Shown: positions 1 through 64,000 of the stretch, one piece after another
Layout: every line of letters begins with the position of its first letter
How positions within the stretch are numbered: position 1 is the stretch's first letter
Assembly: GCA_014382365.1 (NCBI GenBank)
Contig: JACNJW010000040.1
Location: forward strand, 15,589 to 79,588
Length of the DNA stretch: 64,000 nucleotides
DNA from: SAR324 cluster bacterium
GTDB lineage: Bacteria; SAR324; NAC60-12
Reading direction: 5' to 3'
The notes under the pieces: generated by a model
The model's input: only the letters and a program-made list of their open reading frames with translations
Database searches by the model: none
Told to the model about the DNA's origin: nothing
Translations under genes and position numbers: made by a program

Positions 1-211
1 GTATATTTCCTTCAAACCATGTCTCAGCAATTTCCTCCTGTAGCCATGGATGAAGCTTCCGTTCAACATTTGCAGTAAACACATAACGTACTGCAGTAGT
101 TTGCAGGCTCAGTGGTTTTTCTTCAGCAGCAATTCCAGCAGGCAATAATATTATTGTTATGCATGCATGCAAAAAAAGCACATTCAAAATTTTTGTGATT
201 AAATTAGTCAT
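1..211 (-). CDS. Partial CDS (N-terminal ~70 aa; the gene continues beyond the window start) encoding a secreted hypothetical protein. Translation is MTNLITKILNVLFLHACITIILLPAGIAAEE..., a signal-peptide-like N-terminus. It is the last visible member of the minus-strand array downstream of the 722-aa OMP gene.
   Basis: Manual reverse-complement translation of 1-211 gives an ATG at 209-211 (minus) and an open frame to the window edge with no stops. The start is 6 nt downstream of the upstream gene's stop, and the N-terminus is hydrophobic. The ORF track omits it because it is truncated. Confidence 0.4.
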   Translation of the reverse strand, partial: MTNLITKILNVLFLHACITIILLPAGIAAEEKPLSLQTTAVRYVFTANVERKLHPWLQEEIAETWFEGNI

Positions 212-217
212 AATGCT

Positions 218-2296
218 CTAAAAAAATATACCAAATCCTAATAATACTCGTGTAAGATTTTTTGCACTGGACCAGCGCTCATTAACTGTTGAACGCTGAT
301 TCGGATTTACGGGAATACTAGACTCCTGATAACTGTCTTTATAATAAAAATAAATTGTTGGCTGCAGTGCAAATTGAAAGTAGTAATTTTCCAGGCCCTG
401 CCAACCAGCATCAAGAACTGCAAACAGTCCGTATGCTTTTGCTGAATGCAGATAATCTGTAGCTGTTGAATTAAAGTCCTCCGACTCACCGGAAATGCTG
501 GCAGTTGCACTGGCATCTTTCCCCTGATACTTCAAAGTTGCATAACCGAGACCACCTCCTGCTCCGTAATAAAAACCCTCTGTAATTCCCCAGACAATCG
601 ACTCATCGACAAACCAGCGGTAAGTTGCTGATAATATTGACCGGTTGATTTCCAACGAGTTTCCGGATCCACTTTTTGCAATACTTTGCATTGCAGTACT
701 CTCTTCAGTCAAACGAAGTGCCTTAAAAGTATTGCCAATCTGCGGCCCTGTCAGTTCAAGAGCATAATGTAATTGCACATTATGATCTAGATTATAATCA
801 TAAAAAGTAACAAGACCATTCAATCCCGAAAATGATAGTCCTATTCCAAGTCCACGATACTCAGAAATACGCCAGTCGGAGGCCTTCCGGATTTTATCAG
901 CTTTTGATTCTGCCGTTTTCAGACTGATATCAAGATTGTCTGTTTTTTCTGCAGTGGATAAAACCTGTTTATTATATTGTTCAATAGAAAAATTTTCTAA
1001 GCCTGCTTTTATCTTACTTTTAATTATTTTCTTCTTCTTTTTCCCACCCGGATCCTGTATTGAAACACTTGCTATAGGCCCCTTTAATCTACGCTCTGCA
1101 TCATCCTGAAACCAGAATTTTTGTTGTGTGAAAACCAAAAAGTGACTTGCATCTGGAGGTATCACTGTACTTTCAGGAAACTTATAACTTAATTTCCGGC
1201 CTGCTTCACCTGCAGACTTTACCTGCAGGTCCTGATCCATTTTTGATAATGTTGAAACTTGAATTTCTTTTTCAGTCAATCCATCTCTAAATTTATTAAT
1301 TTCAAACTGAGTAATTGCTGCAACACTTTCCAAACGAGATAATTCATCTTTACCCCAAAAAAATAAATAATGACTGGAATCCGATTCTTCTTCAGGTCTG
1401 ATAAAAGAGATAGTACCAGCAATCATCCCTAAATCAGCAGGTTCTTTTTTAAAGAACATATTTTGTGTCTGCTCCTGTTCATGCTGTATTTCACTCTCAA
1501 GTTCTGTTGAAACTCCTTGACTCATTTGTCCTTCTGCATTTCTACTGAAGACAAGCAGATGAGTTGCTTCCGGAGGTAACAACATGTCTATTTCATGCTG
1601 CAATGGGGTTAACTGCCAGGGTGCTTGAAGTTGAGTACTCAGACTGCTGAACCAGTAACGCTTTTCAATCACTAATACCGGAGAATGTGCCCTTAAAACG
1701 GTGTCATTGCTACTGCCCCAGTATACAGTATAATGACTCACATCACGCTCATCCCAGGCACGTGTAATTTTAATTACACCCTTAACACGGTTGCCTTCTT
1801 TTGCAGTTTGTTCAAAAACAATAGCCTGGGGTTTACTCTGGGGTACTCCTTTATCAACCAGACTAAGACTGTATTTTTCCGTCTCTTCTCCATTTTGATA
1901 ACGGACATAAAGCAAAAAGTGAGTAGCACCTTGAGGAATTCTAGTATCTTTAAACTGAATTTTCATCCGGCTTCCAGACTCAGCTACAGGCAAAACTACA
2001 ATTGGCAGGAACATACCCAGGCGCTGATGGGGATTATTTCCCCAATACAAAACATATTTTTCTACTTGTTCAGATTTTTTTGCAGAAACAATCTCATCTG
2101 TAACTGTAAAAATCAAATCACCTCTGAGCCAACCTCCTCTTGAATCGTTGTCAGAAAATTCCAAAACTCCATTTACAGCTGCAGCTACAACTCCGTGAAA
2201 AAACACTAGCACAAACAGCAGGATTATTTTTATTTTCCAGGAAAGTACTGTTCTACGTTCCCGCTTTCTCCTATGATCAGGAGCAGTGAAAAACAT
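218..2296 (-). CDS. Outer-membrane beta-barrel protein (~693 aa from Met31; the ORF-track start at 2386 gives 722 aa). The signal peptide is MFFTAPDHRRKRERRTVLSWKIKIILLFVLVFFHGVVAAA. Three tandem ~95-aa beta-rich modules share the signature sHY-V-YWG ... P-ATHhLVF. A poly-Lys linker (GGKKKKKIIKSKIK) follows, then a ~270-aa C-terminal domain with alternating hydrophobic residues that ends ...LLGFGIFF (terminal Phe).
   Basis: ORF 218..2386 (-). The internal Met at 2294-2296 gives a canonical signal peptide and removes the 86-nt overlap with the giant-gene stop at 2301-2303. A C-terminal aromatic or Phe residue is the classical OMP beta-barrel signature. The repeated modules were seen by self-comparison of the translation. 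It is co-directional and contiguous with the giant gene. Confidence 0.7.
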   Translation of the reverse strand: MFFTAPDHRRKRERRTVLSWKIKIILLFVLVFFHGVVAAAVNGVLEFSDNDSRGGWLRGDLIFTVTDEIVSAKKSEQVEKYVLYWGNNPHQRLGMFLPIVVLPVAESGSRMKIQFKDTRIPQGATHFLLYVRYQNGEETEKYSLSLVDKGVPQSKPQAIVFEQTAKEGNRVKGVIKITRAWDERDVSHYTVYWGSSNDTVLRAHSPVLVIEKRYWFSSLSTQLQAPWQLTPLQHEIDMLLPPEATHLLVFSRNAEGQMSQGVSTELESEIQHEQEQTQNMFFKKEPADLGMIAGTISFIRPEEESDSSHYLFFWGKDELSRLESVAAITQFEINKFRDGLTEKEIQVSTLSKMDQDLQVKSAGEAGRKLSYKFPESTVIPPDASHFLVFTQQKFWFQDDAERRLKGPIASVSIQDPGGKKKKKIIKSKIKAGLENFSIEQYNKQVLSTAEKTDNLDISLKTAESKADKIRKASDWRISEYRGLGIGLSFSGLNGLVTFYDYNLDHNVQLHYALELTGPQIGNTFKALRLTEESTAMQSIAKSGSGNSLEINRSILSATYRWFVDESIVWGITEGFYYGAGGGLGYATLKYQGKDASATASISGESEDFNSTATDYLHSAKAYGLFAVLDAGWQGLENYYFQFALQPTIYFYYKDSYQESSIPVNPNQRSTVNERWSSAKNLTRVLLGFGIFF

Positions 2297-2300
2297 AGTT

Positions 2301-5300
2301 CTAAAATGCAGGAGGTTCTGCAAACGAAAGACTAGTCGGGACTCCGCTGATGCTGAGGCGCACCCAATAGCCCTGACCTTTCTCAACAGAACTGAACGTA
2401 CTGTAGCCTTTTGTAGTCAATTCCAGAGCAACTGATGTTTTTGGAGAATATGCCAGCCACTTGCTGCTCGCATCATCCCATTTCCAAATAGAGTGAACCC
2501 GGTCATACGATCCAGAATAGTCAAAAGTTGAAGATGTTGAATCACCCTGCGGCGGTGCACATGCTACAACCAGCGTTATCAATGCTGCAATTGGAATCAA
2601 TTGCCAGACAGGAATCCTATGCAGCTTATGTTGTGCAAGAGAGGTGCTTTTAAGCTGTACTTGTCTACGGTACACCATCAAACTAACCGAAGTTAACAGC
2701 AGCACAACCAGCAAAAGCATAGTTCTGGAATTTTGCCCGAGTTCATTTGCCGCAACTAGATAATCATTACCAACATAATTTAATCCGGACGGCGGCCCAT
2801 TTCCTCCGGAATTATCTAAAAGTCCCAAAGTATTGGATTCATCTTCTGACGTTTGATCAAAATTTGCGGCCTGTGTTATTTCTGCAACAGAAATCTTTTT
2901 TGCAGTTCCGGCCAAATTCCATTCTGAGTTCATGCTGCTCAATTGTGGTAAAGCAGTATAGCCTCCATAATTTGCAACTTCGAAATTTGCGGGATTGACC
3001 GGTGAATTCAGTTCAATCCAAAATCCTTCTCCGGCCTCAATCGTTGAGTTTAATTCAGTATAACCTTTGTCTGTATAAACAGTTTTGTTATCACTGCTGG
3101 TATAAAACTGCCATGCACCACTCCGGCGCACCCAGACAGCTTTGTAAGAACTGAATTGACTTTCAAAACTGGCAGGAGCTATTGATGTATAAGCCGGTAG
3201 CGAAACCAGATTACGGGAACCGCTCATTGTTATTGAAGCAGGAATGCTGCTGACAGATACAGTTCCGCTCAGAGCAGATGGAAGTGCATCACCAATCCTC
3301 AGTTCTGCAGTTCCTGAAGTTAAGCTCACATTAGTTGTATTGTCATAAGCGTTTTCCAGCACGAGAGTTGCTCCAGAAGATGCCGACTGGACATAAACCG
3401 GTTTTCCTGATGTTGTGTCAACACCAATCCACTGTCCGCTTGTCGCATATTCAGAAGATACACCACTACGTTGAGATGTCCGGAGTGAAAAACTACGTTT
3501 GGAGATATTTCGCGAACTGCCAGAAGTTGTCAACGGAATAGTTACAACCAGTTTTCCGGATTCCTGACTGACAGTTCCGCCGGCACCTACTCCAGGAAAA
3601 ATCTGCTTTGCATTCGTTGAAACAGTGGTAATTGTCGGTATCATCAAACCTTCACTATTCATACTCACACTGCTGCTCATACTGGAACTTGGTGCAAATG
3701 TAGAAGTTATATTACGGTTTTTGCTAAGTAAAATTGTCGAACCAGTTGCTGCCTGAAGGGTGCTCTCGGAAACACCTGTACCCTGCACTTGAATTGCATT
3801 ATTTGTACTGCTGGTGGTACTTATGATGGTACGGCTCACGCCGTCATTACCTGTTTCTGCAGAGGAAGTGCTGACAACTTTTCCGCTCTTGATCTGCAAA
3901 TCCATACTGGTTGAGGATGTGAATGTAGTTTTGCTTGCACCGCTGTCAAAACTTGTCGATGAGGTGCCGTCGTTCAAAAGACTGGCTGCAAGAGTTCCTT
4001 CCGTAACCGACATGCTGGCGGCAACTCCGCTGCTGGTATCAATTGCGACTGTCAAACCTGCATCTGTACTTATACTTGACTTACTAGACTCTGAACTGTC
4101 TGCATTTGTTGTCCTGCCAGTACCTCCGCTCAGTGTTATCTCAGTTAAAGTAGAACCGTCCGGACTGAGCGTACTGACAACCTGAGAAGTTACACCACTG
4201 GTAGCGTCAGTAGATGCAGGCAGAGAGATGCTTGAAGTACCGTCACTTCCGATACTAACTTCAGAGCCCTTGGGCGCTTTGACATTTGCACCTGTACTTC
4301 CGGAGCTAACACCGACTGTCATTTCTCCTTCTGTGCTGATGTTGGTTGACAAAGTCGCACCGCTGTTCAGAGTCATTGCAACACTAACTGATGCATCTTT
4401 ATTCATATTAACTTCTGCACCAAGCGGTACATTGACTTTAGATTCAGTACCGTCCTTAGTTTTAATTTTACTGACAACAGTACCGTCTGTATTCATATCT
4501 AGATTCAATTCAGTTGTTCCTGTGGCCAATTTAAGTGTTTTTGAACCATCTGAATTTGTGGTTTCTGCATCCAGTGTTATATCTTTTGGATATTTCGGTT
4601 TTATTGAACCCACAGCACTTCCTATTGCTGTAACTTCCTTGACCGGTACAATCGTAACTGAAGTTGAACCATAAGATGCGGTTTTATCATCATCGATCAC
4701 TTCCAGTCCAAATAAAATAACAGTTGTATCCTCAATATCCGGAGCAGAAAAATATGCAATACTCTCGTTTTCACGTTTTACTGTAACATCTGTACGCTGA
4801 CCTACATATTTCCACTTGTAAGAAACAATACGTCCGGTTGGATCAGGGTCATAAGAAGCAGAACCATCCAGAATTACTCTTGTCTGTTCATTAACTTTTT
4901 GATCAGCACCTATTTGCACTATTGGACTCAAACCTTTTTGCAGATCATCGTTGATGTTAGTAAAAGTATATTTGAAAGCATGCTGTCTACTATCTGAAGT
5001 TGAGGAATAATTCGTGTCCGTTGATTCCGTATAGCCTACTATTCGTACTCTGACGTCATCATCTACAACTGAATCATCTTCACCGGTAATTATCAGAGTT
5101 TGAGTCTTGTTCCATGTACTTGGACTAAAAGACATTGTGTATTTGTCAAGGGTAGCTTCTGATAAATCAGAACTGTTCAAAACAACCTGCACATCACTGA
5201 CAGGACGGCTGAGTAGTTTAACCGACATAGTCGCCGTTTTTCGTTCGCCTTCAGACTCGGAAAGCATCCAGTTGGCACTGACAACGTTTCTGTACAGACC

Positions 5301-8300
5301 ATGTGCATTAAATCCATATGCACCGGTTTCTGTGAATCCGCTACAATTATCTTCACAATCAACTCCGCCGGCAGTACTGATAGTGCCTACTGTTCCAGTG
5401 GTGGTGGATAATGTAATATAAGAAATTTTGCTGTTATCAGTCATACTCAAATTAGGTTCACCATCAATTTCAAGCAACGCGATTTCGTTTCCATCAACTG
5501 AAGTCAACAGTGTATTATCAAGCATCATCAAAGCATTTCCGCTGAATTTTGATGTTTGAGCATGTGCTAGTTTAAGCGTACCACCGGTGCTGGTCAGTAT
5601 TCCATCACTAATGCTTAAAGCACTCAACAGTATCAAGTCCGCATCAGCAGTAGAAATTCCTTCTAAACTTGAATCGATGATGACAGCATTTTCCACTGTA
5701 AGGTCACTGGTTGCACTTCCCAATGTCAAAGTGAAATCATTCAGATTTAAATTTACAAAATTTGAGGCTTCATCACTGGTCAAGGTACTGCTGGCTGCAA
5801 GTTTCAAATCAGTTTGTGAAATAGTAAGAACTCCACTCGATTTGATAAAATCAGCACCTAGAACCCAGGTGCTTCCACTAAGATCCAATTTACCTGTTCC
5901 TGAAAGCTGACCTCCACCCAATGTAGAAATGTCTCCTCCTGTAGATGTTATGCCACCATCACTGATGTTCAGTGCAGCAAGGAAACTTATGTCGGCATCT
6001 CCTGAAATCAACCACTCGTCGGCATTGTCGAAAGTCATTGCAGATGTTACAGACAAATCTGTACTTGCTGAACCTAGAGTCAATGTCAAATCATTCAGTT
6101 GCAGCTGGTTAAAAGCAAGTGCTGTATCACTGCTTAAAGCTATACTATTCAACAAATTCAGCATTGCAGATGAACCGTCAAAATTACCACCGCTTTTCGT
6201 ATAATCTGCACTGAGACTGAGAGTACTTGCTCCTAAGTCAAATTCAAATGTTCCGGACTGAGTACCTCCATTGCGGAAAAGCAGTGTGCCTCCAGTTGAG
6301 CTTAATTTCCCATCTGCAAGTGTCACATTACCCTCAACAGTCAAATCTGCATCTCCTGTCTTCAATAATCCATTTGCTGTTGTTAAAGCCAAGTTTCCAC
6401 TGAGAGTTAAATCACTTGATTCCGAACCCAGTGTGAGCGTATTTGCACCTAACTCAATTGTATTAACGGAAAGTAAGTTGTTGTTGGTTATTTTTAAACT
6501 ACTGAGTACTGTTAAAGATGAATCTGAGGTTTCCAGAGTTCCACCTGTTTTAAACAAATCTGCATTTAAATTCAGCAAACTATTGCTGATATTCAACAAC
6601 CCTCCAGTTTGAGATACTCCACCATTAAATATTAAGGTGCCCCCTGTTGAGTCAAGCCCTCCGTTAGCTACACTCAGTAATCCTTGAAGCTTCAAATCTG
6701 CTGAATTTGTACGTATTTGCTCATCTGCAGAATCCAATGTTGTTGGATCACTAACCGTCAAATCAGTTGTCTCAGAGCCGAGTGTAAGTGTTTTATCATT
6801 CAAAGTAAGTGTTTTCACTGAAAGAGATGTATTGCTCGTAAACGTAAGTCTCTCAGTTAATTCCAGCGTTGTTCCAGCTTCAGTTGCAGTCAGAGTTCCG
6901 GCTGATTTAAGAAAATCTGCACCCAGTTTAAATGTACTGTCTGTCAGATCCAGACTTCCTCCGGATTGCTCTCCACCTTTTGCAAATGAAATAATTCCTT
7001 TAGTTGAAGAAATAAGTCCATCCTGCATGACAAAACCACCCTGCAGGTTTAAATCTGCAGGACCTGTTACGAGTTGTGCATTTGAATCATCAAACGTAAT
7101 GTTATCTGAAACAGTCAAATCACTACTTTCAGTCAGCAAAGTTAGGAGCTTGTTATTTAATACAAGCGATTGTGTCTCAACTGCTGTATCGCTTGAATAA
7201 TTTGTATTTTCACTCAAACTCCAGGAAACATTGTCGAGTGACATTGCACCACCTGTTTTTGTCAAAGCCCCTTGAGTTTCCCATTGATTATTCTCAAATA
7301 CCAGAGTAGCACCTGCATCAACTTTTATTTGCGCATTATTCCATTTGCTACTGGAGGACTGAAATGTTACAGATTCTTGTGCATCCAGCAAATTGTTTTC
7401 AGAATAATCAAAATTTCCGCTGACTTTTGTTCCTGCAGAATTTAATACAAATTGACTTTCATCTTCAAATGTTACAGTTCCGCCAAAAGTCAACTGACCG
7501 CTGTCTCCGGATACTGTCAGCACTTTTTGGCTGGGTACTGAAAAAGAGTTCGGCGTATTTAGCTCAGTCAATACAGACAATTCAAGATTTATATTACCTT
7601 TTTGATCAAGTTGCTCTACTACTATTTTTGCAGAGCTTTGCAATATACTGTCGTCTCCTTCACAGCTAGAATCTGCACTCACATCAACAACCAACACTTT
7701 GTCGTTTTCTACAAGGCCATCACTTGGATCAATGCCAAGATGTGAGAGTGTAGTTGCATCATCTGCAAGTTTTAGAATTCCGCCATCCTTATTCAGGCGG
7801 ATTGAATTATTATCCCAACTCGAAAAACGTCCTCCACCCTGCAAGGCGAGACTCAGGTCATTAACTTCGAGTGGGATACTACCCTCATAAGTCAAAACTT
7901 TATCCGGTGCAATAAAAATTGTGGAATTAGTAAGATGTTGAATTTTGCCGTTAATTGTAACGTTTTCAGTGACGCACATTACTCCGCCGTTTAAATTAAT
8001 GTTGGCAGTCATTGACCTGTTGAAATTCATGGTCCCGCTTACATTAAAAGTCAGTCCTCCTCCAACATCGAAAACGGTGCTGCCAGTCATTACTATTTGA
8101 TCTTTAAAATTGATATCTATCTCGTTCTCAACCTTCACATTTACATCCTGCAGCGTTAAAATGACGTCGTTCGGCTGAGTCACTTCTGTTACCAAGAGCC
8201 AGCCTCCGTTGCCGTCACCCATTATTTTTGCAGTAGAATAGACGTTTAAATTTTCAACATTCAGTTCAAACGACTCGTTAGTGAAGCTCAAACCCACGTC

Positions 8301-11300
8301 TGCCAATAAGTTCAGATTGGTAATTTTTGCATTAGCACTTTCAACACGTATTCCCTTTCCAGCCGTACTGTTTGCAGTTACTTCAATGAGAGCGATTGTA
8401 ATGTCATCTGCAAAAACCAGCAAACTGTCTGTACTACTGAGCAGAATCGAATTCGAATTCAATAAAGTTCCGCTTCCCAGCAATGTCAGTTGAAAAGTTG
8501 TGATGTCAATACTGAGACCTGAGTACTCCAGATTCACTCCCTGTGCTACATCTACAGAAGAATTACCGGAAATTAGAATGTCTGAAGCAATTTTAGTTTT
8601 GTAGTCCACATCCAGTAAACTTCCTTCTATCAATTCAAGTTTGCCATTTATCATGTTGTGATACGGCGTACCGGAACTGATAGTAGGAGCACTGAATTGA
8701 AGTGTGCCTGCCAGTTTCAGCGTGTCAGTTATACTGAGAGTACCGCCGTCTGAACCAAGAATTTCCAGTTTGTGGTCCTGCGGGATTTCAAATGTTTTTG
8801 TCAGACTTAATTGTTTGCCGTTGGCCAAATCCATGCTTGCATTGTCGGCAAGTGAAAGTTGAGTTGAAATCGTTACGTTTTCATCTACATCCAACAGACC
8901 ATTGTTGAAAATCAGTGTGCCGTTATTAAGCGTATTGTTGGTTGCATTCAGTTTCAGTGTCCCAGAAAGTGTCAGCTTATCGCTGATGTTAAGAATTCCA
9001 CCACCGGAACCTTGTAATTCCAACACCTTATTCATTGGAACTTCTACGCTGTCTGTCAGCGTTAAACTAATTGAGTTAGCAATATCTATTCTTGTTGATT
9101 TTACTGGCGATATTGTATTGATGGTAACGTTTTGTATCACATCAATAGATCCTTCAATCAAGTCTTCCGCAACAGCAACTTTTTCAACTTTCGCTATTCC
9201 ATCAAGTTTCAAGACACTTGCTGCATTATTAAGAGACAGCTCAGTTGAATTATTGAAACTCCCTCCTCCTGACATTGTCAAAGTGAGTGCACCGATTTCT
9301 AAATCACTTCCGAAATAACTCAGTATTTTGTCCGCGGAAACATCTATCGTGGAATTTAATAGATGTGTAATGTCTGAAGAAACTGTTGTGTTTTCAGAAC
9401 TTGTCAATGTACCTCCGTTCAGGGCCAGAGTTCCGTTATCTAGAGAAGAATCAGGTGCGTTAAACTTAATTTCACCTGACAAAGTCAACGTATCGCTTAT
9501 GCCCAGCGAGCCACTGCCGGAACCAATCAGTTCCATGGTTGTTGCTTCCGGAATCTCAAAAGTATTCTCTAAGGTCAAGCGGACTCCAGAAGCAATGTCC
9601 AGACGGGAGGAAACGTTTTGCGTTAAAGTCTCGATAAGTGAGTCACCAGTCACACTCAATTTTCCAGTTGACAATTCTTCAGGAAAAGAGACCCTGGAGA
9701 CTTCAACTCCATTCAACACCAGAACGCTGAGAGGGTCATCAAGAGCAATATCTTTTATGTTTTCGATCTTACCTTCTCCGGATAGAGTTAAGGCTAATGC
9801 GCCCACATTTGGAGAGTCTCCGGTATATTTCAGAGTTTTGTCAGCAAACACACTAATCGCTGAATCCATCAAATGAGTAATCTTAGAGTTGATAATTGCA
9901 TTCTCAGAAATTGACAGAGTTCCACCGTTGAGCGCTAATGTACCGTCAGACAAAGTATCTGGAGCACTGAATTTAAGTATTCCGGAAAGAGTCAGTTGAT
10001 CTCCCAAAACCAGGGTTCCATTATCAGCACCAACAAGCTCCATTGATTTATTTTGTGGTACTTCAAACAAATTCTGCACAGTCAGCGTGGTATCATTTGA
10101 GATATCAAAGCGTGAAGAACCTGTGTGCGACAGAGTCTGAATGAGAGTGTCATTGTCAACACTGAGCATTCCACTGGTTAATTCTCCGGTCACTGCAACT
10201 TTTGAAATTTGATTGATTCCTTTCAAGACCAATTGACTCGATGCATCATTCAAAGTGATTGCATTTTCATTTGTTATGGTTCCGCTTCCGGAAAGTGTCA
10301 GTGTAAAGGCACCTATTTTAGGTGTGTTTCCGGAATATGTTAATGTTTTGTCTGCAGCCACTGCAATGCTGCTGCTGCTCAACTGAGTTATTGTTGCTGC
10401 GATATTTGTATTCTCTAACACATCTAGCAGACCACCGTTAAGTCCAAGAACTCCGCTGGTGAGCGAATAACCGGCTGAACTTATTTTAAGATTTCCGGAA
10501 AGTTTAAGTGCATCAGGCAAATATATTGTCCTTCCTGCTCCGGAACCCAATAGTTCCATGAATTTTCCTGCTGGAATTTCAAACGGATTTGTCAGAGTCA
10601 GGTTATTTCCTTCATCAAGCTCAATACTGAACGATGCAGATTGTGTCAGTGAATCGATTGTAGAGTTTTCAGCAACATTTATCACCCCATCACTCAACTC
10701 AGTTTTAACAGCAACTTTTGAAATTTTGATTCCATCCAACTGGAGTTTGCTTTGAGCATGATTGAGACTGAGATTATTTGTATTATTGAAAGTCCCGCCG
10801 CCTGAAAATATTAATTTAAAGGCTTCAAGATTAAATTCCTGACCTGTGTAATTTATCGATTTACCCGTAGCAATTTCAATTGTAGCATTTGCACTATGAA
10901 CCATATTTGATTCGATTGTCAGATTTTCATCTACATCAAATTTTCCCCCACTCAGGAAAACCGTGCCGCCGCTTAAGACTCCGGATACGGGAAACTTAAG
11001 CGTGCCGCTGAGAGTCAAATTATCACCAATAGCAAGGGTTCCACCTGCACCGACAAACTGCATGACCTTTGTTTGAGGGATTTCAAAACCATTGGAAATA
11101 CTCAGGGTTTTTCCTGATAAAATATCTACAACTGATGATCCTGAATGCAGCAGGTTTTGGACTCCTGCATTATTTACAACCTCAAGTTTTCCCGTAGTGA
11201 GTGTAAGCGGAACCGAAACATTTGCGACAGCAGATATTCCATCCAACTTCAGGATGCTTACCGGATCATCTAAAACCAGCTGATCCTGATTGGCAAAAGT

Positions 11301-14300
11301 ACCTCCGCCGGAAAGAGTCAAAGTTTTTGCTCCAATTTTAAAATCACCACCGGAATGCGTTAAGGTTGCACCGGAAGAAATATTAACTGTAGAATCTGCA
11401 TTGTGAGTAATTATGGCTGAGATTGCAACGTCATCATTCACGCTTAATTTACCACCGTTGAGAACAATTGTCCCGTTGTCAAGTGTCTGTGGGACTGCAA
11501 ATTCCATGGTTCCGGAAACAGTTAGTGTATCCTCCAATTCCAGCACACCATTACTACCGGTTAAATTCATCTTTCTCTCAGCCGGCACTGACAAATCACC
11601 CTGAAGAGTCAAACGTTTACCGGAGGCAATCTCAAACGTTGATGCTGCAGGATGTGTGATTGAAGAGGAGATTGTTGAATCTTTTTTGACAGAAACAATT
11701 CCACTATCAAAGGCCAGTGTTCCGCCTTCAAGCCTACTCTCTTCATCCATTTGCAGTGTCCCGTTCAGAGTAAGTGTATTTTCCAGCTTCAAGCTGCCAC
11801 CAGAACCATTGAGCAGCATTGTTTTGTTACTGCTCACACTGAAATCTTCCTTGATGCTTAGGGTCTTTCCGGATGAAATATTAATTATCGATTCACCTGT
11901 ATGCGTGAGACTTTGAATTAACGTATTTTCTGAAACATTCAATTTGCCCGTCTGCAGTGACACAGGAAAAGAAACTTTGCTGACTTCTGTAATTCCAGCC
12001 AGGTTCAAAACACTGGCTACGTCATTGAATTTCAAATCTGCGCTATTGGCGAATTTACCTCCGCCGGATAGTGTAAGTGCAAACCCGCCGATATCCATTG
12101 CGCTGCCGGAATAAGTCAGAACTTTCCCGCTGGAGACATTAACTTCGGAACTAGCTTTGTGCAGCAATGTCGATAAAATGCCTGCATTTTCAACAACCTC
12201 TAGAGTACCTCCGCTGAGTGACAACGTACCGTCCTTGACAGTATCGGCTGCACTCACTTTCAGAGTGCCTTTAAGCGTCAACTTTTCATTCAAACTCAAA
12301 GTTCCGCCTCCGGATCCAGATAATTCCAGCGACTTCGCTTGTGGAATTTCTAAAGCATTTTTTAGCATCAATGTCTTTGCATTGGCAATCTCAATCATTG
12401 AAGAACCGGAATGAGACAAGGATTCTATAATCGAGTCCTGAACAATTTCCAGTTTGCCTGATGTTAAAACTGCTGAGACTGAAACTTTATTAACTTTTGC
12501 AATTCCATTAAATTTCAAAGAACTTGAAGGATCATTGAGTGTTATATTTGTTGTATTCGCAAAATTTCCACTGCCGGAAAGTATCAGCGTTTGTGCTCCA
12601 AGATTAAATTCATTTCCGGAATAATTTAGTGTTTTTCCGTCTGCCACTACAATGCTGGAATCCGCTTGCTGAGCCAGATCAGAGATAAAGTTTATGTCTT
12701 CATAAACTTGCAATGTCCCACCATTGAGAGTCACGGTTCCGCCAGACAAAGTCGTGTTTGCTATTGGTAAATTAAGCGTACCGGAAAGTGTCATGTTATC
12801 ACCCAGCGTCAGAGTCCCGGCTGCACCTGAAATCTTCAGTTCTTTTTCAGTCGGAACTTCAAAAGCCTCAGTAATACTCAATGTTTTGCCACTCACATAA
12901 TTTATTTCTGAAAATCCTGTGTGTGCTAAATTGTTGATGACACCACTACCAGTCATTTTTAAAACTGGTGCATTTAAGTTGTCTCCTGAGCTTGTTTTCA
13001 CGTGGCTGACAGTAGAGGCTCCTGCACCGGAAAACTCAAGTCCTCCATCGGCGTTATTTAAGGTTAATGGGTTGCTGCCGTCAGTGTTTAACAGCAGAGA
13101 CCCGCCGCCGGATATGGACAATATGCTGTCATTTAAGTTAAGTGCCGCTCCTTCATATGTTAAGCTGGCTCCATCAACTATCTTAAGATTGGATGACGCA
13201 TTTAATGAGATCGAAGAAGAACTGCTGATTGTCATATCACCGTCAATCCGTAAAGTTCCACCGTTCAAGACAATATTACCTTCAAGCCAACCGTCAATAC
13301 AGAACTCACCGCCTGTATTTATACTTACACCGCCGGGAAGTTTTAATTGTCCTTTAGGTTCAACCGGTAGAGATTGTGGACAGGAAATTCCGACAGAAAT
13401 AAGTTCATCAACCTTGAGTTTTGTTGTACTGCCCAATGTCAGCATTGGTTGAACATTTTCCGCAATCGTTACATTTGCTATCAACTGTTCTGCATTGGTG
13501 GTCAAAGTGGAGTCCCTAAGCAAATGGAAATTAGTAGTTACATCTGTCTGCAATACTCCTCCAGTTAAATTGAAATCTCCCCCTAAATTCAACAAAACCC
13601 CTTTTGCGTCAACCGTCAAACTTCCCGAAGTAAGTATCACATCTCCATTTAGAGTGAAGTTTTCATTTAGTTCCAGCATTCCTGAGCCTGACAATTCCAT
13701 ACCCTGTGTTGGTACAGTCAGGGACTCGGTGATACTAAAAGTTTTTTCGGAAGCAACAGAAAGTCTAAGCTTTTCTGTCAAATTCAAATTGCTCAGAGTA
13801 GCATCTGAAATCACGTCCAACCCTTTGTTTGAGCCACTGGCTGCTGAAACTGAGACATAACCGACAACCACATTATCCAGCACCAAATGGCTGTTTGAGT
13901 TATTCAGGCTCAAGGCAGAGGCAGCAGTATTAATGAAATTTCCGCCACCCTGAATATTCAGTTTTGAAGTGCTGAGATCAACGGTTGTTCCCGAGTAAGT
14001 CAGGGTTTGTGATGAATTGATATTTATTGTTGAATCTGCACTTTGTACCAGATTATCAACTAGAACTGTACTTTGTTCTATCGACAAATTACCGCCGTTC
14101 AAGGCAATATCACCCGAAATTTGCTGACCTTGCCCAACCAACGCACTGCCGGGTTCCAGGTTTAATCCTCCTGCAAAATCAAAAGATCCACCACCGTTAC
14201 TGAGTTTTTGTGTGTTGTCGACTGTTACAGGACTCGTTACTCGAACAGTAACATTTTCTGTTCCCAGACTTAATTCAGCTCCGCCTGTCAAAGCAAGAGT

Positions 14301-17300
14301 TCCGCTGTTGACATCCTTATTACTCGAAAAAGTCAGTGCTGCTGCTGCCGTAATATTTCCAAGTGCTACAGGTGTATCTGAGGTTACGGAAAAGCTGTCA
14401 CTGAGGTAGAGGTTCTCCACAATGTTTCCTGTAGCGGAAACATCACTGTCAGTAATGTTCAATCCGACTGCTGTAGCAGCCGTACTGACTGAGAGGAGAG
14501 AAATTATAGTACTATCACTTATCGAGAGCTTACTGCCTGAATCATCCAGTTCCAGCTTGCTCGTGTTGGCAAAAGTACCTCCGCCTGAAAGCTTAAACTC
14601 ATGATCACCAACACCAATTTCACTACCGGAATATGTAAGTGTTTTTCCAGATGCAATTGTTAATTCAATACCTTTATGATCTACAGCCTGCAGCAAAGAT
14701 CCTGAAAAAGTCAGGGATTGTTGCACATCCAACTTGCCTCCAACAGTTCCGGCACCGAATGCATCACCCTTCATTGTGACATTTGCGGCCAAAGTTCCAC
14801 TGTTATTGAGTTGAAGATTTCCATTTGAAAATACTTCAATTTCGCCGCTAAGACTCTGATTTTCTGAAATTGAAACCGGAATGAGATGACCAACTGTTAA
14901 TTCATTCACTGTTGATTCGTTTTCTACAACAAGACCAAGGCTGTCAGCGCTCGTTCTGACATAGTTTGCGGTAACTGCTGATAATTTAAGTTGACTTGCT
15001 GCATTGTCTAATTCAAGCGGATTGGTGTTACTGTAACTTCCTCCGCCACCAATACTTAAGGCAAAAGGGCCTACCTTGATAGTTGCACCTTCGTAGGTCA
15101 GCGTTTTCGTTTCTGCAATTTCGATAGTAGATGCAGCCAGATGTTCGATTGATGAATTAAGTGTCGTGCTGCTTTCAATGGCCAGCAAACCACCGTTAAG
15201 TTTTATTTTGGCTGTTCCAGTATCGAGATCTTTAGTCAGCCGTAAAACTGCACCGGAATCAATACTGACTCCGCCAGTCAGTATCAGGGACGTTGAGTCC
15301 TGCACAATACGTCCGTTGGGATTATTAAGAGTTAATTCCTCACTCAACGTAAATGAACTCGACTGACCAGCAAGCGATAGCACATTATTATTCAGCGTGA
15401 CCGCTTTAAAAGAAAGTGCTGAATCGCTGGAGAAGGTCACATCGTCAGTCAACTCCAGGGAGGAATTACTGCTTGTTAAGCTACCTCCTGTTTTAGTTAA
15501 GTTTCCACCAGTTTGAATTGCAGCAGCATCAACTGTTAACTCACCTCCGGACTGACCGAATGTACCAACCAAAATTAGTGTAGATCCGCTACTCAGTGAA
15601 ATTAACCCATTTGCTGAAAGTGAACTTCCGCCGCTAAGAGTTAGTGTCCCACCGGACGCATAGACTTTTGCAGTGCTGAATTCTGCAGCACCCGTCCATG
15701 TCAAATCAGCCTCCTGAATTTTAAAAGTTCCTGCGGATTCGCCTTCAGTCGGAGCTGAGTTATTGATGGTTAAGTCTGTCGTAGCAGAACCTAGAGTCAG
15801 TGAATTTCCTGCCAAATTTACTGAACCAAGCGTAAACAGCGAATCTCTACTGATAGTTGTATCTGCAGTTAATTTCAGCACAGTACCATTGCTTGTTGCT
15901 ACATCATCCAGCGTCAAACTACCTGCCGTTTCCAATCTTCCATTTGACAGGTTTAACCAGTTTGCACCACTCAAGCCAGTACTGCCGTTGGTTTGCAGTA
16001 AACCGCTAAACACCAGATTTGCAGTTTGCAAAGCAAGTGTTGAGTTTTTGCTGTTCACAGTTCCGGAAACTGAACCGCCTTTTTGAAAAGTCAGCCTTCC
16101 GCCGGAAGGTTCAAGGATTCCAGCAATAGTCGCAGTTTCAGCAAAGCTCAAATCTGCGCCACTCATTTGCAGAGTCGAACCATTGTTTAAAGTGAATGCT
16201 TTTTTAAGTGTGAGATCTGCGCCTTCTGTTGCTGTGACTGTCAGGTTCCGGTTATTCATTTCCAGAGTTCCAAAACTTAACGCCCTGTTACTGCTAATAG
16301 TCACGTCGTTGATTAGATTCAACTCAGAAGTTTCTGCAAGAGTTAATGTTCCGCCAGTAATGCTGATGTTATCACTTAATTTGAGCTCCCCGCCTTGAAT
16401 ATCAATTGTACCTGCTGAACCCAAGTTAACTGTTGAGCCGAAAGAGATGACGCCGCTTTGTGAGGACAGCTTTCCTGCAACAAGTTCCAGCTGGTTGTTC
16501 AGCGTTAAGTCTGATGCTCCAGTCAGTAGTTGTTCTCCGGAAGCATCGAGAGTAAATGGATCATTGATGGTTGTTGCCATTGTAATGCTCAACGCAGAAC
16601 CGTTGAGGTCAAGTGTGCCAAATTTAGTGGCAAGTGAGTTGCCAAGAGTCGAATCTGTCTGCAAAGTCAAAGAGGTGGCATCATCTGTAACTGTACCACC
16701 GAGATCCAAATCTCCACCTAAAATTAGTTTTCCGCCGGAAAGATTAAGTTCACGTGTGTTACGCGAAATCGTGCTTCCTGCGTCTGTGGACAATGTTCCG
16801 GCAATTGCTAAATTACTCCGCAGCGCCAGTTCCGTTCCAGGAAGTGAAATTTCAGAAGTGCTGTCAACTGAACCACCCAGTTTCAGCGTACCACCAGTAG
16901 AATCAAGTACAGAGTTCGCAGCAAGTGTGAGTGTTCCCTGCAGATTTAAATCTGCATCACCGGTATGTAAAGTTACAGCACTGAGGTTGAGTGGATCAAG
17001 CAGCTTCAAGTCTGAGGTTGAGCTGCCGAGGCTAAGTATTTTCCCGTTGTGCTCTAAAGCCTTAAACGTTTTTTCTCCATTGAAAGTCAGAATCACATCA
17101 TCCAACAAATCCAGTATAGAAGTATCATTTGTGGTCAGTGTTCCACTATCAGCAGCAAGATCCGCATTCAATTTCAGTGTGGTTCCACTTACATCAAGTG
17201 TTGCGTTTGTTCCCAGTGTACCACCTTGTGTAAGTGTGAAAGTTCCTCCGCTTGAAGTTATTTTTCCGGCATTCAGCTCCAAAGGATAGGGCAGACTTAA

Positions 17301-20300
17301 ATCCGCCTGATTTGTAGTTAGTTTTGAACCTGAATTGTCCAGCTTCAGAATAGACTGAATCGTCAGGTCAGTGGTCTCTGAACCAAGCGTAAGTTCGAAG
17401 TTGTTCAGATCCAGTCCACCAATTATCATTGCAGATGAAGTGGAGATATTTGTATCTGCATTTAGTTTCAATGCAGTATTGCTGTCAGTCTGTATTTTAC
17501 TGAAATCACTATAAGTACCACCGAATTCAAGGGTGCCGCCTGTCAAAGTAATTTTTGAGGAGCCGACACTAAAGGCAGTGTCTTTCAATCGCAATGTACT
17601 ACTGTTTGACATTGCAACATCTGCCGCAAGAGTCAAAGTCGAGTTAAACAGTTTCAATTCACCCCCGCTAATTTGTGCTGCGGAATTGAAAGCAACTGAG
17701 CCTCCTGTCATAAGTATACCGGCATCGTCCAAAGCCACACTTCCATTGAATATGAGTGCTCCTGCACTCGATTCGAGTTTCCCGTTATTGTTTAGACTAA
17801 GCGCATCATTAAGCGTCATACTGCCGGATTGAGTGTTGATGGATTCGTCGGATCCGACTGTAAGCAGATTACTCAACGTTAGATGGGTTGAAGAAGTATT
17901 CAGGGTCAGCCCTTGTCCGTTCAAGTCCAGCGTCGGAATAGTAAATACAGCATTGCTGGAAAAACTTGATGCGGTTTGGAGTTCGAGTTTGGAGGAATTG
18001 TTTGTGTTTAGGGTGCCGTCGGCAACATCCAGAGTTCCAGACAATTTCACTGTGCTGCCTGAAAAATCAAAAACAGCACCGTTTCCAAATACTGCGCCCT
18101 GCTGTAGTGTCAAAATCCCTGAGGTGGAACTCAGTTTCCCGTCTGCCAGTGCCAGTGCAGACTGAAGCGTGATGTCTGCTCCTCCGGTTAACATTTGTGA
18201 AGCAGTGGTATCAAAAGTTAATGCTCCAGTAACTGTCATGTCACTGGTCTCTGAAGCGAGGGAAAGTGCTTTATTTTGCAAATCGATACTGCCCAGAGTA
18301 AACGGAGAACCACGTGAGAGAGTTGCATCCGCGGAAAGTAGTAGAGCTGTGTTTGTACCGGTGATGACTCCATCCAGCGACAAACCTGTCCCTAATTCCA
18401 ATTTAACATTCGTTCCGGATAAATCGACGCTGCTGCCGTTTAACTGCAGAGTTGGATCATTTCCGCTGGTTGTCAGTTTGTCGCCAATTGTTAAATCTCC
18501 ACCCAAAACCAGTGTCGCGCTTTCAAGCGTTAATTCATCTACTGAACCACCGTCTGCAAAATCCAGGGTTCCGTTGCTGACCTTAAGTTCACCGTCTTGA
18601 ACATTTATCGAGTTTTGAAACTTCAAACTTCCGTTACCTCTCAATGACAATATCTTTTCGTTCAACGAAAAATCACCGCCCTGCTGAATTATTAAAGTAG
18701 AGTTTGGAGCGACGTTCATTTCTGAATCTGCCGAAAGACTTAGCGTGCCAGTCAAATTCTTATCATTGGCAACACTGAATTTCCCTCCGGCAAGTTCCAT
18801 TCCGCCTGTATATTCTCCACTTCCCGAAATTTTAAGTTCGCTATTATTGTTTAATTTTATCTGACCGTCGATCGTTTTATTTGCTGCGATGTCAAGAATG
18901 GTGGTTGCGGTCATTTCGAAGTTACCCAAAGTCACGGACTCTGTAACCTGAACTCCTTTTCCGGAATTTGCAACAGATGTTGACTTCACATTTCCAACTG
19001 TGTTGATTCCAGCCAAGACAAGCAGACTATCCGCATGATCCAGTTCAAGCACATTTGAATTGTTGAAAATCCCTCCGCCGCTCATAGTCAGTTTGTTTGC
19101 ACCAAGCTTCAAGGATGCTCCGGAATAATTCAGTGTTTTTCCGGAAACGACTTCAATGTTAGCATCATCAAATATGCCTATATCACCCGATATTGTCGGA
19201 GAACCACTTGCTTTTAGCGTGCAACCTTCCAGTCTGATTGCTCCGGAAATTATTCCATTTCCTGTTAAATCCAGCACACTTTCCTCAACAACCAATACTA
19301 TTGGGCTGTTTACAGCATTACTGAACGTACCTGCGCCTCCAATCGTCAGGGTGTAGTCCTGAACAGTCAGGTTCCCTCCTGAATAGCTCAGCGTTGTACC
19401 TGCATCCGGAATTAAAACTGTGACATTGTCTGCAACATTTATTGTTCCGGAAACCATGAGACTCGTTCCTGCTTCCAGCGTTCCTTCAAGATTCAGTGTG
19501 CTGCCAAAAGTGCCTGCACCGCTGAGTTTGAGACTAGTGTTTTGCGCAACATCTGTTGATCCGGAGAGAGTTTTTCCGGCTGCAATATTCAATTCTGTAT
19601 CTGCCGCAATATTCAGCTTACTGATTGTTCCGGAATCATCTATCAGAATACCTTTGCCCTCATTACTCGCCGTAGAAACTTTCGCAGACTGTAATGTACC
19701 GGTTCCATTCAGTTTTAGTAGACCGTCCGAGTTATTTAAAACGATGCCGGACGCATTTTCTGGAAAAGCAACAATTCCGGCGCCTTCAAGCGTCAACTGA
19801 TAACTTCCTGTCTTTATCTCACCGGAACCAAAAGTAAGAGTTTTTCCGGAGTCCACATCAATTGAGATGTCTCCGGATTGTGTCAATGCACCTGAAATTG
19901 TTAGCGATTCATTTGCATCCAGCGTTCCGCCGCTCATCAAAACATTTGCTGCTAAAGTACCGCTATTGCTAAACTGCAATGTTCCTCCGGTATTCACGAC
20001 AATGTTTCCGGAGAGGCTTTTGCTTGAAGTAATAGAAACAGGAAGGAGATTACTGACTGTAAGACTTGAAACCGTTGAGTTATTTTCTATTTCCATTCCA
20101 AGACTGTCTGCGGAAGAAATTACATTTGCGATACTGATTCCGGAAAGTTTTAATTTGCCGTTTGTGCCAAGATTGAGCGCATTCGTGTTCTGCAGTTGTC
20201 CAATACCTGAAAATGAAAGCTCATTTCCAAGCATAATTTCTGCGCCAGAATAATTTAGAATGCTTCCGCTGTTGAATTTAATTGCTGAATCTGCTGTCAG

Positions 20301-23300
20301 CGTAAGATTGGATGCAAGTGCGAAAGTTTGGGAAACATTTTCACCAAGTTCTAAAACACCACCGTTGAGAGAAATGTCGCCTATTGTTAAATTAACAGGA
20401 TCTTTCCACGCAAATTCTCCATTTGGATCAAGCTTCAGTCCGCCATTCAAGGCAACTGCAGAATTTTCATCCCAAATAATTCTCTCATTTGCATTGTCCA
20501 GCACAAGCTCATTTGCGACTGTAAACGAAGATACAGAATTTAGAGTCAGTATTTTATTTTCCAGACGCAATTCATTGACAGCAAACGTGGCATCACTGGT
20601 GAGACTGAGGTTACTCAGCAACTCTAAATCTGTGGCGCTGAGTGTTAAGGTACCTCCACTTTTAGTAAAATTATCTGCTACTGCCAGCGTACTGTCCTGT
20701 ATTACTAATGTTCCTCCATTGACAGCACCACCTTTTTCAAAAGTTATTTTGCCTCCACTTGAAGTCAAAGTTGTTCCGGATGTGAGATCTGCAATCCCTC
20801 CAGTGAAAGTCAGATCTGCCAGGTCCGTTGCCATTGTTCCTGCTGGAGTACCTGTGTTTGTTCCACTATTACTTGAAGCACTGAGGTCAAGTGTCAAATC
20901 TGTTGTTTCTGAGGCAAGTGTAAAAGTGAAACCTTCTAAATTCAACTCGCCTAAAATGAAACCCTGACTGCGATTCACTGTTGTATCTTCACCAAGTTTG
21001 AATGTTGTCTGGTTATTGGTCAGTACATTATCTAGAGTTACGTTGCCGCCAAGTTTCAGCGTGCCTCCGGAGAGATCAAGATTGGACCCGAGGTTCCAGC
21101 TTGTGGTACTGTTTGTTTTGAGGGTTCCGGAAACCGCATAGTCAGTTCCAATCTTCAATTCAGCACCCGCCGCATTGATTTCTCCAGCATTGGTTCCGCC
21201 CTGCTGAAATTCGAGCTTTCCCCCTGTGCCGGTAATGACACTTGCATCAATAGACGCTCCGGTTGAAATATCCGCCCTGCCAACAAAAACAAGATCGGCA
21301 CCCTGAGTGCTTAGTGTACCGGATGCAAGTGTAAAAGCATTTCCGAGTGTAAGGTCAGAGGTTACGGAGGCTAGTTTAAAATTAAAACCATTGGTATCTA
21401 AAGTTGCTGCTTCAACTGCCACCGTGCTTGCAAGCTCTGCATTGGCAGTCAGTGAAAGATTGGTATTTGTACTTGTCCAAGAATCCGCAACATTTAAATT
21501 TCCACCAAGTTGAATCGTTGTTCCGGAAGTGCTGAAAGTTGCTCCGCTGACTGCAGTAGCACCGCCGGGCAGACTTAAGGTTCCGCCTTCGATATTAATT
21601 ATTCCGGTAGTATCTGCGCTCAGACTTGAGGCAGAAAGAGTTCCGCCACTGGATGAAAGCGTTCCGGAGCTCACTGTAATTCCACCGTTGAGTGACAAAT
21701 CAGCCGCGCCGCTTATAATCTGTTCTGTGGCTGCGTCAAGTGTCACTGCCTGCGAAACACTCAGTCCCGCCATTGCGTCATCCAGCGTCAAGGCAAATTC
21801 TTCCAGTTCAAGTGTGCCGATTGACAAGGTGTCGCTGTCATTGAGCGTCGTATCTCCTGACAAACGAAGTATGCTTGTATTATCCGGAGTCACTCCGCTT
21901 AAATCCTGTGTACCCTCAATCTCCAGATTACTGCCTGATAATGTCAACGCGTTTGAGTTTGTAGTAAAAGTTGTGTTCTTGGTCTTCAGTGTTGAAGAGG
22001 AAATTGTCAACGGACTTTGCAGAACCAACGTTGACTCAGGAAGTGAGAGAGTTGAACCTTCAGCAAGACTGCCTCCGGAGTTGAGGGTGATTGTGCCTCC
22101 GCTTGAATTGAGTTTCGCAAGATTGCTCAAGTTCAACGCTCCGGCAAGTGACAAACTTCCTGCACCGGTTTCCAAAGTGATGCCGGACAAACTAAGCGTT
22201 GTATTAGCGTCAGTTAAGTTCAGCTGAGTTGTTGCTGAACCAAGAGTCAGTACCTGACCCTCCAAATTAACACTACCGAAAGAAACAGCATTACTCGATG
22301 AAAGCGTGGTTGCAGACTGCAGTTTCAGAATTGAAGTATTACTGCTGCTGAATGTTCCGGCGTTCAGATCAAGAGTCTGGCTGACACTCAAGGTACTGTC
22401 TGTTACATCAAGTATTCCTGCTTCGCCCAGAGTCAGTCCGCCTGCAAATGAAAGCGTTCCGCCTGTGGAAGTAATTGAGCCTGAATCAAGTTGCAAAGCG
22501 CTGGAAAGCGTCAGATTAGCAGATTTGGTTTCAATTGCTGAGCCGGTCGCAGTCATTGCCAGAGGGTTCGGCAGAGTCAGGCCTGCACTGTCTTCTGCAA
22601 GTGTAAGTTTGTTTCCACTTAATTCCAGTGTACCGAAACTCAGTGGGGTATTGCTCGTTACCTCTGTATCACCACTTAATTTAAAAGTTGTATTTGTGCC
22701 GGTTGTAAAATCATTTAAGTTGATTGAACCCCCGCTAGACTCAAGGGTTCCGGAACTAAGATCAAGCGTACCCTGCCAACCACTCCAGTTCGAACCGGAG
22801 TTTGCCGTTAAAGTTCCTGTTATGTTTAAGGCTCCTCCAAGTTTAAGCTCAGAGTCGCTCATGTCTAACTTACCGGTGGCTCCGACAGTTCCACCTTCGA
22901 TCAGATTCAAAATACCGCCGCCTTGTACAAATTCGCCGTTCAGAGTCAAACCATCCATTAGGCTGATATTACCTGTGCCGGATGCTAATTTGCCACCCTC
23001 AGCAATACTCAAACTATCATTGAATGACAGCTCACTCGATCCACTGTTGAACGTTTCATAGCTGCCGATATTCTGTGCACCGTCAATTGTCATAGAGGTC
23101 ACACTGCTGTCCAGTGTCAGTTCGTTGCCGTTCAAATCGAAATCTGGCCATGTTGCATTTCCACTATGAGAAAGAGTGGTGGCTCCTTCCAGCTTCACTG
23201 TGGAAGTTGAATCGTAATCAACAACACTGTTGTTGACCAGTGATAGCGATCCTGACATTTTGAAAGACGCATCAGGAAAAGACAAATTACTACTGTCAAA

Positions 23301-26300
23301 TGCTCCTCCATCTTCTAATATTAATCCGGCACTACCTACATCCAGTAAGCTACCGTTTTTGAATGTTGGAGATTTTTGAAATGTAAGATTTCCATTAGAG
23401 TAACCAAAATATGCAGCGTCAAATTGTGATGCTTTTGAAACCGTAAGGTTCATATCACTGATAGTTAAAAAGCCGCCGCTGGTTCCACCAGACTGCCAAA
23501 ATATTAATTCGCCAATTATACTTGTGCCGGAATCTGTACGTGAAATATCTGCTGAAGTGTTTATTTGAAGTGTTGTGTCTGCGTCCGTTGTGAAACCGTC
23601 CAAACTGTGAGTTCCAGCAAGTACAAGCTTTCCGCCTGAAAGATCAAGAGTATTGGCTGCCAGGCTGATATTTGCACCACTGTTTAAATTCAACATACCT
23701 GCAACGGAAAAATCTCCTATTAGATTAAATCCAGCTGAGTTTCCGACTTCAAGTTCTCCATTCGCTCCTACATTACCCCCGGAAAGCACCAATGTTCCGC
23801 CTTTGACTTCTATTTTACTTTGAGTTAAAGCCAGACTTCCAAATGAAACAATACTGGTTGAAATACCGTTTAGAACTAAATCGAAGCCTTTTGGATCAAA
23901 AGTATCAAAACCTACAGCAGAATCGAGTATGAGACTTACATCGCTCTGTAACTCTAAAGCTGTACCGCTTAGTGTTAAGGTACCTCCGCTTTTAGTAAAA
24001 TTATCTGCTACTGCCAGCGTACTGTCCTGTATTACTAATGTTCCTCCATTGACAGCACCACCTTTTTCAAAAGTTATTTTGCCTCCACTTGAAGTCAAAG
24101 TTGTTCCGGATGTGAGATCTGCAATCCCTCCAGTGAAAGTCAGATCTGCCAGGTCCGTTGCCATTGTTCCTGCTGGAGTACCTGTGTTTGTTCCACTATT
24201 ACTTGAAGCACTGAGGTCAAGTGTCAAATCTGTTGTTTCTGAGGCAAGTGTAAAAGTGAAACCTTCTAAATTCAACTCGCCTAAAATGAAACCCTGACTG
24301 CGATTCACTGTTGTATCTTCACCAAGTTTGAATGTTGTCTGGTTATTGGTCAGTACATTATCTAGAGTTACGTTGCCGCCAAGTTTCAGCGTGCCTCCGG
24401 AGAGATCAAGATTGGACCCGAGGTTCCAGCTTGTGGTACTGTTTGTTTTGAGGGTTCCGGAAACCGCATAGTCAGTTCCAATCTTCAATTCAGCACCCGC
24501 CGCATTGATTTCTCCAGCATTGGTTCCGCCCTGCTGAAATTCGAGCTTTCCCCCTGTGCCGGTAATGACACTTGCATCAATAGACGCTCCGGTTGAAATA
24601 TCCGCCCTGCCAACAAAAACAAGATCGGCACCCTGAGTGCTTAGTGTACCGGATGCAAGTGTAAAAGCATTTCCGAGTGTAAGGTCAGAGGTTACGGAGG
24701 CTAGTTTAAAATTAAAACCATTGGTATCTAAAGTTGCTGCTTCAACTGCCACCGTGCTTGCAAGCTCTGCATTGGCAGTCAGTGAAAGATTGGTATTTGT
24801 ACTTGTCCAAGAATCCGCAACATTTAAATTTCCACCAAGTTGAATCGTTGTTCCGGAAGTGCTGAAAGTTGCTCCGCTGACTGCAGTAGCACCGCCGGGC
24901 AGACTTAAGGTTCCGCCTTCGATATTAATTATTCCGGTAGTATCTGCGCTCAGACTTGAGGCAGAAAGAGTTCCGCCACTGGATGAAAGCGTTCCGGAGC
25001 TCACTGTAATTCCACCGTTGAGTGACAAATCAGCCGCGCCGCTTATAATCTGTTCTGTGGCTGCGTCAAGTGTCACTGCCTGCGAAACACTCAGTCCCGC
25101 CATTGCGTCATCCAGCGTCAAGGCAAATTCTTCCAGTTCAAGTGTGCCGATTGACAAGGTGTCGCTGTCATTGAGCGTCGTATCTCCTGACAAACGAAGT
25201 ATGCTTGTATTATCCGGAGTCACTCCGCTTAAATCCTGTGTACCCTCAATCTCCAGATTACTGCCTGATAATGTCAACGCGTTTGAGTTTGTAGTAAAAG
25301 TTGTGTTCTTGGTCTTCAGTGTTGAAGAGGAAATTGTCAACGGACTTTGCAGAACCAACGTTGACTCAGGAAGTGAGAGAGTTGAACCTTCAGCAAGACT
25401 GCCTCCGGAGTTGAGGGTGATTGTGCCTCCGCTTGAATTGAGTTTCGCAAGATTGCTCAAGTTCAACGCTCCGGCAAGTGACAAACTTCCTGCACCGGTT
25501 TCCAAAGTGATGCCGGACAAACTAAGCGTTGTATTAGCGTCAGTTAAGTTCAGCTGAGTTGTTGCTGAACCAAGAGTCAGTACCTGACCCTCCAAATTAA
25601 CACTACCGAAAGAAACAGCATTACTCGATGAAAGCGTGGTTGCAGACTGCAGTTTCAGAATTGAAGTATTACTGCTGCTGAATGTTCCGGCGTTCAGATC
25701 AAGAGTCTGGCTGACACTCAAGGTACTGTCTGTTACATCAAGTATTCCTGCTTCGCCCAGAGTCAGTCCGCCTGCAAATGAAAGCGTTCCGCCTGTGGAA
25801 GTAATTGAGCCTGAATCAAGTTGCAAAGCGCTGGAAAGCGTCAGATTAGCAGATTTGGTTTCAATTGCTGAGCCGGTCGCAGTCATTGCCAGAGGGTTCG
25901 GCAGAGTCAGGCCTGCACTGTCTTCTGCAAGTGTAAGTTTGTTTCCACTTAATTCCAGTGTACCGAAACTCAGTGGGGTATTGCTCGTTACCTCTGTATC
26001 ACCACTTAATTTAAAAGTTGTATTTGTGCCGGTTGTAAAATCATTTAAGTTGATTGAACCCCCGCTAGACTCAAGGGTTCCGGAACTAAGATCAAGCGTA
26101 CCCTGCCAACCACTCCAGTTCGAACCGGAGTTTGCCGTTAAAGTTCCTGTTATGTTTAAGGCTCCTCCAAGTTTAAGCTCAGAGTCGCTCATGTCTAACT
26201 TACCGGTGGCTCCGACAGTTCCACCTTCGATCAGATTCAGAATACCGCCGCCCTGCACAAGCTCTCCATTCAGCGTCAAGGCTCCACTCAGTTGAACTGA

Positions 26301-29300
26301 ACCATTGTCTGAAGTAAGTAAACCTCCACTTTCGATTATTAAGGAATTGTTCAGTGAAGTATCTATTTGGCCCAAATTCAACGAGTCACCATTGTCTATA
26401 TTTAATGTTGAATTGAACATCACTTCTGTTACATTACTTCCCAGTGTTAAGGCATTTCCGTTCAGGTCCAAGGTGGTGAAATCAAGACGCCCATTACTTG
26501 AGAGGGTTGTATCTCCATTCAATACTACAGAACTATTATTCAAACCATACCAACTGTCAGCCAGAGAAACTGTACCCTTTGGTTTAAAAACTGAATTCTC
26601 TAAATACAAATTACCATTGCTGAAAGTTAGTCCATCCTGCAAAATCAACTCACCGTCAAGCACTCGAATGGAAGCATTATCTGCTGAAACAGTTTTTTGT
26701 AATGTGAGCGTACCTTTATTGAAATTGATATTTCCTTGTTCGATTTGGACATCTCCGACAATGTTGAGGCTCATATTATCAACCTCTAAATAAGTACCAT
26801 TATTGCTGGAGTTGTCGTTTTCATATTGTACAGAGAGCATTTCCAGATTTCCGATGGTGTTACTACCGTAGTCGGTCCTAAAAATATGTCCGTAAGAATT
26901 AATTTGGAGCGTAGTTGCTGAAGAGGTGGTGATGCCATCCAGATTATGTTTGCTGCTCAATTCCAGACGACCGCCGGAAAGGTCTATTAGATTATCCGAA
27001 GGAGTAACATTTGCATCATGATCCAGAACCAAAGTTCCAGCAACCGCCACATTGCCCTGCAAATTCAGATTGCCGTTCCAGCCAATTTTAATTTTTCCGT
27101 TTTGGGTGACATTTCCTCCCGAAAGATTGAGTGCACCGTTTTGTATTTCTACTGTTCCATCATCAAGCGTCAAATTTCCGTTGAAACTCACATCTCCCTG
27201 ATAACTATGGATGGTCGCATTATCTTTCAGTGTTACATCACCGGAGAGAGTTAGATTTGCATCGTCAGTTTGGATACCTATGTAATGAGAGTTATTGTCC
27301 AGGTGTGTCTCAGTTAGAATATCGTTTTGATACTCATACCATTTAACAAAACCACTCGACAAAGCGGCAGAACTAGGTTGAAGCAAAATGTCTCCACCCA
27401 GAGTTAGAGTGGATGCATTATCATGCATCAGCAATCCCCAACCGTTAGGTTCATAGCTGTCAAATGTGACTGCAGATCCCGGCTCAAAAATAGTATTAGC
27501 ATTTAATCTAAGTGTGCTGGCAGAGGTAGTAAACGTACCGCCATCGTAATTCCCAAACGGTCCACCAAGTTCTAAAATACTGTTGCTCAAATCCAATTCA
27601 CTGTTTGCCCCTAAACCTCCACCTTTTTCCAGCTTAAGAGTTCCCCCTCCCATCTCCAGTTTGCCGTGTTCAAGGTAGAAAGATCGTGTCATAGTTACGT
27701 CAACCCCTTGAGCAATCAAAGCACCCACATTACTATTATTGAGAGTACCATTATCACCATAATTTGGAGCCCAAAAGCTACCTGTTGTTAAACTGGTAAT
27801 TGCTGAATTCAAAGTTAAAGTGTTGCCTTTCGCGCTTATTCCTTTAAACAAAAGGACACCGGTTTTTGTGATACCTGCGTCGCCAACCAAACCTAAGTAT
27901 GTCTCACTGTCTGTAACCACATCTGTAAAATCAAATTCCGGCCCTCCTCCAAGATCAATACCGTCTGCTAGTGTTAAAGTGTTACCATTGGTTTTCAAAA
28001 GAGAAGAGGCTCCTGTAAATTCCATCCATGAGACTGTGAGATTTGTCCTTAAATCTAAGGTTGTGTTTTCCAGCAACATTCCTGTTTCATTATCCGCGAA
28101 AGTAGTCCCTGCTGATCCTGCTTCATAAGTTACAGTTCCACCACTGGACATTATTCCTCCTGCCAGCACATTGACTGGACCATTCAGAGTCAAATCTGCA
28201 AGCCCTGTATCAAGTCCATTCTCTCCGGGATAATTAATGGTGAGTCCTTCATTAATAGTCAAATCAGTAGTTTCCGAACCCAGCTTCAACCAATGCTGGC
28301 CCAGCTCGACAGTCTTTAGTGATATTGGATTAGCACTGCTGAGTGTTGTATCAGCAGTTAGTTTAATTGTGCTTTTGTCGTCAAAAGCCATTCCGTCAAG
28401 GGACAGCGTTCCGCTCGTCTCCAAAACCCCTCCGGATGCCGCAGTTCCACCAGAAAAATCAAGAATATTGTTGTTTAGTGTAATTGTCGAAGTGTCTTTC
28501 AATTTCAAAGTTCCGGCAACACTTAAACCTGCATTCAGCACCAAGGAACCACTACTGATTTCCAGCTTGGCATCCGAAGCAATTGTGCTGACATTTCCCA
28601 AAGAAATACTACCGTCATCTACTTCAATTTCTCCTGCTGACAATGTTAAGCCACCGGATAAAGTCAGATCCGCGCTACCGACTTTGATTTTTTCGTTTTC
28701 ATTACTCAGGCTTAAAATATTACTTATAGTTAAATCAGTTGATGCCGATCCCAAAGTCAAATCATTTCCATTCAAGGCCAGTGATTGAAAACTAAGCGGA
28801 CTGTAACTAAATATACTAACATCATTAAGGAGTTTAAATTCTGTAGTCGATGAGGCCATGTTGCCGCTCAGTATATTGCTCAGATGACTGCTGAGATTTA
28901 CTTTTGAATCCGAGAGATCCATATTTCCATCTTCCAGCGTTACTCCTCCTGAAAGCGTCAGTTCAACATTTTGCAGACTTACTGTTCCTTGATTGTGCAG
29001 CAAACCGCCGACTGTAACTTGCGGGTTATCCGGAAAGTCATCATCGAGATTTTTCAATGCAACATCCGCTCTCGAATCCAGATAGAGATGCTTAACTTCA
29101 GTCTCAGTCAGTGCACGGTTATATAGGCGAAATTCGTCCAGGTTTCCACCAAAATAATTACAAAAGCATTCACCCTGTTCACCAATGTAAAGGGGTGCTG
29201 ACGTTCCACCGTTATCTATGGCAGTGATATTACTATAGTAGGGACCGTCTTCAACTCCATTAAGATAAAAATAAATGCGCAACTGTTCGCCGATATCCTC

Positions 29301-30740
29301 TACCGTGACCGCGACATGCTGCCAGGTATTGAGAGCATAAGTCGTTATTGAAAAAACACTTGAACCACAGACAGCCTGATCCCAAAAAACAAGGCTGTTA
29401 GGTGTTCCACAACTACCGTCTCCTGACAAGGCAAAACCATAACCATAATTACCACGCATGGCAATACTACTCCAATCGTTATCTGTCGGATAAACCCAGG
29501 CTGACATTGTTAGCTTTTCACCCATGTTAAGACTAGTGCTGGTAGGAATTGTCAAGTAATCATCAGTACCGTTTAAAGCCAGTGACTTGTCTGCGTCTCC
29601 TTTACGGTCGGCGGCATAACTCGAACCATCCACGGAAGGGGCGTGATTAGCATTTGTGGTTTCATCGTTGGCATTTCCATTGAATTTATAGTGAGCAACC
29701 AAGCCATTTTCAGCCATTGCATTTAGTACAACTTCATACTCCTGATGTCCGTCCGAAATTTCGTCATTGACTCCGGTTACTGTCACGGTTTGCGGCGTGT
29801 TCCAGTTTTGCTCAGTGAAGCTTAAAGTGGCAGGATTGACATATGCTTCGCTGGTGTTACTACTGGATAAACTAACTGTAAGATCCAAATCATCATCTAG
29901 GTTGTGCAGGACCACTTCTACAGATTCTGGTGCTGAAATACTCACACCGCTTGCTGACAAGCTGATTTGATATTCCTGGTGTCCATCTGAATCTGTATCA
30001 TCAATTCCTGTCACGGTTACAGTTTGCGCAGTGTCCCAATTTCCCGTTGTAAAAGTTAAGATCGCCGGATTTACTGTTGCTTCTTCGGTATTACTGCTGG
30101 AGACATTGACAACAACATCCTCAGTTGGAGCAATTTTCAGCGTAACATCAAAGGTTGCGGCTGTTCCGTCTTCTGATGTATGTCCGGAAATGTTGCTGAT
30201 CGTGTAAAAAGTGCTTTCTGGTGCTACCGGAGCTTCAGGAGTTGCGGGAACAGGAGGAGCGGCATTAAGTACAACATCAAAAGTAGAAGCTGTTCCGACT
30301 TCTGAAGTATGTCCTGAAATGTTAGTGATGCTGTAGAAATCACTGATCGGTATGCTGGGATCTGCAGGGGTTTGTGGTGCCTGCAGATTTATGTTTCCTG
30401 AATTAGTTAGTTTGTTGCCGAAATTTGCATTCCCTGTGAGATTTAAGGTTCCACCATTTTCAACTTCCACTGTACCTGAAATGCTGTTGACTGAATCACT
30501 CCAATTCACAGACGTTCCGGAACCAATTTTGTAATTCAGGGAATAATTTGAACCACACTCCGAACTTTGTGAACTACCATCGCTGAGTGTCCCAAAAGTG
30601 GAGCTAGAAGTGAGGGCACCATCAGTTGTCGAAACACATTGATTCGATGTGGCCTGCAACATTGTGAACAAAGCTCCGCCGCCCAGTACCAGAAGCACAA
30701 GTAAGTAACGCGGCTGCAGAATTTTGTTGAGTTTAAGCAT
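2301..30740 (-). CDS. Giant secreted surface fibre/adhesin: 9479 aa, a single uninterrupted 28,440-nt ORF. From N to C it has a Sec signal peptide and two Ig/cadherin-like modules. Next come a LamG (concanavalin-A-like) domain and roughly 8000 aa of Gly/Thr/Ser/Asn/Leu-rich beta-helix-type repeats in at least three families. The C-terminal part has a Cys-containing segment, another Ig/cadherin-like module, a PKD-like module and a ~370-aa Ser/Thr-rich stalk. A duplicated Trp-rich ~50-aa domain flanks a C-terminal hydrophobic anchor region.
   Basis: The six-frame track shows one minus-strand ORF of 9479 aa with N-terminal MLKLNKILQPRYLLVLLVLGGGALFTMLQA. The repetitive low-complexity composition is typical of beta-helical adhesins and haemagglutinin-like fibres. 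A LamG motif run is present (AHYKFNGNANDE...SAWVYP...WQHVAVT...LDEFRLYNRALTETEVKHLYL). A PKD-like motif LDGSASYDPDPTGRIVSYKWKY was confirmed on the nucleotide sequence near 4805-4860. The many plus-strand ORFs inside this span are antisense artefacts of the repeats. Confidence 0.9.
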   Translation of the reverse strand: MLKLNKILQPRYLLVLLVLGGGALFTMLQATSNQCVSTTDGALTSSSTFGTLSDGSSQSSECGSNYSLNYKIGSGTSVNWSDSVNSISGTVEVENGGTLNLTGNANFGNKLTNSGNINLQAPQTPADPSIPISDFYSITNISGHTSEVGTASTFDVVLNAAPPVPATPEAPVAPESTFYTISNISGHTSEDGTAATFDVTLKIAPTEDVVVNVSSSNTEEATVNPAILTFTTGNWDTAQTVTVTGIDDTDSDGHQEYQISLSASGVSISAPESVEVVLHNLDDDLDLTVSLSSSNTSEAYVNPATLSFTEQNWNTPQTVTVTGVNDEISDGHQEYEVVLNAMAENGLVAHYKFNGNANDETTNANHAPSVDGSSYAADRKGDADKSLALNGTDDYLTIPTSTSLNMGEKLTMSAWVYPTDNDWSSIAMRGNYGYGFALSGDGSCGTPNSLVFWDQAVCGSSVFSITTYALNTWQHVAVTVEDIGEQLRIYFYLNGVEDGPYYSNITAIDNGGTSAPLYIGEQGECFCNYFGGNLDEFRLYNRALTETEVKHLYLDSRADVALKNLDDDFPDNPQVTVGGLLHNQGTVSLQNVELTLSGGVTLEDGNMDLSDSKVNLSSHLSNILSGNMASSTTEFKLLNDVSIFSYSPLSFQSLALNGNDLTLGSASTDLTISNILSLSNENEKIKVGSADLTLSGGLTLSAGEIEVDDGSISLGNVSTIASDAKLEISSGSLVLNAGLSVAGTLKLKDTSTITLNNNILDFSGGTAASGGVLETSGTLSLDGMAFDDKSTIKLTADTTLSSANPISLKTVELGQHWLKLGSETTDLTINEGLTINYPGENGLDTGLADLTLNGPVNVLAGGIMSSGGTVTYEAGSAGTTFADNETGMLLENTTLDLRTNLTVSWMEFTGASSLLKTNGNTLTLADGIDLGGGPEFDFTDVVTDSETYLGLVGDAGITKTGVLLFKGISAKGNTLTLNSAITSLTTGSFWAPNYGDNGTLNNSNVGALIAQGVDVTMTRSFYLEHGKLEMGGGTLKLEKGGGLGANSELDLSNSILELGGPFGNYDGGTFTTSASTLRLNANTIFEPGSAVTFDSYEPNGWGLLMHDNASTLTLGGDILLQPSSAALSSGFVKWYEYQNDILTETHLDNNSHYIGIQTDDANLTLSGDVTLKDNATIHSYQGDVSFNGNLTLDDGTVEIQNGALNLSGGNVTQNGKIKIGWNGNLNLQGNVAVAGTLVLDHDANVTPSDNLIDLSGGRLELSSKHNLDGITTSSATTLQINSYGHIFRTDYGSNTIGNLEMLSVQYENDNSSNNGTYLEVDNMSLNIVGDVQIEQGNINFNKGTLTLQKTVSADNASIRVLDGELILQDGLTFSNGNLYLENSVFKPKGTVSLADSWYGLNNSSVVLNGDTTLSSNGRLDFTTLDLNGNALTLGSNVTEVMFNSTLNIDNGDSLNLGQIDTSLNNSLIIESGGLLTSDNGSVQLSGALTLNGELVQGGGILNLIEGGTVGATGKLDMSDSELKLGGALNITGTLTANSGSNWSGWQGTLDLSSGTLESSGGSINLNDFTTGTNTTFKLSGDTEVTSNTPLSFGTLELSGNKLTLAEDSAGLTLPNPLAMTATGSAIETKSANLTLSSALQLDSGSITSTGGTLSFAGGLTLGEAGILDVTDSTLSVSQTLDLNAGTFSSSNTSILKLQSATTLSSSNAVSFGSVNLEGQVLTLGSATTQLNLTDANTTLSLSGITLETGAGSLSLAGALNLSNLAKLNSSGGTITLNSGGSLAEGSTLSLPESTLVLQSPLTISSSTLKTKNTTFTTNSNALTLSGSNLEIEGTQDLSGVTPDNTSILRLSGDTTLNDSDTLSIGTLELEEFALTLDDAMAGLSVSQAVTLDAATEQIISGAADLSLNGGITVSSGTLSSSGGTLSASSLSADTTGIINIEGGTLSLPGGATAVSGATFSTSGTTIQLGGNLNVADSWTSTNTNLSLTANAELASTVAVEAATLDTNGFNFKLASVTSDLTLGNAFTLASGTLSTQGADLVFVGRADISTGASIDASVITGTGGKLEFQQGGTNAGEINAAGAELKIGTDYAVSGTLKTNSTTSWNLGSNLDLSGGTLKLGGNVTLDNVLTNNQTTFKLGEDTTVNRSQGFILGELNLEGFTFTLASETTDLTLDLSASSNSGTNTGTPAGTMATDLADLTFTGGIADLTSGTTLTSSGGKITFEKGGAVNGGTLVIQDSTLAVADNFTKSGGTLTLSGTALELQSDVSLILDSAVGFDTFDPKGFDLVLNGISTSIVSFGSLALTQSKIEVKGGTLVLSGGNVGANGELEVGNSAGFNLIGDFSVAGMLNLNSGANISLAANTLDLSGGKLVLAGTHSLDGFTTDADTTLQINTSADISRTDSGTSIIGELIFWQSGGTSGGFLTISDMNLTVSKASQFDAAYFGYSNGNLTFQKSPTFKNGSLLDVGSAGLILEDGGAFDSSNLSFPDASFKMSGSLSLVNNSVVDYDSTSTVKLEGATTLSHSGNATWPDFDLNGNELTLDSSVTSMTIDGAQNIGSYETFNSGSSELSFNDSLSIAEGGKLASGTGNISLMDGLTLNGEFVQGGGILNLIEGGTVGATGKLDMSDSELKLGGALNITGTLTANSGSNWSGWQGTLDLSSGTLESSGGSINLNDFTTGTNTTFKLSGDTEVTSNTPLSFGTLELSGNKLTLAEDSAGLTLPNPLAMTATGSAIETKSANLTLSSALQLDSGSITSTGGTLSFAGGLTLGEAGILDVTDSTLSVSQTLDLNAGTFSSSNTSILKLQSATTLSSSNAVSFGSVNLEGQVLTLGSATTQLNLTDANTTLSLSGITLETGAGSLSLAGALNLSNLAKLNSSGGTITLNSGGSLAEGSTLSLPESTLVLQSPLTISSSTLKTKNTTFTTNSNALTLSGSNLEIEGTQDLSGVTPDNTSILRLSGDTTLNDSDTLSIGTLELEEFALTLDDAMAGLSVSQAVTLDAATEQIISGAADLSLNGGITVSSGTLSSSGGTLSASSLSADTTGIINIEGGTLSLPGGATAVSGATFSTSGTTIQLGGNLNVADSWTSTNTNLSLTANAELASTVAVEAATLDTNGFNFKLASVTSDLTLGNAFTLASGTLSTQGADLVFVGRADISTGASIDASVITGTGGKLEFQQGGTNAGEINAAGAELKIGTDYAVSGTLKTNSTTSWNLGSNLDLSGGTLKLGGNVTLDNVLTNNQTTFKLGEDTTVNRSQGFILGELNLEGFTFTLASETTDLTLDLSASSNSGTNTGTPAGTMATDLADLTFTGGIADLTSGTTLTSSGGKITFEKGGAVNGGTLVIQDSTLAVADNFTKSGGTLTLSATDLELLSNLSLTSDATFAVNELRLENKILTLNSVSSFTVANELVLDNANERIIWDENSAVALNGGLKLDPNGEFAWKDPVNLTIGDISLNGGVLELGENVSQTFALASNLTLTADSAIKFNSGSILNYSGAEIMLGNELSFSGIGQLQNTNALNLGTNGKLKLSGISIANVISSADSLGMEIENNSTVSSLTVSNLLPVSITSSKSLSGNIVVNTGGTLQFSNSGTLAANVLMSGGTLDANESLTISGALTQSGDISIDVDSGKTLTFGSGEIKTGSYQLTLEGAGIVAFPENASGIVLNNSDGLLKLNGTGTLQSAKVSTASNEGKGILIDDSGTISKLNIAADTELNIAAGKTLSGSTDVAQNTSLKLSGAGTFGSTLNLEGTLEAGTSLMVSGTINVADNVTVLIPDAGTTLSYSGGNLTVQDYTLTIGGAGTFSNAVNSPIVLVVEESVLDLTGNGIISGAIRLEGCTLKASGSPTISGDIGIFDDANIEVVSGKTLNYSGASLKLGANKLTMSGGGIFNNSNVLELDHADSLLVLAGINTVGNVKSTSVANSGKGVQVTESVTLGNFEMTATTILDIAANKTIDGQIKLNNNSELKISGSGEYTGGMELAGGKFSVANDKNLTGTLSLSADSEMNVAPNSTLIIQQGGDFSLNEKILSLRGNGSLKFQNSINVQDGELKVSNGTLDFADGGSVDELTLESATLVLGGDLTIGDKLTTSGNDPTLQLNGSSVDLSGTNVKLELGTGLSLDGVITGTNTALLLSADATLSRGSPFTLGSIDLQNKALSLASETSDMTVTGALTFDTTASQMLTGGADITLQSALALADGKLSSTSGILTLQQGAVFGNGAVFDFSGSTVKLSGTLDVADGTLNTNNSSKLELQTASSFSSNAVFTIPTLDLNGQGLTLNTSSTHLTLSNLLTVGSDESINTQSGSMTLNDALSLNNNGKLESSAGALIFNGSVALDDAGILMTGGSVAFNSAAQISGGELKLFNSTLTLAADVAMSNSSTLRLKDTAFSVGSSKITLTGGTLEFGGTYSDFSKIQTDSNTALKLNADTNISTSSAMIIGGLDLNNFELTLGSETTDLTIQSILKLDNSGSKLTTNQADLSLPYPLELNAGKITSSGGTFTLTQGGTLGTNATLDVSGTTLKLNADLAADSGTLTTNDTSILDLLDDVILTFNGEKTFKALEHNGKILSLGSSTSDLKLLDPLNLSAVTLHTGDADLNLQGTLTLAANSVLDSTGGTLKLGGSVDSTSEISLPGTELALRSNLAIAGTLSTDAGSTISRNTRELNLSGGKLILGGDLDLGGTVTDDATSLTLQTDSTLGNSLATKFGTLDLNGSALSITMATTINDPFTLDASGEQLLTGASDLTLNNQLELVAGKLSSQSGVISFGSTVNLGSAGTIDIQGGELKLSDNISITGGTLTLAETSELNLINDVTISSNRALSFGTLEMNNRNLTVTATEGADLTLKKAFTLNNGSTLQMSGADLSFAETATIAGILEPSGGRLTFQKGGSVSGTVNSKNSTLALQTANLVFSGLLQTNGSTGLSGANWLNLSNGRLETAGSLTLDDVATSNGTVLKLTADTTISRDSLFTLGSVNLAGNSLTLGSATTDLTINNSAPTEGESAGTFKIQEADLTWTGAAEFSTAKVYASGGTLTLSGGSSLSANGLISLSSGSTLILVGTFGQSGGELTVDAAAIQTGGNLTKTGGSLTSSNSSLELTDDVTFSSDSALSFKAVTLNNNVLSLAGQSSSFTLSEELTLNNPNGRIVQDSTSLILTGGVSIDSGAVLRLTKDLDTGTAKIKLNGGLLAIESSTTLNSSIEHLAASTIEIAETKTLTYEGATIKVGPFALSIGGGGSYSNTNPLELDNAASQLKLSAVTANYVRTSADSLGLVVENESTVNELTVGHLIPVSISENQSLSGEIEVFSNGNLQLNNSGTLAANVTMKGDAFGAGTVGGKLDVQQSLTFSGSLLQAVDHKGIELTIASGKTLTYSGSEIGVGDHEFKLSGGGTFANTSKLELDDSGSKLSISDSTIISLLSVSTAATAVGLNITDSDVSATGNIVENLYLSDSFSVTSDTPVALGNITAAAALTFSSNKDVNSGTLALTGGAELSLGTENVTVRVTSPVTVDNTQKLSNGGGSFDFAGGLNLEPGSALVGQGQQISGDIALNGGNLSIEQSTVLVDNLVQSADSTININSSQTLTYSGTTVDLSTSKLNIQGGGNFINTAASALSLNNSNSHLVLDNVVVGYVSVSAASGSNKGLDVISDATLSNLNLTEKLRLSVASEKTFSITESLTVPTQGMELSGSGMLELNENFTLNGDVILTSGSLTVDAKGVLLNLGGDFNLTGGVLQTDVTTNFHLLRDSTLTTNAEQLIANVTIAENVQPMLTLGSTTKLKVDELISVGISCPQSLPVEPKGQLKLPGGVSINTGGEFCIDGWLEGNIVLNGGTLRIDGDMTISSSSSISLNASSNLKIVDGASLTYEGAALNLNDSILSISGGGSLLLNTDGSNPLTLNNADGGLEFSGAGASTVSHVKTSSGDNLNAPVLKMTGSGVINNLAHTGFSEINYVSGKTLSITEAFEVPTEKELKISGAAGTLTLGDNMTLSGTLNLPIANTTLSGGTVTLNGGTLQVYEDINFISDLAQQADSSIVVADGKTLNYSGNEFNLGAQTLILSGSGNFANTTNITLNDPSSSLKFNGIAKVNKVSVSAVLTSGKLEIVQDSIIESLSHSGSSMIEIANAKTLMLKNALEIPQAKSLELSGSGGGTLSLNEKLTLKGTLKVSAADTVKDGTLSLSGGTLEVVENAGILSTLLHKASSEVNVSSGKVLTYSGSAMDIGGFALTLSGGGKFANSADLKFNDVASVLNLAGITEVSKVSFPVSLQTGKLNVSENTLIQSLTHTGESIINISSGKTLSIKEDFSVSSNKTMLLNGSGGSLKLENTLTLNGTLQMDEESRLEGGTLAFDSGIVSVKKDSTISSSITHPAASTFEIASGKRLTLQGDLSVPAERKMNLTGSNGVLELEDTLTVSGTMEFAVPQTLDNGTIVLNGGKLSVNDDVAISAIITHNADSTVNISSGATLTHSGGDFKIGAKTLTLSGGGTFANQDQLVLDDPVSILKLDGISAVANVSVPLTLTTGKLEVVNNAGVQNLLHSGSSVVDILSGKTLSISNGFEIPQTKVMQFVGAGGTLAIGDNLTLSGTLKFPVSGVLSGGTVFLSGGKFDVDENLTIESNMVHSANATIEIATGKSINYTGQEFNLEAFKLIFSGGGTFNNTNNLSLNHAQSKLQLDGIKISKVAVKTELSDGVINVAENSTIDSLTQSASFSIELDEGNNLTLTNPFEIPAGKFMELLGSGAGRTIYLPDALKLSGNLKISSAGYSLTSGVLGLNGGLLDVLENTNIAATITQLSSSSIAVAADKTLTYSGNTPKIGAFTLTLSGSGTITNENAITLNDASSQLVLKGINQISKVAVTGELTSGMLSVDNDTLIQTLSHTGSSRFDISNDTTLTVQNLFEVPQNKSMELVGADNGTLVLGDQLTLSGILKFSAPDTLSDGTLALNGGTLSISENAIINSKITHLMDSAISVFADKTLKYTGDSPNVGALALTLSGEGKIENIKDIALDDPLSVLVLNGVEVSRVSFPEELSTGKLSVTGDSLIETLTQNVSSRLDIASGVRLTLENTFEIPEATTMELIGSGSGSLGISDTLTLSGEIKFNAPDSSLDNGTLALNGGTLTSSENTTVSSDITHLLNSTIDVSADKILSYFGSDLEIGALTLTMSGGGSFNNSTELSLNNAASVLKLDGIAKVEKVAVAEDLIEGSIDVIQNVTINTISPVKSTRIDIANSISLTLTDSVEVPMNKVLELQGSGGGILNISDKLTLSGTLKLNATNNTLNNGTLIFNNGLLDVDENVTISTQLSLADNASMDLANGKQLSLTKTFEIPQDHKLEILGSDGGTLSITDTLKLAGTLQFSAPTISSGTPYHNMINGKLELIEGSLLDVDYKTKIASDILISGNSSVDVAQGVNLEYSGLSIDITTFQLTLLGSGTLLNSNSILLSSTDSLLVFADDITIALIEVTANSTAGKGIRVESANAKITNLNLLADVGLSFTNESFELNVENLNVYSTAKIMGDGNGGWLLVTEVTQPNDVILTLQDVNVKVENEIDINFKDQIVMTGSTVFDVGGGLTFNVSGTMNFNRSMTANINLNGGVMCVTENVTINGKIQHLTNSTIFIAPDKVLTYEGSIPLEVNDLSLALQGGGRFSSWDNNSIRLNKDGGILKLADDATTLSHLGIDPSDGLVENDKVLVVDVSADSSCEGDDSILQSSAKIVVEQLDQKGNINLELSVLTELNTPNSFSVPSQKVLTVSGDSGQLTFGGTVTFEDESQFVLNSAGTKVSGNFDYSENNLLDAQESVTFQSSSSKWNNAQIKVDAGATLVFENNQWETQGALTKTGGAMSLDNVSWSLSENTNYSSDTAVETQSLVLNNKLLTLLTESSDLTVSDNITFDDSNAQLVTGPADLNLQGGFVMQDGLISSTKGIISFAKGGEQSGGSLDLTDSTFKLGADFLKSAGTLTATEAGTTLELTERLTFTSNTSLSVKTLTLNDKTLTLGSETTDLTVSDPTTLDSADEQIRTNSADLKLQGLLSVANGGLDSTGGTLIFNGGVSQTGGLLNISNSLLNLNADLFKTGGTLETSDSSLTVLSSLKITNNNLLSVNTIELGANTLTLGSESSDLTLSGNLALTTANGLLKTGDADLTVEGNVTLADGKLSSTGGTLLFRNGGTQSGTFEFDLGASTLSLSADYTKSGGNFDGSSAMLNLLNSIALSSDTALAFNQLQLNDLTLTLGSASTDLSVTSAMTFDNADEWLISGDADISFLAALNISDGGITSTGGDISTLGGGQLSGTGKLDLSGSTWVLGADFIKSSGVLTISQTDLKLAASSTLTSDEASNFVNLNLNDFTLTLGSATSDLTVENAVIIDSSLEGISTADADLILLSALSISDGILTSTGGTLKLAHAQTSKFSGNALMMLDNTLLTSVDGNEIALLEIDGEPNLSMTDNSKISYITLSTTTGTVGTISTAGGVDCEDNCSGFTETGAYGFNAHGLYRNVVSANWMLSESEGERKTATMSVKLLSRPVSDVQVVLNSSDLSEATLDKYTMSFSPSTWNKTQTLIITGEDDSVVDDDVRVRIVGYTESTDTNYSSTSDSRQHAFKYTFTNINDDLQKGLSPIVQIGADQKVNEQTRVILDGSASYDPDPTGRIVSYKWKYVGQRTDVTVKRENESIAYFSAPDIEDTTVILFGLEVIDDDKTASYGSTSVTIVPVKEVTAIGSAVGSIKPKYPKDITLDAETTNSDGSKTLKLATGTTELNLDMNTDGTVVSKIKTKDGTESKVNVPLGAEVNMNKDASVSVAMTLNSGATLSTNISTEGEMTVGVSSGSTGANVKAPKGSEVSIGSDGTSSISLPASTDATSGVTSQVVSTLSPDGSTLTEITLSGGTGRTTNADSSESSKSSISTDAGLTVAIDTSSGVAASMSVTEGTLAASLLNDGTSSTSFDSGASKTTFTSSTSMDLQIKSGKVVSTSSAETGNDGVSRTIISTTSSTNNAIQVQGTGVSESTLQAATGSTILLSKNRNITSTFAPSSSMSSSVSMNSEGLMIPTITTVSTNAKQIFPGVGAGGTVSQESGKLVVTIPLTTSGSSRNISKRSFSLRTSQRSGVSSEYATSGQWIGVDTTSGKPVYVQSASSGATLVLENAYDNTTNVSLTSGTAELRIGDALPSALSGTVSVSSIPASITMSGSRNLVSLPAYTSIAPASFESQFSSYKAVWVRRSGAWQFYTSSDNKTVYTDKGYTELNSTIEAGEGFWIELNSPVNPANFEVANYGGYTALPQLSSMNSEWNLAGTAKKISVAEITQAANFDQTSEDESNTLGLLDNSGGNGPPSGLNYVGNDYLVAANELGQNSRTMLLLVVLLLTSVSLMVYRRQVQLKSTSLAQHKLHRIPVWQLIPIAALITLVVACAPPQGDSTSSTFDYSGSYDRVHSIWKWDDASSKWLAYSPKTSVALELTTKGYSTFSSVEKGQGYWVRLSISGVPTSLSFAEPPAF
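2304..3152 (-). other. C-terminal anchor region of the giant protein. It begins with Trp-rich domain copy A (SSYKAVWVRRSGAWQFYTSS...GEGFWIELNS; 3003-3152). A hydrophobic helix MLLLVVLLLTSVSLMVY follows (about 2679-2720), then a basic patch YRRQVQLKS...HKLHR. A second signal-peptide-like hydrophobic segment WQLIPIAALITLVVAC carries a lipobox-like VVAC (Cys codon 2559-2561). Trp-rich domain copy B (YDRVHSIWKWDDASSKWLAY...GQGYWVRLSIS; about 2343-2507) closes the region.
   Basis: Coordinates were checked by reverse-complementing 2551-2570 (VVACAP) and 2671-2720 (MVYRRQ / MLLLVV). No stop codon separates the two hydrophobic segments, and I saw no Shine-Dalgarno sequence before either internal Met. 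Confidence 0.6.
3150..4250 (-). other. Ser/Thr/Gly-rich low-complexity stalk (~370 aa) between the PKD-like module and the C-terminal Trp-rich domains. It is a possible flexible or glycosylated spacer.
   Basis: The translation is dominated by S/T/G/A with few hydrophobic residues (for example ...SSESSKSSISTDAGLTVAIDTSSGVAASMSV...STTSSTNNAIQVQGTGVSESTLQ...). Confidence 0.6.
4680..4930 (-). other. PKD-like domain in the giant protein (IGADQKVNEQTRVILDGSASYDPDPTGRIVSYKWKYVGQRT...).
   Basis: The PKD-like signature DGSxSxDPDG.I.SY.W was verified on the reverse complement of about 4805-4860. Confidence 0.5.
6100..12700 (-). repeat. Second repeat family of the giant protein: about 10 or more diverged tandem ~220-230-aa units. 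The consensus is roughly ...GKTLTYSG...LSGGG.F.N...L.LD...S.LKL.GI..V..VSV......GKL.V......I..L.HSG.S...I..GKTL.I...FE.P..K.MEL.GSG.G.L.L.D.LTLSG.LKF....
   Basis: Recurring blocks in the translation, for example SGKVLTYSGSAMDIGGFALTLSGGGKFANS... versus SGATLTHSGGDFKIGAKTLTLSGGGTFANQ... versus ADKTLTYSGNTPKIGAFTLTLSGSGTITNE.... Coordinates are approximate. Confidence 0.5.
20630..22909 (-). repeat. Copy 1 of a 2.28-kb near-100%-identical intragenic direct repeat (about 760 aa of beta-helix repeats).
   Basis: Nucleotide-level comparison of 20641-22909 with 23971-26239 (offset exactly 3330 bp) shows identity apart from one mismatch seen at 20658 vs 23988. Boundaries are sharp: sequence diverges upstream of 20630/23960 and decays after 22909/26239. 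Identical plus-strand antisense ORFs in the track (21307-21513=24637-24843; 21529-22227=24859-25557) corroborate it. Confidence 0.9.
23960..26239 (-). repeat. Copy 2 of the 2.28-kb near-identical intragenic direct repeat.
   Basis: Same comparison as copy 1. The 1050-bp segments between and flanking the copies (19580-20629, 22910-23959, 26240-27289) are homologous but clearly diverged. The underlying period is therefore 3330 bp (1110 aa). Confidence 0.9.
29070..29700 (-). other. LamG / concanavalin A-like lectin domain (Laminin_G_3-type) inside the giant protein.
   Basis: Hallmarks are NGLVAHYKFNGNANDET..., LALNGTDDYLTIP..., LTMSAWVYP..., WQHVAVTVEDIGEQLRIYFYLNG..., and LDEFRLYNRALTETEVKHLYL. 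The C-terminal motif was checked on the reverse complement of 29075-29110. Confidence 0.75.
29740..30200 (-). other. Two tandem Ig/cadherin-like extracellular modules (~95 aa each) separated by Pro-rich linkers. They share the motif SSSNTxEAxVNPAxLxFTxxNWxTxQTVTVTGxDDxxSDGHQEY. A third related copy lies near the C-terminus (VQVVLNSSDLSEATLDKYTMSFSPSTWNKTQTLIITGEDD...).
   Basis: Direct repeat comparison in the translated N-terminal region. Pro/Ala-rich linkers (APPVPATPEAPVAPE) separate the copies. Confidence 0.5.
30650..30740 (-). other. Sec-type signal peptide of the giant protein (about the first 30 aa).
   Basis: N-terminal MLKLNKILQPRYLLVLLVLGGGALFTMLQA-TSNQ has a positive n-region, a hydrophobic core and A-x-A-like cleavage context. 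A weak RBS (AAAGG) lies about 5 nt upstream of the ATG on the minus strand. Confidence 0.7.
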
Positions 30741-30925
30741 GATGCCTTTGTAATATTACTAAAACATTTTCATTGCTTATGTTGCCAAAAATCATAAAAT
30801 ATTGAATTCATTAATCCCAATAAGATCTCGCTCTTCGTTCAAGATGACAAAATTCACATACGAAACAGCTATTTGCCATGAGTTTTTCTAAGTTATAATT
30901 CACAAGTTACCGCCCATTTAACCAG

Positions 30926-32608
30926 TTATTCAACCACAGAGTTTTGTAATGAACCAGTCCATTGCATCAAGTTTGAAGACAGATTATCTCCAACTGAAAC
31001 GTTGTCTGACCTCACAATTGAATTATTTTCAACCTGAATAAAAAATACTGCCTGCGGATTATTTGCTTCAGTGGTTGCAGGATTACTGTCATTTTTAAAA
31101 TTATAAGGACCATAAGTTATATTGTCGGTTATTCCAGGACCAGTCAAAACTAGTTTAAAATTCTGTACATCTGTCTCGCTGACATCTTCTACATAAACCA
31201 GATAAGTTCCATTGCCGACTTTTTGACTGTCTGTAGCCCAGACTTGAACCTCAGTATCAGAGGAACTGCTGCCGTCCTGCAACTGAACTACATCTCCAGT
31301 TTCAGAATATTTTTTGTTGGCTGCATTACTGTAAACCCAGTAACGCGAACCCCTGGTAGTATTATCAAAACTTCCATTTGTAGTTTCTTCATTGTATGTC
31401 CAATCCGGAAAATAGTATGAGTGCAGATCCGGATCCAGTCCATCTGTCCAACTGAGTGTAAAACACATGGTACTGTTGTCAACACAGGCATCATAGTTAA
31501 CTGTGCCAATTGTCTGTGTTTTTGAAACTTCATTAACCGTAAGAATCACTTGAAGTTCATTTGAACCGTGAACTAAAGGCAGGGATGAGGCTGTTGTAAA
31601 TTGAGTTGTGTAAGTCACATTATCCGAACCTTCAGTATTAGACCAACTGGAAAGAGCAATTGGTGGTGTAACATCTACAAGTGTACTGGCTCCAACCCGT
31701 TTTACCTGCATTAAGGATAATATCTGGGTTACATTGTCTTTTTGGGCAATCGGTACATTTAACACAAGTGTCCCGCTTGCAGTCGCATATGCAGATGTTC
31801 CCACTTGAGAAATGCTCATACTTTCAAAACTCAACCAATCAATATCTACATAATTCGGTGTTAATTTTACATCCAGAGTCTCTGTGGAACTGCTGACCAG
31901 AAACGTCTGATTTAAGGGAATAAATCCCTGCAAATCAACATCATAACTATATGAGTTATAAACAACATTTGAAAACACTATCGACTTACTGGCATTGTCC
32001 TCAGAACTAATCGTGAATGAACTGTTGTCAATGAGAATACCTGCAGTAGAATTAAGCTTGGCAGTACCTGTACTTCCGGGCAGCATTCCGGCACTGCTTG
32101 TGCTGCTGATTTTGAATGTAACAGTTGAATATTTTGTAGTCCAAAATTCAACAGCAACTGTTTTGGAGATAGTTTCCGAATCAATCGTAAAAATACCTGA
32201 TTCACCATATCCTCCAGGTGTAATAGTACCTGCACCCAATTCGTTCAAAGCATAAGTTTCACTAAAAAAGTAGAGGCAGAGTTTAATTTTTGTATCCAGC
32301 GGCACAACAAATTGAGCATCATAAGTATTAATGTCAACCAACGACCTGCTGTATTCAACTCCGGAATTTGCAGTAGTAGACTCACATTGAACTGCCGGTA
32401 TCAAAACTGCTAAAATTGTTTTGGCATCGCTGCTGGTCAAACTTTCTGCATACTGCGAACGACTCATTTTTCTATCTGATACGTCATCCATCCGAATCTG
32501 CAACGAAGCATAGCCGTTCGTCTCTGTTTCTACTTCTGCACAGGACACTGCAAGTACAAAAAGCAACAGCATAATAACAAAGATGTTAAGGTTGGTAGTC
32601 CGCATCAT
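30926..32608 (-). CDS. Secreted (probable lipo)protein, 560 aa, hypothetical. The signal peptide plus lipobox-like segment is LAVSC-AEVETE. A C-terminal PPC-like beta-sandwich module is present (DPDLHSYYFPDW...GNGTYLVYVEDVSETDVQNFKLVLTG). It lies immediately upstream of the giant gene.
   Basis: ORF 30926..32608 (-). N-terminal MMRTTNLNIFVIMLLLFVLAVSCAEV fits the Prosite lipobox pattern. The PPC-like motifs were recognised by eye. There is no enzymatic signature. Confidence 0.65.
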   Translation of the reverse strand: MMRTTNLNIFVIMLLLFVLAVSCAEVETETNGYASLQIRMDDVSDRKMSRSQYAESLTSSDAKTILAVLIPAVQCESTTANSGVEYSRSLVDINTYDAQFVVPLDTKIKLCLYFFSETYALNELGAGTITPGGYGESGIFTIDSETISKTVAVEFWTTKYSTVTFKISSTSSAGMLPGSTGTAKLNSTAGILIDNSSFTISSEDNASKSIVFSNVVYNSYSYDVDLQGFIPLNQTFLVSSSTETLDVKLTPNYVDIDWLSFESMSISQVGTSAYATASGTLVLNVPIAQKDNVTQILSLMQVKRVGASTLVDVTPPIALSSWSNTEGSDNVTYTTQFTTASSLPLVHGSNELQVILTVNEVSKTQTIGTVNYDACVDNSTMCFTLSWTDGLDPDLHSYYFPDWTYNEETTNGSFDNTTRGSRYWVYSNAANKKYSETGDVVQLQDGSSSSDTEVQVWATDSQKVGNGTYLVYVEDVSETDVQNFKLVLTGPGITDNITYGPYNFKNDSNPATTEANNPQAVFFIQVENNSIVRSDNVSVGDNLSSNLMQWTGSLQNSVVE

Positions 32609-32713
32609 CTTAACTAGTGCAGGATTGTGGTATCATCATTCACACTCATATTAACTTAAAACTAAACTTGTAAAACTTTTTTCATTTAATTATTGCCATC
32701 AATTGCAGAAATG

Positions 32714-33739
32714 CTAACGGTTCGTGAATGTCATTCCTATAATGATGGTTTTACTTGTTGCGGCATCAATAGCATTTTCCGCATTATTAACCATGGTTTC
32801 TAATTCCTCAAGACGATCCAGTTGTTCCAGTAATTCGCCTTCTGCGTCTGCTTCTTCTTCAAAGACTGGTGCTGCATCAGTATTGTTCAGTCGCTTCTGA
32901 ATAGACCCTACAGGTTCAGACTGACCAAACTGCACCTCTTGAAAACTAGCAGTACCATCTGCTTGGGCAATTTTATCTCTTTCCTCAGGTGAAACAGTAA
33001 CAGGAGCAGACGGACCTGAACCTTCACGCACATGTGAAACCTCGTTTGCAACAACTGCAATTTCATAATCCGGAACTTCTGGAGATGCAAGCGAGACCTC
33101 ACCGGATAAAGCCAGCAAATTTGTTGAATCTCCACTTGTGGCAACCACGAAATCAGTTCCTTTAACTCCTATAATTGCTGTGACTGTCCGGACATTAAAT
33201 CTCTTTTTTTTACGCTTCAGTTTAGTTTTTGTAAGTTTTGCCAGGTTACCCTTTAATTTTTCGCCAAAATTTACATTCGCTTTGTTTTCCACAGCTTGTT
33301 CTTTTTTAGTCTTTTGCTTTACTTCTCCACTGCCTGATGTTTCTGCAAGAGGTTTGACACTGAAGTTTCCTTTGCCTGTCAAAAGGGCCATGTTGTTTTG
33401 TTCTGCAGAAATATCATCCAGTTTAAAAAAACTGTGAGAAAATAATTTTACTGTGTTATCTCTGTTTTTTAAATAAAGTGAAATCTGGGTGCCCTTACCG
33501 GTTTGTAAGCGGTCATTAGCCTGCAGCAGATATGTTTCACCAACTTTTTGTAAAAAAACACTTTTTCCATTACGAATCAACTTAACTCTGCCGGCATGCA
33601 ACTCCAGAGAATTCTGAACTGCACCTGCAGAAGACTGAAATAACAACAGGCAAAAGCAGGTAATTGCCAGCGAAAGTAAAATTATCTGTTTTTTGATTTG
33701 GTAAAACATTTTTATTCTCAACAATTTTAGAACATCCAA
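32714..33739 (-). CDS. FecR-domain periplasmic or membrane-anchored protein, 341 aa. It has an N-terminal signal or TM anchor, a central FecR-like beta domain (...TVTAIIGVKGTDFVVATSGDSTNLLALSGEVSL...), a Lys-rich linker and a C-terminal coiled coil (LEQLDRLEELETMVNNAENAIDAA).
   Basis: ORF 32714..33739 (-). The GxxGTxFxV motif is typical of the FecR/PF04773 fold. It overlaps the upstream 416-aa gene by 13 nt, which implies translational coupling. Confidence 0.65.
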   Translation of the reverse strand: MDVLKLLRIKMFYQIKKQIILLSLAITCFCLLLFQSSAGAVQNSLELHAGRVKLIRNGKSVFLQKVGETYLLQANDRLQTGKGTQISLYLKNRDNTVKLFSHSFFKLDDISAEQNNMALLTGKGNFSVKPLAETSGSGEVKQKTKKEQAVENKANVNFGEKLKGNLAKLTKTKLKRKKKRFNVRTVTAIIGVKGTDFVVATSGDSTNLLALSGEVSLASPEVPDYEIAVVANEVSHVREGSGPSAPVTVSPEERDKIAQADGTASFQEVQFGQSEPVGSIQKRLNNTDAAPVFEEEADAEGELLEQLDRLEELETMVNNAENAIDAATSKTIIIGMTFTNR

Positions 33740-34977
33740 ATATATTGCAGTATCAGTTGATTCTCCTGAAAGGCCCGTGTTGCATCATTTGAAGCCTGTT
33801 TTAATTGTTTCAAGTCTATACCTACTATAGTCGCTTGACTGTATGCATATTTACAATTTAATGTCATTTCATCCTTTTTATTCTGTAAAACAACATTAGT
33901 TGCCGGATCAGCACTTTTATATTGCTGATTATTATTTTGAATATTCAGACCAAAGACCCAGGGAGTCCAGGAATAAGAAGCTCCGGCGTCAATCAGTGTC
34001 GACTGATAATCTTTGCTGGCAGTCTTAAATTTTGTCGTTTGTGAATCCCAGCGTAATTTAAATCTAAAATCCTGCCAGCGCATCTTTGCTCCTAAAGAAA
34101 TCAGAGTTAGTATTCCGTCTTCGGAGTTAGTTTTTACTTTGTTCTGACTGTCTAACTGCAGTTTAAAAGAAGCATCCACGAACTTTGCCCAGCGTTTTTT
34201 TGCTGCAATAAACAGAAATAGAGACTGTACATCTTCCCTGAATTCTCCAGCTTTTTTAGGATCAGTCGGATTAGCATCTTTGACACTAATCACACTCTGT
34301 CCCAAAGCGGAACTAAAATCCATTCCCAGCAGTTGTTTGTTCCTGTATTCTGTACTGAACTGCCGGAACAGGACTTCTTCAGCAACTAAGCTGCGGTTTT
34401 GCTGACGATCAAATTTTAAGACAGCTTTCAACGAAACTGCTGAATCCTTTTGCAGTTGAAAAGCGTATGCTCCAGACACAAGCAAATCATTTTTAGCAGC
34501 ACTGGTTTTTGAGCTGCCTTCCTGCACACGAAGCATGTTACTGCTGTTTGTCTGCCCCAGCATAATGACACCATTCAGCGGTGGAGGTATTTTCTTTTTT
34601 TTCTGCTTTGGTTCATAAGTTACAATAAATTCCTGTTCCTGCTGTCCTGTTTTTGTCTGCACAAAAATAGTAAAACTATTCTTGCCGGGCTTTAAATAAT
34701 ATGGTATTTCATATTCCGCCCAATCTGAATCCTCTCTCACCATTTGCGCAAAGCCGTTAACTTTGACTACCAGCAACGGACTGAAAGTACTGACTTGAAA
34801 ACGAAACCAACCTTCGGCCTGCTCTTCCTTTCCGGGCGAAGTCCGAAAAACAAGTATCTCTTCCGGAAGTTCCAGTCCCTGCTTGTTATCTTCAGTCTGA
34901 GCCTGTACAACACTAATTCCCTGTAGAAAAACTATAATCCAGATTAAGACACAGACCCTCATGCTAAAATGAAACAT
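33727..34977 (-). CDS. Secreted protein, 416 aa, probably an outer-membrane protein. It has a signal peptide, an N-terminal Ig-like beta-sandwich region, a poly-Lys/Pro linker (KQKKKKIPPP) and a ~280-aa C-terminal domain ending ...LILQYIWMF (C-terminal Phe, a beta-barrel-type signature).
   Basis: ORF 33727..34977 (-). The N-terminus is MFHFSMRVCVLIWIIVFLQGISVVQAQ. The terminal aromatic residue and alternating pattern suggest an OMP. The gene is 8 nt downstream of the MotB-like gene. Confidence 0.6.
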   Translation of the reverse strand: MFHFSMRVCVLIWIIVFLQGISVVQAQTEDNKQGLELPEEILVFRTSPGKEEQAEGWFRFQVSTFSPLLVVKVNGFAQMVREDSDWAEYEIPYYLKPGKNSFTIFVQTKTGQQEQEFIVTYEPKQKKKKIPPPLNGVIMLGQTNSSNMLRVQEGSSKTSAAKNDLLVSGAYAFQLQKDSAVSLKAVLKFDRQQNRSLVAEEVLFRQFSTEYRNKQLLGMDFSSALGQSVISVKDANPTDPKKAGEFREDVQSLFLFIAAKKRWAKFVDASFKLQLDSQNKVKTNSEDGILTLISLGAKMRWQDFRFKLRWDSQTTKFKTASKDYQSTLIDAGASYSWTPWVFGLNIQNNNQQYKSADPATNVVLQNKKDEMTLNCKYAYSQATIVGIDLKQLKQASNDATRAFQENQLILQYIWMF

Positions 34978-34985
34978 AGTTTGCC

Positions 34986-36557
34986 TTAGCCTTCATCAGG
35001 ATCCGGAAAAAATTTTCTGGTTCGTTCTTTTTTTACAGGCCTCGTAAATATTAGATCTACCCGCCGATTTGCTTTGCGTGCAGCTTTTAACTCTTTCCCG
35101 CTTTTCCGCTTACCATCCTCAGATAGATATGACTTTTTAGGTCTGGTTTCCGCATAGCCGGAAATTGCAATTCTTTCCGGATTAAAGCCGACTTTTTCCA
35201 TCATTAGTGTGGCGACTACAGTGGCCCGCACCGTACTCAGTTCCCAATTATTCCTGAATTTACTTTTTTTTCTGAGAGGGACATCATCCGTATGTCCATC
35301 CACCCTGATTGCATCTCCTTCCAATTCATAACGATCACGGATTTCACTCAGAAATTGCTGTAATTGCACTTCTACTTCCTGCACAATTGCTGCTCCTCCG
35401 CTGGGAAACAGGAAGCTGGACGGTAGAGAAAGGATACAACGTGATTTACTTGCATTGAGTTCGAAGGAGGCAAAATCTTCATTTTCACGTAAAAAACGAT
35501 TAATTCCACTACAGTCCTTCATTTCCTGTGCACCAATGATGGTATTGACTTGTTTTGAGATACGACCTGTTTCTGCATTTTTAATGGCGAGAGCATCCAT
35601 TTGAACAACCAATGTGCGCGTAGCATATAAAGGAACCTCGTCTTGCAAGACTTCCATTTCCACCGTACCTTTTTCAGTATAGGGATAGATCTTAATCGTA
35701 GCACCATCCATGAAACGAAAGTCTTTTTTCTCCTTGGCAGTTCCAGCAAATTTAATTGGAATTTCTGTTATTACACCACTGACTGGTGAAATTTTAGCAG
35801 TGATATTTGAGATACCTTTGTAAAGATCCCTGCGTGAAACTTCAAAGCTAACGCTGGGAAGCGGTTCATCATCCTGGATAAAAATGCTCCTACTGACAAA
35901 GTTTCCACGCTCCACATCTCCACGTAGTTTTCCGATTTGTACCAGAATTTCTTCCGAATCCTCATAAAGTTCATCGTTGATGATACATAATGGGAAAAAA
36001 GTTTCATATTCTCCCTGTGGAATAACTGCCACTTCTGATCCCAGAATATAATCAAACTCCTGAATTTCAGTCGGATTTGCAGTTAAACCTTCACTTGTGC
36101 AAAGCTCAGCATCAACCGGCCCTCTGCGTGCGCTGCCTGAAAAGAAAAGGGGAATCCTCAAATCTTCTTCTACTTTTTCATTGAGCAGGACCACTACTTT
36201 CAACACTCCTGCAGATTCATCAACCTGACCTTTGGCCATGCTTTCAATCAGAATCTGCGTTTTGTAGAGAGATGTCTGTTTTTTACCAATCAGTGTTTCC
36301 AGTTTTTCTTCAAAATTTTCTTTGTTATCAAAGAAAACTCCCATCATCGATCCTAAACTATTGACAGTATTATCCGGAAGACGGTTTTTCAAAGTATCAA
36401 TTGTTGCAGCATTGACTACAAATCCGGTTTTCAGATCTACTTGTGGTTTGTTAAACAACGACAAATACACAAAAAAACAAAACAGCAATGTAATCAAATC
36501 AGCGAATGTCAACATCCACCTTACTTCATTAGCCTTTTTTTTCTTTCCTCCAAGCAT
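34986..36557 (-). CDS. MotB-like stator protein with an OmpA-type peptidoglycan-binding C-terminal domain, 523 aa. This is about 200 aa longer than canonical MotB because of a long periplasmic linker.
   Basis: The N-terminal TM helix with the conserved MotB Asp reads VRWMLTFADLITLLFCFFVYL (compare MotB ...YADLMTLL...). The C-terminal OmpA/MotB motif is VDGHTDDVPL...NWELSTVRATVV. It is adjacent to the MotA-like gene with an 88-bp gap. Confidence 0.85.
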   Translation of the reverse strand: MLGGKKKKANEVRWMLTFADLITLLFCFFVYLSLFNKPQVDLKTGFVVNAATIDTLKNRLPDNTVNSLGSMMGVFFDNKENFEEKLETLIGKKQTSLYKTQILIESMAKGQVDESAGVLKVVVLLNEKVEEDLRIPLFFSGSARRGPVDAELCTSEGLTANPTEIQEFDYILGSEVAVIPQGEYETFFPLCIINDELYEDSEEILVQIGKLRGDVERGNFVSRSIFIQDDEPLPSVSFEVSRRDLYKGISNITAKISPVSGVITEIPIKFAGTAKEKKDFRFMDGATIKIYPYTEKGTVEMEVLQDEVPLYATRTLVVQMDALAIKNAETGRISKQVNTIIGAQEMKDCSGINRFLRENEDFASFELNASKSRCILSLPSSFLFPSGGAAIVQEVEVQLQQFLSEIRDRYELEGDAIRVDGHTDDVPLRKKSKFRNNWELSTVRATVVATLMMEKVGFNPERIAISGYAETRPKKSYLSEDGKRKSGKELKAARKANRRVDLIFTRPVKKERTRKFFPDPDEG

Positions 36558-36645
36558 CTTTTCTTCTTCAACGAGTCACGGTTTTCTATAAATTATTTAT
36601 GTCAACAGTTAGCAAATTATACTGAGTACCATAAACTTTAATACA

Positions 36646-37512
36646 TCACCCATACTGTTTATCAAATTCGTCCCGCTTGTGAGGGAGAAACATTCGTAGT
36701 TCCTGAAGAATTGTGTATGGTGCCTCACGACGTGCTATGCGATGCACACTTTCACGAATCATTTCCAGCAAAATTAGATTTGATTCTTTGAGTTGCTTCC
36801 GCTTCGAAGCTATCGGCAGTAAAATCATGTTTGAAAAAATTACTCCATAAAGTGTGGTCAACATGGCAATTGACATGGCCTGCATAACTGCACGAATACT
36901 TCCGGTTTCCGCCAGCATCAGTACCAGCCCAACAATCGTTCCAACCATACCAAATGCAGGAGCTGCGGTTGCCATAAAATCCATAATCTCAATTTCTTCA
37001 TCTGCACGCTGCTCATACATGGCCACCTCAGACTTTATGATCTGGTGCAGCGACTCTTCCTCTACTTGCTCTCTGACAATCAGCCCCTCTATCCAGCGTC
37101 GCATAAATGGATTTTGCAGATTGTTGAGATCATCGTTGGTGATTCGCTTTCCACTATAGCGTTTTTCTGCGATTAGCTTGGATTGATCATATATTTCCTG
37201 AGTTGCTTCTTCAGCAATATCTGAAGAAAACACTTTAGGGATGCTGCCAAAACTTCGTAAAGCCTTTCGGTAGGGAAAGGCAATGAAAGTTGCAGAAACA
37301 GTTCCGCCCAACACGATGAAGGTAGATTTCAGGTCAAAAAATCTTAAGATTTGAATTAAATATTTGTTATATGAATCCGCTTCTCCGGAACTCTCCAGCC
37401 AAAGTGCCAGATTAGAAAATTCTGCCGGCCACAGAATTCCAGAAAGAATAAAAATTGCTCCTGATAAAAAACCGAGTGATGTTCCTAATTTATCTGCACT
37501 TGTTTGTTTCAT
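36646..37512 (-). CDS. MotA/PomA-like proton-channel stator subunit (MotA/TolQ/ExbB superfamily; closest in pattern to flagellar MotA/PomA), 288 aa.
   Basis: There are four predicted TM helices. The TM3 signature MATAAPAFGMVGTIVGLVLML closely matches PomA/MotA ...AAPAMGMIGTLVGLV.... TM4 reads SIAMLTTLYGVIFSNMILLPI, and the MotA-like cytoplasmic tail is ...MIRESVHRIARREAPY.... Its stop overlaps the start of the upstream 543-aa gene by 4 nt (ATGA-type coupling). Confidence 0.85.
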   Translation of the reverse strand: MKQTSADKLGTSLGFLSGAIFILSGILWPAEFSNLALWLESSGEADSYNKYLIQILRFFDLKSTFIVLGGTVSATFIAFPYRKALRSFGSIPKVFSSDIAEEATQEIYDQSKLIAEKRYSGKRITNDDLNNLQNPFMRRWIEGLIVREQVEEESLHQIIKSEVAMYEQRADEEIEIMDFMATAAPAFGMVGTIVGLVLMLAETGSIRAVMQAMSIAMLTTLYGVIFSNMILLPIASKRKQLKESNLILLEMIRESVHRIARREAPYTILQELRMFLPHKRDEFDKQYG

Positions 37513-39140
37513 GAATCCTTTTTATTCCAAATTTTAGCCAGTTCCTGATGCACATGACGCATAAAAACGTTGCGGTGCAGATCTCGGAGTTGATTTATCC
37601 GCTCCTTATCTGCATCATCTTCTTCACGTTGTTTTTCAAAACCCTGCTGTTGTTCTTGATAATATTGCCGTGTTTCTTCTGTATATTCCTTCATAATTTT
37701 TTCAGTCACCGATGACTCAGCATCGAGTAACAGATAAGGTACTGAGACCCTGGCTCCAGTGCTTAACCGTGAACGCTCAAAACGTTCCATCACTCTGGCT
37801 ACAAGTGCTTCCTCAATCTCTGAACTGCTTTGCAGTTCATCAAAAGACAGACTTCGTTCGCGGATTTGAGACATGGAACTGTCTGCAGTTTTTGCCAGAT
37901 CTGGATTTTTCTTCTTCAGTTCTCCTGTACTGTCAAGTATCATGTTCCATTGTTCAGCACTCACCTGTCCTGAAAGTTCTCCAATTCGGCCTAGTCCGTC
38001 AAAAGAAACCGGTAATTTTTTTGCAGTTTCAGCTAATTCCTCCGCCAGCTTTTCCAGTTCACTTGGCGAAACACTGACATCTTTCATGGCCAGCACAGCC
38101 GCCAGTGCATCCTCTGCAGGAAACTCCTTGAGGATTACAGCCATTTCACCAGGATCCATTTGACTGAAAACTGCAGCCTGTTGAGCTGGTTTTATTTTCT
38201 GCAGCAGATTAACTCGAATTCCTGCAGGCATCCTGCGAACAAAACCGAAATAATCTATTTTGCCTTCATCATCATCTGCCCCATCTTCTTCATCAGGAAG
38301 ATCCAGTTCCTCTTCTTCCTCCTCTGTTTCCGGTGCCATGCTTTCAATAGCAGTTGCAACTTTTCCAAGTGTAGACTGTAAAGGATGTTCTTTTTCCTCT
38401 TTCTCACGAGTACTGCGGGAGACAAAAAAGAAGAGGGCAAGGGTCAACAACAACAGAACTCCAAGTGTGCCAATTATGGCCCATTGAGCAGGTGTAATTG
38501 CTTCAGTACCTTCAGGCACATATTCAGGAATTAACTGCTCCACTCCCAGCATTTCATAACCTGCTGGAAATTCTGCACTTATTGCTGCTGCCTGTTTCAG
38601 CATTTCCTGTGCTGCAACCGGTTCATCAAGATTTAAATTTGCACGTGCACCAACCAGTAAATTTACATATTCAACCAGTTTTGCAGAAAAATCCGGCCGC
38701 TCGATTTGTAGTTTTTCTATAACAACTGACTGTTCAAAACGGTCCTGAGATTTTAATTCAGTAATTTCTGAACGTATCCGCATTTCCACTTGATCTAAAT
38801 TTACTGCATCGTTGACCGTTAAAATTATACTGCGGTAATTGAAGACTACTTTCACGTCATTTTCACTAGTAATAATTTTCACTCCAGGAAGCAGATCACT
38901 GTCTTTTTTTACAGGTGTATTATCCAAAACTGAATGCATTACTACTGAAACGTCAATATATTTTTCAGCTAGAGTTTTACGCAGAATTTTATGAATCCGT
39001 TCACGCATCTCCGGTTCCGGCCGGCTGCGACTTAAAATTTCCGCCTGACAGTAACTAATACTGAGGAAAATGAAAACCAGGCTGCAGCTTATAATGCTTA
39101 GAATTTTTTTGTTCATAATGTGGTATGTGTTCATGGACAA
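37509..39140 (-). CDS. Bitopic inner-membrane protein with a cytoplasmic FliG/MgtE_N-like helical repeat, 543 aa. It has an N-terminal signal or TM1, a ~190-aa periplasmic domain and TM2 (WAIIGTLGVLLLLTLALFFFV) followed by positive charges. The cytoplasmic part starts with an acidic stretch (EEEEEELDLPDEEDGADDDEG). A FliG-like ARM-type segment follows: LQKIKPAQQAAVFSQMDPGEMAVILKEFPAEDALAAVLAMKDVSVSPSELEKLAEELAE. The C-terminus is coiled-coil and charged.
   Basis: ORF 37509..39140 (-); an alternative start at Met9 (39116) is possible. The FliG-like assignment comes from my pattern match to the FliG middle/C-domain repeat (...L..EHPQTIALvLSyLdP.kAAeVLs.LPeELradVayRIAtl.rVSPEvleEVE..LE...). It needs HHpred or structure prediction. 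The gene is translationally coupled to the MotA-like gene. Confidence 0.6.
   Translation of the reverse strand: MSMNTYHIMNKKILSIISCSLVFIFLSISYCQAEILSRSRPEPEMRERIHKILRKTLAEKYIDVSVVMHSVLDNTPVKKDSDLLPGVKIITSENDVKVVFNYRSIILTVNDAVNLDQVEMRIRSEITELKSQDRFEQSVVIEKLQIERPDFSAKLVEYVNLLVGARANLNLDEPVAAQEMLKQAAAISAEFPAGYEMLGVEQLIPEYVPEGTEAITPAQWAIIGTLGVLLLLTLALFFFVSRSTREKEEKEHPLQSTLGKVATAIESMAPETEEEEEELDLPDEEDGADDDEGKIDYFGFVRRMPAGIRVNLLQKIKPAQQAAVFSQMDPGEMAVILKEFPAEDALAAVLAMKDVSVSPSELEKLAEELAETAKKLPVSFDGLGRIGELSGQVSAEQWNMILDSTGELKKKNPDLAKTADSSMSQIRERSLSFDELQSSSEIEEALVARVMERFERSRLSTGARVSVPYLLLDAESSVTEKIMKEYTEETRQYYQEQQQGFEKQREEDDADKERINQLRDLHRNVFMRHVHQELAKIWNKKDS
37990..38250 (-). other. FliG/MgtE_N-like helical repeat segment within the 543-aa protein (approximate coordinates).
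   Basis: Residues about 300-380, with the motif IKPAQQAAVFSQMDPGEMAVILKEFPAEDALAAVLAMKDVSVSPSELEKLAEEL. Confidence 0.5.
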
Positions 39141-39485
39141 GCAATATTTTGGTGGTGAAAATATTTGTTTTCAGTATATTTTCAGCTAATTTAATCTCTC
39201 ATTAACCCTCTTTATTACGCTTTGACGGAAGATTTGTCAAGCATAATTACATGCCATTGTTAGTAAAATTTGTCAGGCAGATCAATTTTTTTACAGATTT
39301 TAATTATATCCCTTTCATCTGCCAACAATAATATTATTTTTTTATTTTCTGTTAGATATTCGTTGCAAATTAAAGACATCTCAGTTAGTCTTGGTCTTTA
39401 GTCATCTTGCATAATTTGCCAATCTGCGTAAAAGATTGTATTCCTCAAATAAAAAATGTCTGGAACAATCTTAAAAGGTACTCAC
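39141..39485. promoter_or_regulatory. AT-rich 345-bp divergent intergenic region. It lies between the minus-strand motor/adhesin array (starting at 39140) and the plus-strand pal-like/tolQ/tolR/lpxB/tldD array. Divergent promoters are likely. It contains a 9-bp direct repeat ATTTGTCAR (39232-39240 and 39268-39276).
   Basis: The position between divergently oriented first genes, the AT richness and a direct repeat seen by eye. No consensus sigma70 boxes were confidently identified. Confidence 0.3.
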
Positions 39486-40685
39486 ATGCTAAAATATTTT
39501 ACTATTTCGTTAGTTCTTTTGTCTCTCCTTTTTGCCGGATGCAGTTCAAAAAGTCCGGAACCTCAAGTAGTAGAAGAAGAACCTGTTGTTGAAGAAGAAA
39601 AAACTGCTGTTGTTGAAGAAGAAACTGCTGTTGAAATAAGTCCTGAGGAGGAAAACAAACTAGACTTAGAACATCAAATAAACATAGAAGAGCAGGAAAA
39701 ACTTCAGGAAGAAAAAATTACTGAACTACTGACCCAGGAAAGTGTTGCAGAAACAGAAGATTCTGCGCCTGCATCAACAGAAAGTTTGTTAGTGGCCGAA
39801 GCCGAGCAGGAAACTCAGGAAGTAATTCAACCTGAATTACAAAATGATGAATCCGACTCTTCCGCAGAGATTTTACCTGCAACAGAACCAAAATCACAGG
39901 AACCACCCGTAGAGGAAACTCAGACAGATGGAACTCCGGCAGAAGAAACTCAGACAGAGGAAGCTGTTCAGGAAATAATAGAGGAAACGGTGCAGGTTGT
40001 AGTAACGGAGGCAACCGAGGAAACTGTAGTCGAAGCCGCACAATCTCGAGCAGAGAAAGTGCAAACTCAGGAAACTCAGTCAGAAACAGTTGAAGATTCA
40101 GTAGCAGAAGAAACTAAAAAAACTACTCCGGATGTAGTCGCTATCATAGTATCACCACAGGTCGAACCAAAGCCTGATCTTTTTATTCCGGAAGCACCGT
40201 TGGCACTTTCCTCTGCCAATAGACTTGTATCCTGTAGCAAGGTACCGGAACTGATGGCAGCAATTCATCAACGCCTGCTTAAAACAAAAGAATTAGATAT
40301 TGCAGACAGGAGACTTCGTGACAAAACAAATGATCGACTGATGCCTGTCATACACTTTGATTTTGATAAAATAGTTATCAAAACTGACTATATAAAACTA
40401 TTACGCCAGCAAAGTTCCTGTGTGCTGAAAAATGTGGAGTCACGTGGTGACATGATTATTCAGATTGAAGGTCATGCAGATGAACGGGGTAGCGACGAAT
40501 ACAACATGGCTTTAGGACATCGCCGGGCTAACTCAGTTTCAAATGCGATTTTGGCCTATCTCACCGACTCTTCACTTGCACAAATCTTCAGTTTTGGTGA
40601 AGAATATCCGCTGGTTTCTGAATCCAACAAAAATGCCTGGGCCCAAAACAGGAGAGTGGAATTCACTTTATTGCTTAAACCATAA
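39486..40685 (+). CDS. OmpA-family / Pal-like peptidoglycan-associated lipoprotein, about 399 aa from Met11. The lipobox is LLFAGC. A ~200-aa acidic Glu/Gln/Thr-rich low-complexity region follows. The C-terminus is an OmpA/Pal domain (GHADERGSDEYNMALGHRRANSVSNAIL).
   Basis: The ORF track start is 39456. The signal peptide begins at the internal Met (MLKYFTISLVLLSLLFAGCSS), so 39486 is preferred. OmpA/Pal C-terminal motifs are present. Confidence 0.75.
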   Translation: MLKYFTISLVLLSLLFAGCSSKSPEPQVVEEEPVVEEEKTAVVEEETAVEISPEEENKLDLEHQINIEEQEKLQEEKITELLTQESVAETEDSAPASTESLLVAEAEQETQEVIQPELQNDESDSSAEILPATEPKSQEPPVEETQTDGTPAEETQTEEAVQEIIEETVQVVVTEATEETVVEAAQSRAEKVQTQETQSETVEDSVAEETKKTTPDVVAIIVSPQVEPKPDLFIPEAPLALSSANRLVSCSKVPELMAAIHQRLLKTKELDIADRRLRDKTNDRLMPVIHFDFDKIVIKTDYIKLLRQQSSCVLKNVESRGDMIIQIEGHADERGSDEYNMALGHRRANSVSNAILAYLTDSSLAQIFSFGEEYPLVSESNKNAWAQNRRVEFTLLLKP

Positions 40686-40693
40686 ATACATAA

Positions 40694-41374
40694 ATGGATT
40701 TTTTATCTCTCCCGTTTACTACTGATTTCAGTAGTATTGCCTTTAGTGTTCTTGCAGTGCTTTTTGCCTGTTCTGTGATTGTCTGGATCACGTTGTTCAT
40801 GAAGTTTTTCAGCCTTATCCGGGCAAAGTTTCTTCAGTCACGTGCCCTAAAACTACTGGAAAACACAAAACGTGTTGATGAACTACGCTTGCGGTTCGCA
40901 AAGATGCCCAATAATCCGCTCCAGGAAATGTTCACACTTGGAGATCGGGAACTTAAGAGGTTCCTTAAATCAAATCCTGCATCAGATTATGGCCACCGCC
41001 GGGAATTAATGGACCGACTGGAAAGGATGCTGGAAGCTCGAATTTTGCTGGCAGAGAAAGATCTAAATGCCGGCCAGGCTCTGCTGGCAACCATCGCTGT
41101 CACATCTCCGTTTATTGGTTTATTTGGCACTGTGATTGGTGTAATTAACACTTTCATGAGTATTTCTGAGTTCAATTCAGTTGATCTGTCTGTGATCAGT
41201 CCAGGCATTGCTGAGGCGCTTGTAGCTACTGCGGCCGGTTTGTTTGCGGCAATTCCTGCTACTTTAGGCTACAACCTCTTTCGTGCAACGATCCGGGGAA
41301 TGACTGAGACAATGGATTATTTTGCACTGCAACTTCTGCATCACCTTCAACAGCATTTGCTGCCAAAAAAATGA
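40694..41374 (+). CDS. TolQ/ExbB-family proton channel (MotA/TolQ/ExbB family), 226 aa.
   Basis: It has three TM helices with the signature TIAVTSPFIGLFGTVIGVINTF. It is adjacent to an ExbD/TolR-like gene and a Pal-like gene. Confidence 0.85.
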   Translation: MDFLSLPFTTDFSSIAFSVLAVLFACSVIVWITLFMKFFSLIRAKFLQSRALKLLENTKRVDELRLRFAKMPNNPLQEMFTLGDRELKRFLKSNPASDYGHRRELMDRLERMLEARILLAEKDLNAGQALLATIAVTSPFIGLFGTVIGVINTFMSISEFNSVDLSVISPGIAEALVATAAGLFAAIPATLGYNLFRATIRGMTETMDYFALQLLHHLQQHLLPKK

Positions 41375-41793
41375 GAAAATTTCGACATGCCCGGCGACTC
41401 CGTGGGGAACTGATGTCTGAAATCAACATCACTCCCTTTGTAGATGTCTTATTGGTACTTCTGGTGGCCTTTTTGATTTCTGCACCTTTATTGACTCTTG
41501 CACTGCCTGTTCAGTTACCTAAAGGAAATATAAAAGAACGTCTTCCTGCTTACGAAAAATCAATCCTGGCAGTCGTCAACAACCAACAGCAAATTCTAAT
41601 TCTAGACAAGATTTATTCACTTAAAAGCCTTTCATTATCATTGACTGATGATGTTAATTTGTGGCAGAGTAAACTACCAATCTATGTGGAAATGGATAAA
41701 AATGTTCCTTACGGAACTCTAATGGAACTAATGCTGCTTTTTAAGAATGCCGGCTTTCCGCAAGTAGGACTTGTATTCAAAAAAGACTCCTGA
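41371..41793 (+). CDS. TolR/ExbD-family biopolymer transport protein, 140 aa.
   Basis: The N-terminal motif MSEINITPFVDVLLVLLVAFLI is typical of ExbD/TolR. It overlaps tolQ-like by 4 nt. Confidence 0.8.
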   Translation: MRKFRHARRLRGELMSEINITPFVDVLLVLLVAFLISAPLLTLALPVQLPKGNIKERLPAYEKSILAVVNNQQQILILDKIYSLKSLSLSLTDDVNLWQSKLPIYVEMDKNVPYGTLMELMLLFKNAGFPQVGLVFKKDS

Positions 41794-41837
41794 TTCAACA
41801 CCTGCCATAGTCTAAAACCACCTTCCTGAAATACTCG

Positions 41838-42971
41838 ATGAAACTTATGATGGTTGCCGGAGAAGCATCCGGAGATGCTCATGGAGCAGGTCTGATTAGT
41901 AGTTTGAGACAAAATCTAAAGTCTGCAGAGATATTTGGTATCGGCGGTGAAAAAATGCTGAGAGCTGGTTTCCGTCCATATTACCTGCTGGATTCTTTGC
42001 AGACACATGGTTTAGTCGAGGTAATACGGCATCTTCCACGTCTCTACCGGATTCTCTGGAGGATGCGGGACGCCTTGTTAGAAGAACGCCCGGATGCACT
42101 AATCCTGATTGATTATCCGGGTTTTAATCTCAAATTGGCTGCTTATGCTAAAGCTGCAGGAATTCCGGTAATATTTTTCAACAGTCCACAAATTTGGGCC
42201 TGGCGTAAAGGCAGATTAGCAACCATCAAACGTGTGGTTGATAAGATGATTGTACTCTTTCCCTTCGAAGAAATAATTTATCAACAGGCTGGAGTAGATG
42301 TCAGTTGGGTTAGTCACCCTCTATTGGATGAAATTCAGGAAAATACAGACTCCAATGCATTTCTAAAACGAAACGGACTGCAGGAAGATCTTCCGCTGCT
42401 GTTGCTTGCCCCAGGCAGCCGACCAAGCGAAATGAGAAGGCACCTGCCAGTTATGCTTGAGTCGCTACCGGAAATTCAGAAAATAACGGGAAATATCCAG
42501 TGCATTCTGCCTGTTGCTGAGTCACTCAATTTACAGCTGGTAAAACAGGCAGTTCAATCATCAATGGTTCCAGTAACTCTCGTTACAGAACATTTTGTTG
42601 AAGCATTGCAGGCTTGTGATGCAGCAATTGTTGCTTCTGGAACTGCTTCACTGCAAACTGGACTTGCACTCAAACCGTTCGTAATAGTTTATCGGGTTTC
42701 AGCACTAACATACTGGCTTGCACGTAGACTGGCGGATACTAAATATATTGGTCTGGTTAATGTGCTGGCCGAAAAAGAAATCGTTCCAGAATTACTGCAA
42801 AATGATTTTAACGTCAGTAAGATAACAACTGCAACTGTTCGCCTCTTGCAGGATGAAGACTATCGTGAAACAATGATCAGCCAACTGCAAACAACACGCA
42901 GCAAGCTTGGTGAGCCTGGAGCCTATAACAAGGCTGCAGACTGTATTGAATCCTTTCTAGCTGCAGACTGA
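41838..42971 (+). CDS. lpxB: Lipid-A-disaccharide synthase (LpxB), 377 aa.
   Basis: The N-terminus MKLMMVAGEASGDAHGAGLI matches the LpxB consensus (...VAGETSGDxLGAxLI...). The length is typical. Confidence 0.88.
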   Translation: MKLMMVAGEASGDAHGAGLISSLRQNLKSAEIFGIGGEKMLRAGFRPYYLLDSLQTHGLVEVIRHLPRLYRILWRMRDALLEERPDALILIDYPGFNLKLAAYAKAAGIPVIFFNSPQIWAWRKGRLATIKRVVDKMIVLFPFEEIIYQQAGVDVSWVSHPLLDEIQENTDSNAFLKRNGLQEDLPLLLLAPGSRPSEMRRHLPVMLESLPEIQKITGNIQCILPVAESLNLQLVKQAVQSSMVPVTLVTEHFVEALQACDAAIVASGTASLQTGLALKPFVIVYRVSALTYWLARRLADTKYIGLVNVLAEKEIVPELLQNDFNVSKITTATVRLLQDEDYRETMISQLQTTRSKLGEPGAYNKAADCIESFLAAD

Positions 42972-43025
42972 ACTCAACTTGTCTTCCAATCATAATTTTT
43001 AACAAACAAATAGTCTTAATACTAA

Positions 43026-44525
43026 ATGAATTCTTCCCAAATATCACTTGAAACCAGCAATATAGCCCAGCACCTGACACACACTTTGTCTGCAGAGGAA
43101 GCAGTAAAGCAGCTGTTTGAGGTACAGATGGGTATTGACCAGCAGGTACTTCGTCAATTATTGAATACTGCACTTCACCGGGGAGGTGATTTTGCAGACA
43201 TTTATTTTGAGTACAGCACAAGAAATTCAGTAGTAATGGAGGACGGCATCATCAAAAACTCTGCTGTAGCAGTAGTTTCCGGAGTGGGAATACGTGTAGT
43301 ACAGGGTGATCAGACAGGCTATGCATACAGTGAAGATTTTGCCTTAAAACCAATGCTGCATGCAGCTCGTTCAGCAGCAGCGATTGCTTCCAGCGGAGAG
43401 GTCTTGCTGGAAGATGGTTTTCGATTTAACGAACTGCTTCCCCCCAATTATTACCCTGTTCTGGAAACAGTAACAGATTTGGAGCTTTTGCAAAAAATAG
43501 AGCTGGTCAAACGTACAGAAGCCGCCGCCAAAGCCTTCGATGAAAAAATTGTTCGTGTAACCGTTGCCGTGATGGATGCACTCAACCTGACTCAGGTCAT
43601 CACTTCAGAAGGTTCAATTTTACGTGACACTCGACCAATGTTCCGCATGAATGTACATTGCGTTTCGCAAGAAGGCAAGAACATTCAAAACGGTAGTTCA
43701 GGAATAGGTGGACGTGTAGGTCTGGAATATTTAAAAAATGCCGATCATGCAGTAATTTTAGGTGAACAGGCAGCATCAGAAGCAATTTTGCTGCTAAGTG
43801 CTGTACAGGCTCCATCAGGATTAATGCCGGTTGTTTTAGGTCCGGCTCAATCAGGAATTTTGCTGCATGAAGCCGTTGGCCATCCACTGGAAGCTGATTT
43901 TAACCGTAAAGGAAGTTCTGCCTACAGTGGTCGTATCGGCGAAAAAGTTGCTTCTGAACTCTGTACTATTTTTGATTCCGGTACCATTCCACATGAACGC
44001 GGTGCATTAAATTTTGATGATGAAGGAGTGCCATCTGCAGAAAACTTATTAATCGAAAAAGGGGTTTTACGCAATTACATGCATGACCGGATTAGTGCCA
44101 GACATTTTCGTACTAATCCCTCAGGAAACGGACGCCGCGAATCCTATGCCCATTATCCAATACCACGGATGACATCCACTTTTTTAGCTCAGGGAGAATC
44201 TGAACCTGAGGAGATAATCGGTTCCATAAAAAAAGGGGTTTATTGTCAGGAGTTCAGTGGCGGACAAGTAGATATTTCAAATGGTGATTTTGTCTTTGTG
44301 CCAACAGTTGCCTGGTTGATTGAAGATGGCAAGAAAATTGTTCCTATAAAAAATTTCACGCTGATCGGCAATGGTCCAGATTCAATGTCAAAAGTCAGTA
44401 TGGTAGGCAATGATTTTGCTATGAGTGAAGGTATCTGGACTTGCGGTAAAGAAGGCCAGAATGTGCCGGTAGGAGTTGGGCTGCCGACTGTCTTGATTTC
44501 AGAAATGACTGTTGGCGGGATGTAA
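43026..44525 (+). CDS. tldD: TldD/PmbA-family metalloprotease (TldD-like), 499 aa.
   Basis: The HExxxH motif HEAVGHPLEADF is present. The length and overall pattern match TldD. Confidence 0.8.
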   Translation: MNSSQISLETSNIAQHLTHTLSAEEAVKQLFEVQMGIDQQVLRQLLNTALHRGGDFADIYFEYSTRNSVVMEDGIIKNSAVAVVSGVGIRVVQGDQTGYAYSEDFALKPMLHAARSAAAIASSGEVLLEDGFRFNELLPPNYYPVLETVTDLELLQKIELVKRTEAAAKAFDEKIVRVTVAVMDALNLTQVITSEGSILRDTRPMFRMNVHCVSQEGKNIQNGSSGIGGRVGLEYLKNADHAVILGEQAASEAILLLSAVQAPSGLMPVVLGPAQSGILLHEAVGHPLEADFNRKGSSAYSGRIGEKVASELCTIFDSGTIPHERGALNFDDEGVPSAENLLIEKGVLRNYMHDRISARHFRTNPSGNGRRESYAHYPIPRMTSTFLAQGESEPEEIIGSIKKGVYCQEFSGGQVDISNGDFVFVPTVAWLIEDGKKIVPIKNFTLIGNGPDSMSKVSMVGNDFAMSEGIWTCGKEGQNVPVGVGLPTVLISEMTVGGM

Positions 44526-44607
44526 CTAATTTGCAGACTGCAATGCTTAAATATTCACACTTAGTGCAACAAAATATTTCGACAAAATCTAATTCTTTCT
44601 ACTACTA

Positions 44608-46179
44608 TTATAACTGCTGTTGTTCTTCAGACAAATTGGATATTTCACAACTCAGTATTGCAAGTTCCAGACAGTCAAGCATGTGTTCATCCAAAAGCGG
44701 CTGGTAGTTCACAGTGTCTTTGGCAACTGCAGTTTTAACTTTAGCCAACATTTCATTTTTTTTAACAAACTGATCTAACTGTTCTGCTAAATGAGTGGTT
44801 TGTGCTGTGATTTTATTTAACCGCCCGGATGCTTTGATCCATTCTTTTGCAAAATTAGCCATTTCTGTCAGCTTGGTAAAACTGTGGCGTTCATCAGTTT
44901 CCACGTGATCACCCCAAAACTCGCCCATTCCCAGAGAAACTGCTTTGTCTCCCATCCGCTCCAAAAATGACTGCTTGCTTTTAAATATCTCAAACAGGTC
45001 AAAAGTAATGATTTTTTCCTCATCTCCGGCCTTTACCGGTCTCTTCAGTTCTTTGAGCCGCAACTCATGACGCTTGATATCCTTTATTATTCTCTTTCTT
45101 GAATTATTCAGCTGTTGATATTCATCTTCATCCTCTAAGTGTGACTTTTCTATGATGCTGATGGAGTGAATTACCTCTTTTAATTTCTCTTTAACATTTT
45201 TAATGCTTTCCTCTTCAGCCTCAATTTTAACTGCAAGCTGATCTTCCTGTTTAACCTTTCGTTCCTCCTGTTTGCTGATAATTGTTTTTTTACGCAGGGC
45301 AACTCTGACTGGAAAAGTGTCTTTAGTAAATTTCCAGGAATTAAAAAAAACAATATCCACTTTTTCAAAATCTGCTGAATTAAAGACATAATCTGCAATA
45401 TTTGCCTTTGACAATTCGTCTTCAGCATGATCATTCCTGAATTTTTCAATCTTGTTTGCCAGTTCATTGGAAGGCATAAAAGAAAGAAATTTTCGGCTGA
45501 AATCTATTTTCACCAGCCCATCCTGTGTACGCTGACCAAGATCATCTATAATCATCACATTGATCAAACCTTTCATCAGACCGTCTAAAATTGCAACTCC
45601 AGTAATCTTCTCAATTGCAGTACTGAGAATGTAACCGATACCCTGATAGTATGGCTTTTCTACTTCAGTAATTTCTTGTTCCAGCTTGCTAACCAGTTCC
45701 TGAAATTGTAGTAGTATTTTTTGTTTGTTGCGCAAAACAGCATCAGTCACTGCCAACTTGAAGAATTTCGGGTCTTTTTCACGTTCTTCACAAATCTGCA
45801 GAATTTCCTTGTAACGACTTGTCAGCTTTGTCAATTGTTCCGTGTCACTTGAAGCTGTTTTTTCCTGCAATAGATCTGGGCTACCTGGCACACGGAATAC
45901 CTGTTTGACACTGTCTGCATCCGGAGTTATTCCCAGTGGGAGATCTCCGGGAAAACTTAAAATCCATTTGTATTTTTTCTGCTTTTCTTCCGGATAATTC
46001 GTTTCATCAATTGCAACCGTGACATCCGTTTTTAGTAAACGATCTACTAAAGTTTTCATGTAACTTTTACGTAAATCTTTACTGAGAAGCAATAATATCA
46101 GTTTGTTTTTTTCCGCTTCACCTGCCTGGAGATCTGTGTCTTGAACCTGATCAACCATATTTGCCTCATTCGTCGTCAA
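44608..46179 (-). CDS. Hypothetical cytoplasmic protein, 523 aa, charged and coiled-coil rich, with no recognisable motif. It overlaps the upstream gene by 14 nt.
   Basis: ORF 44608..46179 (-). It is convergent with tldD and co-operonic with 46166..47722. Confidence 0.55.
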   Translation of the reverse strand: MTTNEANMVDQVQDTDLQAGEAEKNKLILLLLSKDLRKSYMKTLVDRLLKTDVTVAIDETNYPEEKQKKYKWILSFPGDLPLGITPDADSVKQVFRVPGSPDLLQEKTASSDTEQLTKLTSRYKEILQICEEREKDPKFFKLAVTDAVLRNKQKILLQFQELVSKLEQEITEVEKPYYQGIGYILSTAIEKITGVAILDGLMKGLINVMIIDDLGQRTQDGLVKIDFSRKFLSFMPSNELANKIEKFRNDHAEDELSKANIADYVFNSADFEKVDIVFFNSWKFTKDTFPVRVALRKKTIISKQEERKVKQEDQLAVKIEAEEESIKNVKEKLKEVIHSISIIEKSHLEDEDEYQQLNNSRKRIIKDIKRHELRLKELKRPVKAGDEEKIITFDLFEIFKSKQSFLERMGDKAVSLGMGEFWGDHVETDERHSFTKLTEMANFAKEWIKASGRLNKITAQTTHLAEQLDQFVKKNEMLAKVKTAVAKDTVNYQPLLDEHMLDCLELAILSCEISNLSEEQQQL

Positions 46180-47722
46180 GATGAAAACGAGTTAATTTTT
46201 CTTTTGTTAAAATTTCCCGGTCATCAAATGTTGCCTTTAGCTTTGCTGAGCCTACTTTCAGTTCTTTATATTCTTCTGTGCCTTCTTCAAGCTTATTTTC
46301 AGGATCATAATTGTCCATAAATTTCATGTATTGTGCAGCAGACTGTAATTCATTAAGATATATTTTAATCTGAAATAATAACAAGCATACATGAATCATC
46401 TCAGGTCCCTTTAATCTTTCAAAAATAGGTTCCAGTTTCTCAACCACCTTTTTCAGGTTTGCTTCTGCTGCCTCTCTGTCCTTGTTTTCCATCAAGAGTT
46501 CCGCCTGTGTCATCAACATCGATGCTTCTTTACGAAGTGCCATACCCTTTTGCTGATCATCTGAAACAATACTGGACATCTGTTCAAAAGTTGCAATTGC
46601 CAGATCATAAGCCAGGATTCCCTGCTTGGTGTTTCGTTCTTCAGAATAGAATTCTTCGCCTGCCGCCTGAGATTTTTTGAGCAGAGGTGCAATTTTTTCT
46701 TCCCAACCTGTTGAAAACTTGGTTACATCAAAAACTGCTTTATCTGTTTTCAAACGTTTAAAATGTTCTTTATGGTTACTGGAGAAGCCGCATTTTGCAC
46801 AAGAGGCAACTTGAATGAGATTATAATCACAAAAATCCAATTTTCCTGCCGATCTGATATATGCAGGAATTCCAAAAATATTTGGTTCAGTAATCATACT
46901 TTTTGAATGCAGTTCAAAAAAAGCAACTTCGGGATTATCACAGACATAACAACGTAAGTTACTACCCAAAAGTGAGTTCTTCTTGGTTTTGATAAACCCT
47001 CCATCAGAAAATTTAGCAAATTTTTCTGGATGCATTATCTGCATTATCCCATGTTCTTCTGCTATTTTTTGTACAAAAACTGCTCGCACCAGATAGCAAC
47101 TTTCTTCAAATTTCAACTGACGTTGTTTAAACATTTTACAGGAGATAACATCCCAGTATTTTTCTTCTTCTTCGCTACCTTGATTTTCCGGAATTTCTTT
47201 ACGTACCTTGAGCATGATACTAACTTTTGGCATCAGTGCTTTTCCCAGCCGAAATGTGAAACCGTCTCCATCTACTTTAGTTAATCTGACTTTTGCAGTT
47301 ATTTTTCCTGTTTCTATTATTCCTAGTGGCAAATCCCTATCCAGCATTGCACGGGCACTCTTCCAGAGCTTTGTCAATATTTCGTTATTAAAACCTAAAT
47401 AGCGTCCGGCTAAGAGAAAATAAGCAATTTCTTTTGAATGCAGATGAGAATCTGCAACCATTAACTGTGCCAGAAATTTCAGCATCAGAAACGCCTGCTT
47501 GGGTTCGATTTCCAGAAGGCTCATCTCGGGTGATTTACCCTCCTTGATAATATCCATAATTGCCTGTATATCATCTTTATTTTCTAAAAAATTAATTGCC
47601 TCCCGCAAAAAGTTCATTTCCTGCTGGTCTGCACGTCCATCGGCAACAACCATTCCTGCAATTGATTTGGCAAACCAAATCTTTTCTGCCGCTGACATCG
47701 CTTCTACATCTGGTAACTGCAT
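46166..47722 (-). CDS. Hypothetical protein, 518 aa. It has an N-terminal TerB-like domain (...SIAGMVVADGRADQQEMNFLREAINFLE...KFLAQLMVADSHLHSKEIAYF...). A central Cys-pair zinc-ribbon-like segment follows (CYVCDNPE...CAKCGFSS), then a C-terminal helical region.
   Basis: ORF 46166..47722 (-). The TerB-like repeat (ADG..D..E...L) and the two CxxC motifs were seen in the translation. Confidence 0.55.
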   Translation of the reverse strand: MQLPDVEAMSAAEKIWFAKSIAGMVVADGRADQQEMNFLREAINFLENKDDIQAIMDIIKEGKSPEMSLLEIEPKQAFLMLKFLAQLMVADSHLHSKEIAYFLLAGRYLGFNNEILTKLWKSARAMLDRDLPLGIIETGKITAKVRLTKVDGDGFTFRLGKALMPKVSIMLKVRKEIPENQGSEEEEKYWDVISCKMFKQRQLKFEESCYLVRAVFVQKIAEEHGIMQIMHPEKFAKFSDGGFIKTKKNSLLGSNLRCYVCDNPEVAFFELHSKSMITEPNIFGIPAYIRSAGKLDFCDYNLIQVASCAKCGFSSNHKEHFKRLKTDKAVFDVTKFSTGWEEKIAPLLKKSQAAGEEFYSEERNTKQGILAYDLAIATFEQMSSIVSDDQQKGMALRKEASMLMTQAELLMENKDREAAEANLKKVVEKLEPIFERLKGPEMIHVCLLLFQIKIYLNELQSAAQYMKFMDNYDPENKLEEGTEEYKELKVGSAKLKATFDDREILTKEKLTRFHLDDE

Positions 47723-47754
47723 AATTTTTTACTAAATTAAGATGAATTAATTAA

Positions 47755-48411
47755 TTAGAAGCCGTAGCTTAAGCCCAACAAATAACCCGTAGATCCCAGT
47801 CGCTGATCTCCGGTGCCACTCCCGCTGGCACTGTCCATGGTTAAAATACCAGCATCAGACCAAAAGTCCTCAGACAATTCCATCCCGATCCGAAATTCAC
47901 TAACCAGAGAGTTGCCAAGTTTTCGCTGACTACCAAGACTGAAAACTGTTCTTGCCAATCCGAGTGCAGCACTTATCTTCCAGCCTTCTGTCAGCAAATG
48001 CTGTGTCTTTGCTAAAACACCCAGGTAAGTTGTACTTGATTCTGCCTGGTTCTCACTTGAAGCAAACATCTTAAAGCGTTGTTCAGCAAGCAAACCTTTT
48101 ATACCCCAGCGGTCACTAAACCACCATTCTCCCCAATAAACATGACTTCTCAGTTCTAGAGTGTTTCGGAAAGCACTGTAATGCGGATTGCTCAGAACAA
48201 AAAAGTCCATTCCAGCCTGCCAGACGGGCATCTTTCTACCAACACCGCCAAAAACAGTAGTCGGCTGAGCAACCTGATTTTCAGCAAGAGCAGGGGCAGA
48301 TTCTAGCGGAGTCTGACCTATTGTTTCAACAGCCTGAATGCTGCCAGCCAGAAAAATAATCCCGCCCGCAAATAAAAGTCTTAAACATATTTTAGTTACT
48401 GTAGAAATCAT
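47755..48411 (-). CDS. Small outer-membrane beta-barrel protein, 218 aa, with a signal peptide. It ends ...LGLSYGF.
   Basis: N-terminal MISTVTKICLRLLFAGGIIFLAGSIQA, the C-terminal Phe and the alternating pattern. Confidence 0.55.
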   Translation of the reverse strand: MISTVTKICLRLLFAGGIIFLAGSIQAVETIGQTPLESAPALAENQVAQPTTVFGGVGRKMPVWQAGMDFFVLSNPHYSAFRNTLELRSHVYWGEWWFSDRWGIKGLLAEQRFKMFASSENQAESSTTYLGVLAKTQHLLTEGWKISAALGLARTVFSLGSQRKLGNSLVSEFRIGMELSEDFWSDAGILTMDSASGSGTGDQRLGSTGYLLGLSYGF

Positions 48412-48425
48412 CTAAATCTTAATAT

Positions 48426-49217
48426 TTAAGCTTCAGGATTCCAAGCTGGTTTGCGTTTGCTGAAGAAGGCATCGATACCTTCTTTAATTGAATCCGACTC
48501 CCAGGCATTTGCCAGTTTTTCAATTGTTGCACTGCGTACATCATCCGGTTCTTTTCCTCTGACCTCTGCAATAAGACGCTTGGCAGCCGAAACTGCTTCC
48601 GGTGCACAGCACAGCAGTTCCTTGATTTCCTGCCCAATTGCTTCATCCAGTTTGTTAGCAGGAACTGTCTTGGCAATTAGATTTAACTGAACAGCTTCCT
48701 CTGCAGAAAAACGATGTGCGTTTAACATCACCCGCCTTGCATTCGGTGCCCCGATTCGACGCAGCACATAGGGGGAGATCGTCGCCGGCAGTAGACCCAA
48801 CAATACTTCAGTCAGTGAAAACAAGGCCTCTTCAACTGCAACTGCAATGTCGCAACAGGCAATCAGGCCCACTGCACCTCCAAAAGAGAGGCCGTTAATC
48901 CGTCCAATCAGCGGCACCTTGAGCTGGTCCAGTTCGCCAAGCATTTCGGATAACTCCGTTGCTTCCGCAATTCTGTCTTCACGTTTTTGCTCTCTAATTT
49001 CCTGCATCCAGCGCAGGTCTGCACCGGCACAGAAAGATTTCCCGCTGCCTGTCAGAATCACTCCTCTGACTACTGAATTTGCGTTTATTTCTGCCACCAC
49101 TTGACGCAGTTCACGAATCATTTCCAGACTTAATGCATTGTGTACATCCGGACGGTTCAGGGTCAGGGTAGCTATTTTACGCTCATTAATTTCTAAAATT
49201 ATGGTCTTAAAACTCAT
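48426..49217 (-). CDS. Enoyl-CoA hydratase/isomerase (crotonase family), 263 aa.
   Basis: Crotonase motifs ...GVILTGSGKSFCAGADLRWM... and the typical fold length. Confidence 0.85.
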   Translation of the reverse strand: MSFKTIILEINERKIATLTLNRPDVHNALSLEMIRELRQVVAEINANSVVRGVILTGSGKSFCAGADLRWMQEIREQKREDRIAEATELSEMLGELDQLKVPLIGRINGLSFGGAVGLIACCDIAVAVEEALFSLTEVLLGLLPATISPYVLRRIGAPNARRVMLNAHRFSAEEAVQLNLIAKTVPANKLDEAIGQEIKELLCCAPEAVSAAKRLIAEVRGKEPDDVRSATIEKLANAWESDSIKEGIDAFFSKRKPAWNPEA

Positions 49218-49379
49218 CTTAGCTTATCTTAAAATAGTTTAACTTGAAAAGTGCTATTATCCACTTTTCAGCAATAACGGCAAGTTTTTGCTTGCAACAG
49301 TTTTTCAGTAGGAATTAAATGAGGATTCGAGACATCTCCCTGCTCAGAAAGAACAGGGAAATGCTCGCAAAAGGTGATG

Positions 49380-50948
49380 CTATTCTAAAGTTGGTTCCGG
49401 TTTTGTCGGCTGAGAACCAAAATTGGTGTTGTAGTTTGAGATACTCTCCAAATTATTAGTGATACTTGCTCCGTACCCGCCAAAAGTGGTTGTGGAGTAA
49501 GAAGAATTATCAAAATTACAATCATTTGTGGGTGCAAAAGTAATATTGTCAGTAGCTGACTTCCAAACATTAGCTGTACTATCAAAGCTCAATTGCTGTC
49601 GTTGTACTTTTGAAACACCTGTACGGCTATTGTTTGGACCAGCCCAGTTGCAAATCATCCTGTCAATTTTAGTTGAACGATATTTATTCGTTCCGCTGCT
49701 GTTGTCAGGATGTGGATTGAAGCCGAAATAGGCATCTCCGCTCAAAGTTCCGGAAGTATTGTCCGTTTTGATATTAAACGTCCTGGTATATCCATCACCT
49801 TTACCTGCCTGCCAGGCATAGCCTATTTTACCAAAACCGCTGGAATCCAGATTTGCTCTTACAACATTTAAGTCAGCACACCAGCCCGCACTTGAATTAT
49901 CAGTAATTGAAGTTCCGCGAACTTCTCCGCCTGAACCGAAAAATTCACTGCTGGTCATGTTATCAGAAAAATTAGCTTTAACTGCCCTGATGCTGACATT
50001 ATCAGAGGTATTTTTGTAGGCTACTGACATTGCAGTATCAAGTGTAGAACCACCACAATTCCCATCAGTTCTGTTGAGACCTTCCTGCCACATTTGAATC
50101 AGGCCTTCTCCACCTGTTCCCAGCGTAGAGGATTCAGTATCCGGAACATGCTGAAATTTGATGGTGAAGTTTTGATTGTCTGTATTGTTACTGCTGTCGG
50201 TGTATGAAAAACTACCTACCAGTTTTGATAAGTATTTGATTTTTCCACTGGCAAGTGTACTGCGCTTAAGAGTAGCAGATGTGATTTCCATCCCACCGCG
50301 TTTTGCCGACATTTGTGTCTTGGCAACCGAGGCGGTTACATCTAGTGCGTCGCCGTCAACTGTCGGCCTGCTTAGACTGTCATTCTTGGCGGCACAAATC
50401 ATCATCGCTGTAATACCCACTGCCAGGTCAACTTTCCTGCCGATCTTATCCATCAACAGATTCATTTGTCCTACTGAACAAGCCTCCTGCGTTGAATTGT
50501 CATTGTAGGCAGACCATATTCCCAGATCACCCGTTGGGAGGGTACCATCTGATGAGTTATCAGCTGGATGATTTACATAAGCAAGTTGAGGTCCGTAACA
50601 ACTGACATATTTGCTGCTGTCACCTTTCATTTTCTTGGGAATTGCCTTATGGCACTGACTGATATCAGTTGTATTCAAAACTGCCTGCAGTCTGGCAACT
50701 TTATCTGCATGTTTTTTGGGATCGCTGTCGTCATTGATCTTGGCTGAAGTACGACCTGCAGTTCTGCTGCTGACACTTGAGCCTGATTCGGTATTTGAGG
50801 AAACTGACAGATTACTCGGCATGGCTGAGACCATACTTGAATCTGAGACTCCACTGCTACTACTGCTGCTACTGCTGTCATCTTTCTCGGAACAGGCTAC
50901 AAACAGCAGTACTGATGATATTAACACTAAATATTGGTAAGTTTTCAT
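49380..50948 (-). CDS. Lipoprotein, 522 aa, hypothetical. The lipobox is LLFVAC, followed by a poly-Ser run.
   Basis: N-terminal MKTYQYLVLISSVLLFVACSEKDDSSSSSSSSG. No catalytic motif was recognised. Confidence 0.6.
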   Translation of the reverse strand: MKTYQYLVLISSVLLFVACSEKDDSSSSSSSSGVSDSSMVSAMPSNLSVSSNTESGSSVSSRTAGRTSAKINDDSDPKKHADKVARLQAVLNTTDISQCHKAIPKKMKGDSSKYVSCYGPQLAYVNHPADNSSDGTLPTGDLGIWSAYNDNSTQEACSVGQMNLLMDKIGRKVDLAVGITAMMICAAKNDSLSRPTVDGDALDVTASVAKTQMSAKRGGMEITSATLKRSTLASGKIKYLSKLVGSFSYTDSSNNTDNQNFTIKFQHVPDTESSTLGTGGEGLIQMWQEGLNRTDGNCGGSTLDTAMSVAYKNTSDNVSIRAVKANFSDNMTSSEFFGSGGEVRGTSITDNSSAGWCADLNVVRANLDSSGFGKIGYAWQAGKGDGYTRTFNIKTDNTSGTLSGDAYFGFNPHPDNSSGTNKYRSTKIDRMICNWAGPNNSRTGVSKVQRQQLSFDSTANVWKSATDNITFAPTNDCNFDNSSYSTTTFGGYGASITNNLESISNYNTNFGSQPTKPEPTLE

Positions 50949-51300
50949 CTTTACCTATTTAGTTAAGATTAATAATTACGGCTGAATACTACTCATAACC
51001 AATATCAGCCGGACTTATGTTACACAATACCTCCTCAAAAACCGCGGTGAACCTGCACACTGCAGCAATTCTCCTCAATTTATCAAATAGTGCAGAAGAA
51101 TTAAAGATTGCTTTTACGCACAAATCCCACCATTTAAAGCAGATTATAATTGTTTTAACACAGAAATCAACTAAAAAATATTTTGCGGATGTCATGGTTT
51201 AAAACTGTGCTACTTCGAACCCAACGATAAATCTTTTTCAATCATTCATTTTTTCATATCTGTCAAGTTGTGTTAAACTTACAATGCAATTAAAAACAAC

Positions 51301-51879
51301 TTGATGCTACCCCTTTATAATCAAATGATTACTCAATATTCTGCCCAACATAAAACAAGACTTTTGCAGGTCGCAAGAAAAGCACTGCAGAATTATCTGG
51401 AAAATAAAACCCGAACCAAGTTTGTGGAAGAATCTGCTGAAATGCTCTGCAAACGTGCTGTGTTTGTAACTTTGAGAAAAAAGGACTCCGGTGAATTGCG
51501 CGGTTGTATAGGACAAACCGAGGCTCGCTGCTCGCTGATTGAGGCCGTCGCCAGAACAGCAGTTTCCAGTGCAGTTGATGACTCACGTTTTCCAGCGGTC
51601 ACGCTTCATGAATTGCCGAATCTCTTGATTGAAATAAATGTACTCACACCAATGTATGCCATAACTGCTGAAAATGTGGTGGTTGGAAAACACGGGTTAC
51701 TACTCATTAAAGGATGCTCTAGAGGATTATTTTTACCGGAAGTAGCAGTTTCACAAGGCTGGGATCGCCTTACACTGCTGGATGAACTGTGCCGTAAAGC
51801 AGAGTTACCAAAAGGCAGTTGGCGTGATGCTGATGCTGAACTTCTGGCCTTTGAATCTGAAGCATGGGAAGAAAAATGA
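51301..51879 (+). CDS. AMMECR1-domain protein, 192 aa.
   Basis: The conserved LRGCIG motif (SGELRGCIGQTEA). It overlaps pyrD by 16 nt. Confidence 0.8.
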   Translation: MMLPLYNQMITQYSAQHKTRLLQVARKALQNYLENKTRTKFVEESAEMLCKRAVFVTLRKKDSGELRGCIGQTEARCSLIEAVARTAVSSAVDDSRFPAVTLHELPNLLIEINVLTPMYAITAENVVVGKHGLLLIKGCSRGLFLPEVAVSQGWDRLTLLDELCRKAELPKGSWRDADAELLAFESEAWEEK

Positions 51880-53039
51880 GGTTGCCCATTGATTTTATTT
51901 TCCAACAACTGCGTCCATTTTTATTTGCAGTAGATCCTGAAAACGCCCATGAAAGAATGCTTTCTGCAGTTGAACTTGTTTCAAAGTTTCCCGGACTGCT
52001 TCAGTTCTTGTGCTGGCAGTTCCGTGAGGAATCTCCTCGGTTAACAACTGAACTCTTTGGATATACTTTGCAAAACCCAATTGGTCTGGCTGCAGGTTTT
52101 GACAAAGACGGTCGCATTCATCCTGCATTATTTGCACTTGGTTTTGGTTTTGTAGAAATCGGAACCGTTACCCCAAAGCCCCAAAGCGGAAATTCGCGTC
52201 CCAGACTTTTCCGGCTGGTTCAAGATCTGGCACTGATAAACCGCATGGGGTTCAATAATCAGGGTGCCTGGAAAATGGCGGAAAGACTTGTCTCCAGGAC
52301 AGCAACTATCAGTGCTGATGAGGTGGAAATATTCAATCAATCCACAAACTATCCTGCAAATATAAACTCAGGACTGCTGGGCATTAATATTGGCAAGAAT
52401 AAGGACACAGATCTGGATAATGCTGAAGATGATTATGTCTCTGCACTGAGTACACTCCACCCCTTTGCAGATTATTTCACACTCAATATCAGCTCACCAA
52501 ACACAGATAATTTACGCAATTTACAGGAAAAAGAGGCTCTGCGCAGTCTTCTCGTTGCTGTCTGTGCACGGCGCGATACGCTGGAGCGGAATCATCTCCG
52601 GAAGACTCCGCTGATGGTTAAACTTGCTCCGGATCTTAGCCAAGAGGCTTTGGAAAACACCATTCAAGTCATTCAGGAATTTTCCATCCAGGGTGTGATT
52701 GCTACCAACACTACCGTTGAGCGTCCTCAACTTAATAGTAAAAATCATCACGAAACCGGAGGTCTGAGTGGTAAACCACTACAGAAACGAAGTACGGAAA
52801 TGATCCGGAGTTTGTTTCAGGAACTTGGTCCGGAAATACCGATCATTGGAGTTGGTGGGATTTTAAGCGGTGCTGATGCTTATGAAAAAATCAGAGCCGG
52901 TGCATCTGCAGTACAGATTTACACCGGATTAATTTATCAGGGTCCCGGAATGGTGCGTAAAGTAAAGCGTGAACTGTCGGAGTTGTTGAAAAAAGATGCT
53001 TTCGAATCTGTTGCCTCTGCAGTTGGTGTGGACTGTTAA
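51864..53039 (+). CDS. pyrD: Dihydroorotate dehydrogenase (quinone), class 2, 391 aa.
   Basis: An N-terminal membrane-association helix is present. The motif GFGFVEIGTVTPKPQSGNSRPRLFRL matches class-2 PyrD (GFGFVEVGTVTP.PQ.GN..PR.FRL). The C-terminus is a TIM barrel. Confidence 0.9.
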   Translation: MGRKMRLPIDFIFQQLRPFLFAVDPENAHERMLSAVELVSKFPGLLQFLCWQFREESPRLTTELFGYTLQNPIGLAAGFDKDGRIHPALFALGFGFVEIGTVTPKPQSGNSRPRLFRLVQDLALINRMGFNNQGAWKMAERLVSRTATISADEVEIFNQSTNYPANINSGLLGINIGKNKDTDLDNAEDDYVSALSTLHPFADYFTLNISSPNTDNLRNLQEKEALRSLLVAVCARRDTLERNHLRKTPLMVKLAPDLSQEALENTIQVIQEFSIQGVIATNTTVERPQLNSKNHHETGGLSGKPLQKRSTEMIRSLFQELGPEIPIIGVGGILSGADAYEKIRAGASAVQIYTGLIYQGPGMVRKVKRELSELLKKDAFESVASAVGVDC

Positions 53040-53047
53040 TACTTTTT

Positions 53048-54436
53048 TTAGCTCTTGTTTCGAATTACTGCCAACATTTCTGTAACCGAAGTTACTTTTC
53101 GCCGGGGTCGCCCCTCTGCCTGACCTGCTTCAATCTCGTGAGTATCCAGCAGTTTCCAGTCTGAAAACGAAATAAAATCCACTTTACGTTTTTCCAGCAA
53201 AGCAGTGATATCCTGAGATTTCACATCTTGGCCAGCCTCCATTTTTTCTACCATGAAAGTTTCCAGCATTCGATGCACCGTTTCAACTGCATCCTGTTTA
53301 TTGGTACCGATTACACCACTGGGACCTCGCTTTATCCAACCGGCAACATATTCACGCATTCTTAAAGTATTTCCATTTTCAGGATCTTTGACTTGCCCGC
53401 ATTCATTTGGAATTGTGCCTGATTTTTTATCAAAAGGCAGATCCGGTAGCGGTTTCCCAAGATAACCGATTGAACGGAAAATCAAACCAGCCTCTTCTAC
53501 AATTTTATTCTCAGTTGCCTGTGGACGCAAACTGCCATCAGCCTGCTTCACCAATTGATTACGGATCAGACTTATCTTTTCAACTCTGCCTTTTCCGGAT
53601 ATTTCAACAGGTGATGCCAGAAAAAGAAAATGAACATGTTTCTTTTTATTAGTGGATGTATCTCTTTCAGAAATCTGTTTGAGAATTTCGATGTTTTTCT
53701 TTGTGTCTTTGCTGGCTTCAGTTTCCAGTAAATGCTGACTTTCCGGATCCAGTTCCAGCAATCCTCCTTCGAGAACTACATCAGACTCCTGCAGCTCCAG
53801 AAATTCTCTGGCTTCAGACGGTGTAAAAGCTGCCTGCAGCGGCCCCCTGCGGCCTACCAGCCAGATATTTTCCAGTTGACTCTCTGCTAGAGCCTTGAGA
53901 GCATAATCCGCAATATCCGTTTCTGCGAGTTCATCCGGAGTTTTTGCCAAAATCCTTGCTACATCAAGTGCCACATTACCCATGCCAATTACAAAAGCCT
54001 GCTTTGCTGACAAATCAAACTTGAGTTCAGCAAAATCAGGATGTCCGTTATACCAGGCAACAAACTCTGTTGCAGAGTGGCTTCCGGATAATTCCTCACC
54101 CGGAATTCCTAAAGCACGATCTGCAGGACTACCGACTGCATAAATCACTGCATCATAGCGTTCCATTAAATCAGACTGTTGTATGTCCCTGCCAAATTCT
54201 ACATTGCCAAAAAATCTGAAATTCTCATTTTCTGCAATTCGTGTATAGATTTTAGTGACAGATTTTATTTTCTGATGATCCGGTGCTACTCCTCCGCGGA
54301 CAAGTCCAAACGGTGTCGGCAAGCACTCAAACATATCAACTTTGATCGACCATGATTCTTGTCTAAACAACTCTCCAGCAGCATAAAATCCTGCAGGACC
54401 TGAACCGATAATTGCAATATTCCAGTATTTTTCCAT
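53048..54436 (-). CDS. FAD/NAD(P)-binding oxidoreductase, adrenodoxin-reductase/FprA-like NADPH:ferredoxin reductase, about 462 aa from MEKYWNIAIIGSGPAGFY.
   Basis: A Rossmann GxGxxG at the N-terminus and a second NADP-binding motif (VIGMGNVALDVARIL). The start is trimmed from the ORF-track 54502 to the internal Met (54434-54436), which lies 11 nt downstream of the hemC stop. Confidence 0.75.
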   Translation of the reverse strand: MEKYWNIAIIGSGPAGFYAAGELFRQESWSIKVDMFECLPTPFGLVRGGVAPDHQKIKSVTKIYTRIAENENFRFFGNVEFGRDIQQSDLMERYDAVIYAVGSPADRALGIPGEELSGSHSATEFVAWYNGHPDFAELKFDLSAKQAFVIGMGNVALDVARILAKTPDELAETDIADYALKALAESQLENIWLVGRRGPLQAAFTPSEAREFLELQESDVVLEGGLLELDPESQHLLETEASKDTKKNIEILKQISERDTSTNKKKHVHFLFLASPVEISGKGRVEKISLIRNQLVKQADGSLRPQATENKIVEEAGLIFRSIGYLGKPLPDLPFDKKSGTIPNECGQVKDPENGNTLRMREYVAGWIKRGPSGVIGTNKQDAVETVHRMLETFMVEKMEAGQDVKSQDITALLEKRKVDFISFSDWKLLDTHEIEAGQAEGRPRRKVTSVTEMLAVIRNKS

Positions 54437-54447
54437 GACAATGTTGA

Positions 54448-55401
54448 TTAAATGTTTTTTAATTTTCGCAACAGATCCTCTGCACCATTGTCCAGTAACC
54501 ACTCTGCGACATCCTGACCAAGTTTGTTTGCATTTTTACGGGATGCACGTGCTTCATAAGCTAACATTAAACCAATTCCACTGTCACAAATTGCGGCTCT
54601 CAAAAACAATTCTTCTCCGTCTAAAATACAATATCCGGCTAAAGGCAGTTGACAGTTCCCCTCCAGCACTGCCAACAAAGTCCTCTCTGCCTGTAAACAA
54701 TCCCATGTAAGTGGATGATTAAGATGTTCAATCCGGCTCAGTGTCGCCTGATCTCCTATCCGTGTTTCAATCCCAATTGCACCCTGACCAATTGCCGGAA
54801 GCATCAATTTCAGCGGCAATATTTCAGTAATTCGTGCTTCAAGTTTGAGTCGCTTCAATCCTGCAACTGCTAAAATTGCTGCATCTACCTCACCTTCATC
54901 CAGTTTCCTGAGCCGTGTTTGTACATTTCCACGCAAACTCTTAATCTTCAAATCCGGACGATGATGATTCAGTTGAGATGCCCTGCGTAAAGAACTTGTA
55001 CCGACAACTGCACCATTTGGGAAATTATTCAGAGTACCATATTTTTGACAAATCCAGGCGTCTCCTGCTTCTTCTCGCTCAGTAATCACTGATATTTCCA
55101 AGCCCTCAGGAAATTCACTTGTCACATCTTTCATACTGTGAACAGCCATATCTGCACGACCGTCAAGCAGTGCGCTTTCCAATTCCTTGATGAATAAACC
55201 CTTACCGCCGACTTCAGACAGTGGGCGATCCTGTATTCTATCTCCGGTTGTCTTAAGGATTAACAATTCAACAGAGGTTTCAGGATATTCATCCAGAATC
55301 CTTTGCTGCACCCATTCTGCCTGCCAGAGAGCAAGTAGACTACCGCGGGTTGCAATTACTAAACTGGATTTACTCCCGCTTGTCGAAAAAGCGTTGGACA
55401 T
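54448..55401 (-). CDS. hemC: Hydroxymethylbilane synthase (porphobilinogen deaminase), 317 aa.
   Basis: N-terminal ...LVIATRGSLLALWQAEWV... and ...GGKGLFIKELE..ADMAVHSMKDV match HemC. Confidence 0.9.
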   Translation of the reverse strand: MSNAFSTSGSKSSLVIATRGSLLALWQAEWVQQRILDEYPETSVELLILKTTGDRIQDRPLSEVGGKGLFIKELESALLDGRADMAVHSMKDVTSEFPEGLEISVITEREEAGDAWICQKYGTLNNFPNGAVVGTSSLRRASQLNHHRPDLKIKSLRGNVQTRLRKLDEGEVDAAILAVAGLKRLKLEARITEILPLKLMLPAIGQGAIGIETRIGDQATLSRIEHLNHPLTWDCLQAERTLLAVLEGNCQLPLAGYCILDGEELFLRAAICDSGIGLMLAYEARASRKNANKLGQDVAEWLLDNGAEDLLRKLKNI

Positions 55402-55404
55402 ATG

Positions 55405-56718
55405 TCAGGAATTCACGATTTTGAGTCTGGAATATTTTTTTGGATTCTCTTCCAAATTAAGCTGTTGTGGTTTCAAGTCAAATATCTTTTTTACAGATTC
55501 CAGATAAAGGTGGGCATCTTCAGAATGTGCAATTTGCTTAAGGTTATGTGAAGGATCGTGCAACAGCTTGTGAATCAGCCTGTGTACAAACTGCTCTATT
55601 TCCTTTTGTTCTGATGCCGGAAGATTTTTCATTCGCCGAAATGCTTTCTCCATTTCCTCTTCTGCTTTGGAATGGAATGCTCTGCGCAGACTTCTAATTG
55701 TTGGTACTGCAGAAAGAGACTTAAACCAGAGTTCCACCTCCAAAATTTCCTCTTCAATTATTTCTTCTGCAACAAATGACTGTTTCTTTCGTTCCTGCTG
55801 GTTTTGAGAAACATGAGCCTGCAGATCATCAATATCATAGCAATAGGTTCCATTCAGTTCATTGATTTCAGGATCAACATCACGCGGTACTGCAATGTCG
55901 ATGAAAAACATAGAATTGCCTTTGCGTTGTCTCAGACTTTGTTTAACCATTTCTGAAGTGATAATAAAGTCACGCGCACCGGTAGAGCTGATGATAATAT
56001 CTGCTTGATGTAAATGACGTTTGAGATGTTCAAAAGGTACTGCCAGGCCCTGAAATTTTTCTGCAAGTTTTGCTGCACTTAAAAAAGTTCTGTTGGTCAC
56101 AAAAAGTTGTGAAATACCATTGCGCATGAGGTGTCGGACGGCTAATTCGGCCATTTCTCCAGCTCCAATTACCATCACTGTCTGTTTGGATAGATCTTCA
56201 AAAATATGCTTAGCAAGTTCCACTGCTGCATAACTGATGGAAACTGCATTACTGGCAAGAGTGGTTTCTGTCCTGACGCGCTTAGCAGTTGAAAATGAAC
56301 GTGTAAAAAGAGGATGAAGCAATTTTCCTGTCAAACCTGCTTCATTAAATGTATGGAAAGTGTCCTTTAGTTGACCAAGTATTTGAGGTTCTCCAAGGAC
56401 CATTGAATCTAAACTGGAGGCAACTCGAAAAAGGTGCTTTACTCCTGCTAAATTATGAATCGTATAAACACTTTCCCGCAGTTTATAAAGTTTCCAGTAA
56501 CTTTCCAACTGCTCGATAATTTGTTCAAGCTGCTCCTCTGCATTGACCAGATATAATTCCGTACGGTTGCAGGTACTTAGAATTGCGACTCCACCCAAGT
56601 CAAAGCGACCTTTCAACTGATGCCCAAGTTCTACCTGCTGCTCAGGAGTTAAAGCGAGACTATCACGAATTTCAACAGGTGTGTTTCTAAAATTCCATCC
56701 AATTACTGAAAAATGCAT
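55405..56718 (-). CDS. hemA: Glutamyl-tRNA reductase, 437 aa.
   Basis: ...VILSTCNRTELY... and the NADP-binding VIGAGEMAEL. It is directly upstream of hemC, 3 nt away. Confidence 0.9.
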   Translation of the reverse strand: MHFSVIGWNFRNTPVEIRDSLALTPEQQVELGHQLKGRFDLGGVAILSTCNRTELYLVNAEEQLEQIIEQLESYWKLYKLRESVYTIHNLAGVKHLFRVASSLDSMVLGEPQILGQLKDTFHTFNEAGLTGKLLHPLFTRSFSTAKRVRTETTLASNAVSISYAAVELAKHIFEDLSKQTVMVIGAGEMAELAVRHLMRNGISQLFVTNRTFLSAAKLAEKFQGLAVPFEHLKRHLHQADIIISSTGARDFIITSEMVKQSLRQRKGNSMFFIDIAVPRDVDPEINELNGTYCYDIDDLQAHVSQNQQERKKQSFVAEEIIEEEILEVELWFKSLSAVPTIRSLRRAFHSKAEEEMEKAFRRMKNLPASEQKEIEQFVHRLIHKLLHDPSHNLKQIAHSEDAHLYLESVKKIFDLKPQQLNLEENPKKYSRLKIVNS

Positions 56719-56870
56719 CTCTTGAAGTGTTTTTTGCTACAATGTTATTATCTTCAAATTCAAATCTAAGCAGAAAAATTTCATCCAATTTGAAAGGTAA
56801 ATTGCTTTTTTTGCTGAATCAGCGGATTATATTAGCTGACCAAAATAACTTTAAGACAGTAAATATTTAC

Positions 56871-57437
56871 ATGGTTGCATTTTTTTCAAAATGGCTGACT
56901 GCCAATCATTTAACCACATTACGGGTGGCATTGGTACCATTTATTTATGCCGGTATACTTATCGGTAAAGACGACCACTTGATATTATTCAGTACCTGGA
57001 CGATTTTTGCCTTCGCCTGCATGACAGATTATTGGGATGGTGTACTGGCACGCCATCAGGGTCAAACTACCAAACTTGGTAAATTATTGGATCCTGTAGC
57101 AGACAAAATATTAATTGGTTCTCTGCTGATTTTATTAGTTGCTCTCGGAAGAGCACCTGCACTTCTAACGGTTATACTCATCTCAAGAGAGTTCATAATC
57201 AATGCTTTACGTTCCATCGCCGCAACTGAAGGAATTATTATTTCAGCGAGTTCTGGAGGAAAATTAAAAACAATATCCCAGATGTTTGCAGTTGGTTTCC
57301 TCATCATTCATTTTCAGACCATTGGTATTCCCACCCATGATGTTGGCATAATACTACTCTGGGTTTCAGCTGCCATTTCGCTTTGGAGCGGATATAATTA
57401 TGTGGCAGGATATTTTCAGGCTCTTTCAGACAAATAA
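56871..57437 (+). CDS. pgsA: CDP-diacylglycerol--glycerol-3-phosphate 3-phosphatidyltransferase (CDP-alcohol phosphatidyltransferase family), about 188 aa.
   Basis: The CDP-OH P-transferase motif DYWDGVLARHQGQTTKLGKLLDPVADK. The start is moved to the internal Met (MVAFFSKWLTANHLTTLRVAL, typical PgsA N-terminus). The ORF-track start at 56727 would leave only 8 bp to the divergent hemA start. Confidence 0.7.
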   Translation: MVAFFSKWLTANHLTTLRVALVPFIYAGILIGKDDHLILFSTWTIFAFACMTDYWDGVLARHQGQTTKLGKLLDPVADKILIGSLLILLVALGRAPALLTVILISREFIINALRSIAATEGIIISASSGGKLKTISQMFAVGFLIIHFQTIGIPTHDVGIILLWVSAAISLWSGYNYVAGYFQALSDK

Positions 57438-57488
57438 TAGTCTGTGTATTTGCTGCTGACAGGAAGCTATTTATCTCTCGTCTGGACA

Positions 57489-57510
57489 ATAGTAGCTCAA
57501 CTGCTACTAT
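57489..57510. promoter_or_regulatory. Perfect 8-bp inverted repeat with a 6-bp spacer (ATAGTAGC-TCAACT-GCTACTAT), about 43 bp upstream of the hslV start. A TATAAT-like hexamer lies at 57526-57531. It is a candidate operator for hslVU.
   Basis: Palindrome verified base by base. Its position is in the 115-bp pgsA-hslV intergenic region. Confidence 0.3.
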
Positions 57511-57552
57511 ATACAGTCTGGTCACTATAATTATTTCTCAACAAATAAGTTT

Positions 57553-58074
57553 ATGACAACAATTCTCTGTGTTCGTAAGGACAACCGTGTTGTGATGGCA
57601 GGTGACGGACAGGTCTCCATGCAAAACACAATTATGAAACCTTCCGCTCGTAAACTACGCAACACATTTGACGGCAAAGTAATTGCCGGATTCGCGGGTT
57701 CTACTGCAGATGCTTTTACACTTTTTGAAAAATTTGACGAAAAACTGGAGCAATACAATGGAAAGCTGCTACGTTCTGCAGTTGAATTAGCAAAGGAGTG
57801 GCGTACTGACAAAATGCTGCGTAACCTTGAAGCACTGTTGGCTGTCTCCAGTGCGGAAGCTTCTTTAATCATTTCCGGAAACGGTGATGTGATTGAACCT
57901 GATGACGGATTAATCGGCATTGGTTCAGGCGGAATGTACGCACTTGCGGCGGCGCGCGCACTAATGGACTCTAAGCTCAGTCCACGAAAAATTGCAGAAA
58001 AATCTATGAAAATCGCCTCTGAAATCTGTATTTATACCAACGATAAAATCACATACGAAGAATTGAAAATTTAA
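57553..58074 (+). CDS. hslV: ATP-dependent protease subunit HslV, 173 aa.
   Basis: The N-terminal Thr protease [21 protein letters not shown] is near-identical in pattern to E. coli HslV. Confidence 0.93.
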
Positions 58075-58078
58075 ACAA

Positions 58079-59434
58079 ATGAAAGCAACCTCAGAACTTG
58101 ATATGACACCGCAGGAAACGGTGATTGCACTTGATAAATATATCATTGGTCAGACTGATGCAAAAAAAGCAGTGGCAGTAGCTTTGCGCAACCGCTGGAG
58201 ACGTCTGCAGTTGGATGATGATTTAAAAGATGAAATCCTGCCAAAAAACATCATCATGATTGGTGCAACCGGAATTGGTAAAACAGAAATTGCACGTCGT
58301 ATTTCGAAGTTGGTCAATGCACCTTTTGTAAAAGTGGAGGCTTCCAAATTTACTGAAGTCGGCTACGTGGGACGAGATGTTGAGTCTATGATTCGTGACT
58401 TAACTGATTACTCTGTTAAAATGGTGCGTGAAGAACATACAGAACAGAAAATTGAGGCTGCAATAATAATGGTTGAAGAACGTCTCCTTGATCTACTGCT
58501 ACCGCCTGTAGAAAGTGATAAAGATATTTCAACAGAAGAAGCACCTCCAAATCCGACCCGTGAGAAATTCCGTAAAAAACTGCGTTCAGGTGTACTGGAC
58601 GAAAGGATGATTGAATTGGATGTTTCAGAACGGCCATCAGGTGCTGTCATGGAGCTAATGCCGATTTCCATGAATGACAACATGGATATGAATATTAGGG
58701 ATATGCTCTCAAATATGATGCCCAAGCAATCAAAACGCCGTAGAGTCAGTATTGAGGATGCACGGAATATTTTACAACAGGAAGAGGTCAGTAAGTTAAT
58801 CGACATGGAAGAAGTGTCTCGAGAAGCTGTCTCACGGGTTGAGCAAAGTGGCATTGTTTTTTTGGATGAGATTGACAAGGTAGCTTCACGACGCAGTCAT
58901 TCTCAGGGACCAGATGTTTCCAGAGAAGGCGTGCAACGTGATTTACTACCGATTGTAGAAGGTTCAACTGTTAACACAAAACACGGACCAGTTCAAACAG
59001 ACCATATCCTCTTTATTGCTGCAGGTGCATTTCATCTTTCAAAACCTTCAGACATGATTCCAGAATTACAGGGACGTTTTCCAATTCGTGTAGAACTTCA
59101 GTCACTCAGCAAAGAAGATTTTGTCAGGATTCTTACAGAACCAAAAAATGCACTGATAGTCCAATACACAGCCTTGATGAAAACAGAAGGTGTTCTGTTG
59201 AAATTTACCAAAGCTGCCATTGAAACTATTGCAGAAATTGCCTGCCAAATTAATGAGGATTCGGAAAATATTGGTGCACGCAGACTACACACCGTAATGG
59301 AGCAACTGCTGGAAGAAGTCAGTTTTACTGCTCCGGATTTAAAGGGACAGACAATTTCTGTTACTCCGGAATATATTCAGAGTAGAATTTCAAACTTGTT
59401 AAAAAATCAGGACCTTAGTCGTTATATTTTATAA
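58079..59434 (+). CDS. hslU: ATP-dependent protease ATPase subunit HslU, 451 aa.
   Basis: ...[24 protein letters not shown]...[16 protein letters not shown]...[19 protein letters not shown]... is a strong HslU match. Confidence 0.93.
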
Positions 59435-59460
59435 GTTAAAATACCTACAGAGGAAAATCT

Positions 59461-60372
59461 TTGGACTATCCAACTTTGCTGTTGCAATTAGAAAATCAGT
59501 TGCAGTCCCTGCATAAAAAAGGGTTTGATTATATGAATATCGAAGCCATGCCCAAAGTAGAGTTGAGGCGTCTCCTTGAAGGATTAGGCATAATTGGTTC
59601 ATCTCATGCTGAACTGCAGAACAAAGTTGAGAAAAGCAGTTTTTCATTTTCAGAACAATCACAGTCTGCAGTTGAAACTAAAGAACATAATTCACACCCC
59701 AGCATTCTCCCTCCATCAACAGGAATCTCAGATTTTCAAGATAAATTATCCTCAGCAAAACAACAGACTATAACAGAAGCCTTTGCTCAAATGGCGACAC
59801 AAAAAACTCAACCAAAAGCAGCAGAAAATCTGTCGGAACTGGCACAACAAAATGCCTCATGTAAACGTTGTAATCTGGCAAAAACCAGAACGAACCTTGT
59901 TTTTGGTAGCGGACTTTCTAGTTCTCCAGTTCTTTTTATTGGAGAAGGCCCTGGAGCAGATGAAGATGCACAGGGAGAACCTTTTGTTGGACGCGCGGGC
60001 AGGTTATTGACAAAGATGATCAATACCATTGGAATTGAGCGTGAGGATGTTTATATCAGTAACATTGTAAAATGCCGACCACCGGAAAACAGGAATCCTA
60101 CTCCGGCTGAAATTTCCTGCTGCCTGCCGATCATCAGGCAGCAAATTGAAATTATCAATCCAAAATTGATCGTTACGCTTGGTAACGTACCAACAAAGAC
60201 ACTCATTCCCGAGCTTCCTGGAATTACCAAAGTTCGCGGCAGGATTTTACAGTATGCTAACTGGACCATGCTGCCGACCTTTCATCCTTCTTACCTGCTG
60301 CGGAACCGTTCTGCAATGCCCTTAGCCTGGGAAGATTTTAAAAAAATACCTGAACTGGCATTTATCTCATGA
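59461..60372 (+). CDS. Uracil-DNA glycosylase, family 4, with a ~150-aa N-terminal extension; 303 aa in total.
   Basis: Family-4 UDG motifs GEGPGADEDAQGEPFVGRAGRLL and FHPSYLLRN. The Cys residues (CKRCNLAK...C...C) are consistent with the 4Fe-4S family-4 enzymes. Confidence 0.8.
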   Translation: MDYPTLLLQLENQLQSLHKKGFDYMNIEAMPKVELRRLLEGLGIIGSSHAELQNKVEKSSFSFSEQSQSAVETKEHNSHPSILPPSTGISDFQDKLSSAKQQTITEAFAQMATQKTQPKAAENLSELAQQNASCKRCNLAKTRTNLVFGSGLSSSPVLFIGEGPGADEDAQGEPFVGRAGRLLTKMINTIGIEREDVYISNIVKCRPPENRNPTPAEISCCLPIIRQQIEIINPKLIVTLGNVPTKTLIPELPGITKVRGRILQYANWTMLPTFHPSYLLRNRSAMPLAWEDFKKIPELAFIS

Positions 60373-60432
60373 ACCAACTCGGGTTGCAAATTCCAATTAT
60401 TCAAAGACTGTCCATCTCAATTAAGAACCATT

Positions 60433-61707
60433 ATGATTGATTTACAACCTGTCAAGGGTACACGTGATTTCTTTCCGGATGAAATGCGTCTGCGTAACTG
60501 GTTATTTGAGACCTGGCGGAGTGTCTCAGAACAAGCTGGATTCGAAGAATATGATACTTGTGTGCTGGAACATGAAGAACTTTATATTCGTAAAGCAGGT
60601 GATGAAATAAGTAAACAACTCTACAGTTTTGAAGATAAAGGAGGAAGACGCTTAAGTCTACGTCCGGAGATGACACCATCACTTGCAAGACTGGTTCTGC
60701 AGCACAAAAAATCAATCTCATTTCCAATTAAGTGGTTTTCAATGCCGCAGTGTTTCCGCTATGAACGTATGACTAAAGGTCGGAGGCGTGAACATTTCCA
60801 GTGGAATGCAGACATTATAGGTCAACCTGGCATAGTTGCAGAAGCCGAAATCCTGCTGCTGCTGATTTCTGCTTGTGAATCAATGGGACTTTCTTCAAAT
60901 AAGATTCGCATTTTTATCAATGACAGACGTATCCTGAATTCGATTCTCAGTCAAATAAAAGTGCCGCAGGAACTGCACAGCGAAGTTCTGGTTATCATGG
61001 ATAAACGTGATAAAATTTCCAGCGAAGCTCTGACAACAATGCTGGCAGAATTGGGCATGTCCTCAAAGCAGGTAGAGCAGTTAAATAGATTCCTGTTAAA
61101 ATCTGAGCTACAGGAACTACGGGACAGTTTGAATGATACTGAAGGTATCGATGAGCTGCAGAACTTAATGCAACTGCTGGAAACTGCTGGATATGCAGAT
61201 TATCTGCAATTTGACATTTCCATTGTCAGAGGCCTGTCTTATTACACAGGAGCAGTTTTTGAAGTCAACAGTCCAGAAAAACAGCACCGTGCAATTTGCG
61301 GAGGAGGACGTTATGATTCACTTCTATCTGCATATGGTGGTGAAACAGTTCCTGCAGTTGGATTTGGATTTGGTGATGTCGTAATTTTAGATGTACTGAA
61401 AGAGTTGAATCGTTTTCCGGAACTAACCAAAAACATAGATTATACAATCATTCCTTTTGACAAAGAACAGTTGGGAACTGCTTTAAAAATTGCAGCAAAA
61501 CTTCGATTGCAGGGTTCAACAGTAGATTGTAACTTTAGTTTGAAAAAGATGAAAAAAATGATGCAGCAGGCAAATGAATCCGGTGCAGCAAAAGCAGTTC
61601 TTTTGTTTCCGGATGAATTGTCTGAAAACAAGGTGGTCATCCGAGATTTGACACTACGCGAACAAAAACCTGTCAAAATAGTAGATTTATTATCTTCTGC
61701 GGAGTAG
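60433..61707 (+). CDS. hisS: Histidine--tRNA ligase, 424 aa.
   Basis: Class II motifs (...RDFFPDEM..., ...SLRPEMTPSLARLV..., ...FRYERMTKGRRREHFQ...). The C-terminal anticodon-binding domain is present. Confidence 0.9.
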   Translation: MIDLQPVKGTRDFFPDEMRLRNWLFETWRSVSEQAGFEEYDTCVLEHEELYIRKAGDEISKQLYSFEDKGGRRLSLRPEMTPSLARLVLQHKKSISFPIKWFSMPQCFRYERMTKGRRREHFQWNADIIGQPGIVAEAEILLLLISACESMGLSSNKIRIFINDRRILNSILSQIKVPQELHSEVLVIMDKRDKISSEALTTMLAELGMSSKQVEQLNRFLLKSELQELRDSLNDTEGIDELQNLMQLLETAGYADYLQFDISIVRGLSYYTGAVFEVNSPEKQHRAICGGGRYDSLLSAYGGETVPAVGFGFGDVVILDVLKELNRFPELTKNIDYTIIPFDKEQLGTALKIAAKLRLQGSTVDCNFSLKKMKKMMQQANESGAAKAVLLFPDELSENKVVIRDLTLREQKPVKIVDLLSSAE

Positions 61708-61712
61708 ACTTC

Positions 61713-62237
61713 TTGAATATTTCTAAAACAGTATCAATGCCTGCTTTCAGGTTTAACTGGATTATCATGATCCTCCTGTTGGGCTTGGATCTAGGTTCAA
61801 AGATGTGGGTCAGGGCAAACGTTGCTTTGTATGAAACGACCGAACTCCTGGCTGATTTTATCGACTTGACCCATGTACAAAATCGTGGAGTTAGTTTTAG
61901 TTTTTTAGCAGATTTAGCTGACACATATAGAATCCCGTTGATAGTAGGAGTCTCCATCCTGGCAGTTGTTGGAATGCTCTATTACCAGACTCGCTACTGG
62001 AATGAGTTGGATTTTTACTCCCGCTCTGGTTTGGCCTGTGTAATACCTGGTGCAGGCGGTAATTTATTTGATCGTACAGTTTACGGACATGTTACCGATT
62101 TTTTGCATTTTCACTGGTATGAAACAAGTTTCTTTGTCAACAACCTGGCAGATTGCTTCATCAGTCTGGGTGTTGTTTTCTTTGTACTTCAGTTGTTTTT
62201 TACAAAAAATGACGATGTCACATCAAACTCGGATTGA
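61713..62237 (+). CDS. lspA: Lipoprotein signal peptidase (signal peptidase II), 174 aa.
   Basis: LspA motifs DLGSKMWV, NRGVSFSF and FDRTVYGHVTDFLHFHW...FNLADCFISLGVV. Confidence 0.85.
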   Translation: MNISKTVSMPAFRFNWIIMILLLGLDLGSKMWVRANVALYETTELLADFIDLTHVQNRGVSFSFLADLADTYRIPLIVGVSILAVVGMLYYQTRYWNELDFYSRSGLACVIPGAGGNLFDRTVYGHVTDFLHFHWYETSFFVNNLADCFISLGVVFFVLQLFFTKNDDVTSNSD

Positions 62238-62745
62238 CCACTTTTTGCTGAACAAAAAAAAAATCATTAGCCTTTTTGCCGTGCTTTTGTTTTCAGCTTC
62301 TTTGTTCAGTTCAACAAGTATCGCACAAAAAGAACTGCGCTACATCAAAGGACTGGGCGCAGTCTTACGTGCAGACTCCTCTATTCAGAGCAAAACGCTG
62401 ACAAAACTGATCCGTGGAACTAGGGTCATTCTCCTTGAAACAAAAGGAATCTGGCAAAAAGTTAAAGCTGGAGATAATCAAGGCTGGCTGATGCGCGGGC
62501 TGTTGACAAACCAACCGATCAATCTCAAAAAGTCTGTCCTTGGACAAAAAATCAGTCTCAATGCATCTTCCGGAAGGAGATTACGTTTACGTACTTTTTC
62601 TGCAGTAATCGGAGTGAAGGGTCTGGTAGACAGTAAGGGTAAAAAAATCAGCCCATACCAAACAGACTACCAGGCACTGGAGTGGCTGGAAAAACAACCT
62701 GCAGATGAAGAAGTTTCTGTTCAATATTTAACATTTTCAGAATGA
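62209..62745 (+). CDS. Secreted SH3b-domain protein, about 178 aa from MTMSHQ....
   Basis: The start is trimmed to the internal Met that gives a signal peptide (LFAVLLFSASLFSSTSIAQ). The bacterial SH3-like segment reads GAVLRADSSIQSKTLTKLIRGTRVILLETKGIWQKVKAGDNQGWLMRGLL. It overlaps the lspA 3' end by 29 nt in another frame. Confidence 0.6.
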   Translation: MTMSHQTRIDHFLLNKKKIISLFAVLLFSASLFSSTSIAQKELRYIKGLGAVLRADSSIQSKTLTKLIRGTRVILLETKGIWQKVKAGDNQGWLMRGLLTNQPINLKKSVLGQKISLNASSGRRLRLRTFSAVIGVKGLVDSKGKKISPYQTDYQALEWLEKQPADEEVSVQYLTFSE

Positions 62746-62752
62746 GTATTTA

Positions 62753-63592
62753 ATGCTTCTTTTACGAAAATATCTGTGGTTGAATTTCTTGTTTTTTTCA
62801 CTGTTCACTGCATCTTCCATTGTGGCAGAGGAGTTTCGTCTAAGGGCTCATCACGCTTTTTGGAAAAATCAGACCGCGGATACAGAAAAGGAAATAGATT
62901 TCGGCCGTGGTGTGTCCGCAAAAATTCTGGGGAAATATCCTATTCTGCGGGACGAGCGCTCCGTAAATTACATAACAAGAATTGGTACAGGTATCTCTGC
63001 ACAACTGGGAAGACCGGAGTTAAGATATTATTTTGGAGTCCTGGATACTGAAGAAATAAATGCATTTGCAGCGCCAGGAGGCTATATCTTTGTCACCAGA
63101 GGTGCCTTGAAACTGATGCACAACGAAGCACAACTGGCAGGAGTTCTGGCTCACGAACTGGCTCACATAGATCAAAAACATATTGTCCGCAAACTTAAGC
63201 TTCAAAGCATTGACCGCTCTTTGACTTCCGGTATTGCTCAGGTTCTTGGTGGAGCCTCACTTTCAGCAAAAATTGCTTTGGAACGTCTGAATGATCTTGC
63301 CTTTAAAATGTTGATGGAAGAAGGTCTCTCCAAGGATGACGAAGCAGATGCTGATCAAAAAGCTCTGGAAATGCTGCTGTCAACCGGTTACGATCTGCAA
63401 AGCTATCTTGATTATCTGCAATCCCTGAAACCATTTTTGGAAAAAGGACAGGCAAAAGTACTTTCAAAAACTCACCCTACAATTCAATTCCGCTACAACA
63501 ATTTACGTAATTTTATCATCAAAAATGAGTTGGAGAATTTTAATGGGAAGAAAAATGAAAAACGTTTTCAGCAGAATACCGTTCAGCTTTAG
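62753..63592 (+). CDS. M48-family Zn-metallopeptidase (BepA/YcaL-like), 279 aa, with a signal peptide.
   Basis: The HEXXH motif HELAHIDQKH, the downstream Glu, and the signal peptide MLLLRKYLWLNFLFFSLFTASSIVA. Confidence 0.75.
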   Translation: MLLLRKYLWLNFLFFSLFTASSIVAEEFRLRAHHAFWKNQTADTEKEIDFGRGVSAKILGKYPILRDERSVNYITRIGTGISAQLGRPELRYYFGVLDTEEINAFAAPGGYIFVTRGALKLMHNEAQLAGVLAHELAHIDQKHIVRKLKLQSIDRSLTSGIAQVLGGASLSAKIALERLNDLAFKMLMEEGLSKDDEADADQKALEMLLSTGYDLQSYLDYLQSLKPFLEKGQAKVLSKTHPTIQFRYNNLRNFIIKNELENFNGKKNEKRFQQNTVQL

Positions 63593-64000
63593 TTTAATTG
63601 TAATTATTTGTTTCACTGCAATTCCGCTGAAAGCAGATGATGCACACTACAAAAATATGCTGGTTGGCGAACGCGCTGCAACTATGGGGGGAACCTATGT
63701 AGCAATTTCTGATGACAGTACTGGTTGCTACTACAATCCTGCAGGAATAGCCTATGCAGTTGGTGACAGCCTTTCCGGTAGTGGTAACGTTCTGCACAAA
63801 ATGAAAACAGTCTACTCTGAAACCATTGGTACTAAAGATTGGGTCCGTGAAAGTGAAGCCTTGGTACCAAATTATTTTGGCGTACTTAAAAAATACAAAT
63901 CATATTCGTTCTGCTTTTCTTATGTGGTTCCGGAGGCTTTTATTGAGCATCAGGATCTGGTTTTTGATTATCCACTCAGTACTGTTAAAAAATATTACCA
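63555..64000 (+). CDS. Partial CDS (N-terminal ~148 aa; it continues past the window end) encoding a FadL/TodX-family outer-membrane transport protein.
   Basis: Manual translation from the ATG at 63555 gives MKNVFSRIPFSFSLIVIICFTAIPLKADDAHYKNMLVGERAATMGGTYVAISDDSTGCYYNPAGIAYAV.... That is a signal peptide followed by the FadL-family N-terminal motif (G.a.a..dDas..yYNPAGla). The ORF track misses it because there is no stop in the window. It overlaps the M48 gene's 3' end by 38 nt in a different frame. Confidence 0.55.
   Translation, partial: MKNVFSRIPFSFSLIVIICFTAIPLKADDAHYKNMLVGERAATMGGTYVAISDDSTGCYYNPAGIAYAVGDSLSGSGNVLHKMKTVYSETIGTKDWVRESEALVPNYFGVLKKYKSYSFCFSYVVPEAFIEHQDLVFDYPLSTVKKYY

What the first reader, a model, noticed from the sequence alone, without database searches (positions are those of the whole stretch)
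1..39140. About 39-kb co-directional gene array linking the MotAB/FliG-like motor to a 9479-aa surface fibre and several OM/periplasmic components
Every gene from 39140 down to the window start is on the minus strand, with gaps of 105 bp or less apart from one 185-bp gap before the giant gene, and several overlaps. In order they are:
- the FliG-like inner-membrane protein;
- the MotA-like and MotB-like proteins;
- a 416-aa candidate OM beta-barrel;
- a 341-aa FecR-domain protein;
- a 560-aa secreted lipoprotein with a PPC-like module;
- the giant Sec-dependent adhesin;
- a 693-722-aa OM beta-barrel with N-terminal repeat modules;
- a further secreted protein (partial).

This architecture has an inner-membrane energiser, periplasm-spanning parts, OM barrels and a giant repetitive surface protein. 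It parallels in concept the Bacteroidota GldLM/SprB and myxobacterial Agl-Glt gliding systems. None of their signature proteins (GldK/N, T9SS C-terminal domain, GltA-K motifs) is recognisable here, and the MotA/B and FliG-like parts are of the flagellar type. The locus therefore looks like an undescribed PMF-driven envelope machine. Candidate functions are propelling, tensioning or exporting the giant fibre (gliding or adhesion).
Basis: inference. Interest (0 to 1): 0.88.

Follow-up and report, generated by a model that had tools for sequence, protein, structure and literature searches.

The report
Flagellar-type motor beside giant fibre gene
In the abundant ocean bacteria called SAR324, a flagellar-type ion-driven motor (MotA/MotB plus a membrane-anchored relative of the rotor protein FliG) always sits in one gene cluster with a 9,479-residue fibre protein and envelope anchors, which points to an undescribed non-flagellar machine whose function is still untested.

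Summary
Nine co-directional minus-strand genes run from 39140 to the window start, with gaps of 185 bp or less.

- **Source:** the window comes from a SAR324 genome assembled from a metagenome.
- **Stator:** MotA (288 aa) and MotB (523 aa) match only flagellar stators among solved structures.
- **Distribution:** exhaustive search finds this protein only in SAR324 and one distant relative, "Deltaproteobacteria bacterium TL4".
- **Synteny:** the gene order is kept in every SAR324 species genome whose contig is long enough. TL4 keeps the motor trio, a fibre gene and the outer-membrane partner together in a different order.

- The 692-aa outer-membrane protein is an FN3 string on an 8-stranded OmpA-like anchor, not a translocon.
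- The giant carries a conserved C-terminal transmembrane hairpin.
- No outer-membrane export route is evident, so surface exposure is unproven.
- No PPC module was detected in the 560-aa protein.

I found no published description. Best reading: a co-opted rotor-stator module that mechanically actuates an anchored giant adhesin. This rests on computation only.

The parts
37509..39140 (-). 543-aa membrane-anchored FliG-like protein. Layout: N-terminal signal or anchor segment (aa 8-31), periplasmic alpha/beta domain (aa 35-139) plus helices, transmembrane helix (aa 222-240), acidic disordered linker, then FliG_M-like and FliG_C-like domains (aa ~295-542). It has no FliG_N domain.
36646..37512 (-). 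288-aa MotA/PomA-type stator A subunit. It has four transmembrane helices and a ~100-aa cytoplasmic loop between TM2 and TM3. Its start overlaps the FliG-like gene by 4 bp.
   Evidence: Pfam MotA_ExbB E 3e-18. NCBIfam MotP/PomA/MotA models E 1e-37 to 1e-27, all below the equivalog cutoffs. PDB sequence search returns only flagellar stators (Aquifex MotA 1e-23, Vibrio PomA 7e-22) and no ExbB/TolQ.
34986..36557 (-). 523-aa MotB-type B subunit. Its transmembrane helix carries the conserved Asp (TFADLITLL). A ~300-aa insert follows (weak Calx-beta match), then a C-terminal OmpA-like peptidoglycan-binding domain.
   Evidence: Pfam MotB_plug E 2e-10, OmpA E 8e-13, Calx-beta E 0.003. PDB search: MotB/PomB peptidoglycan-binding domains E 1e-16 to 1e-14, and the transmembrane helix aligns with Clostridium MotB. 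The full-length architecture is kept in TL4 at 35% identity.
33727..34977 (-). 416-aa secreted protein: signal peptide, an N-terminal beta-rich module, a Lys-rich linker, and a putative porin-like outer-membrane barrel ending in Phe.
   Evidence: Hydropathy. Sub-threshold Porin_4 match E 1.2e-4. No PDB sequence hit. Conserved at 37-74% identity across SAR324. No BLAST match in the TL4 locus.
32714..33739 (-). 341-aa (331 from the ATG) membrane-anchored or secreted FecR-domain protein with a C-terminal acidic coiled segment. It has no cytoplasmic anti-sigma domain.
   Evidence: Pfam FecR E 1.2e-8, 35.7 bits against a cutoff of 24. N-terminal hydrophobic segment at aa 19-37. No PDB sequence hit.
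30926..32608 (-). 560-aa secreted protein, possibly a lipoprotein (…LAVSC), with no recognisable domain.
   Evidence: Hydropathy. No Pfam family at E<=1. No PDB hit. Conserved at 65-73% identity in SAR324.
2301..30740 (-). 9479-aa giant protein. Layout: Sec-type signal peptide, Calx-beta/cadherin-like modules, a LamG lectin-like domain, about 8000 aa of L/S/T/G/N-rich repeats (probably a beta-solenoid), a PKD domain, a Ser/Thr-rich stretch, and a C-terminal anchor region.
   Evidence: ORF. Laminin_G_3 E 1.5e-24 at aa 390-550. K319L-like PKD domain E 1.4e-12 at aa 8611-8697. Composition, with hydrophobic periodicities of 2 and 7 residues and 118- and 170-aa modules. No RTX, TPS, autotransporter, T9SS C-terminal domain or sortase-type signal in Pfam or NCBIfam.
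29091..29573 (-). LamG / concanavalin-A-like lectin domain near the N-terminal (distal) end of the giant.
   Evidence: Pfam Laminin_G_3 E 1.5e-24. NCBIfam TafC-like match E 4e-13.
2559..2729 (-). C-terminal hydrophobic hairpin of the giant. TM1 spans aa 9338-9356, followed by a basic loop, then TM2 at aa 9376-9394, which ends in a lipobox-like VVAC. The hairpin is flanked by two copies of a small Trp-rich domain.
   Evidence: Hydropathy. The same arrangement occurs in L027, L028 and the TL4 819-aa protein (28% identity, E 2e-40).
218..2296 (-). 692-aa outer-membrane partner. It has a signal peptide, four FN3-like beta-sandwich domains, a linker, and a small OmpA/OprF/OmpX-like barrel ending in Phe. 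Its start lies 4 bp after the giant's stop codon.
   Evidence: AF2 model with mean pLDDT 69.8. Foldseek against PDB: fibronectin FN3 tandems and 8-stranded barrels OprF 4rlc, OmpA 1bxw and OmpX 2m06 (probability 1.0, target TM-score 0.5-0.65). TL4 orthologue at 29% identity, E 6e-78, also directly after the fibre gene.
2..211 (-). First 70 codons of a conserved 154-aa secreted protein, the last gene of the cluster.
   Evidence: The translation is identical to L007:12086-12550. Orthologues follow the outer-membrane protein in L027 and L028.
39141..39455 (.). Divergent intergenic region upstream of the cluster. It contains the best sigma-70-like match on the minus strand (39325..39297, 10 of 12 positions).
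   Evidence: Consensus scan only. This is not evidence of function. No terminator-like site falls in the gaps between genes.

Best explanation
The cluster encodes one envelope-spanning apparatus specific to SAR324 and its relative TL4. In it, a torque-generating module borrowed from the flagellar motor works on something other than a flagellum.

Proposed mechanism:
1. A MotA/MotB stator unit is fixed to peptidoglycan by MotB's OmpA-like domain. It uses H+ or Na+ flow through the Asp-containing channel to turn its MotA ring.
2. MotA's cytoplasmic loop pushes on the FliG_C-like domain of the 543-aa protein.
3. That protein is not docked on FliF. It is itself anchored in the inner membrane and carries a FliF/PrgK-like periplasmic domain, so it acts as a self-contained rotor ring or moving rack.
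4. Its movement is passed through the periplasm, by its own periplasmic domain and probably the FecR-domain protein, the 416-aa barrel protein and the 560-aa protein, to the giant fibre.
5. The fibre is exported by Sec, held in the inner membrane by its C-terminal hairpin, and tied to the outer membrane by the FN3-plus-OmpA-like partner.
6. The output is mechanical actuation (displacement, rotation or tensioning) of a lectin-tipped, probably beta-solenoid adhesin, for attachment or surface movement.

Shown: the identities of MotA, MotB and the FliG M and C domains; the topology signals; the nature of the outer-membrane anchor; the conserved synteny.

Inferred: contact between stator and FliG-like protein; oligomerisation; the coupling path; the location of the fibre; the output.
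For: 1. Flagellar-type stator. MotA aligns from TM2 to the C-terminus with solved MotA/PomA only. MotB has the channel Asp and a MotB/PomB-type peptidoglycan-binding domain.
3. Its gene overlaps motA by 4 bp.
4. The FliG-like family is tiny. Only 41 representatives (E<=0.001) appear among 1.84 billion proteins, and in every locus where the downstream DNA is available (all but L023) the gene sits next to this MotA/MotB pair.
5. The cluster order is kept in all informative SAR324 species genomes.
6. TL4 keeps the core parts together but in another order. Identities there are FliG-like 28%, MotA 44%, MotB 35%, outer-membrane partner 29%, fibre C-terminus 28%. The TL4 order is fibre, outer-membrane partner, two small genes, FliG-like, MotA, MotB. 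Rearrangement with retention is the classic sign of functional linkage.
7. No flagellar, T3SS, T1SS, T5SS or T9SS gene lies in the window.
8. Precedents exist for ion-driven MotAB-like units serving giant adhesins: SiiAB with SiiE (PMC6272769) and GldLM with SprB (bioRxiv 10.1101/2021.10.19.464928, listed).
Against: - All evidence is computational.
- Both AF2 models are of moderate confidence (pLDDT about 70, pTM 0.35 and 0.49) and rest on shallow alignments of 12-15 sequences.
- Sequence methods do not detect FliG_C. Pfam FliG_C gives no hit at E<=1, and the HMMER alignment stops at aa 453.
- The EHPQR motif of FliG_M is not kept.
- The MotA loop charges that contact FliG in Vibrio are only partly kept in SAR324 and are lost in TL4.
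- No outer-membrane conduit for a 9479-aa protein is identified, so the fibre could be periplasmic.
- In TL4 the fibre is only about 1.8 kaa, split over two ORFs, and the 416-aa, FecR and 560-aa proteins have no BLAST counterparts there.
- SAR324 genomes are reported to carry chemotaxis and fliM genes (PMC9031357), so a link to a true flagellum cannot be formally excluded from this window.
Confidence: 0.5

Rival explanations
1. SiiAB-like accessory role. The MotA/MotB/FliG-like unit does not move the fibre. Instead it uses or senses the ion-motive force to control export, folding, retention or release of the giant adhesin, as SiiA/SiiB do for SiiE in Salmonella.
For: There is a direct precedent: a MotAB-like proton channel encoded next to a giant adhesin, controlling its surface retention in a PMF-dependent way (PMC6272769). 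It fits the same conserved synteny. The N-terminal lectin domain and PKD domain fit an adhesin.
Against: SiiAB works with a T1SS (SiiCDF) and has no FliG-like partner. Here there is no ABC transporter, MFP or TolC gene, and the giant has an N-terminal Sec signal. A dedicated FliG M+C module, whose only known role is to receive torque from MotA, is hard to explain for a pure gate or sensor.
Confidence: 0.2
2. Envelope scaffold or trans-envelope tether. The giant protein stays in the periplasm or cell envelope, anchored in the inner membrane by its hairpin and tied to the outer membrane by the FN3/OmpA-like partner. The motor, together with the FecR-domain protein, energises envelope maintenance, cell shape or signalling, in the manner of Tol-Pal or TonB-FecA-FecR rather than motility or adhesion.
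For: The C-terminal transmembrane hairpin is conserved. The coupled outer-membrane protein is an anchor, not a pore. No outer-membrane export device is recognisable. A FecR domain is present.
Against: The fibre has a LamG lectin domain, Calx-beta-like modules and a PKD domain, arranged as in extracellular adhesins. About 9000 residues of extended repeat would be far longer than the periplasm is wide. The FecR protein lacks an anti-sigma domain, and the cluster has no ECF sigma factor or TonB-dependent transducer. The stator is MotAB-type, not TolQR/ExbBD-type.
Confidence: 0.15
3. Chance or historical adjacency. The trio is a spare flagellar stator plus a FliG paralogue that serves the ordinary flagellum, and the adhesin genes merely lie downstream.
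For: NCBI and JGI annotate the 543-aa protein as 'flagellar motor switch protein FliG'. SAR324 genomes are reported to have motility and chemotaxis genes.
Against: The protein lacks FliG_N, which binds FliF, and instead has its own membrane anchor and periplasmic domain. The linkage survives gene-order rearrangement in TL4. No flagellar gene is in the 64-kb window or in the flanks of related loci. All genes are co-directional with very short gaps.
Confidence: 0.05

Closest known systems
Bacterial flagellar rotor-stator module (FliF MS ring, FliG, MotA5B2/PomA5B2)
   Same: The stator subunits are of the flagellar type, not the ExbBD/TolQR type. MotB has the channel Asp and an OmpA-like peptidoglycan anchor. 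The partner has FliG middle and C domains. Its overall topology (N-terminal hydrophobic segment, periplasmic alpha/beta domain, transmembrane helix, cytoplasmic FliG part) resembles a FliF-FliG fusion. Engineered full-frame fusions of that kind assemble rings (PMC6079021, listed).
   Different: There is no FliG_N, no EHPQR motif, and no FliM/FliN, T3SS export gate, rod, hook or flagellin genes in the cluster. The periplasmic part is about 150 aa rather than three RBMs plus a beta-collar. MotB carries a ~300-aa insert. The neighbours are a giant repeat protein and outer-membrane anchors.
Salmonella SPI-4 SiiAB with the giant adhesin SiiE
   Same: A MotAB-like ion channel is encoded in the same locus as a giant (5559-aa) non-fimbrial adhesin and controls it in a PMF-dependent way (PMC6272769).
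   Different: SiiE is a T1SS substrate with a C-terminal signal and BIg repeats. SiiAB has no FliG-like partner. Here the fibre is Sec-dependent and has a C-terminal transmembrane hairpin, and there are no T1SS genes.
Bacteroidota gliding / T9SS (GldLM motor, GldKN ring, SprB adhesin)
   Same: In concept: an inner-membrane ion-driven 5:2-type motor, periplasm-spanning parts, outer-membrane components and a giant repetitive adhesin.
   Different: No GldL/M/K/N, SprA or T9SS C-terminal domain is detectable. Coupling in GldLM runs through the periplasmic GldM, not through a cytoplasmic FliG-like domain.
Myxococcus Agl-Glt gliding machinery
   Same: An ion-driven inner-membrane motor linked to periplasmic and outer-membrane beta-barrel proteins and a surface adhesin.
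   Different: AglRQS belongs to the TolQR-type (GIT) clade (PMC12505986). No Glt signature proteins are present. The stator here is flagellar-type.
Zorya ZorAB anti-phage system
   Same: A MotAB-like 5:2 unit in a non-flagellar context.
   Different: Only weak generic PADLOC matches were found (ZorA E 1e-3, ZorB peptidoglycan-binding domain). There is no long ZorA tail and no ZorC/D/E nuclease or helicase genes.
Marine Synechococcus non-flagellar swimming (SwmA/SwmB); from my own knowledge, not tested here
   Same: A marine planktonic bacterium with a protein of about 10,000 aa that is required for motility without flagella and whose motor is unknown.
   Different: No sequence relationship was examined. 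The SwmB locus is associated with ABC/T1SS-type export, and no MotAB/FliG-like genes are known there.

Membership tests
Flagellar-type stator (MotAB/PomAB; 'FIT' clade of PMC12505986) | A subunit with four transmembrane helices and an expanded cytoplasmic domain between TM2 and TM3 (the torque-generating interface), with closest similarity to MotA/PomA rather than ExbB/TolQ | tested here: met
   PDB sequence hits are all MotA/PomA (E 1e-23 to 8e-7) and cover TM2 to the C-terminus. No ExbB/TolQ hit appears at E<=1e-3. NCBIfam gives MotP/PomA at 1e-37 against exbB/tolQ at about 1e-2. No phylogeny was made.
Flagellar-type stator (MotAB/PomAB; 'FIT' clade of PMC12505986) | B subunit with a conserved channel Asp in its single transmembrane helix and an OmpA-like peptidoglycan-binding domain | tested here: met
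   TFADLITLL aligns with TFSDTITLL of Clostridium MotB. The peptidoglycan-binding domain matches MotB/PomB structures at E 1e-16.
Flagellar-type stator (MotAB/PomAB; 'FIT' clade of PMC12505986) | Plug helix after the B-subunit transmembrane helix | tested here: inconclusive
   The PF13677 hit covers only profile positions 11-40 of 58, which is the transmembrane part.
Flagellar-type stator (MotAB/PomAB; 'FIT' clade of PMC12505986) | Conserved charged residues of the A-subunit loop that contact FliG (PomA R88/K89/E96/E97 equivalents) | tested here: inconclusive
   SAR324 has EKRYSGKRITNDDL: the acidic pair is kept and the basic residues are shifted. TL4 has AKMQNSPGGIGGAGI, where the charges are lost.
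Flagellar-type stator (MotAB/PomAB; 'FIT' clade of PMC12505986) | Operates on a flagellar basal body (genomic association with flagellar genes) | tested here: not met
   No flagellar structural or export gene occurs in the 64-kb window or in the related loci. The rest of the genome could not be examined.
FliG (flagellar rotor/switch protein) | N-terminal domain that binds the FliF C-terminus | tested here: not met
   The region N-terminal to FliG_M is a hydrophobic segment, a periplasmic domain, a transmembrane helix and an acidic linker. No FliG_N match was found by Pfam.
FliG (flagellar rotor/switch protein) | Middle (ARM-M) domain | tested here: met
FliG (flagellar rotor/switch protein) | EHPQR motif of FliG_M (FliM binding) | tested here: not met
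   The aligned segment is 'QKIKPAQQAAV' against 'QSEHPQTIAVV'. No FliM/FliN gene is in the cluster.
FliG (flagellar rotor/switch protein) | C-terminal six-helix domain carrying the torque helix | tested here: inconclusive
FliF / SctJ (PrgK, EscJ) ring-building-motif proteins | Periplasmic alpha-beta-beta-alpha-beta RBM domains that form rings | tested here: inconclusive
T9SS / Bacteroidota gliding | GldK/L/M/N, SprA, and a T9SS C-terminal sorting domain on the adhesin | tested here: not met
   No such Pfam or NCBIfam family matches any cluster protein or the giant.
T1SS giant adhesins (SiiE, LapA, MpIBP) | C-terminal secretion signal or RTX repeats, plus ABC/MFP/TolC genes | tested here: not met
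   The giant has an N-terminal Sec-type signal and a C-terminal transmembrane hairpin. No RTX or T1SS families were found. No transporter genes are in the cluster.
T5SS / two-partner secretion | A 12- or 16-stranded translocator barrel, POTRA domains, and a TPS domain on the passenger | tested here: not met
   The outer-membrane partner's barrel matches 8-stranded OmpA/OprF/OmpX, and its N-terminal domains are FN3-like, not POTRA. No TPS or autotransporter family is in the giant. The 416-aa barrel was not modelled.
FecR-type anti-sigma / trans-envelope signalling | FecR periplasmic domain together with a cytoplasmic anti-sigma domain, an ECF sigma factor and a TonB-dependent transducer | tested here: not met
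   The FecR domain is present (E 1.2e-8). However, only about 18 residues precede the hydrophobic segment, and no sigma factor or TonB-dependent receptor gene is in the cluster.
Zorya (ZorAB) defence | ZorA with a long cytoplasmic tail, plus ZorC/D or ZorE effectors | tested here: not met
   PADLOC gives ZorA at E 1e-3 (16 bits) and only generic ZorB peptidoglycan-binding-domain hits. No other defence family was found.

The most novel reading that the evidence does not exclude
The 543-aa protein forms a self-contained MS-ring/FliG-ring equivalent that MotAB stators rotate. It would be a minimal rotary motor with no T3SS, rod, hook or filament, and its load would be a single giant polypeptide fibre anchored by its C-terminal hairpin. 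Two origins are possible. It could be a stripped-down derivative of the flagellar motor. Less likely, it could be a surviving relative of a pre-flagellar rotor-stator module. Either way it would be the first natural case of the FliG-MotA torque interface working outside a flagellum, in one of the most abundant deep-ocean bacterial lineages.
Probability: 0.25. Interest if true: 0.95.

Novelty: new variant of a known kind. Interest (0 to 1): 0.8.

Why it matters
The FliG-MotA interface is the defining torque-generating contact of the bacterial flagellum. A recent survey classed all MotAB-type ('FIT') stators as flagellar (PMC12505986).

A conserved cluster that pairs such a stator with a membrane-anchored FliG(M+C) protein would show that the module can be redeployed. 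Here that cluster holds a giant adhesin-like fibre rather than flagellar genes. This bears directly on how the flagellar motor was assembled in evolution.

It would also add a new member to the short list of ion-driven envelope machines that handle giant adhesins: SiiAB-SiiE, GldLM-SprB and Agl-Glt.

Finally, it offers a concrete hypothesis for how SAR324, an uncultured but globally abundant group, attaches to or moves on particles. The TL4 record is not labelled as a MAG, so a culturable carrier may exist for experiments.

Tried and rejected
- **Single-sequence genome scan.** The genome-contig scan with one sequence found no relative. The repeat with an alignment gave 13 loci.
- **TL4 FliG-like homologue search.** It returned only the query itself, so no lineage bridging SAR324 and TL4 was found.
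- **Distant relatives of the outer-membrane partner.** P0234 and P0235 share only the FN3-like repeats and sit in unrelated neighbourhoods. They are uninformative about the system.
- **afdb50 fold library.** It was unavailable.
- **PDB sequence searches.** The FecR protein, the 416-aa protein, the 560-aa protein, the giant's C-terminal 399 aa and a 1000-aa repeat segment all gave nothing at E<=1. One query was entered in the wrong frame.
- **Zorya.** Rejected on PADLOC.
- **T1SS, T5SS, T9SS and sortase-type sorting signals.** Rejected on Pfam and NCBIfam.
- **Aligning the FliG torque helix by sequence.** HMMER did not extend past aa 453, so I draw no conclusion from it.
- **Literature searches.** Searches for SAR324 with MotA or adhesin, FliG-like non-flagellar proteins, FliG homologues or paralogues, and 'bacterium TL4' found no description of this system.
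- **Rfam and tRNA scans.** The window gave no hits.
- **Promoter and terminator scans.** They were not above shuffled expectation.

Full report
**1. Observation**

The window carries an uninterrupted run of minus-strand ORFs from 39140 to base 1:

| Coordinates | Length | Label |
|---|---|---|
| 37509-39140 | 543 aa | FliG-like |
| 36646-37512 | 288 aa | MotA |
| 34986-36557 | 523 aa | MotB |
| 33727-34977 | 416 aa | putative barrel protein |
| 32714-33739 | 341 aa | FecR-domain protein |
| 30926-32608 | 560 aa | no recognised domain |
| 2301-30740 | 9479 aa | giant |
| 218-2296/2386 | 692/722 aa | outer-membrane partner |
| 2-211 | 70 codons (partial) | secreted protein |

- The gaps are -4, 88, 8, -13, 105, 185 and 4 bp.
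- The partial ORF at 2-211 is the start of a 154-aa secreted protein.
- In a longer contig of the same species the cluster stops after that gene.
- Upstream lies a divergent OmpA-ExbB-ExbD-LpxB-PmbA set, and the rest of the window is housekeeping genes.
- There are no tRNA or Rfam hits.
- GC content is even at about 0.39-0.47.

**2. Source and distribution**

- The exact MotA protein occurs on contigs from many marine metagenomes and in MAG GCA_016784405.1.
- NCBI labels the 543-aa protein 'flagellar motor switch protein FliG [SAR324 cluster bacterium]'.
- An exhaustive phmmer search of 1.84 billion cluster representatives found only 41 hits for the 543-aa protein. Most are fragments. The full-length relatives are 70%, 47% and 28% identical, and no canonical FliG was reached.
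- A scan of one genome per GTDB species found 13 loci. All are SAR324 or MAGs labelled Lambda-/Deltaproteobacteria.
- The 28% relative, P0144, belongs to 'Deltaproteobacteria bacterium TL4' (GCA_051382335.1; not flagged as a MAG). A search starting from it found nothing else.

**3. Synteny**

- tblastn of the window's proteins against the loci shows the same order: FliG-like, MotA, MotB, 416-aa, FecR, 560-aa, giant N-terminus.
- L013, L014, L015, L016, L020 and L021 show the full order. The seven other loci that reach at least MotA (L010-L012, L017-L019, L022, including the 47%-identity L022) show it as far as the contig extends. L023 ends inside the FliG-like gene. Nothing else is ever interposed.
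- At the other end, a gene of at least 6080 aa, then a 685-aa outer-membrane protein, then a 154-aa gene occur in GCA_902590795.1. A gene of at least 1567 aa, then 704 aa, then 145 aa occur in a clade 36% identical.
- In TL4 the order differs:
  1. a 1014-aa repeat/PKD protein that matches giant aa 8063-8718;
  2. an 819-aa protein that matches the giant's last ~750 aa (E 8e-34);
  3. a 762-aa outer-membrane protein (29% identity, E 6e-78);
  4. a 346-aa barrel-like protein;
  5. a 401-aa lipoprotein;
  6. the FliG-like protein (658 aa);
  7. MotA (44%);
  8. MotB (35%, full length including the insert);
  9. a 1713-aa lipoprotein carrying the same FN3-like repeats.
- The core set therefore stays together through a rearrangement: FliG-like, MotA, MotB, a fibre with its anchor region, and the FN3-barrel partner.
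- Fibre length is not conserved. It is about 1.8 kaa in TL4.

**4. The motor parts**

*MotA288*
- It hits Pfam MotA_ExbB (E 3e-18) and NCBIfam MotP/PomA/MotA models (E 1e-37 to 1e-27). These are far below the equivalog cutoffs, so it is a divergent member.
- Against all PDB sequences it matches only flagellar stator A subunits: Aquifex MotA 1.2e-23, Vibrio PomA 7e-22, and the Clostridium, Bacillus and Campylobacter MotA. The alignment runs from TM2 through the ~100-aa cytoplasmic loop, TM3, TM4 and the C-terminal helices.
- These are the features that PMC12505986 uses to separate flagellar ('FIT') from generic ('GIT') ion-driven motors.

*MotB523*
- It has the channel Asp (TFADLITLL).
- It has a MotB/PomB-type peptidoglycan-binding domain (E 1e-16).
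- It carries an extra ~300 residues between them, with a weak Calx-beta signal that is also flagged in TL4.

*Caveats and exclusions*
- The MotA loop charges that contact FliG in Vibrio are only partly kept in SAR324 and are absent in TL4.
- PADLOC gives only generic Zor hits.

**5. The FliG-like protein**

- Hydropathy shows an N-terminal hydrophobic segment (possibly cleaved after SYCQA) and one strong transmembrane helix at aa 222-240.
- The AF2 model (12-sequence alignment, pLDDT 69.7) gives a beta-alpha-beta-beta-alpha-beta periplasmic domain (aa 35-139), two helices, the transmembrane helix, a disordered acidic linker and an all-helical cytoplasmic half.
- Foldseek against the PDB puts FliG in ranks 1-12 (E 1e-4 to 1e-2).
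- A profile of the family finds T. maritima FliG at E 1.1e-8. It aligns aa 293-453 to FliG_M, the linker helix and the start of FliG_C (RRMFVFEDI against RERSLSFDEL).
- Sequence methods do not reach the last ~90 residues.
- FliG_N is absent and the EHPQR motif is not kept.

Architecturally the protein looks like a shortened FliF fused to FliG(M+C). It carries its own membrane anchor instead of docking on FliF.

**6. The fibre and its partners**

*The giant*
- It begins with a Sec-type signal.
- Calx-beta/cadherin-like modules and a LamG lectin domain follow (aa 390-550, E 1.5e-24).
- About 8000 residues are rich in L, S, T, G and N, with hydrophobic periods of 2 and about 7 residues and higher-order modules of 118 and 170 aa. 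This is compatible with a beta-solenoid, but that is inference.
- A PKD domain lies at aa 8611-8697, followed by a Ser/Thr-rich stretch.
- Its C-terminus has a Trp-rich mini-domain, TM1, a basic loop, TM2 ending in a lipobox-like [VA]-A-C, and a second Trp-rich mini-domain. This arrangement is conserved in three other lineages including TL4.
- By the positive-inside rule this anchors the C-terminus in the inner membrane.
- No RTX, TPS, autotransporter, T9SS C-terminal domain or exosortase/sortase-type signal is detected.

*The outer-membrane partner*
- The gene 4 bp downstream encodes four FN3-like sandwiches and a small barrel (AF2 pLDDT 69.8).
- The barrel matches OprF, OmpA, OmpX and NspA (probability 1.0). 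It is an anchor, not a translocon.

*The other three proteins*
- The 416-aa protein may be a porin-like barrel (sub-threshold Porin_4 match, C-terminal Phe).
- The FecR-domain protein has no anti-sigma part.
- The 560-aa protein has no detectable domain.
- None of the three has a PDB sequence relative or a BLAST counterpart in TL4.

How, or whether, the fibre crosses the outer membrane is therefore open.

**7. Interpretation**

The most economical reading is a single apparatus. A flagellar-type stator acts on a dedicated membrane-anchored FliG-like rotor or rack. The resulting movement is relayed in the periplasm to a giant, lectin-tipped fibre. That fibre is anchored in the inner membrane and tied to the outer membrane.

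- **Shown:** the domain identities, the topology signals, the nature of the outer-membrane anchor, and the conserved linkage.
- **Inferred:** MotA contact with the FliG-like protein, oligomerisation, the coupling path, the location of the fibre, and the output.

Rivals:
- SiiAB-like control of adhesin retention (PMC6272769).
- An envelope scaffold or tether role.
- Mere adjacency to a flagellar paralogue set. This is the least likely, given the missing FliG_N, the protein's own anchor, and the TL4 rearrangement.

SAR324 genomes are reported to carry che and fliM genes (PMC9031357), so a conventional flagellum probably exists elsewhere. I could not check this genome.

**8. Novelty**

- Literature searches found no description of a membrane-anchored FliG homologue, of a non-flagellar FliG-MotAB pairing, or of this SAR324 cluster.
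- The class 'ion-driven 5:2 motor serving an envelope machine or giant adhesin' is known (SiiAB, GldLM, AglRQS). I therefore rate this a new variant of a known kind.
- There is a substantial chance (about 0.25) that it is a distinct rotary organelle.
- Confidence is limited by moderate-quality models, shallow alignments, and the complete lack of experimental or expression data.

Noticed in passing
window 20637-22928 and 23967-26258 (giant aa 2605-3368 and 1495-2258): A 764-aa segment of the giant is duplicated with identical protein sequence. The two 2292-bp DNA copies differ at only 5 positions, all silent, and the flanks are unrelated (32-38% identity). This is either a very recent in-frame duplication or an assembly effect. 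Fibre length clearly varies between lineages.
   Followed up: partly
window 2559-2729 (giant aa 9338-9394) and equivalents in L027, L028 and L009:2780-5239: The second C-terminal hydrophobic segment of the giant follows a basic loop and ends in a conserved lipobox-like [VA]-A-C motif (VVAC / AVAC / VVAC / MYAC). It looks like an internal lipoprotein signal peptide. Processing by Lgt/LspA would release an ~85-aa Trp-rich lipoprotein from the end of the giant.
   Followed up: partly
window 39456-41800 (+): The divergent neighbour operon encodes an OmpA-domain protein with a long acidic low-complexity N-half (409 aa), an ExbB/TolQ-type protein (226 aa) and an ExbD-type protein (140 aa), followed by LpxB and PmbA. 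It resembles a Tol-Pal-like set. It is adjacent in the six same-species loci (L001-L006) but not in the 47%-identity locus L010, so it is probably not part of the system.
   Followed up: partly
L009:1-2756 (TL4 1014-aa fibre protein): The N-terminal part of the TL4 fibre protein gives a faint FecR-domain match (E 0.01, sub-threshold). This may be a domain-fusion hint that the separate FecR-domain protein of SAR324 works directly with the fibre. It may also simply reflect beta-solenoid-like similarity.
   Followed up: no
window 34986-36557 (MotB aa ~40-330) and L009:12872-14482: MotB carries a ~300-residue insert between its transmembrane helix and its peptidoglycan-binding domain, with weak Calx-beta similarity in both SAR324 and TL4. 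This is far longer than the linker of flagellar MotB. It could set a different periplasmic reach or bind another component.
   Followed up: no
window 2-211 and L007:12086-12550, L027:12063-12527, L028:6830-7267: The last gene of the cluster encodes a small (145-154 aa) secreted protein with strongly conserved motifs (TTAVRYV, CH[IV]CDNVYR, EWSKPW). It has no Pfam family and no BLAST counterpart in the TL4 locus.
   Followed up: partly
database annotation of P0001, P0015, P0016, P0029: Public annotation names the 543-aa protein 'flagellar motor switch protein FliG'. Surveys that count motility genes in SAR324 from such labels may therefore overstate the evidence for flagella.
   Followed up: no

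What the first reader, a model, noticed from the sequence alone, without database searches (positions are those of the whole stretch)
218..2386. OM beta-barrel gene with three N-terminal sHY-V-YWG / P-ATHhLVF repeat modules, ambiguous start overlapping the giant-gene stop
The longest ORF starts at 2386, 86 nt inside the giant gene's 3' end. An in-frame Met at 2294-2296 gives a textbook signal peptide and removes the overlap. That start lies only about 8 nt after the giant gene's stop, which suggests tight coupling with the giant protein's synthesis.

The three ~95-aa modules share conserved aromatic motifs (EKYVLYWGNNP / SHYTVYWGSSN / SHYLFFWGKDE, and ATHFLLYV / ATHLLVFS / ASHFLVFT). These are plausibly periplasmic or surface-exposed binding domains for the fibre. 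A poly-Lys linker and a ~270-aa barrel ending in GFGIFF follow.
Basis: seen in the sequence. Interest (0 to 1): 0.5.

Follow-up and report, generated by a model that had tools for sequence, protein, structure and literature searches.

The report
Outer-membrane partner protein of SAR324 giant gene
The gene just after a 9,479-residue giant gene in an uncultured marine SAR324 bacterium encodes an unnamed outer-membrane protein (signal peptide, three fibronectin-III-like domains, basic tether, small 8-stranded barrel) that always sits beside such giant genes and is probably their membrane docking partner.

Summary
The longest ORF is 218..2386(-) and overlaps the giant gene by 86 nt. The real start is almost certainly ATG 2296-2294, 4 nt after the giant gene's TAG. 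This gives a 692-aa protein identical to a SAR324 MAG 'hypothetical protein'. In 7 homologous loci the frame is closed upstream, so the overlapping start is not conserved.

The family is restricted to SAR324-type genomes. Wherever the upstream flank is readable it lies in the cassette giant gene -> this gene -> ~148-aa secreted protein. That cassette is linked to a MotA/MotB-like stator cluster, even in a rearranged distant locus.

Canonical barrel topology places the FN3 modules in the periplasm. The most likely role is outer-membrane docking or coupling for the giant protein. That role is inferred, not shown. It is a new variant of a known kind and of moderate interest.

The parts
2294..2296 (-). 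Most likely start codon (ATG), 4 nt downstream of the giant gene's TAG (2301-2303)
   Evidence: Sequence. The identical 692-aa NCBI protein model starts here. The equivalent ATG is conserved 5 nt after the giant stop in 10 related loci.
2297..2386 (-). Upstream in-frame extension to TTG 2386 that overlaps the giant gene's 3' end; judged not translated as part of this protein
   Evidence: The same frame is closed by stop codons upstream of the start in 7 homologous loci. This stretch encodes the conserved C-terminal domain of the giant protein in another frame.
2177..2296 (-). Sec-type signal peptide (residues 1-40): long basic n-region, 17-residue hydrophobic core, AAA|VNG cleavage-type motif
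   Evidence: Hydropathy scan and sequence. All homologues carry an equivalent hydrophobic N-terminus. No dedicated signal-peptide predictor was available.
1856..2167 (-). Module 1 (residues 44-147): FN3-like 7-stranded beta-sandwich; motifs DNDSRGGW, YVLYWGNNPHQRLG, ATHFLLY
1496..1831 (-). Module 2 (residues 156-267): FN3-like beta-sandwich with a helical insertion; motifs RAWDERDVSHYTVYWG, ATHLLVFSRN
   Evidence: It is the most conserved of the three modules.
1058..1462 (-). Module 3 (residues 279-413): FN3-like beta-sandwich with a ~30-aa low-confidence insertion (residues ~336-365); motifs SHYLFFWG, ASHFLVFT
875..1057 (-). Basic, poorly conserved tether (residues 414-474), including GGKKKKKIIKSKIK (1007-1048) and a short predicted helix
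   Evidence: pLDDT 31-52, with a helix at residues 438-450. It has 15 K+R in 60 residues. Its conservation is among the lowest in the protein.
221..874 (-). C-terminal 8-stranded outer-membrane beta-barrel (residues 475-692). It has long loops L2 (517-546) and L4 (655-682), a long polar b5-b6 hairpin (575-633), and ends in G-F-G-I-F-F
2301..30740 (-). Giant upstream gene (9479 aa, Sec signal, repetitive, one PKD domain): the constant neighbour and presumed partner
   Evidence: A long ORF ends 0-88 nt upstream of the family gene in 18 of the 21 homologous loci examined; in the other 3 (L011, L012, L015) too little upstream sequence was available to tell.
2304..2711 (-). Conserved C-terminal end of the giant protein: hydrophobic helix, basic loop, second helix ending in a lipobox-like [LIV][AV][AS]-C, then a ~95-aa domain ending AEPPAF. 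A candidate docking end
   Evidence: Alignment of 18 loci, down to cassettes of 25% identity. No NCBIfam or Pfam match.
1..211 (-). Start (ATG 211-209) of the conserved downstream small gene (~145-154 aa in homologues, with a signal peptide); it runs off the window
   Evidence: It is present directly downstream in L001-L004, L008, L009, L014, L016, L020, L022, L023 and L025. No Pfam or NCBIfam match.
30926..39140 (-). Six co-oriented upstream genes: 543-aa membrane protein (weak MgtE_N), MotA-like, MotB-like with OmpA domain, porin-like barrel, FecR-like, 560-aa lipoprotein
   Evidence: Pfam and NCBIfam. The same order, followed by the giant N-terminus, is seen in the metagenome contigs long enough to show it. 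Homologues of the 543-aa protein, MotA and MotB are again linked to the family gene in rearranged locus L072.

Best explanation
Window 218-2296(-) encodes a 692-aa Sec-exported outer-membrane protein of an unnamed, SAR324-restricted family.

Architecture (shown or predicted here): signal peptide; three divergent fibronectin-III-like beta-sandwich modules; a ~60-residue lysine-rich flexible tether; and a C-terminal 8-stranded OmpA/OprF/TtoA-like barrel with a terminal-Phe insertion signal. Translation starts at ATG 2296, 4 nt after the stop of the 9,479-aa giant gene. The two genes are therefore co-transcribed and possibly translationally coupled.

Topology (inferred). In the 8-strand assignment the long loops (30 aa, the hairpin and 28 aa) fall on one face and the short turns (4, 12 and 4 aa) on the other. 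On the canonical outer-membrane topology, both chain ends and hence the three FN3 modules are periplasmic. They would hang from the outer membrane on the basic tether. The conserved loops and the long hairpin of the barrel would face outward.

Function (inferred). The protein is the dedicated outer-membrane docking or coupling subunit for the giant cell-surface protein. The barrel and its conserved loops would hold or guide the fibre at the outer membrane. The periplasmic FN3 arm would contact periplasmic parts of the same system: the conserved C-terminal end of the giant protein, the co-encoded ~148-aa secreted protein, or the long periplasmic MotB-like stator subunit.
For: Identity and start:
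- 100% identical to a 692-aa SAR324 MAG protein.
- The ATG 4-5 nt after the giant stop is conserved.
- The upstream frame is closed in 7 loci.

Modules:
- Repeat statistics and profile cross-hits.
- The AF2 model shows three 7-stranded sandwiches.
- The same module occurs in arrays of up to 18 matched stretches in other exported proteins.

Barrel:
- AF2 strands have pLDDT 85-97.
- It ends in G-x-x-I-x-F, and the strands alternate hydrophobic and small residues.

Partnership:
- The order giant gene -> family gene -> small secreted gene is found in every homologous locus with enough flank to tell, down to 25% identity.
- The upstream six-gene MotA/MotB cluster keeps its order in the metagenome contigs long enough to show it.
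- In the distant, rearranged locus L072 a 4-module+barrel homologue still lies next to giant-like ORFs and 4.4 kb from homologues of the 543-aa protein, MotA and MotB.
- The barrel, including its long loops, is more conserved (0.74-0.84) than the modules (0.70-0.75) or the linker (0.51). It is therefore more than a passive anchor.
Against: - No experiment and no interaction prediction links this protein physically to the giant protein. Multimer prediction was not possible.
- Periplasmic placement of the modules is inferred from canonical topology only.
- Spacing to the giant stop varies from 0 to 88 nt between clades, so strict termination-reinitiation coupling is not a conserved feature.
- The giant protein contains none of these modules, so no homotypic interaction is suggested.
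- How a ~1 MDa Sec-exported protein crosses the outer membrane in this system remains unknown.
Confidence: 0.55

Rival explanations
1. Autotransporter-like surface display. The three FN3 modules are exported through or beside the C-terminal barrel and sit on the cell surface. There they would act as an adhesin stalk, or bind the giant fibre outside the cell.
For: The order N-terminal soluble domains, helical/basic linker, C-terminal barrel superficially resembles type Va autotransporters. The same module is used in large, apparently extracellular multi-domain proteins with RCC1, Lcl_C or fn3 partners.
Against: The barrel is predicted to be monomeric with 8 strands and matches OmpA, OprF, OmpW and TtoA rather than 12-stranded autotransporter barrels. 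No autotransporter or Omp85 Pfam or NCBIfam match was found at E<=10. The distribution of long loops and short turns places the N-terminus of strand 1 on the periplasmic side.
Confidence: 0.12
2. Secretion-pore subunit. Several copies of the barrel assemble into the outer-membrane channel through which the giant protein is exported, with the FN3 modules acting as periplasmic substrate-recruiting domains. This would be functionally like the POTRA domains of TpsB in two-partner secretion.
For: The gene is adjacent and co-oriented with a Sec-dependent giant exoprotein, as tpsB is with tpsA. The barrel loops are conserved. No other obvious translocon was identified apart from a porin-like 416-aa barrel upstream.
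Against: An 8-stranded barrel has no usable lumen. There is no POTRA domain and no Omp85-type or secretin-type match. AF2 closes the barrel as a monomer. Other barrels exist in the locus.
Confidence: 0.1
3. Unrelated housekeeping outer-membrane protein that merely happens to lie downstream of the giant gene.
For: Small 8-stranded barrels are common general OM proteins. Standalone barrels of the same sequence family, 234-303 aa, exist without modules.
Against: Gene order is conserved from 100% down to 25% identity, with 0-88 nt spacing. Linkage to the giant-like and MotAB-like genes persists after rearrangement in L072.
Confidence: 0.04
4. Translation starts at TTG 2386 inside the giant gene, giving a 722-aa protein whose hydrophobic segment is internal rather than a cleavable signal peptide.
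For: It is the longest ORF. The frame is also open upstream in the closest relatives.
Against: The frame is closed in 7 loci. The overlapped DNA encodes the conserved C-terminal domain of the giant protein in another frame. The extension would place about 53 residues in front of the hydrophobic core. Database gene models use the ATG.
Confidence: 0.03

Closest known systems
Eight-stranded outer-membrane barrels: OmpA and OprF N-terminal domains, Thermus TtoA, OmpW, NspA, PagL
   Different: There is no sequence-level match to any Pfam, NCBIfam or PDB entry. The domain order is inverted relative to OmpA and OprF: the soluble domains are N-terminal and are FN3-like, not a C-terminal peptidoglycan-binding OmpA_C domain. 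The barrel has its own conserved motifs (WR..E.RGLG, GWQG.ENYY, IP.NPNQRS..RW).
SprF/PorP-like barrels paired with type-B-CTD giant adhesins (SprB) in Bacteroidota gliding and T9SS
   Same: A dedicated OM beta-barrel gene lies immediately downstream of a giant adhesin gene. SprF binds SprB and anchors it at the surface (PMC9143113). SprF is coupled through its periplasmic tail to a track driven by proton-motive-force motors (PMC12635249). Here a MotA/MotB-like pair is conserved in the same locus.
   Different: There is no homology: no PorP/SprF or T9SS family match, and the organism belongs to a different phylum. The mature protein has no cysteines, so SprF-type disulfide coupling is excluded. 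The giant protein's C-terminal end has no recognised CTD. The resemblance lies in gene organisation only.
Two-partner secretion (TpsB/TpsA, type Vb)
   Same: An OM barrel protein with N-terminal periplasmic domains is encoded next to a very large, repetitive, Sec-dependent exoprotein.
   Different: TpsB has POTRA domains and a 16-stranded Omp85 barrel. Here the domains are FN3-like and the barrel has 8 strands, and there is no Omp85 or POTRA match.
Fibronectin type III domains (Pfam fn3, PF00041) in bacterial extracytoplasmic proteins
   Different: This protein gives no fn3 hit even at E<=10. The motif set (DNDSRGG, WGNNPHQRLG, ATH.LV) defines a separate, unannotated subfamily. The full-length profile, which also includes the barrel, matches 591 clusters at 50% identity, most of them through the modules.

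Membership tests
Sec (SPase I) signal peptide | Basic n-region, 10-20 residue hydrophobic core, small residues at -3/-1 | tested here: met
   Eight K/R in residues 9-23. The core is residues 24-40, with Kyte-Doolittle mean up to 3.15, followed by A-A-A|V. Judged by inspection only; no SignalP-type predictor was available. Homologues share the feature.
OmpA-like / small OM beta-barrel families (Pfam OmpA_membrane, OMP_b-brl and relatives) | Significant match to the family HMM | tested here: not met
   No Pfam or NCBIfam family at E<=10. No PDB sequence match at E<=10 with the family profile.
OmpA-like / small OM beta-barrel families (fold level) | Closed 8-stranded antiparallel barrel, with long loops on one side, short turns on the other, and a C-terminal aromatic insertion signal | tested here: met
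OmpA family (full-length OmpA/OprF/MotB type) | C-terminal peptidoglycan-binding OmpA_C domain (PF00691) | tested here: not met
   Absent from this protein. It is present in the neighbouring MotB-like protein.
Fibronectin type III (PF00041) | Significant match to the fn3 HMM | tested here: not met
   No hit at E<=10. Only summed sub-threshold signal appears in large arrays of the same module in other proteins.
Fibronectin type III (fold level) | 7-stranded A-B-E / C-C'-F-G type sandwich of about 90-100 residues | tested here: met
Classical autotransporter (type Va) | C-terminal 12-stranded barrel with a pore-spanning helix (PF03797) | tested here: not met
   No HMM match. The barrel matches 8-stranded proteins.
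TpsB / Omp85 transporters (type Vb) | POTRA domains plus a 16-stranded barrel | tested here: not met
   No HMM match. The N-terminal domains have the FN3 fold and the barrel has 8 strands.
PorP/SprF family (T9SS type-B cargo anchors) | Match to the PorP_SprF HMM | tested here: not met
   No Pfam or NCBIfam hit.
PorP/SprF family (T9SS type-B cargo anchors) | Encoded next to its cognate giant or CTD cargo and physically bound to it | tested here: inconclusive
   Adjacency is met in every homologous locus with enough flank to tell. Binding cannot be tested with these tools.
Zorya (ZorAB) defence system, considered for the neighbouring MotAB-like genes | ZorA and ZorB plus ZorC/D-type partners | tested here: not met
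   Only the generic OmpA-like part of the MotB-like protein hits ZorB models. There is no ZorA hit and no other PADLOC hit in the locus.

The most novel reading that the evidence does not exclude
The FN3x3-barrel protein is the outer-membrane coupling element of a previously undescribed envelope machine in SAR324. In this reading, proton-motive force is harvested by the co-conserved MotA/MotB-like stator, together with the MgtE_N/FliG-like membrane protein, the FecR-like protein, a second barrel and a lipoprotein. The force is transmitted across the periplasm to the FN3 arm and used to export, tension or move a ~1 MDa surface fibre. This would be a non-homologous analogue of the SprB-SprF-GldLM gliding/T9SS principle outside the Bacteroidota.
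Probability: 0.12. Interest if true: 0.85.

Novelty: new variant of a known kind. Interest (0 to 1): 0.45.

Why it matters
SAR324 is one of the most abundant uncultured bacterial lineages of the dark ocean (my own knowledge). Its largest gene, about 28 kb, has no known export or anchoring route.

This work shows that the giant gene has a fixed, unannotated outer-membrane partner of defined architecture. It also shows that both sit in a conserved locus with a MotAB-like stator. Together these define a concrete gene set for a new cell-surface system and give testable parts: topology of the FN3 arm, binding to the giant protein's conserved C-terminal end, and dependence on proton-motive force.

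It also delineates two sequence families absent from Pfam and NCBIfam:
- an FN3-like module, which accounts for most of the 591 clusters at 50% identity matched by the full-length profile;
- a small outer-membrane barrel.

Finally, it settles a gene-start ambiguity that would otherwise hide the signal peptide.

Tried and rejected
Searches that found nothing:
- Pfam and NCBIfam scans of the protein at E<=10.
- A profile search against all PDB sequences at E<=10.
- PADLOC on the protein and its upstream neighbours. The only hits were generic OmpA-domain matches of the MotB-like protein to ZorB, so Zorya was rejected.
- An NCBIfam scan of the giant protein's C-terminal end for known sorting signals such as PEP-CTERM or MYXO-CTERM.
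- Literature searches for SAR324 giant proteins or adhesins, and for strain TL4.

Ideas tested and rejected:
- The giant protein might carry the same modules or barrel (homotypic binding). It does not; nor does any other ORF in the window.
- Absence of a Shine-Dalgarno motif might indicate translational coupling. Almost no gene in the window has such a motif, so it is uninformative.
- The TTG 2386 start.
- Autotransporter and TpsB membership.

Other points:
- Pfam 'hits' in module-array relatives (DnaT, Methyltransf_16, Aha1_N and others) have no individually significant stretch and were treated as spurious sums over repeats.
- An off-by-one frame error was corrected.

Full report
**1. Observation**

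The window's first 2.4 kb on the minus strand holds an ORF, 218..2386 (722 aa, TTG start). It lies directly after a 9,479-aa ORF, 2301..30740. The giant gene ends with TAG at 2303-2301. An in-frame ATG sits at 2296-2294, which leaves 4 nt between the two genes. The TTG start would overlap the giant gene by 86 nt.

From the ATG the product is 692 aa. It is 100% identical over its full length to a protein that NCBI annotates as 'hypothetical protein [SAR324 cluster bacterium]'.

The three modules are related beyond chance:
- Local alignment scores are z = 9.5, 5.4 and 10.9 above 300 shuffles, and no shuffle reached the observed score.
- HMMs built from each module across homologues detect the other two modules, with i-Evalues from 4e-7 to 1e-2.
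- Those HMMs detect nothing else among 367 six-frame ORFs of the window, including the giant protein.

**2. The start codon**

The genome-collection scan returned 23 loci from SAR324-type MAGs and relatives, and earlier contig look-ups added L001-L004. The junction with the upstream gene was compared in 21 of these.

- In the window and 10 loci, an ATG lies 4-5 nt after the giant gene's stop and opens the same MFFTAP-type N-terminus.
- In other clades the start is 0 nt (GTG), 32, 53 or 88 nt after the stop.
- In L001, L003, L014, L017, L022, L023 and L025 the target frame is closed by a stop codon upstream of the start. An N-terminal extension into the giant gene is therefore impossible there.
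- The overlapped DNA encodes, in the giant gene's frame, a C-terminal domain conserved in all cassettes.

The 2386 start is therefore an accident of an open frame.

From ATG 2296 the protein begins with a basic n-region, a 17-residue hydrophobic core and AAA|VNG. This looks like a Sec signal peptide by inspection; no predictor was available.

In L001 the ATG at +5 is retained but opens only a 7-codon mini-ORF, which ends 3 nt before the real ATG. In L003 the homologous DNA is frameshifted. The long n-region is therefore dispensable.

Close spacing supports co-transcription and allows termination-reinitiation. The spacing is not conserved across clades, however. The lack of a Shine-Dalgarno motif says nothing, because almost no gene in the window has one.

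**3. What the protein is**

No Pfam or NCBIfam family matches at E<=10. A family profile finds no PDB sequence at E<=10.

*The modules.* AlphaFold2 with a 32-sequence alignment (mean pLDDT 70.5) predicts residues 38-432 as three 7-stranded beta-sandwiches. Module 2 carries a helical insertion and module 3 a ~30-residue disordered insertion.
- Foldseek's best matches are tandem FnIII arrays.
- The 'HY.V.WG' motif lies on the strand equivalent to C, and 'ATH.LVF' on the strand equivalent to F.

I combined the DSSP string with the sequence pattern to assign the strands:

| Element | Residues |
|---|---|
| b1 | 481-489 |
| b2 | 494-502 |
| b3 | 507-516 |
| Loop L2 | 517-546 |
| b4 | 547-562 |
| Turn T2 | 563-574 |
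| b5 | 575-602 |
| b6 | 605-633 |
| b7 | 638-654 |
| Loop L4 (with a helix) | 655-682 |
| b8 | 683-691 |
| C-terminal residue | F692 |

Strands b5 and b6 form a long, polar, protruding hairpin. Its tip is deleted in the most distant homologues. The chain ends G-F-G-I-F-F, which fits the G-x-x-hydrophobic-x-aromatic insertion signal (that consensus is from my own knowledge).

The barrel domain is thus about 218 aa, not ~270.

**4. Family and distribution**

Word-indexed and exhaustive searches find about 55 full-length homologues at 37-69% identity, and a few at 25-30%. All come from marine metagenomes or from MAGs labelled SAR324, 'Lambdaproteobacteria' or 'Deltaproteobacteria'.

The two domains also occur separately.
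- The full-length profile reaches 591 clusters at 50% identity (E<=1e-3). Most are tandem arrays of the module, with up to 18 matched stretches in a 3,650-aa protein. The modules are combined with RCC1 propellers, Pvc16_N, Lcl_C or genuine fn3 domains. These proteins come from SAR324, Silvanigrellaceae, Myxococcota and Spirochaetia.
- The barrel also occurs alone in 234-303-aa proteins that share its motifs (WR..GLG, FYDYNL, GWQG..YYF, IP....HR, GFGWFF) and have no Pfam match.

In the full-length family the barrel, including loops L2 and L4, is the most conserved part (majority fraction 0.74-0.84). The modules score 0.70-0.75, and the linkers and signal peptide about 0.47-0.51.

**5. Genomic context**

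Of the 21 homologous loci examined at this junction, 18 show a long ORF ending 0-88 nt upstream of the family gene. These ORFs are truncated by the contig or the flank and run from at least 697 aa to at least 3,323 aa. In the other three (L011, L012, L015) too little upstream sequence was available to tell. A ~145-154-aa gene with a signal peptide follows within a few nucleotides wherever it was looked for. This holds down to 25% identity (L025).

The giant proteins share a conserved C-terminal end:
- SGGNGPPSG;
- a hydrophobic helix;
- a basic loop;
- a second helix ending in a lipobox-like [LIV][AV][AS]-C;
- a ~95-aa domain ending AEPPAF.

Upstream of the giant gene the window carries six co-oriented genes:
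- a 543-aa membrane protein with a weak MgtE_N match;
- a MotA-like protein;
- a MotB-like protein with plug and OmpA domains and a ~300-aa insert;
- a porin-like barrel ending in F;
- a FecR-like protein;
- a 560-aa lipoprotein.

The same order, followed by the giant N-terminus, recurs in the metagenome contigs long enough to show it.

In the distant genome 'Deltaproteobacteria bacterium TL4', a 762-aa homologue with four modules plus the barrel (30% identity) directly follows two giant-like ORFs. It lies 4.4 kb upstream of homologues of the 543-aa protein, MotA (44% identity) and MotB (35% identity), so the same genes appear in a different order. Linkage that survives rearrangement argues for one functional system.

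**6. Mechanism**

Shown or predicted from the sequence: a signal peptide, three FN3-like domains, a basic tether, an 8-stranded barrel, and operon-like linkage.

Inferred:
- The long loops and the hairpin lie on one face of the barrel and the short turns on the other. The standard outer-membrane topology then puts both chain ends in the periplasm.
- The FN3 arm would hang into the periplasm. Three domains of about 4 nm each plus a ~60-residue tether are long enough to approach the inner membrane (lengths from my own knowledge).
- The conserved loops and hairpin would face outward.

I therefore propose that the protein is the dedicated outer-membrane docking or coupling subunit of the giant surface protein. 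The barrel side would engage the fibre at the surface. The FN3 arm would engage periplasmic components: the giant protein's C-terminal domain, the small secreted protein or the MotB-like subunit.

I put about 0.9 confidence on the architecture and start site, and about 0.4 on this specific role.

Rivals:
- Surface-displayed modules in autotransporter style. This is disfavoured by the 8-stranded barrel.
- An oligomeric export pore. This is disfavoured for the same reason, and because the model closes as a monomer.
- An unrelated housekeeping outer-membrane protein. This is disfavoured by the conserved synteny.
- The TTG 2386 start. This is disfavoured by the comparative evidence.

**7. Comparison with known systems**

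At fold level the parts are ordinary (OmpA-like barrel, FN3). At sequence level both are unannotated families. The combination of N-terminal FN3 x3 with a C-terminal small barrel, tied to giant genes, matches no curated family.

The nearest functional analogy is SprF/PorP with SprB in Bacteroidota. There, a barrel gene downstream of a giant adhesin gene encodes the adhesin's surface anchor (PMC9143113). That anchor is coupled in the periplasm to a track driven by proton-motive force (PMC12635249). There is no homology here, and the mature protein has no cysteine, so the coupling chemistry would have to differ. Two-partner secretion is a looser analogy.

**8. Verdict**

The functional part ('binds the fibre', 'tight coupling') is plausible but untested.

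This is a new variant of a known kind: a lineage-specific outer-membrane partner protein of a giant surface protein. Interest in the gene alone is moderate. It would be higher if the surrounding nine-gene locus proves to be a MotAB-energised surface machine.

Noticed in passing
window 2304-2711 (-), C-terminal 136 residues of the giant ORF; also L001-L025 upstream ORF ends: The giant protein ends with an unusual conserved arrangement. It runs SGGNGPPSG, a hydrophobic helix, a ~25-aa basic loop, a second helix ending in a lipobox-like [LIV][AV][AS]-Cys (LVVAC-APP in the window), then a ~95-aa domain ending AEPPAF. In some homologues a Met precedes the second helix, giving a textbook lipoprotein signal (MSSWRLVIFAAGLIMLAVAC). 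This could mean internal processing or acylation, or an in-frame fused lipoprotein. No NCBIfam or Pfam match.
   Followed up: partly
window 20611-22950 and 23941-26280: A 2,340-nt stretch inside the giant gene is duplicated 3,330 nt away at 99.2% identity (18 mismatches). It is either a very recent internal duplication or an assembly collapse or expansion of repeats.
   Followed up: partly
window 1-211 (-); full-length copies at L001 12063-12527, L002 6830-7267, L003 5314-5748: A conserved ~145-154-aa gene starts 6 nt after the barrel gene's stop. It has a signal peptide and the conserved motifs TTAVRYVFT, PW.QEE.A..WF, CH.CDNVYR and EWSKPW. It has no Pfam or NCBIfam match and is present downstream in every cassette where it was looked for.
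   Followed up: partly
window 30926-39140 (-): This is a six-gene cluster: a 543-aa membrane protein with weak MgtE_N (FliG-like) similarity, MotA-like, MotB-like with a ~300-aa periplasmic insert, a porin-like barrel, a FecR-like protein and a 560-aa lipoprotein. The same order, followed by the giant N-terminus, recurs in the metagenome contigs long enough to show it. The stator genes score well below the flagellar MotAB equivalog cut-offs, and no flagellar genes are adjacent.
   Followed up: partly
L072 (Deltaproteobacteria bacterium TL4, JBBCAX010000033.1) 238-18062: A rearranged version of the locus, in this order: giant-like ORFs, a 4-module+barrel homologue, a 346-aa barrel, a 401-aa lipoprotein, a homologue of the 543-aa protein, MotA, MotB (with a faint precomputed Calx-beta hit) and a large lipoprotein. 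The giant-like region is split into 1,014-aa and 819-aa ORFs, possibly by a frameshift or real fission.
   Followed up: partly
window 39456-41793 (+): A divergently oriented second energiser-type cluster lies next to the first: an OmpA-domain protein (409 aa), a MotA/ExbB-family protein (226 aa) and ExbD/TolR (140 aa).
   Followed up: no
whole window (30 gene starts examined): Shine-Dalgarno-like motifs are almost absent upstream of the predicted starts. At most 4-5-nt partial matches appear in about a third of genes. Gene-start prediction in this genome therefore cannot lean on ribosome-binding sites.
   Followed up: partly
L001 9966-10003; L003 3207-3265: In some clades the DNA homologous to the MFFTAP-type N-terminal extension has decayed into a 7- or 12-codon mini-ORF between the giant stop and the real start. 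In L001 the sequence reads TAA-5 nt-ATG...TGA-TGG-ATG, a possible chain of termination-reinitiation events.
   Followed up: partly
P0081 (455 aa): In one protein the barrel, in a form nearly identical to that of the P0041 group, is joined to a Cys-rich N-terminal region unrelated to the FN3 modules. It is either a domain-swapped natural variant or a chimeric metagenome assembly.
   Followed up: no

What the first reader, a model, noticed from the sequence alone, without database searches (positions are those of the whole stretch)
2304..3152. Unusual C-terminal anchor of the giant protein: two hydrophobic segments around a basic patch, and a duplicated Trp-rich domain on both sides
Within the last ~285 aa there are, in order:
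- a ~50-aa W-rich module (VWVRRSGAWQFY...GEGFWIELNS);
- a spacer containing GNGPPSG;
- a strongly hydrophobic helix (MLLLVVLLLTSVSLMVY) followed at once by YRRQ...K...HKLHR;
- a second hydrophobic stretch ending in a lipobox-like LVVAC;
- a second copy of the W-rich module (IWKWDDASSKWLAY...GQGYWVRLSIS) that runs to the stop codon.

A hydrophobic helix followed by a basic cluster is the hallmark of C-terminal sorting signals (LPXTG, PEP-CTERM and GlyGly-CTERM types). In this protein it is followed by a sequence that on its own reads exactly like a lipoprotein signal peptide plus a small domain homologous to the one before the anchor.

Three readings are possible. It may be a genuine novel anchoring device, for example a TM hairpin with the same small domain on both faces of a membrane. 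It may be a sorting signal whose cleavage releases a small lipoprotein-like fragment. Or an originally separate small lipoprotein gene may have fused in-frame by mutation or sequencing error. All three readings are interesting for how a 9479-aa fibre is tethered.
Basis: seen in the sequence. Interest (0 to 1): 0.58.

Follow-up and report, generated by a model that had tools for sequence, protein, structure and literature searches.

The report
Lipoprotein signal splitting giant protein's tail
The last 320 residues of a 9,479-residue secreted protein from a marine SAR324 bacterium carry a conserved membrane hairpin whose second helix looks exactly like a lipoprotein signal peptide and sits in the middle of a small beta-domain, which suggests an undescribed way of tethering a giant fibre through a cleaved-off, lipid-anchored piece of itself.

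Summary
The giant ORF (window 2301-30740, minus strand) has only three hydrophobic segments: an N-terminal signal peptide and two near the C-terminus. The second ends in LVVA|C, and homologous Trp-rich modules flank the pair.

It is not a fusion error. Fifteen SAR324 genome loci, more than 20 metagenomic fragments and three tails at about 30% identity keep one open frame through the whole cassette.

The loop between the helices is always basic and the flanks are acidic. Both modules therefore lie on the same, periplasmic side, not on opposite faces.

No C-terminal sorting-signal family matches, and 122 residues follow TM1.

The Cys is invariant and has no conserved partner Cys. It sits in a lipobox like those of this organism's own lipoproteins and is followed by a variable Ser/Thr/Pro linker. 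lspA is in the window.

New point: the modules belong to an unnamed unit of about 85 aa that normally occurs as tandem pairs. The second unit is split. Its first strand and helix (SEWNLAG...NFDQ) lie before TM1 and the rest lies after the Cys.

Best reading, with cleavage inferred and untested: Lgt and LspA turn the last 86 residues into a lipoprotein that stays bound to the giant chain by strand complementation. This would be a new variant of known parts.

The parts
30651..30740 (-). N-terminal Sec-type signal peptide of the giant protein (aa 1-~30, MLKLNKILQPRYLLVLLVLGGGALFTMLQA|TS)
   Evidence: The only hydrophobic segment outside the tail. It places the bulk of the protein outside the cytoplasm. 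The cleavage site is inferred.
2961..3245 (-). Unit 1 (aa 9166-9260): a complete ~85-aa 'NLVSLP ... VWVRR..W.FY ... GEGFWIEL ... NFEVANYGG' module
   Evidence: Matches positions 2-72 of an HMM built from 9 units of unrelated proteins, 36.7 bits. AF2 pLDDT is 57-80, with element order strand-helix-strand-strand-helix-strand.
2853..2960 (-). N-terminal part of unit 2 (aa 9261-9296, YTALPQLSSMNSEWNLAGTAKKISVAEITQAANFDQ): first strand and helix of the interrupted domain
   Evidence: Aligns to HMM positions 5-25. Joining it to the C-part raises the score from 30.4 to 38.3 bits; 3 of 1820 control windows and 0 of 1000 shuffles reach that value. MAFFT aligns the 'KGWNL' of five uninterrupted family members onto it. 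Mean pairwise identity is 0.82, the same as the C-part.
2724..2852 (-). Acidic, Gly/Pro-rich linker (aa 9297-9339; TSEDESNTLG..GGNGPPSG..)
   Evidence: Net acidic: 5-9 D/E against 0-2 K/R in the 40 aa before TM1 in all orthologues. pLDDT below 50.
2670..2723 (-). TM1 (aa 9340-9357), predicted stop-transfer helix running from outside to inside
   Evidence: KD peak 2.05. Helical in both AF2 models. Hydrophobic character is conserved while the sequence is 61% identical.
2616..2669 (-). Basic cytoplasmic loop (aa 9358-9375, RRQVQLKSTSLAQHKLHR)
   Evidence: In 34 unique orthologous variants the loop has 3-8 K/R and 0-1 D/E, with sequence identity of only 35%. This fits the positive-inside rule.
2562..2615 (-). 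TM2 (aa 9376-9393): re-entrant segment with the properties of the h-region of a type II (lipoprotein) signal peptide, ending in the lipobox L-V-V-A
   Evidence: The PROSITE-type lipobox core matches in 34 of 34 SAR324 variants and in 5 of 6 distant tails. The hydrophobic core is about 13 residues and has a Gly in at least 90% of orthologues. The AF2 helix ends exactly at A9393.
2559..2561 (-). Cys9394 (TGT): predicted diacylglyceryl acceptor and +1 residue of the LspA cleavage site
   Evidence: Invariant in every orthologue down to ~30% identity. The five residues CAPPQ are 97% identical whereas TM2 is 51%. No conserved partner Cys exists. Lipidation and cleavage are inferred.
2502..2558 (-). 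Post-Cys Ser/Thr-rich tether (aa 9395-9413, APPQGDSTSSTFDYSGSYD)
   Evidence: In distant orthologues it is replaced by low-complexity S/T/P/E linkers of 20-90 aa. It resembles the tether of the window's own lipoprotein at 49380-50948, 'LLFVAC|SEKDDSSSS'.
2304..2501 (-). C-terminal part of unit 2 (aa 9414-9479, RVHSIWKWDD...GQGYWVRLS...SLSFAEPPAF), running to the stop codon
   Evidence: Matches HMM positions 33-72 only. In every hairpin-bearing orthologue it starts at HMM position 32-34. pLDDT is 67-82. Together with the N-part it is the best-conserved portion of the tail.
218..2296 (-). Downstream partner gene: signal peptide, at least 3 internal repeats and a C-terminal barrel-like domain ending GFGIFF. 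It starts 5 nt after the giant's stop codon.
   Evidence: Lies directly downstream in 14 SAR324 loci and, at 30% identity (E 4e-80), downstream of the distant tail P0059. No Pfam or NCBIfam hit. Its functional link to the tail is inferred from synteny only.
61713..62237 (+). lspA (signal peptidase II), the enzyme the model requires
   Evidence: Pfam Peptidase_A8, E 1.2e-33. It is a housekeeping gene and is not claimed to be dedicated to this substrate.

Best explanation
The giant protein ends in a canonical tandem pair of ~85-aa 'GWNL...WxW...GxGYW' beta-units. A 117-residue membrane cassette has been inserted into the loop between the first helix and the second strand of the second unit.

Proposed sequence of events:
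1. After Sec export of the 9,300-residue body, TM1 stops transfer.
2. The Arg/Lys-rich loop stays in the cytoplasm.
3. TM2 re-initiates export in the N-in/C-out orientation.
4. Both pieces of unit 2 therefore end up on the periplasmic side, on flexible linkers of about 43 and 20 residues, and can reassemble into one domain.
5. TM2 is in all respects a type II signal peptide. The most likely next step is that Lgt lipidates Cys9394 and LspA cuts between A9393 and C9394.
6. The last 86 residues then become a separate lipoprotein that remains attached to the giant chain by strand complementation. The giant chain itself keeps the TM1-loop-TM2 hairpin.

Shown here: the architecture, its conservation, the topology signals, the lipobox, and the split of the unit at sequence level.

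Inferred: lipidation and cleavage, reassembly of the two halves, and what the two-chain tether is used for. Possible uses are a hand-over of the lipoprotein half to the outer membrane by Lol, or a mechanical break-point.
For: Conservation
- The frame is open through the cassette in 15 genome loci, 22 fragments and the distant tails P0058, P0059, P0063, P0057, P0047 and P0044.

Topology
- The loop has 3-8 K/R and 0-1 D/E in 34 of 34 variants, and the flanks are acidic.
- An N-terminal signal peptide is present.

Lipobox
- The Cys is invariant, and CAPPQ is 97% identical next to a TM2 that is 51% identical.
- The PROSITE-type core is met in 34 of 34 SAR324 variants.
- The distant tails have MLTSC, FMYAC, FAAC, IYAC and VVAC.
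- The motif resembles the window's own lipoproteins LAVSC|, LFAGC| and LFVAC|SEKDDSSSS.
- A variable low-complexity tether follows the Cys.
- No conserved second Cys exists.
- lspA is present.

Split unit
- Unit 1 covers HMM positions 2-72, the C-part covers 33-72 only, and the N-part covers 5-25.
- Joining the two parts adds 7.9 bits; 3 of 1820 control windows and 0 of 1000 shuffles reach that score.
- MAFFT opens a gap of about 115 columns over the hairpin when uninterrupted units are added.
- The spacing W...W is 27 residues after excision, the same as in P0050 (sequence shown).
- Every genuine unit that consists of the C-part alone among 144 representatives belongs to a hairpin orthologue.
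- 104 of 129 family proteins carry exactly two units, and 106 have them in tandem.
- The N-part and the C-part evolve at the same slow rate, 0.82 mean identity each.

Structure prediction
- In the AF2 model without unit 1, the N-part has pLDDT 67-73, a strand WNLAG and a helix VAEITQAA. The C-part has pLDDT 67-82. The order of elements is the same as in unit 1.
Against: - No experiment or dedicated predictor (SignalP, LipoP, DeepTMHMM) could be run, so cleavage and acylation are inferred from sequence only.
- No natural case of a lipoprotein signal peptide functioning 9,400 residues into a chain is known to me, and the literature search found none.
- The defining N-terminal position of type II signals is not met.
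- One distant tail (P0063) has Thr at -1 (VVSTC), which is atypical for a lipobox.
- The N-part match is weak on its own (5.5 bits).
- The AF2 models are of low overall confidence (mean pLDDT 44 and 52). Contacts were not visible to me.
- The rise in confidence in the second model came after uninterrupted homologues were added to the alignment, so it is not independent evidence.
- No solved fold matches the unit.
Confidence: 0.5

Rival explanations
1. Uncleaved double-pass anchor. TM1 and TM2 simply form a helical hairpin that holds the assembled tandem units at the outer face of the inner membrane. The conserved Cys is not processed by Lgt/LspA; it could be structural, S-acylated without cleavage, or a metal or thiol ligand.
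For: - The hairpin, the topology signals and the split unit are equally well explained.
- Type II signals are defined as N-terminal, and this one is not.
- The P0063 tail has Thr at -1.
- The uncharged stretch of TM2 is 17-18 residues, long enough for a membrane helix.
Against: - A lone, invariant Cys at exactly the outer end of the helix, always preceded by small residues at -1, is hard to explain otherwise. The adjacent helix is only 51% identical and no partner Cys is conserved.
- A variable S/T/P tether follows the Cys, as in genuine lipoproteins.
- The hydrophobic core is about 13 residues with a central Gly or Pro, which is more signal-like than TM-like.
Confidence: 0.3
2. The small lipoprotein is made, at least in part, by internal translation initiation within the giant ORF (for example at the ATG/TTG about 39 codons before the Cys). 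It would then be an in-frame nested gene and not only a cleavage product.
For: - An ATG or TTG lies 36-40 codons before the Cys in the window and in all 14 orthologous loci examined.
- Several lineages also have a Met about 17-18 residues before the Cys, for example MFPKAGLAVMVALLFMYAC in P0059.
Against: - No Shine-Dalgarno-like motif precedes these codons in any locus.
- Neither Met is conserved across orthologues.
- Leu and Met codons are expected in a TM helix anyway.
- There is never a stop codon, so the full-length chain always contains the C-part.
- From the ATG at -39 the Cys would be residue 40, outside the usual 15-35 range (counted on the sequence).
Confidence: 0.07
3. TM1 plus the basic patch is a classical C-terminal sorting signal (sortase, exosortase, rhombosortase or MYXO-CTERM type). 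A dedicated enzyme would remove it, and everything downstream would be discarded.
For: TM1 is followed at once by Arg/Lys, and a Gly-rich GGNGPxSG motif lies upstream.
Against: - 122 well-conserved residues follow TM1, and they are the best-conserved part of the tail.
- The GGNGPxSG motif lies about 25 residues from TM1 and is not kept in distant tails.
- NCBIfam, which holds the sorting-signal models, gives no hit at E<=1.
- No sortase, exosortase or rhomboid family appears among the 29 window ORFs scanned with Pfam.
Confidence: 0.03
4. Assembly or sequencing artefact, or a recent accidental fusion of a separate lipoprotein gene.
For: None beyond the superficial look of 'signal peptide plus small domain' after a hydrophobic helix.
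Against: - The arrangement is identical in 15 independent genomes (MAGs and single-cell genomes), in dozens of metagenomic contigs from several sources, and in two paralogues of a distant MAG.
- The post-TM2 piece is not a complete domain.
Confidence: 0.01

Closest known systems
Bacterial type II (lipoprotein) signal peptides processed by Lgt, LspA and Lnt (PROSITE PS51257 pattern)
   Same: A basic n-region, a short hydrophobic h-region with a helix breaker, the lipobox [LVI..][ASTVI..][GAS]-C, and a low-complexity tether after the Cys. The N-in/C-out orientation is also shared, and lspA is in the genome.
   Different: The signal sits at residue ~9376-9394 of a 9479-residue chain, behind a stop-transfer helix, instead of at the N-terminus. 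After cleavage the 'signal peptide' would stay attached to the giant protein rather than being a free peptide. Processing is untested.
C-terminal sorting and anchoring signals: LPXTG/sortase, PEP-CTERM/exosortase, GlyGly-CTERM/rhombosortase, MYXO-CTERM, archaeal PGF-CTERM, eukaryotic GPI signal (from established knowledge)
   Same: The purpose would be the same: giving the C-terminal end of a large secreted protein a membrane or lipid attachment. A hydrophobic helix is followed by basic residues.
   Different: There is no signature motif next to the helix. The helix is not terminal. No family HMM matches and no sorting enzyme is in the window. Here the lipid would be on a separate fragment bound non-covalently, not on the new C-terminus.
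Polyproteins split by an internal signal peptide, e.g. the Bradyrhizobium FbcH cytochrome b/c1 precursor (recalled from memory, not checked here)
   Same: One ORF, an internal N-in/C-out signal sequence after membrane helices, and cleavage by a signal peptidase on the outer face that gives two membrane-attached products which work together.
   Different: That case uses signal peptidase I and two complete, unrelated proteins. Here the signal is of the lipoprotein type, and the cut would fall inside one small domain.
Cleaved-but-associated domains: the SEA domain of mucins and the GAIN domain of adhesion GPCRs (from established knowledge)
   Same: A very large extracellular chain would be tethered to a small membrane-attached fragment through a beta-strand that remains embedded in the domain after the chain is cut. 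It could serve as a mechanical break-point.
   Different: Those domains cut themselves by autoproteolysis and have no membrane hairpin between the two pieces. There is no sequence or fold relationship. This is an analogy of mechanism only.
Unnamed tandem 'GWNL...WxW...GxGYW' unit of secreted bacterial proteins (336 representative proteins at E<=1e-3; no Pfam or NCBIfam model)
   Same: Unit 1 is a full member. Unit 2 (N-part plus C-part) matches the same profile. The pairing of two units is the rule in the family.
   Different: Only the SAR324-type tails and their distant relatives have the second unit interrupted by a TM hairpin with a lipobox. In other members that loop is 20-45 residues long.

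Membership tests
Type II (lipoprotein) signal peptide / Lgt-LspA substrate | Positively charged n-region on the cytoplasmic side | tested here: met
   The loop before TM2 has 3-8 K/R and 0-1 D/E in 34 of 34 variants. The distant tails are also basic.
Type II (lipoprotein) signal peptide / Lgt-LspA substrate | Short hydrophobic h-region (about 7-22 residues) | tested here: met
   The uncharged stretch is 14-22 residues, the strongly hydrophobic core is about 13, and a central Gly occurs in at least 90% of orthologues.
Type II (lipoprotein) signal peptide / Lgt-LspA substrate | Lipobox: [LIVMFWSTAG](2)-[LIVMFYSTAGCQ]-[AGS]-C with an invariant Cys | tested here: met
   Met in 34 of 34 SAR324 variants and in 5 of 6 distant tails. 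P0063 has Thr at -1. The Cys is invariant throughout.
Type II (lipoprotein) signal peptide / Lgt-LspA substrate | Located at the N-terminus of the precursor (Cys within about residues 15-35) | tested here: not met
   The Cys is residue 9394 of 9479. Even from the nearest in-frame ATG it would be residue 40.
Type II (lipoprotein) signal peptide / Lgt-LspA substrate | Actual diacylglyceryl modification and globomycin-sensitive cleavage | not testable with these tools
   This needs labelling, mass spectrometry or inhibitor experiments. Only the presence of lspA in the window is shown.
C-terminal sorting signals (LPXTG, PEP-CTERM, GlyGly-CTERM, MYXO-CTERM) | Signature motif directly N-terminal of the helix, and a match to the family HMM | tested here: not met
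   NCBIfam gives no family at E<=1 for the tail. Residues next to TM1 are poorly conserved and are deleted in P0021 and P0022.
C-terminal sorting signals (LPXTG, PEP-CTERM, GlyGly-CTERM, MYXO-CTERM) | Helix plus basic cluster at the extreme C-terminus | tested here: not met
   122 conserved residues follow TM1.
C-terminal sorting signals (LPXTG, PEP-CTERM, GlyGly-CTERM, MYXO-CTERM) | Cognate sorting enzyme encoded in the genome | tested here: inconclusive
   None was found among the 29 ORFs of the 64-kb window. The rest of the genome was not available.
Tandem 'GWNL...WxW...GxGYW' unit family (unnamed) | Full-length match to the unit profile built from unrelated members | tested here: met
   Unit 1 covers HMM positions 2-72 at 36.7 bits. 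Unit 2 with the insert excised covers positions 5-72 at 37.9-38.3 bits.
Tandem 'GWNL...WxW...GxGYW' unit family (unnamed) | Contiguous unit (loop between the first helix and the second strand of about 20-45 residues) | tested here: not met
   In unit 2 a 117-residue insert with two hydrophobic helices occupies this loop.
SEA / GAIN type cleaved domains | Autoproteolytic motif and the SEA or GAIN fold | tested here: not met

The most novel reading that the evidence does not exclude
A lipoprotein signal peptide operates internally, 9,394 residues into a Sec substrate and inside a beta-domain. LspA would then convert one precursor into a giant fibre and an 86-residue lipoprotein that stay joined only by strand complementation. 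This would be a bacterial, enzyme-cut counterpart of SEA/GAIN tethers. It could let the Lol pathway carry the lipid-anchored half to the outer membrane, so that the pair bridges the periplasm, or it could act as a force-sensitive release point for the fibre.
Probability: 0.4. Interest if true: 0.8.

Novelty: new variant of a known kind. Interest (0 to 1): 0.62.

Why it matters
If the internal lipobox is used, the Lgt/LspA pathway accepts signals far from the N-terminus. Every current lipoprotein predictor, which scans only N-termini, would miss such substrates.

It would also give a concrete and testable answer to how a ~1-MDa fibre is held on a diderm cell: through a self-derived lipoprotein bound by a split domain. 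The system is conserved together with a barrel-protein gene, and it lies next to a MotA/MotB-like operon in SAR324, one of the most abundant bacterial lineages of the dark ocean.

The naturally split ~85-residue unit could also serve as a compact complementation pair for protein engineering.

Even if the Cys is not processed, a TM hairpin inserted into a loop of a small beta-domain is an unusual and well-conserved anchoring design.

Tried and rejected
- **Pfam and NCBIfam on the tail, the 125-aa end, the last 999 aa and the downstream protein.** Nothing was found for the tail except a sub-threshold WWE match (17.9-20.2 bits against a cut-off of 21.1), judged to be chance.
- **AF2 of the 339-aa tail with orthologues only.** Mean pLDDT 44, and unit 2 was not modelled.
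- **The afdb50 library.** Not available.
- **Profile search of PDB sequences.** One marginal hit to a cupredoxin domain of a multicopper oxidase (4kns, E 6e-4), not pursued and probably chance.
- **Word-indexed protein searches with module and tail profiles.** They returned almost only SAR324 orthologues. The distant tails came only from the exhaustive HMMER search.
- **Literature searches** for 'internal lipobox', for an internal signal peptide combined with signal peptidase II, and for SAR324 giant proteins. No precedent was found.
- **Internal start codon with a ribosome-binding site.** No SD-like motif in any of 15 loci. The downstream gene lacks one too, so this is weak negative evidence.
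- **Disulfide explanation for the conserved Cys.** Rejected, because there is no conserved second Cys.
Full report
**1. The observation**

- The minus-strand ORF 2301..30740 encodes 9479 aa.
- A 19-residue hydropathy scan finds only three hydrophobic segments in the whole protein: the N-terminal signal peptide (aa 7-32), aa 9337-9359 and aa 9375-9399.
- The two modules are homologous. hhalign of their orthologue alignments gives probability 91.5%, E 8.6e-07. Each module's HMM detects only the other module in the giant protein and in the six-frame translation of the window.

**2. It is not an artefact**

- A search with the last 299 aa returned 22 orthologous fragments at 46-79% identity, named SAR324 or 'Deltaproteobacteria' where named. 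All are open through both helices.
- A scan of one genome per species returned 15 SAR324-type loci. In every one a single frame runs through the cassette to the stop.
- An exhaustive HMMER search added tails at about 30% identity: P0058 and P0059 (two paralogues in one MAG), P0063, P0057, P0060 and P0047. They have the same order of elements.
- The Met of LMVYRRQ is not conserved, and no SD-like motif precedes any in-frame start codon.

**3. Topology**

- In 34 unique variants the loop between the helices has 3-8 Lys/Arg and at most one acidic residue, although its sequence is only 35% identical.
- The 40 residues before TM1 carry 5-9 acidic and 0-2 basic residues.
- Together with the N-terminal signal peptide, this puts the loop in the cytoplasm and both flanks on the periplasmic side. 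The 'same domain on both faces' idea therefore does not hold.

**4. TM2 reads as a lipoprotein signal peptide**

- The Cys is invariant in all orthologues. CAPPQ is 97% identical, next to a helix that is 51% identical.
- The PROSITE-type lipobox core is satisfied in 34 of 34 SAR324 variants and in five of six distant tails (MLTSC, FMYAC, FAAC, IYAC, VVAC). P0063 has VVSTC.
- No second Cys is conserved, and Cys9394 is the only Cys in the last ~1000 residues.
- After the Cys comes a Ser/Thr-rich tether. In distant tails this expands to 20-90 residues of S/T/P/E.
- Predicted N-terminal lipoproteins in the same window look alike: FVLAVSC|AEVE, LLFAGC|SSK and LLFVAC|SEKDDSSSS.
- lspA lies at 61713-62237.
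- By contrast, no C-terminal sorting-signal model matches. TM1 is 122 residues from the end. No sortase-like gene is in the window.

**5. The modules belong to a wider unit, and the second one is split**

- A Desulfobacterales protein (L016) and other hits (P0046, P0049-P0054) show a ~85-aa unit: '..L.kGWNLvg.p..(about 20 aa)..isvWkW...W..y.p....l..i.aGeGYWv....tltv.G'. It has no Pfam model.
- The exhaustive search finds 336 representative proteins at E<=1e-3. Of 129 analysed, 104 have exactly two units and 106 have them in tandem.
- An HMM was built from nine non-SAR324 units:
  - Unit 1 of the giant covers positions 2-72 (36.7 bits).
  - The post-TM2 module covers only positions 33-72 (30.1 bits).
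  - The conserved stretch MNSEWNLAGTAKKISVAEITQ, just before the acidic linker and TM1, covers positions 5-25.
- Joining the two pieces raises the score to 38.3 bits. This is reached by 3 of 1820 control windows from the giant and by 0 of 1000 shuffles.
- With the 117-residue insert excised, the Trp-to-Trp spacing is 27 residues, as in P0050.
- MAFFT, unprompted, aligns uninterrupted units onto SEWNLAG and onto SIWKW..GQGYW, with a gap of about 115 columns over the hairpin.
- In all hairpin-bearing tails the C-part starts at HMM position 32-34. Every other 'truncated' unit is either a contig-start fragment or a unit with a longer (40-45 aa) loop at that same site.
- The N-part and the C-part are equally and highly conserved (0.82 each), more so than unit 1 (0.76).

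**6. Structure prediction**

- With orthologues only, AF2 modelled unit 1 (pLDDT 57-80; strand NLVSLP, helix, strands VWVRRSG and WQFYT, helix, strand FWIELN) but not unit 2.
- A second job omitted unit 1 and included five uninterrupted units in the alignment. It gave:
  - pLDDT 67-73 for the N-part (strand WNLAG, helix VAEITQAA);
  - pLDDT 67-82 for the C-part (strands VHSIWKWD, KWLAY and GYWVRL, and helix TSVALELTT);
  - a TM2 helix ending exactly at A9393.
- The order of elements mirrors unit 1. This is consistent with reassembly but is not independent of the alignment, and contacts were not visible to me.

**7. Context**

- A gene for a signal-peptide protein with internal repeats and a barrel-like C-terminus starts 5 nt after the giant's stop codon. 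It lies there in 14 SAR324 loci and, at 30% identity, after the distant tail P0059.
- Upstream on the same strand lie a predicted lipoprotein, a FecR-domain protein, a porin-like protein, a MotB_plug/OmpA protein, a MotA/ExbB protein and a protein with a weak MgtE_N match.

**8. Mechanism and rivals**

- Best-supported model (confidence about 0.85 for the architecture and about 0.5 including cleavage): Sec export, stop-transfer at TM1, re-insertion at TM2, reassembly of unit 2 on the periplasmic face, then Lgt/LspA processing at Cys9394. This yields an 86-residue lipoprotein held on the giant chain by strand complementation.
- Rivals:
  - the same hairpin without cleavage (0.3);
  - additional internal initiation (0.07);
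  - a classical C-terminal sorting signal (0.03);
  - an artefact (0.01).
- What the two-chain tether is for is speculation. Candidates are Lol-mediated transfer of the lipid-anchored half to the outer membrane, so that the ~43- and ~20-residue linkers bridge the periplasm, or a mechanical release point.

**9. Comparison and novelty**

- The parts are known: a stop-transfer helix, a type II signal and a lipobox.
- Their placement is not known to me and was not found in the searched literature. It is internal, near the C-terminus of a giant Sec substrate, and inside a small domain.
- It fails the positional criterion of lipoprotein signals and the criteria of the C-terminal sorting families. 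I therefore file it as a new variant of a known kind that works like a lipoprotein signal, not as a member of any sorting-signal family.

Noticed in passing
window 30926-39140 (minus strand): The six genes directly upstream of the giant gene look like one operon. They are a predicted lipoprotein (30926-32608), a FecR-domain protein, a porin-like protein, a MotB_plug+OmpA protein, a MotA/ExbB protein and a 543-aa protein with a weak MgtE_N (FliG-like) match. This suggests a stator-type motor linked to the giant surface protein.
   Followed up: partly
window 218-2296 (minus strand): The downstream gene starts 5 nt after the giant's stop codon. It has a signal peptide, at least three repeats of 'xYxLYWG ... 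(I/L)P..A(T/S)H(F/L)LV(F/Y)' and a ~220-aa barrel-like C-terminus ending GFGIFF. It has no Pfam or NCBIfam hit. Synteny is conserved in 14 SAR324 loci and, at 30% identity (E 4e-80), in a distant MAG.
   Followed up: partly
window 39456-41374 (plus strand): A second, divergently transcribed pair: an OmpA-family predicted lipoprotein (LLFAGC|SSK) and a MotA/ExbB-family protein.
   Followed up: no
window 61713-62237 and 62753-63592 (plus strand): lspA (signal peptidase II, Pfam E 1.2e-33) and an M48-family peptidase lie about 31 kb from the start of the giant gene. They are probably housekeeping genes.
   Followed up: no
P0057 (259-aa metagenomic fragment): In this variant of the tail, the loop between TM1 and the lipobox helix is about 130 residues long and contains a further hydrophobic or amphipathic stretch. 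Its topology is unclear.
   Followed up: no
L017 and L018 (MAG GCA_051382335.1); L009 and L010 (MAG ARS16): Two different hairpin/lipobox tails occur in the same assembly. The system may therefore be present as paralogous giant genes, or the bins may mix strains.
   Followed up: no
L016 3456-4427 (Desulfobacterales MAG) and 129 representative proteins: The ~85-aa 'GWNL...WxW...GxGYW' unit is widespread in secreted proteins, almost always as a tandem pair at either end of the protein, and has no Pfam model. It could be defined as a new domain family.
   Followed up: partly
window 2301-30740 (giant ORF as a whole): The protein has only 14 Cys in 9479 residues. The only Pfam domains found are one Laminin_G_3 near the N-terminus and one K319L-like PKD domain about 780-870 aa before the C-terminus. 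The rest is Leu/Ser/Thr/Gly/Asn-rich sequence with no family match.
   Followed up: no
L002 7388-10898 (SAR324 FRAM18_bin343): In this MAG the open frame ending in the tail extends only 1170 aa upstream before a stop. This may be an assembly or frameshift problem in the repetitive body of the gene, or a genuinely shorter gene.
   Followed up: no
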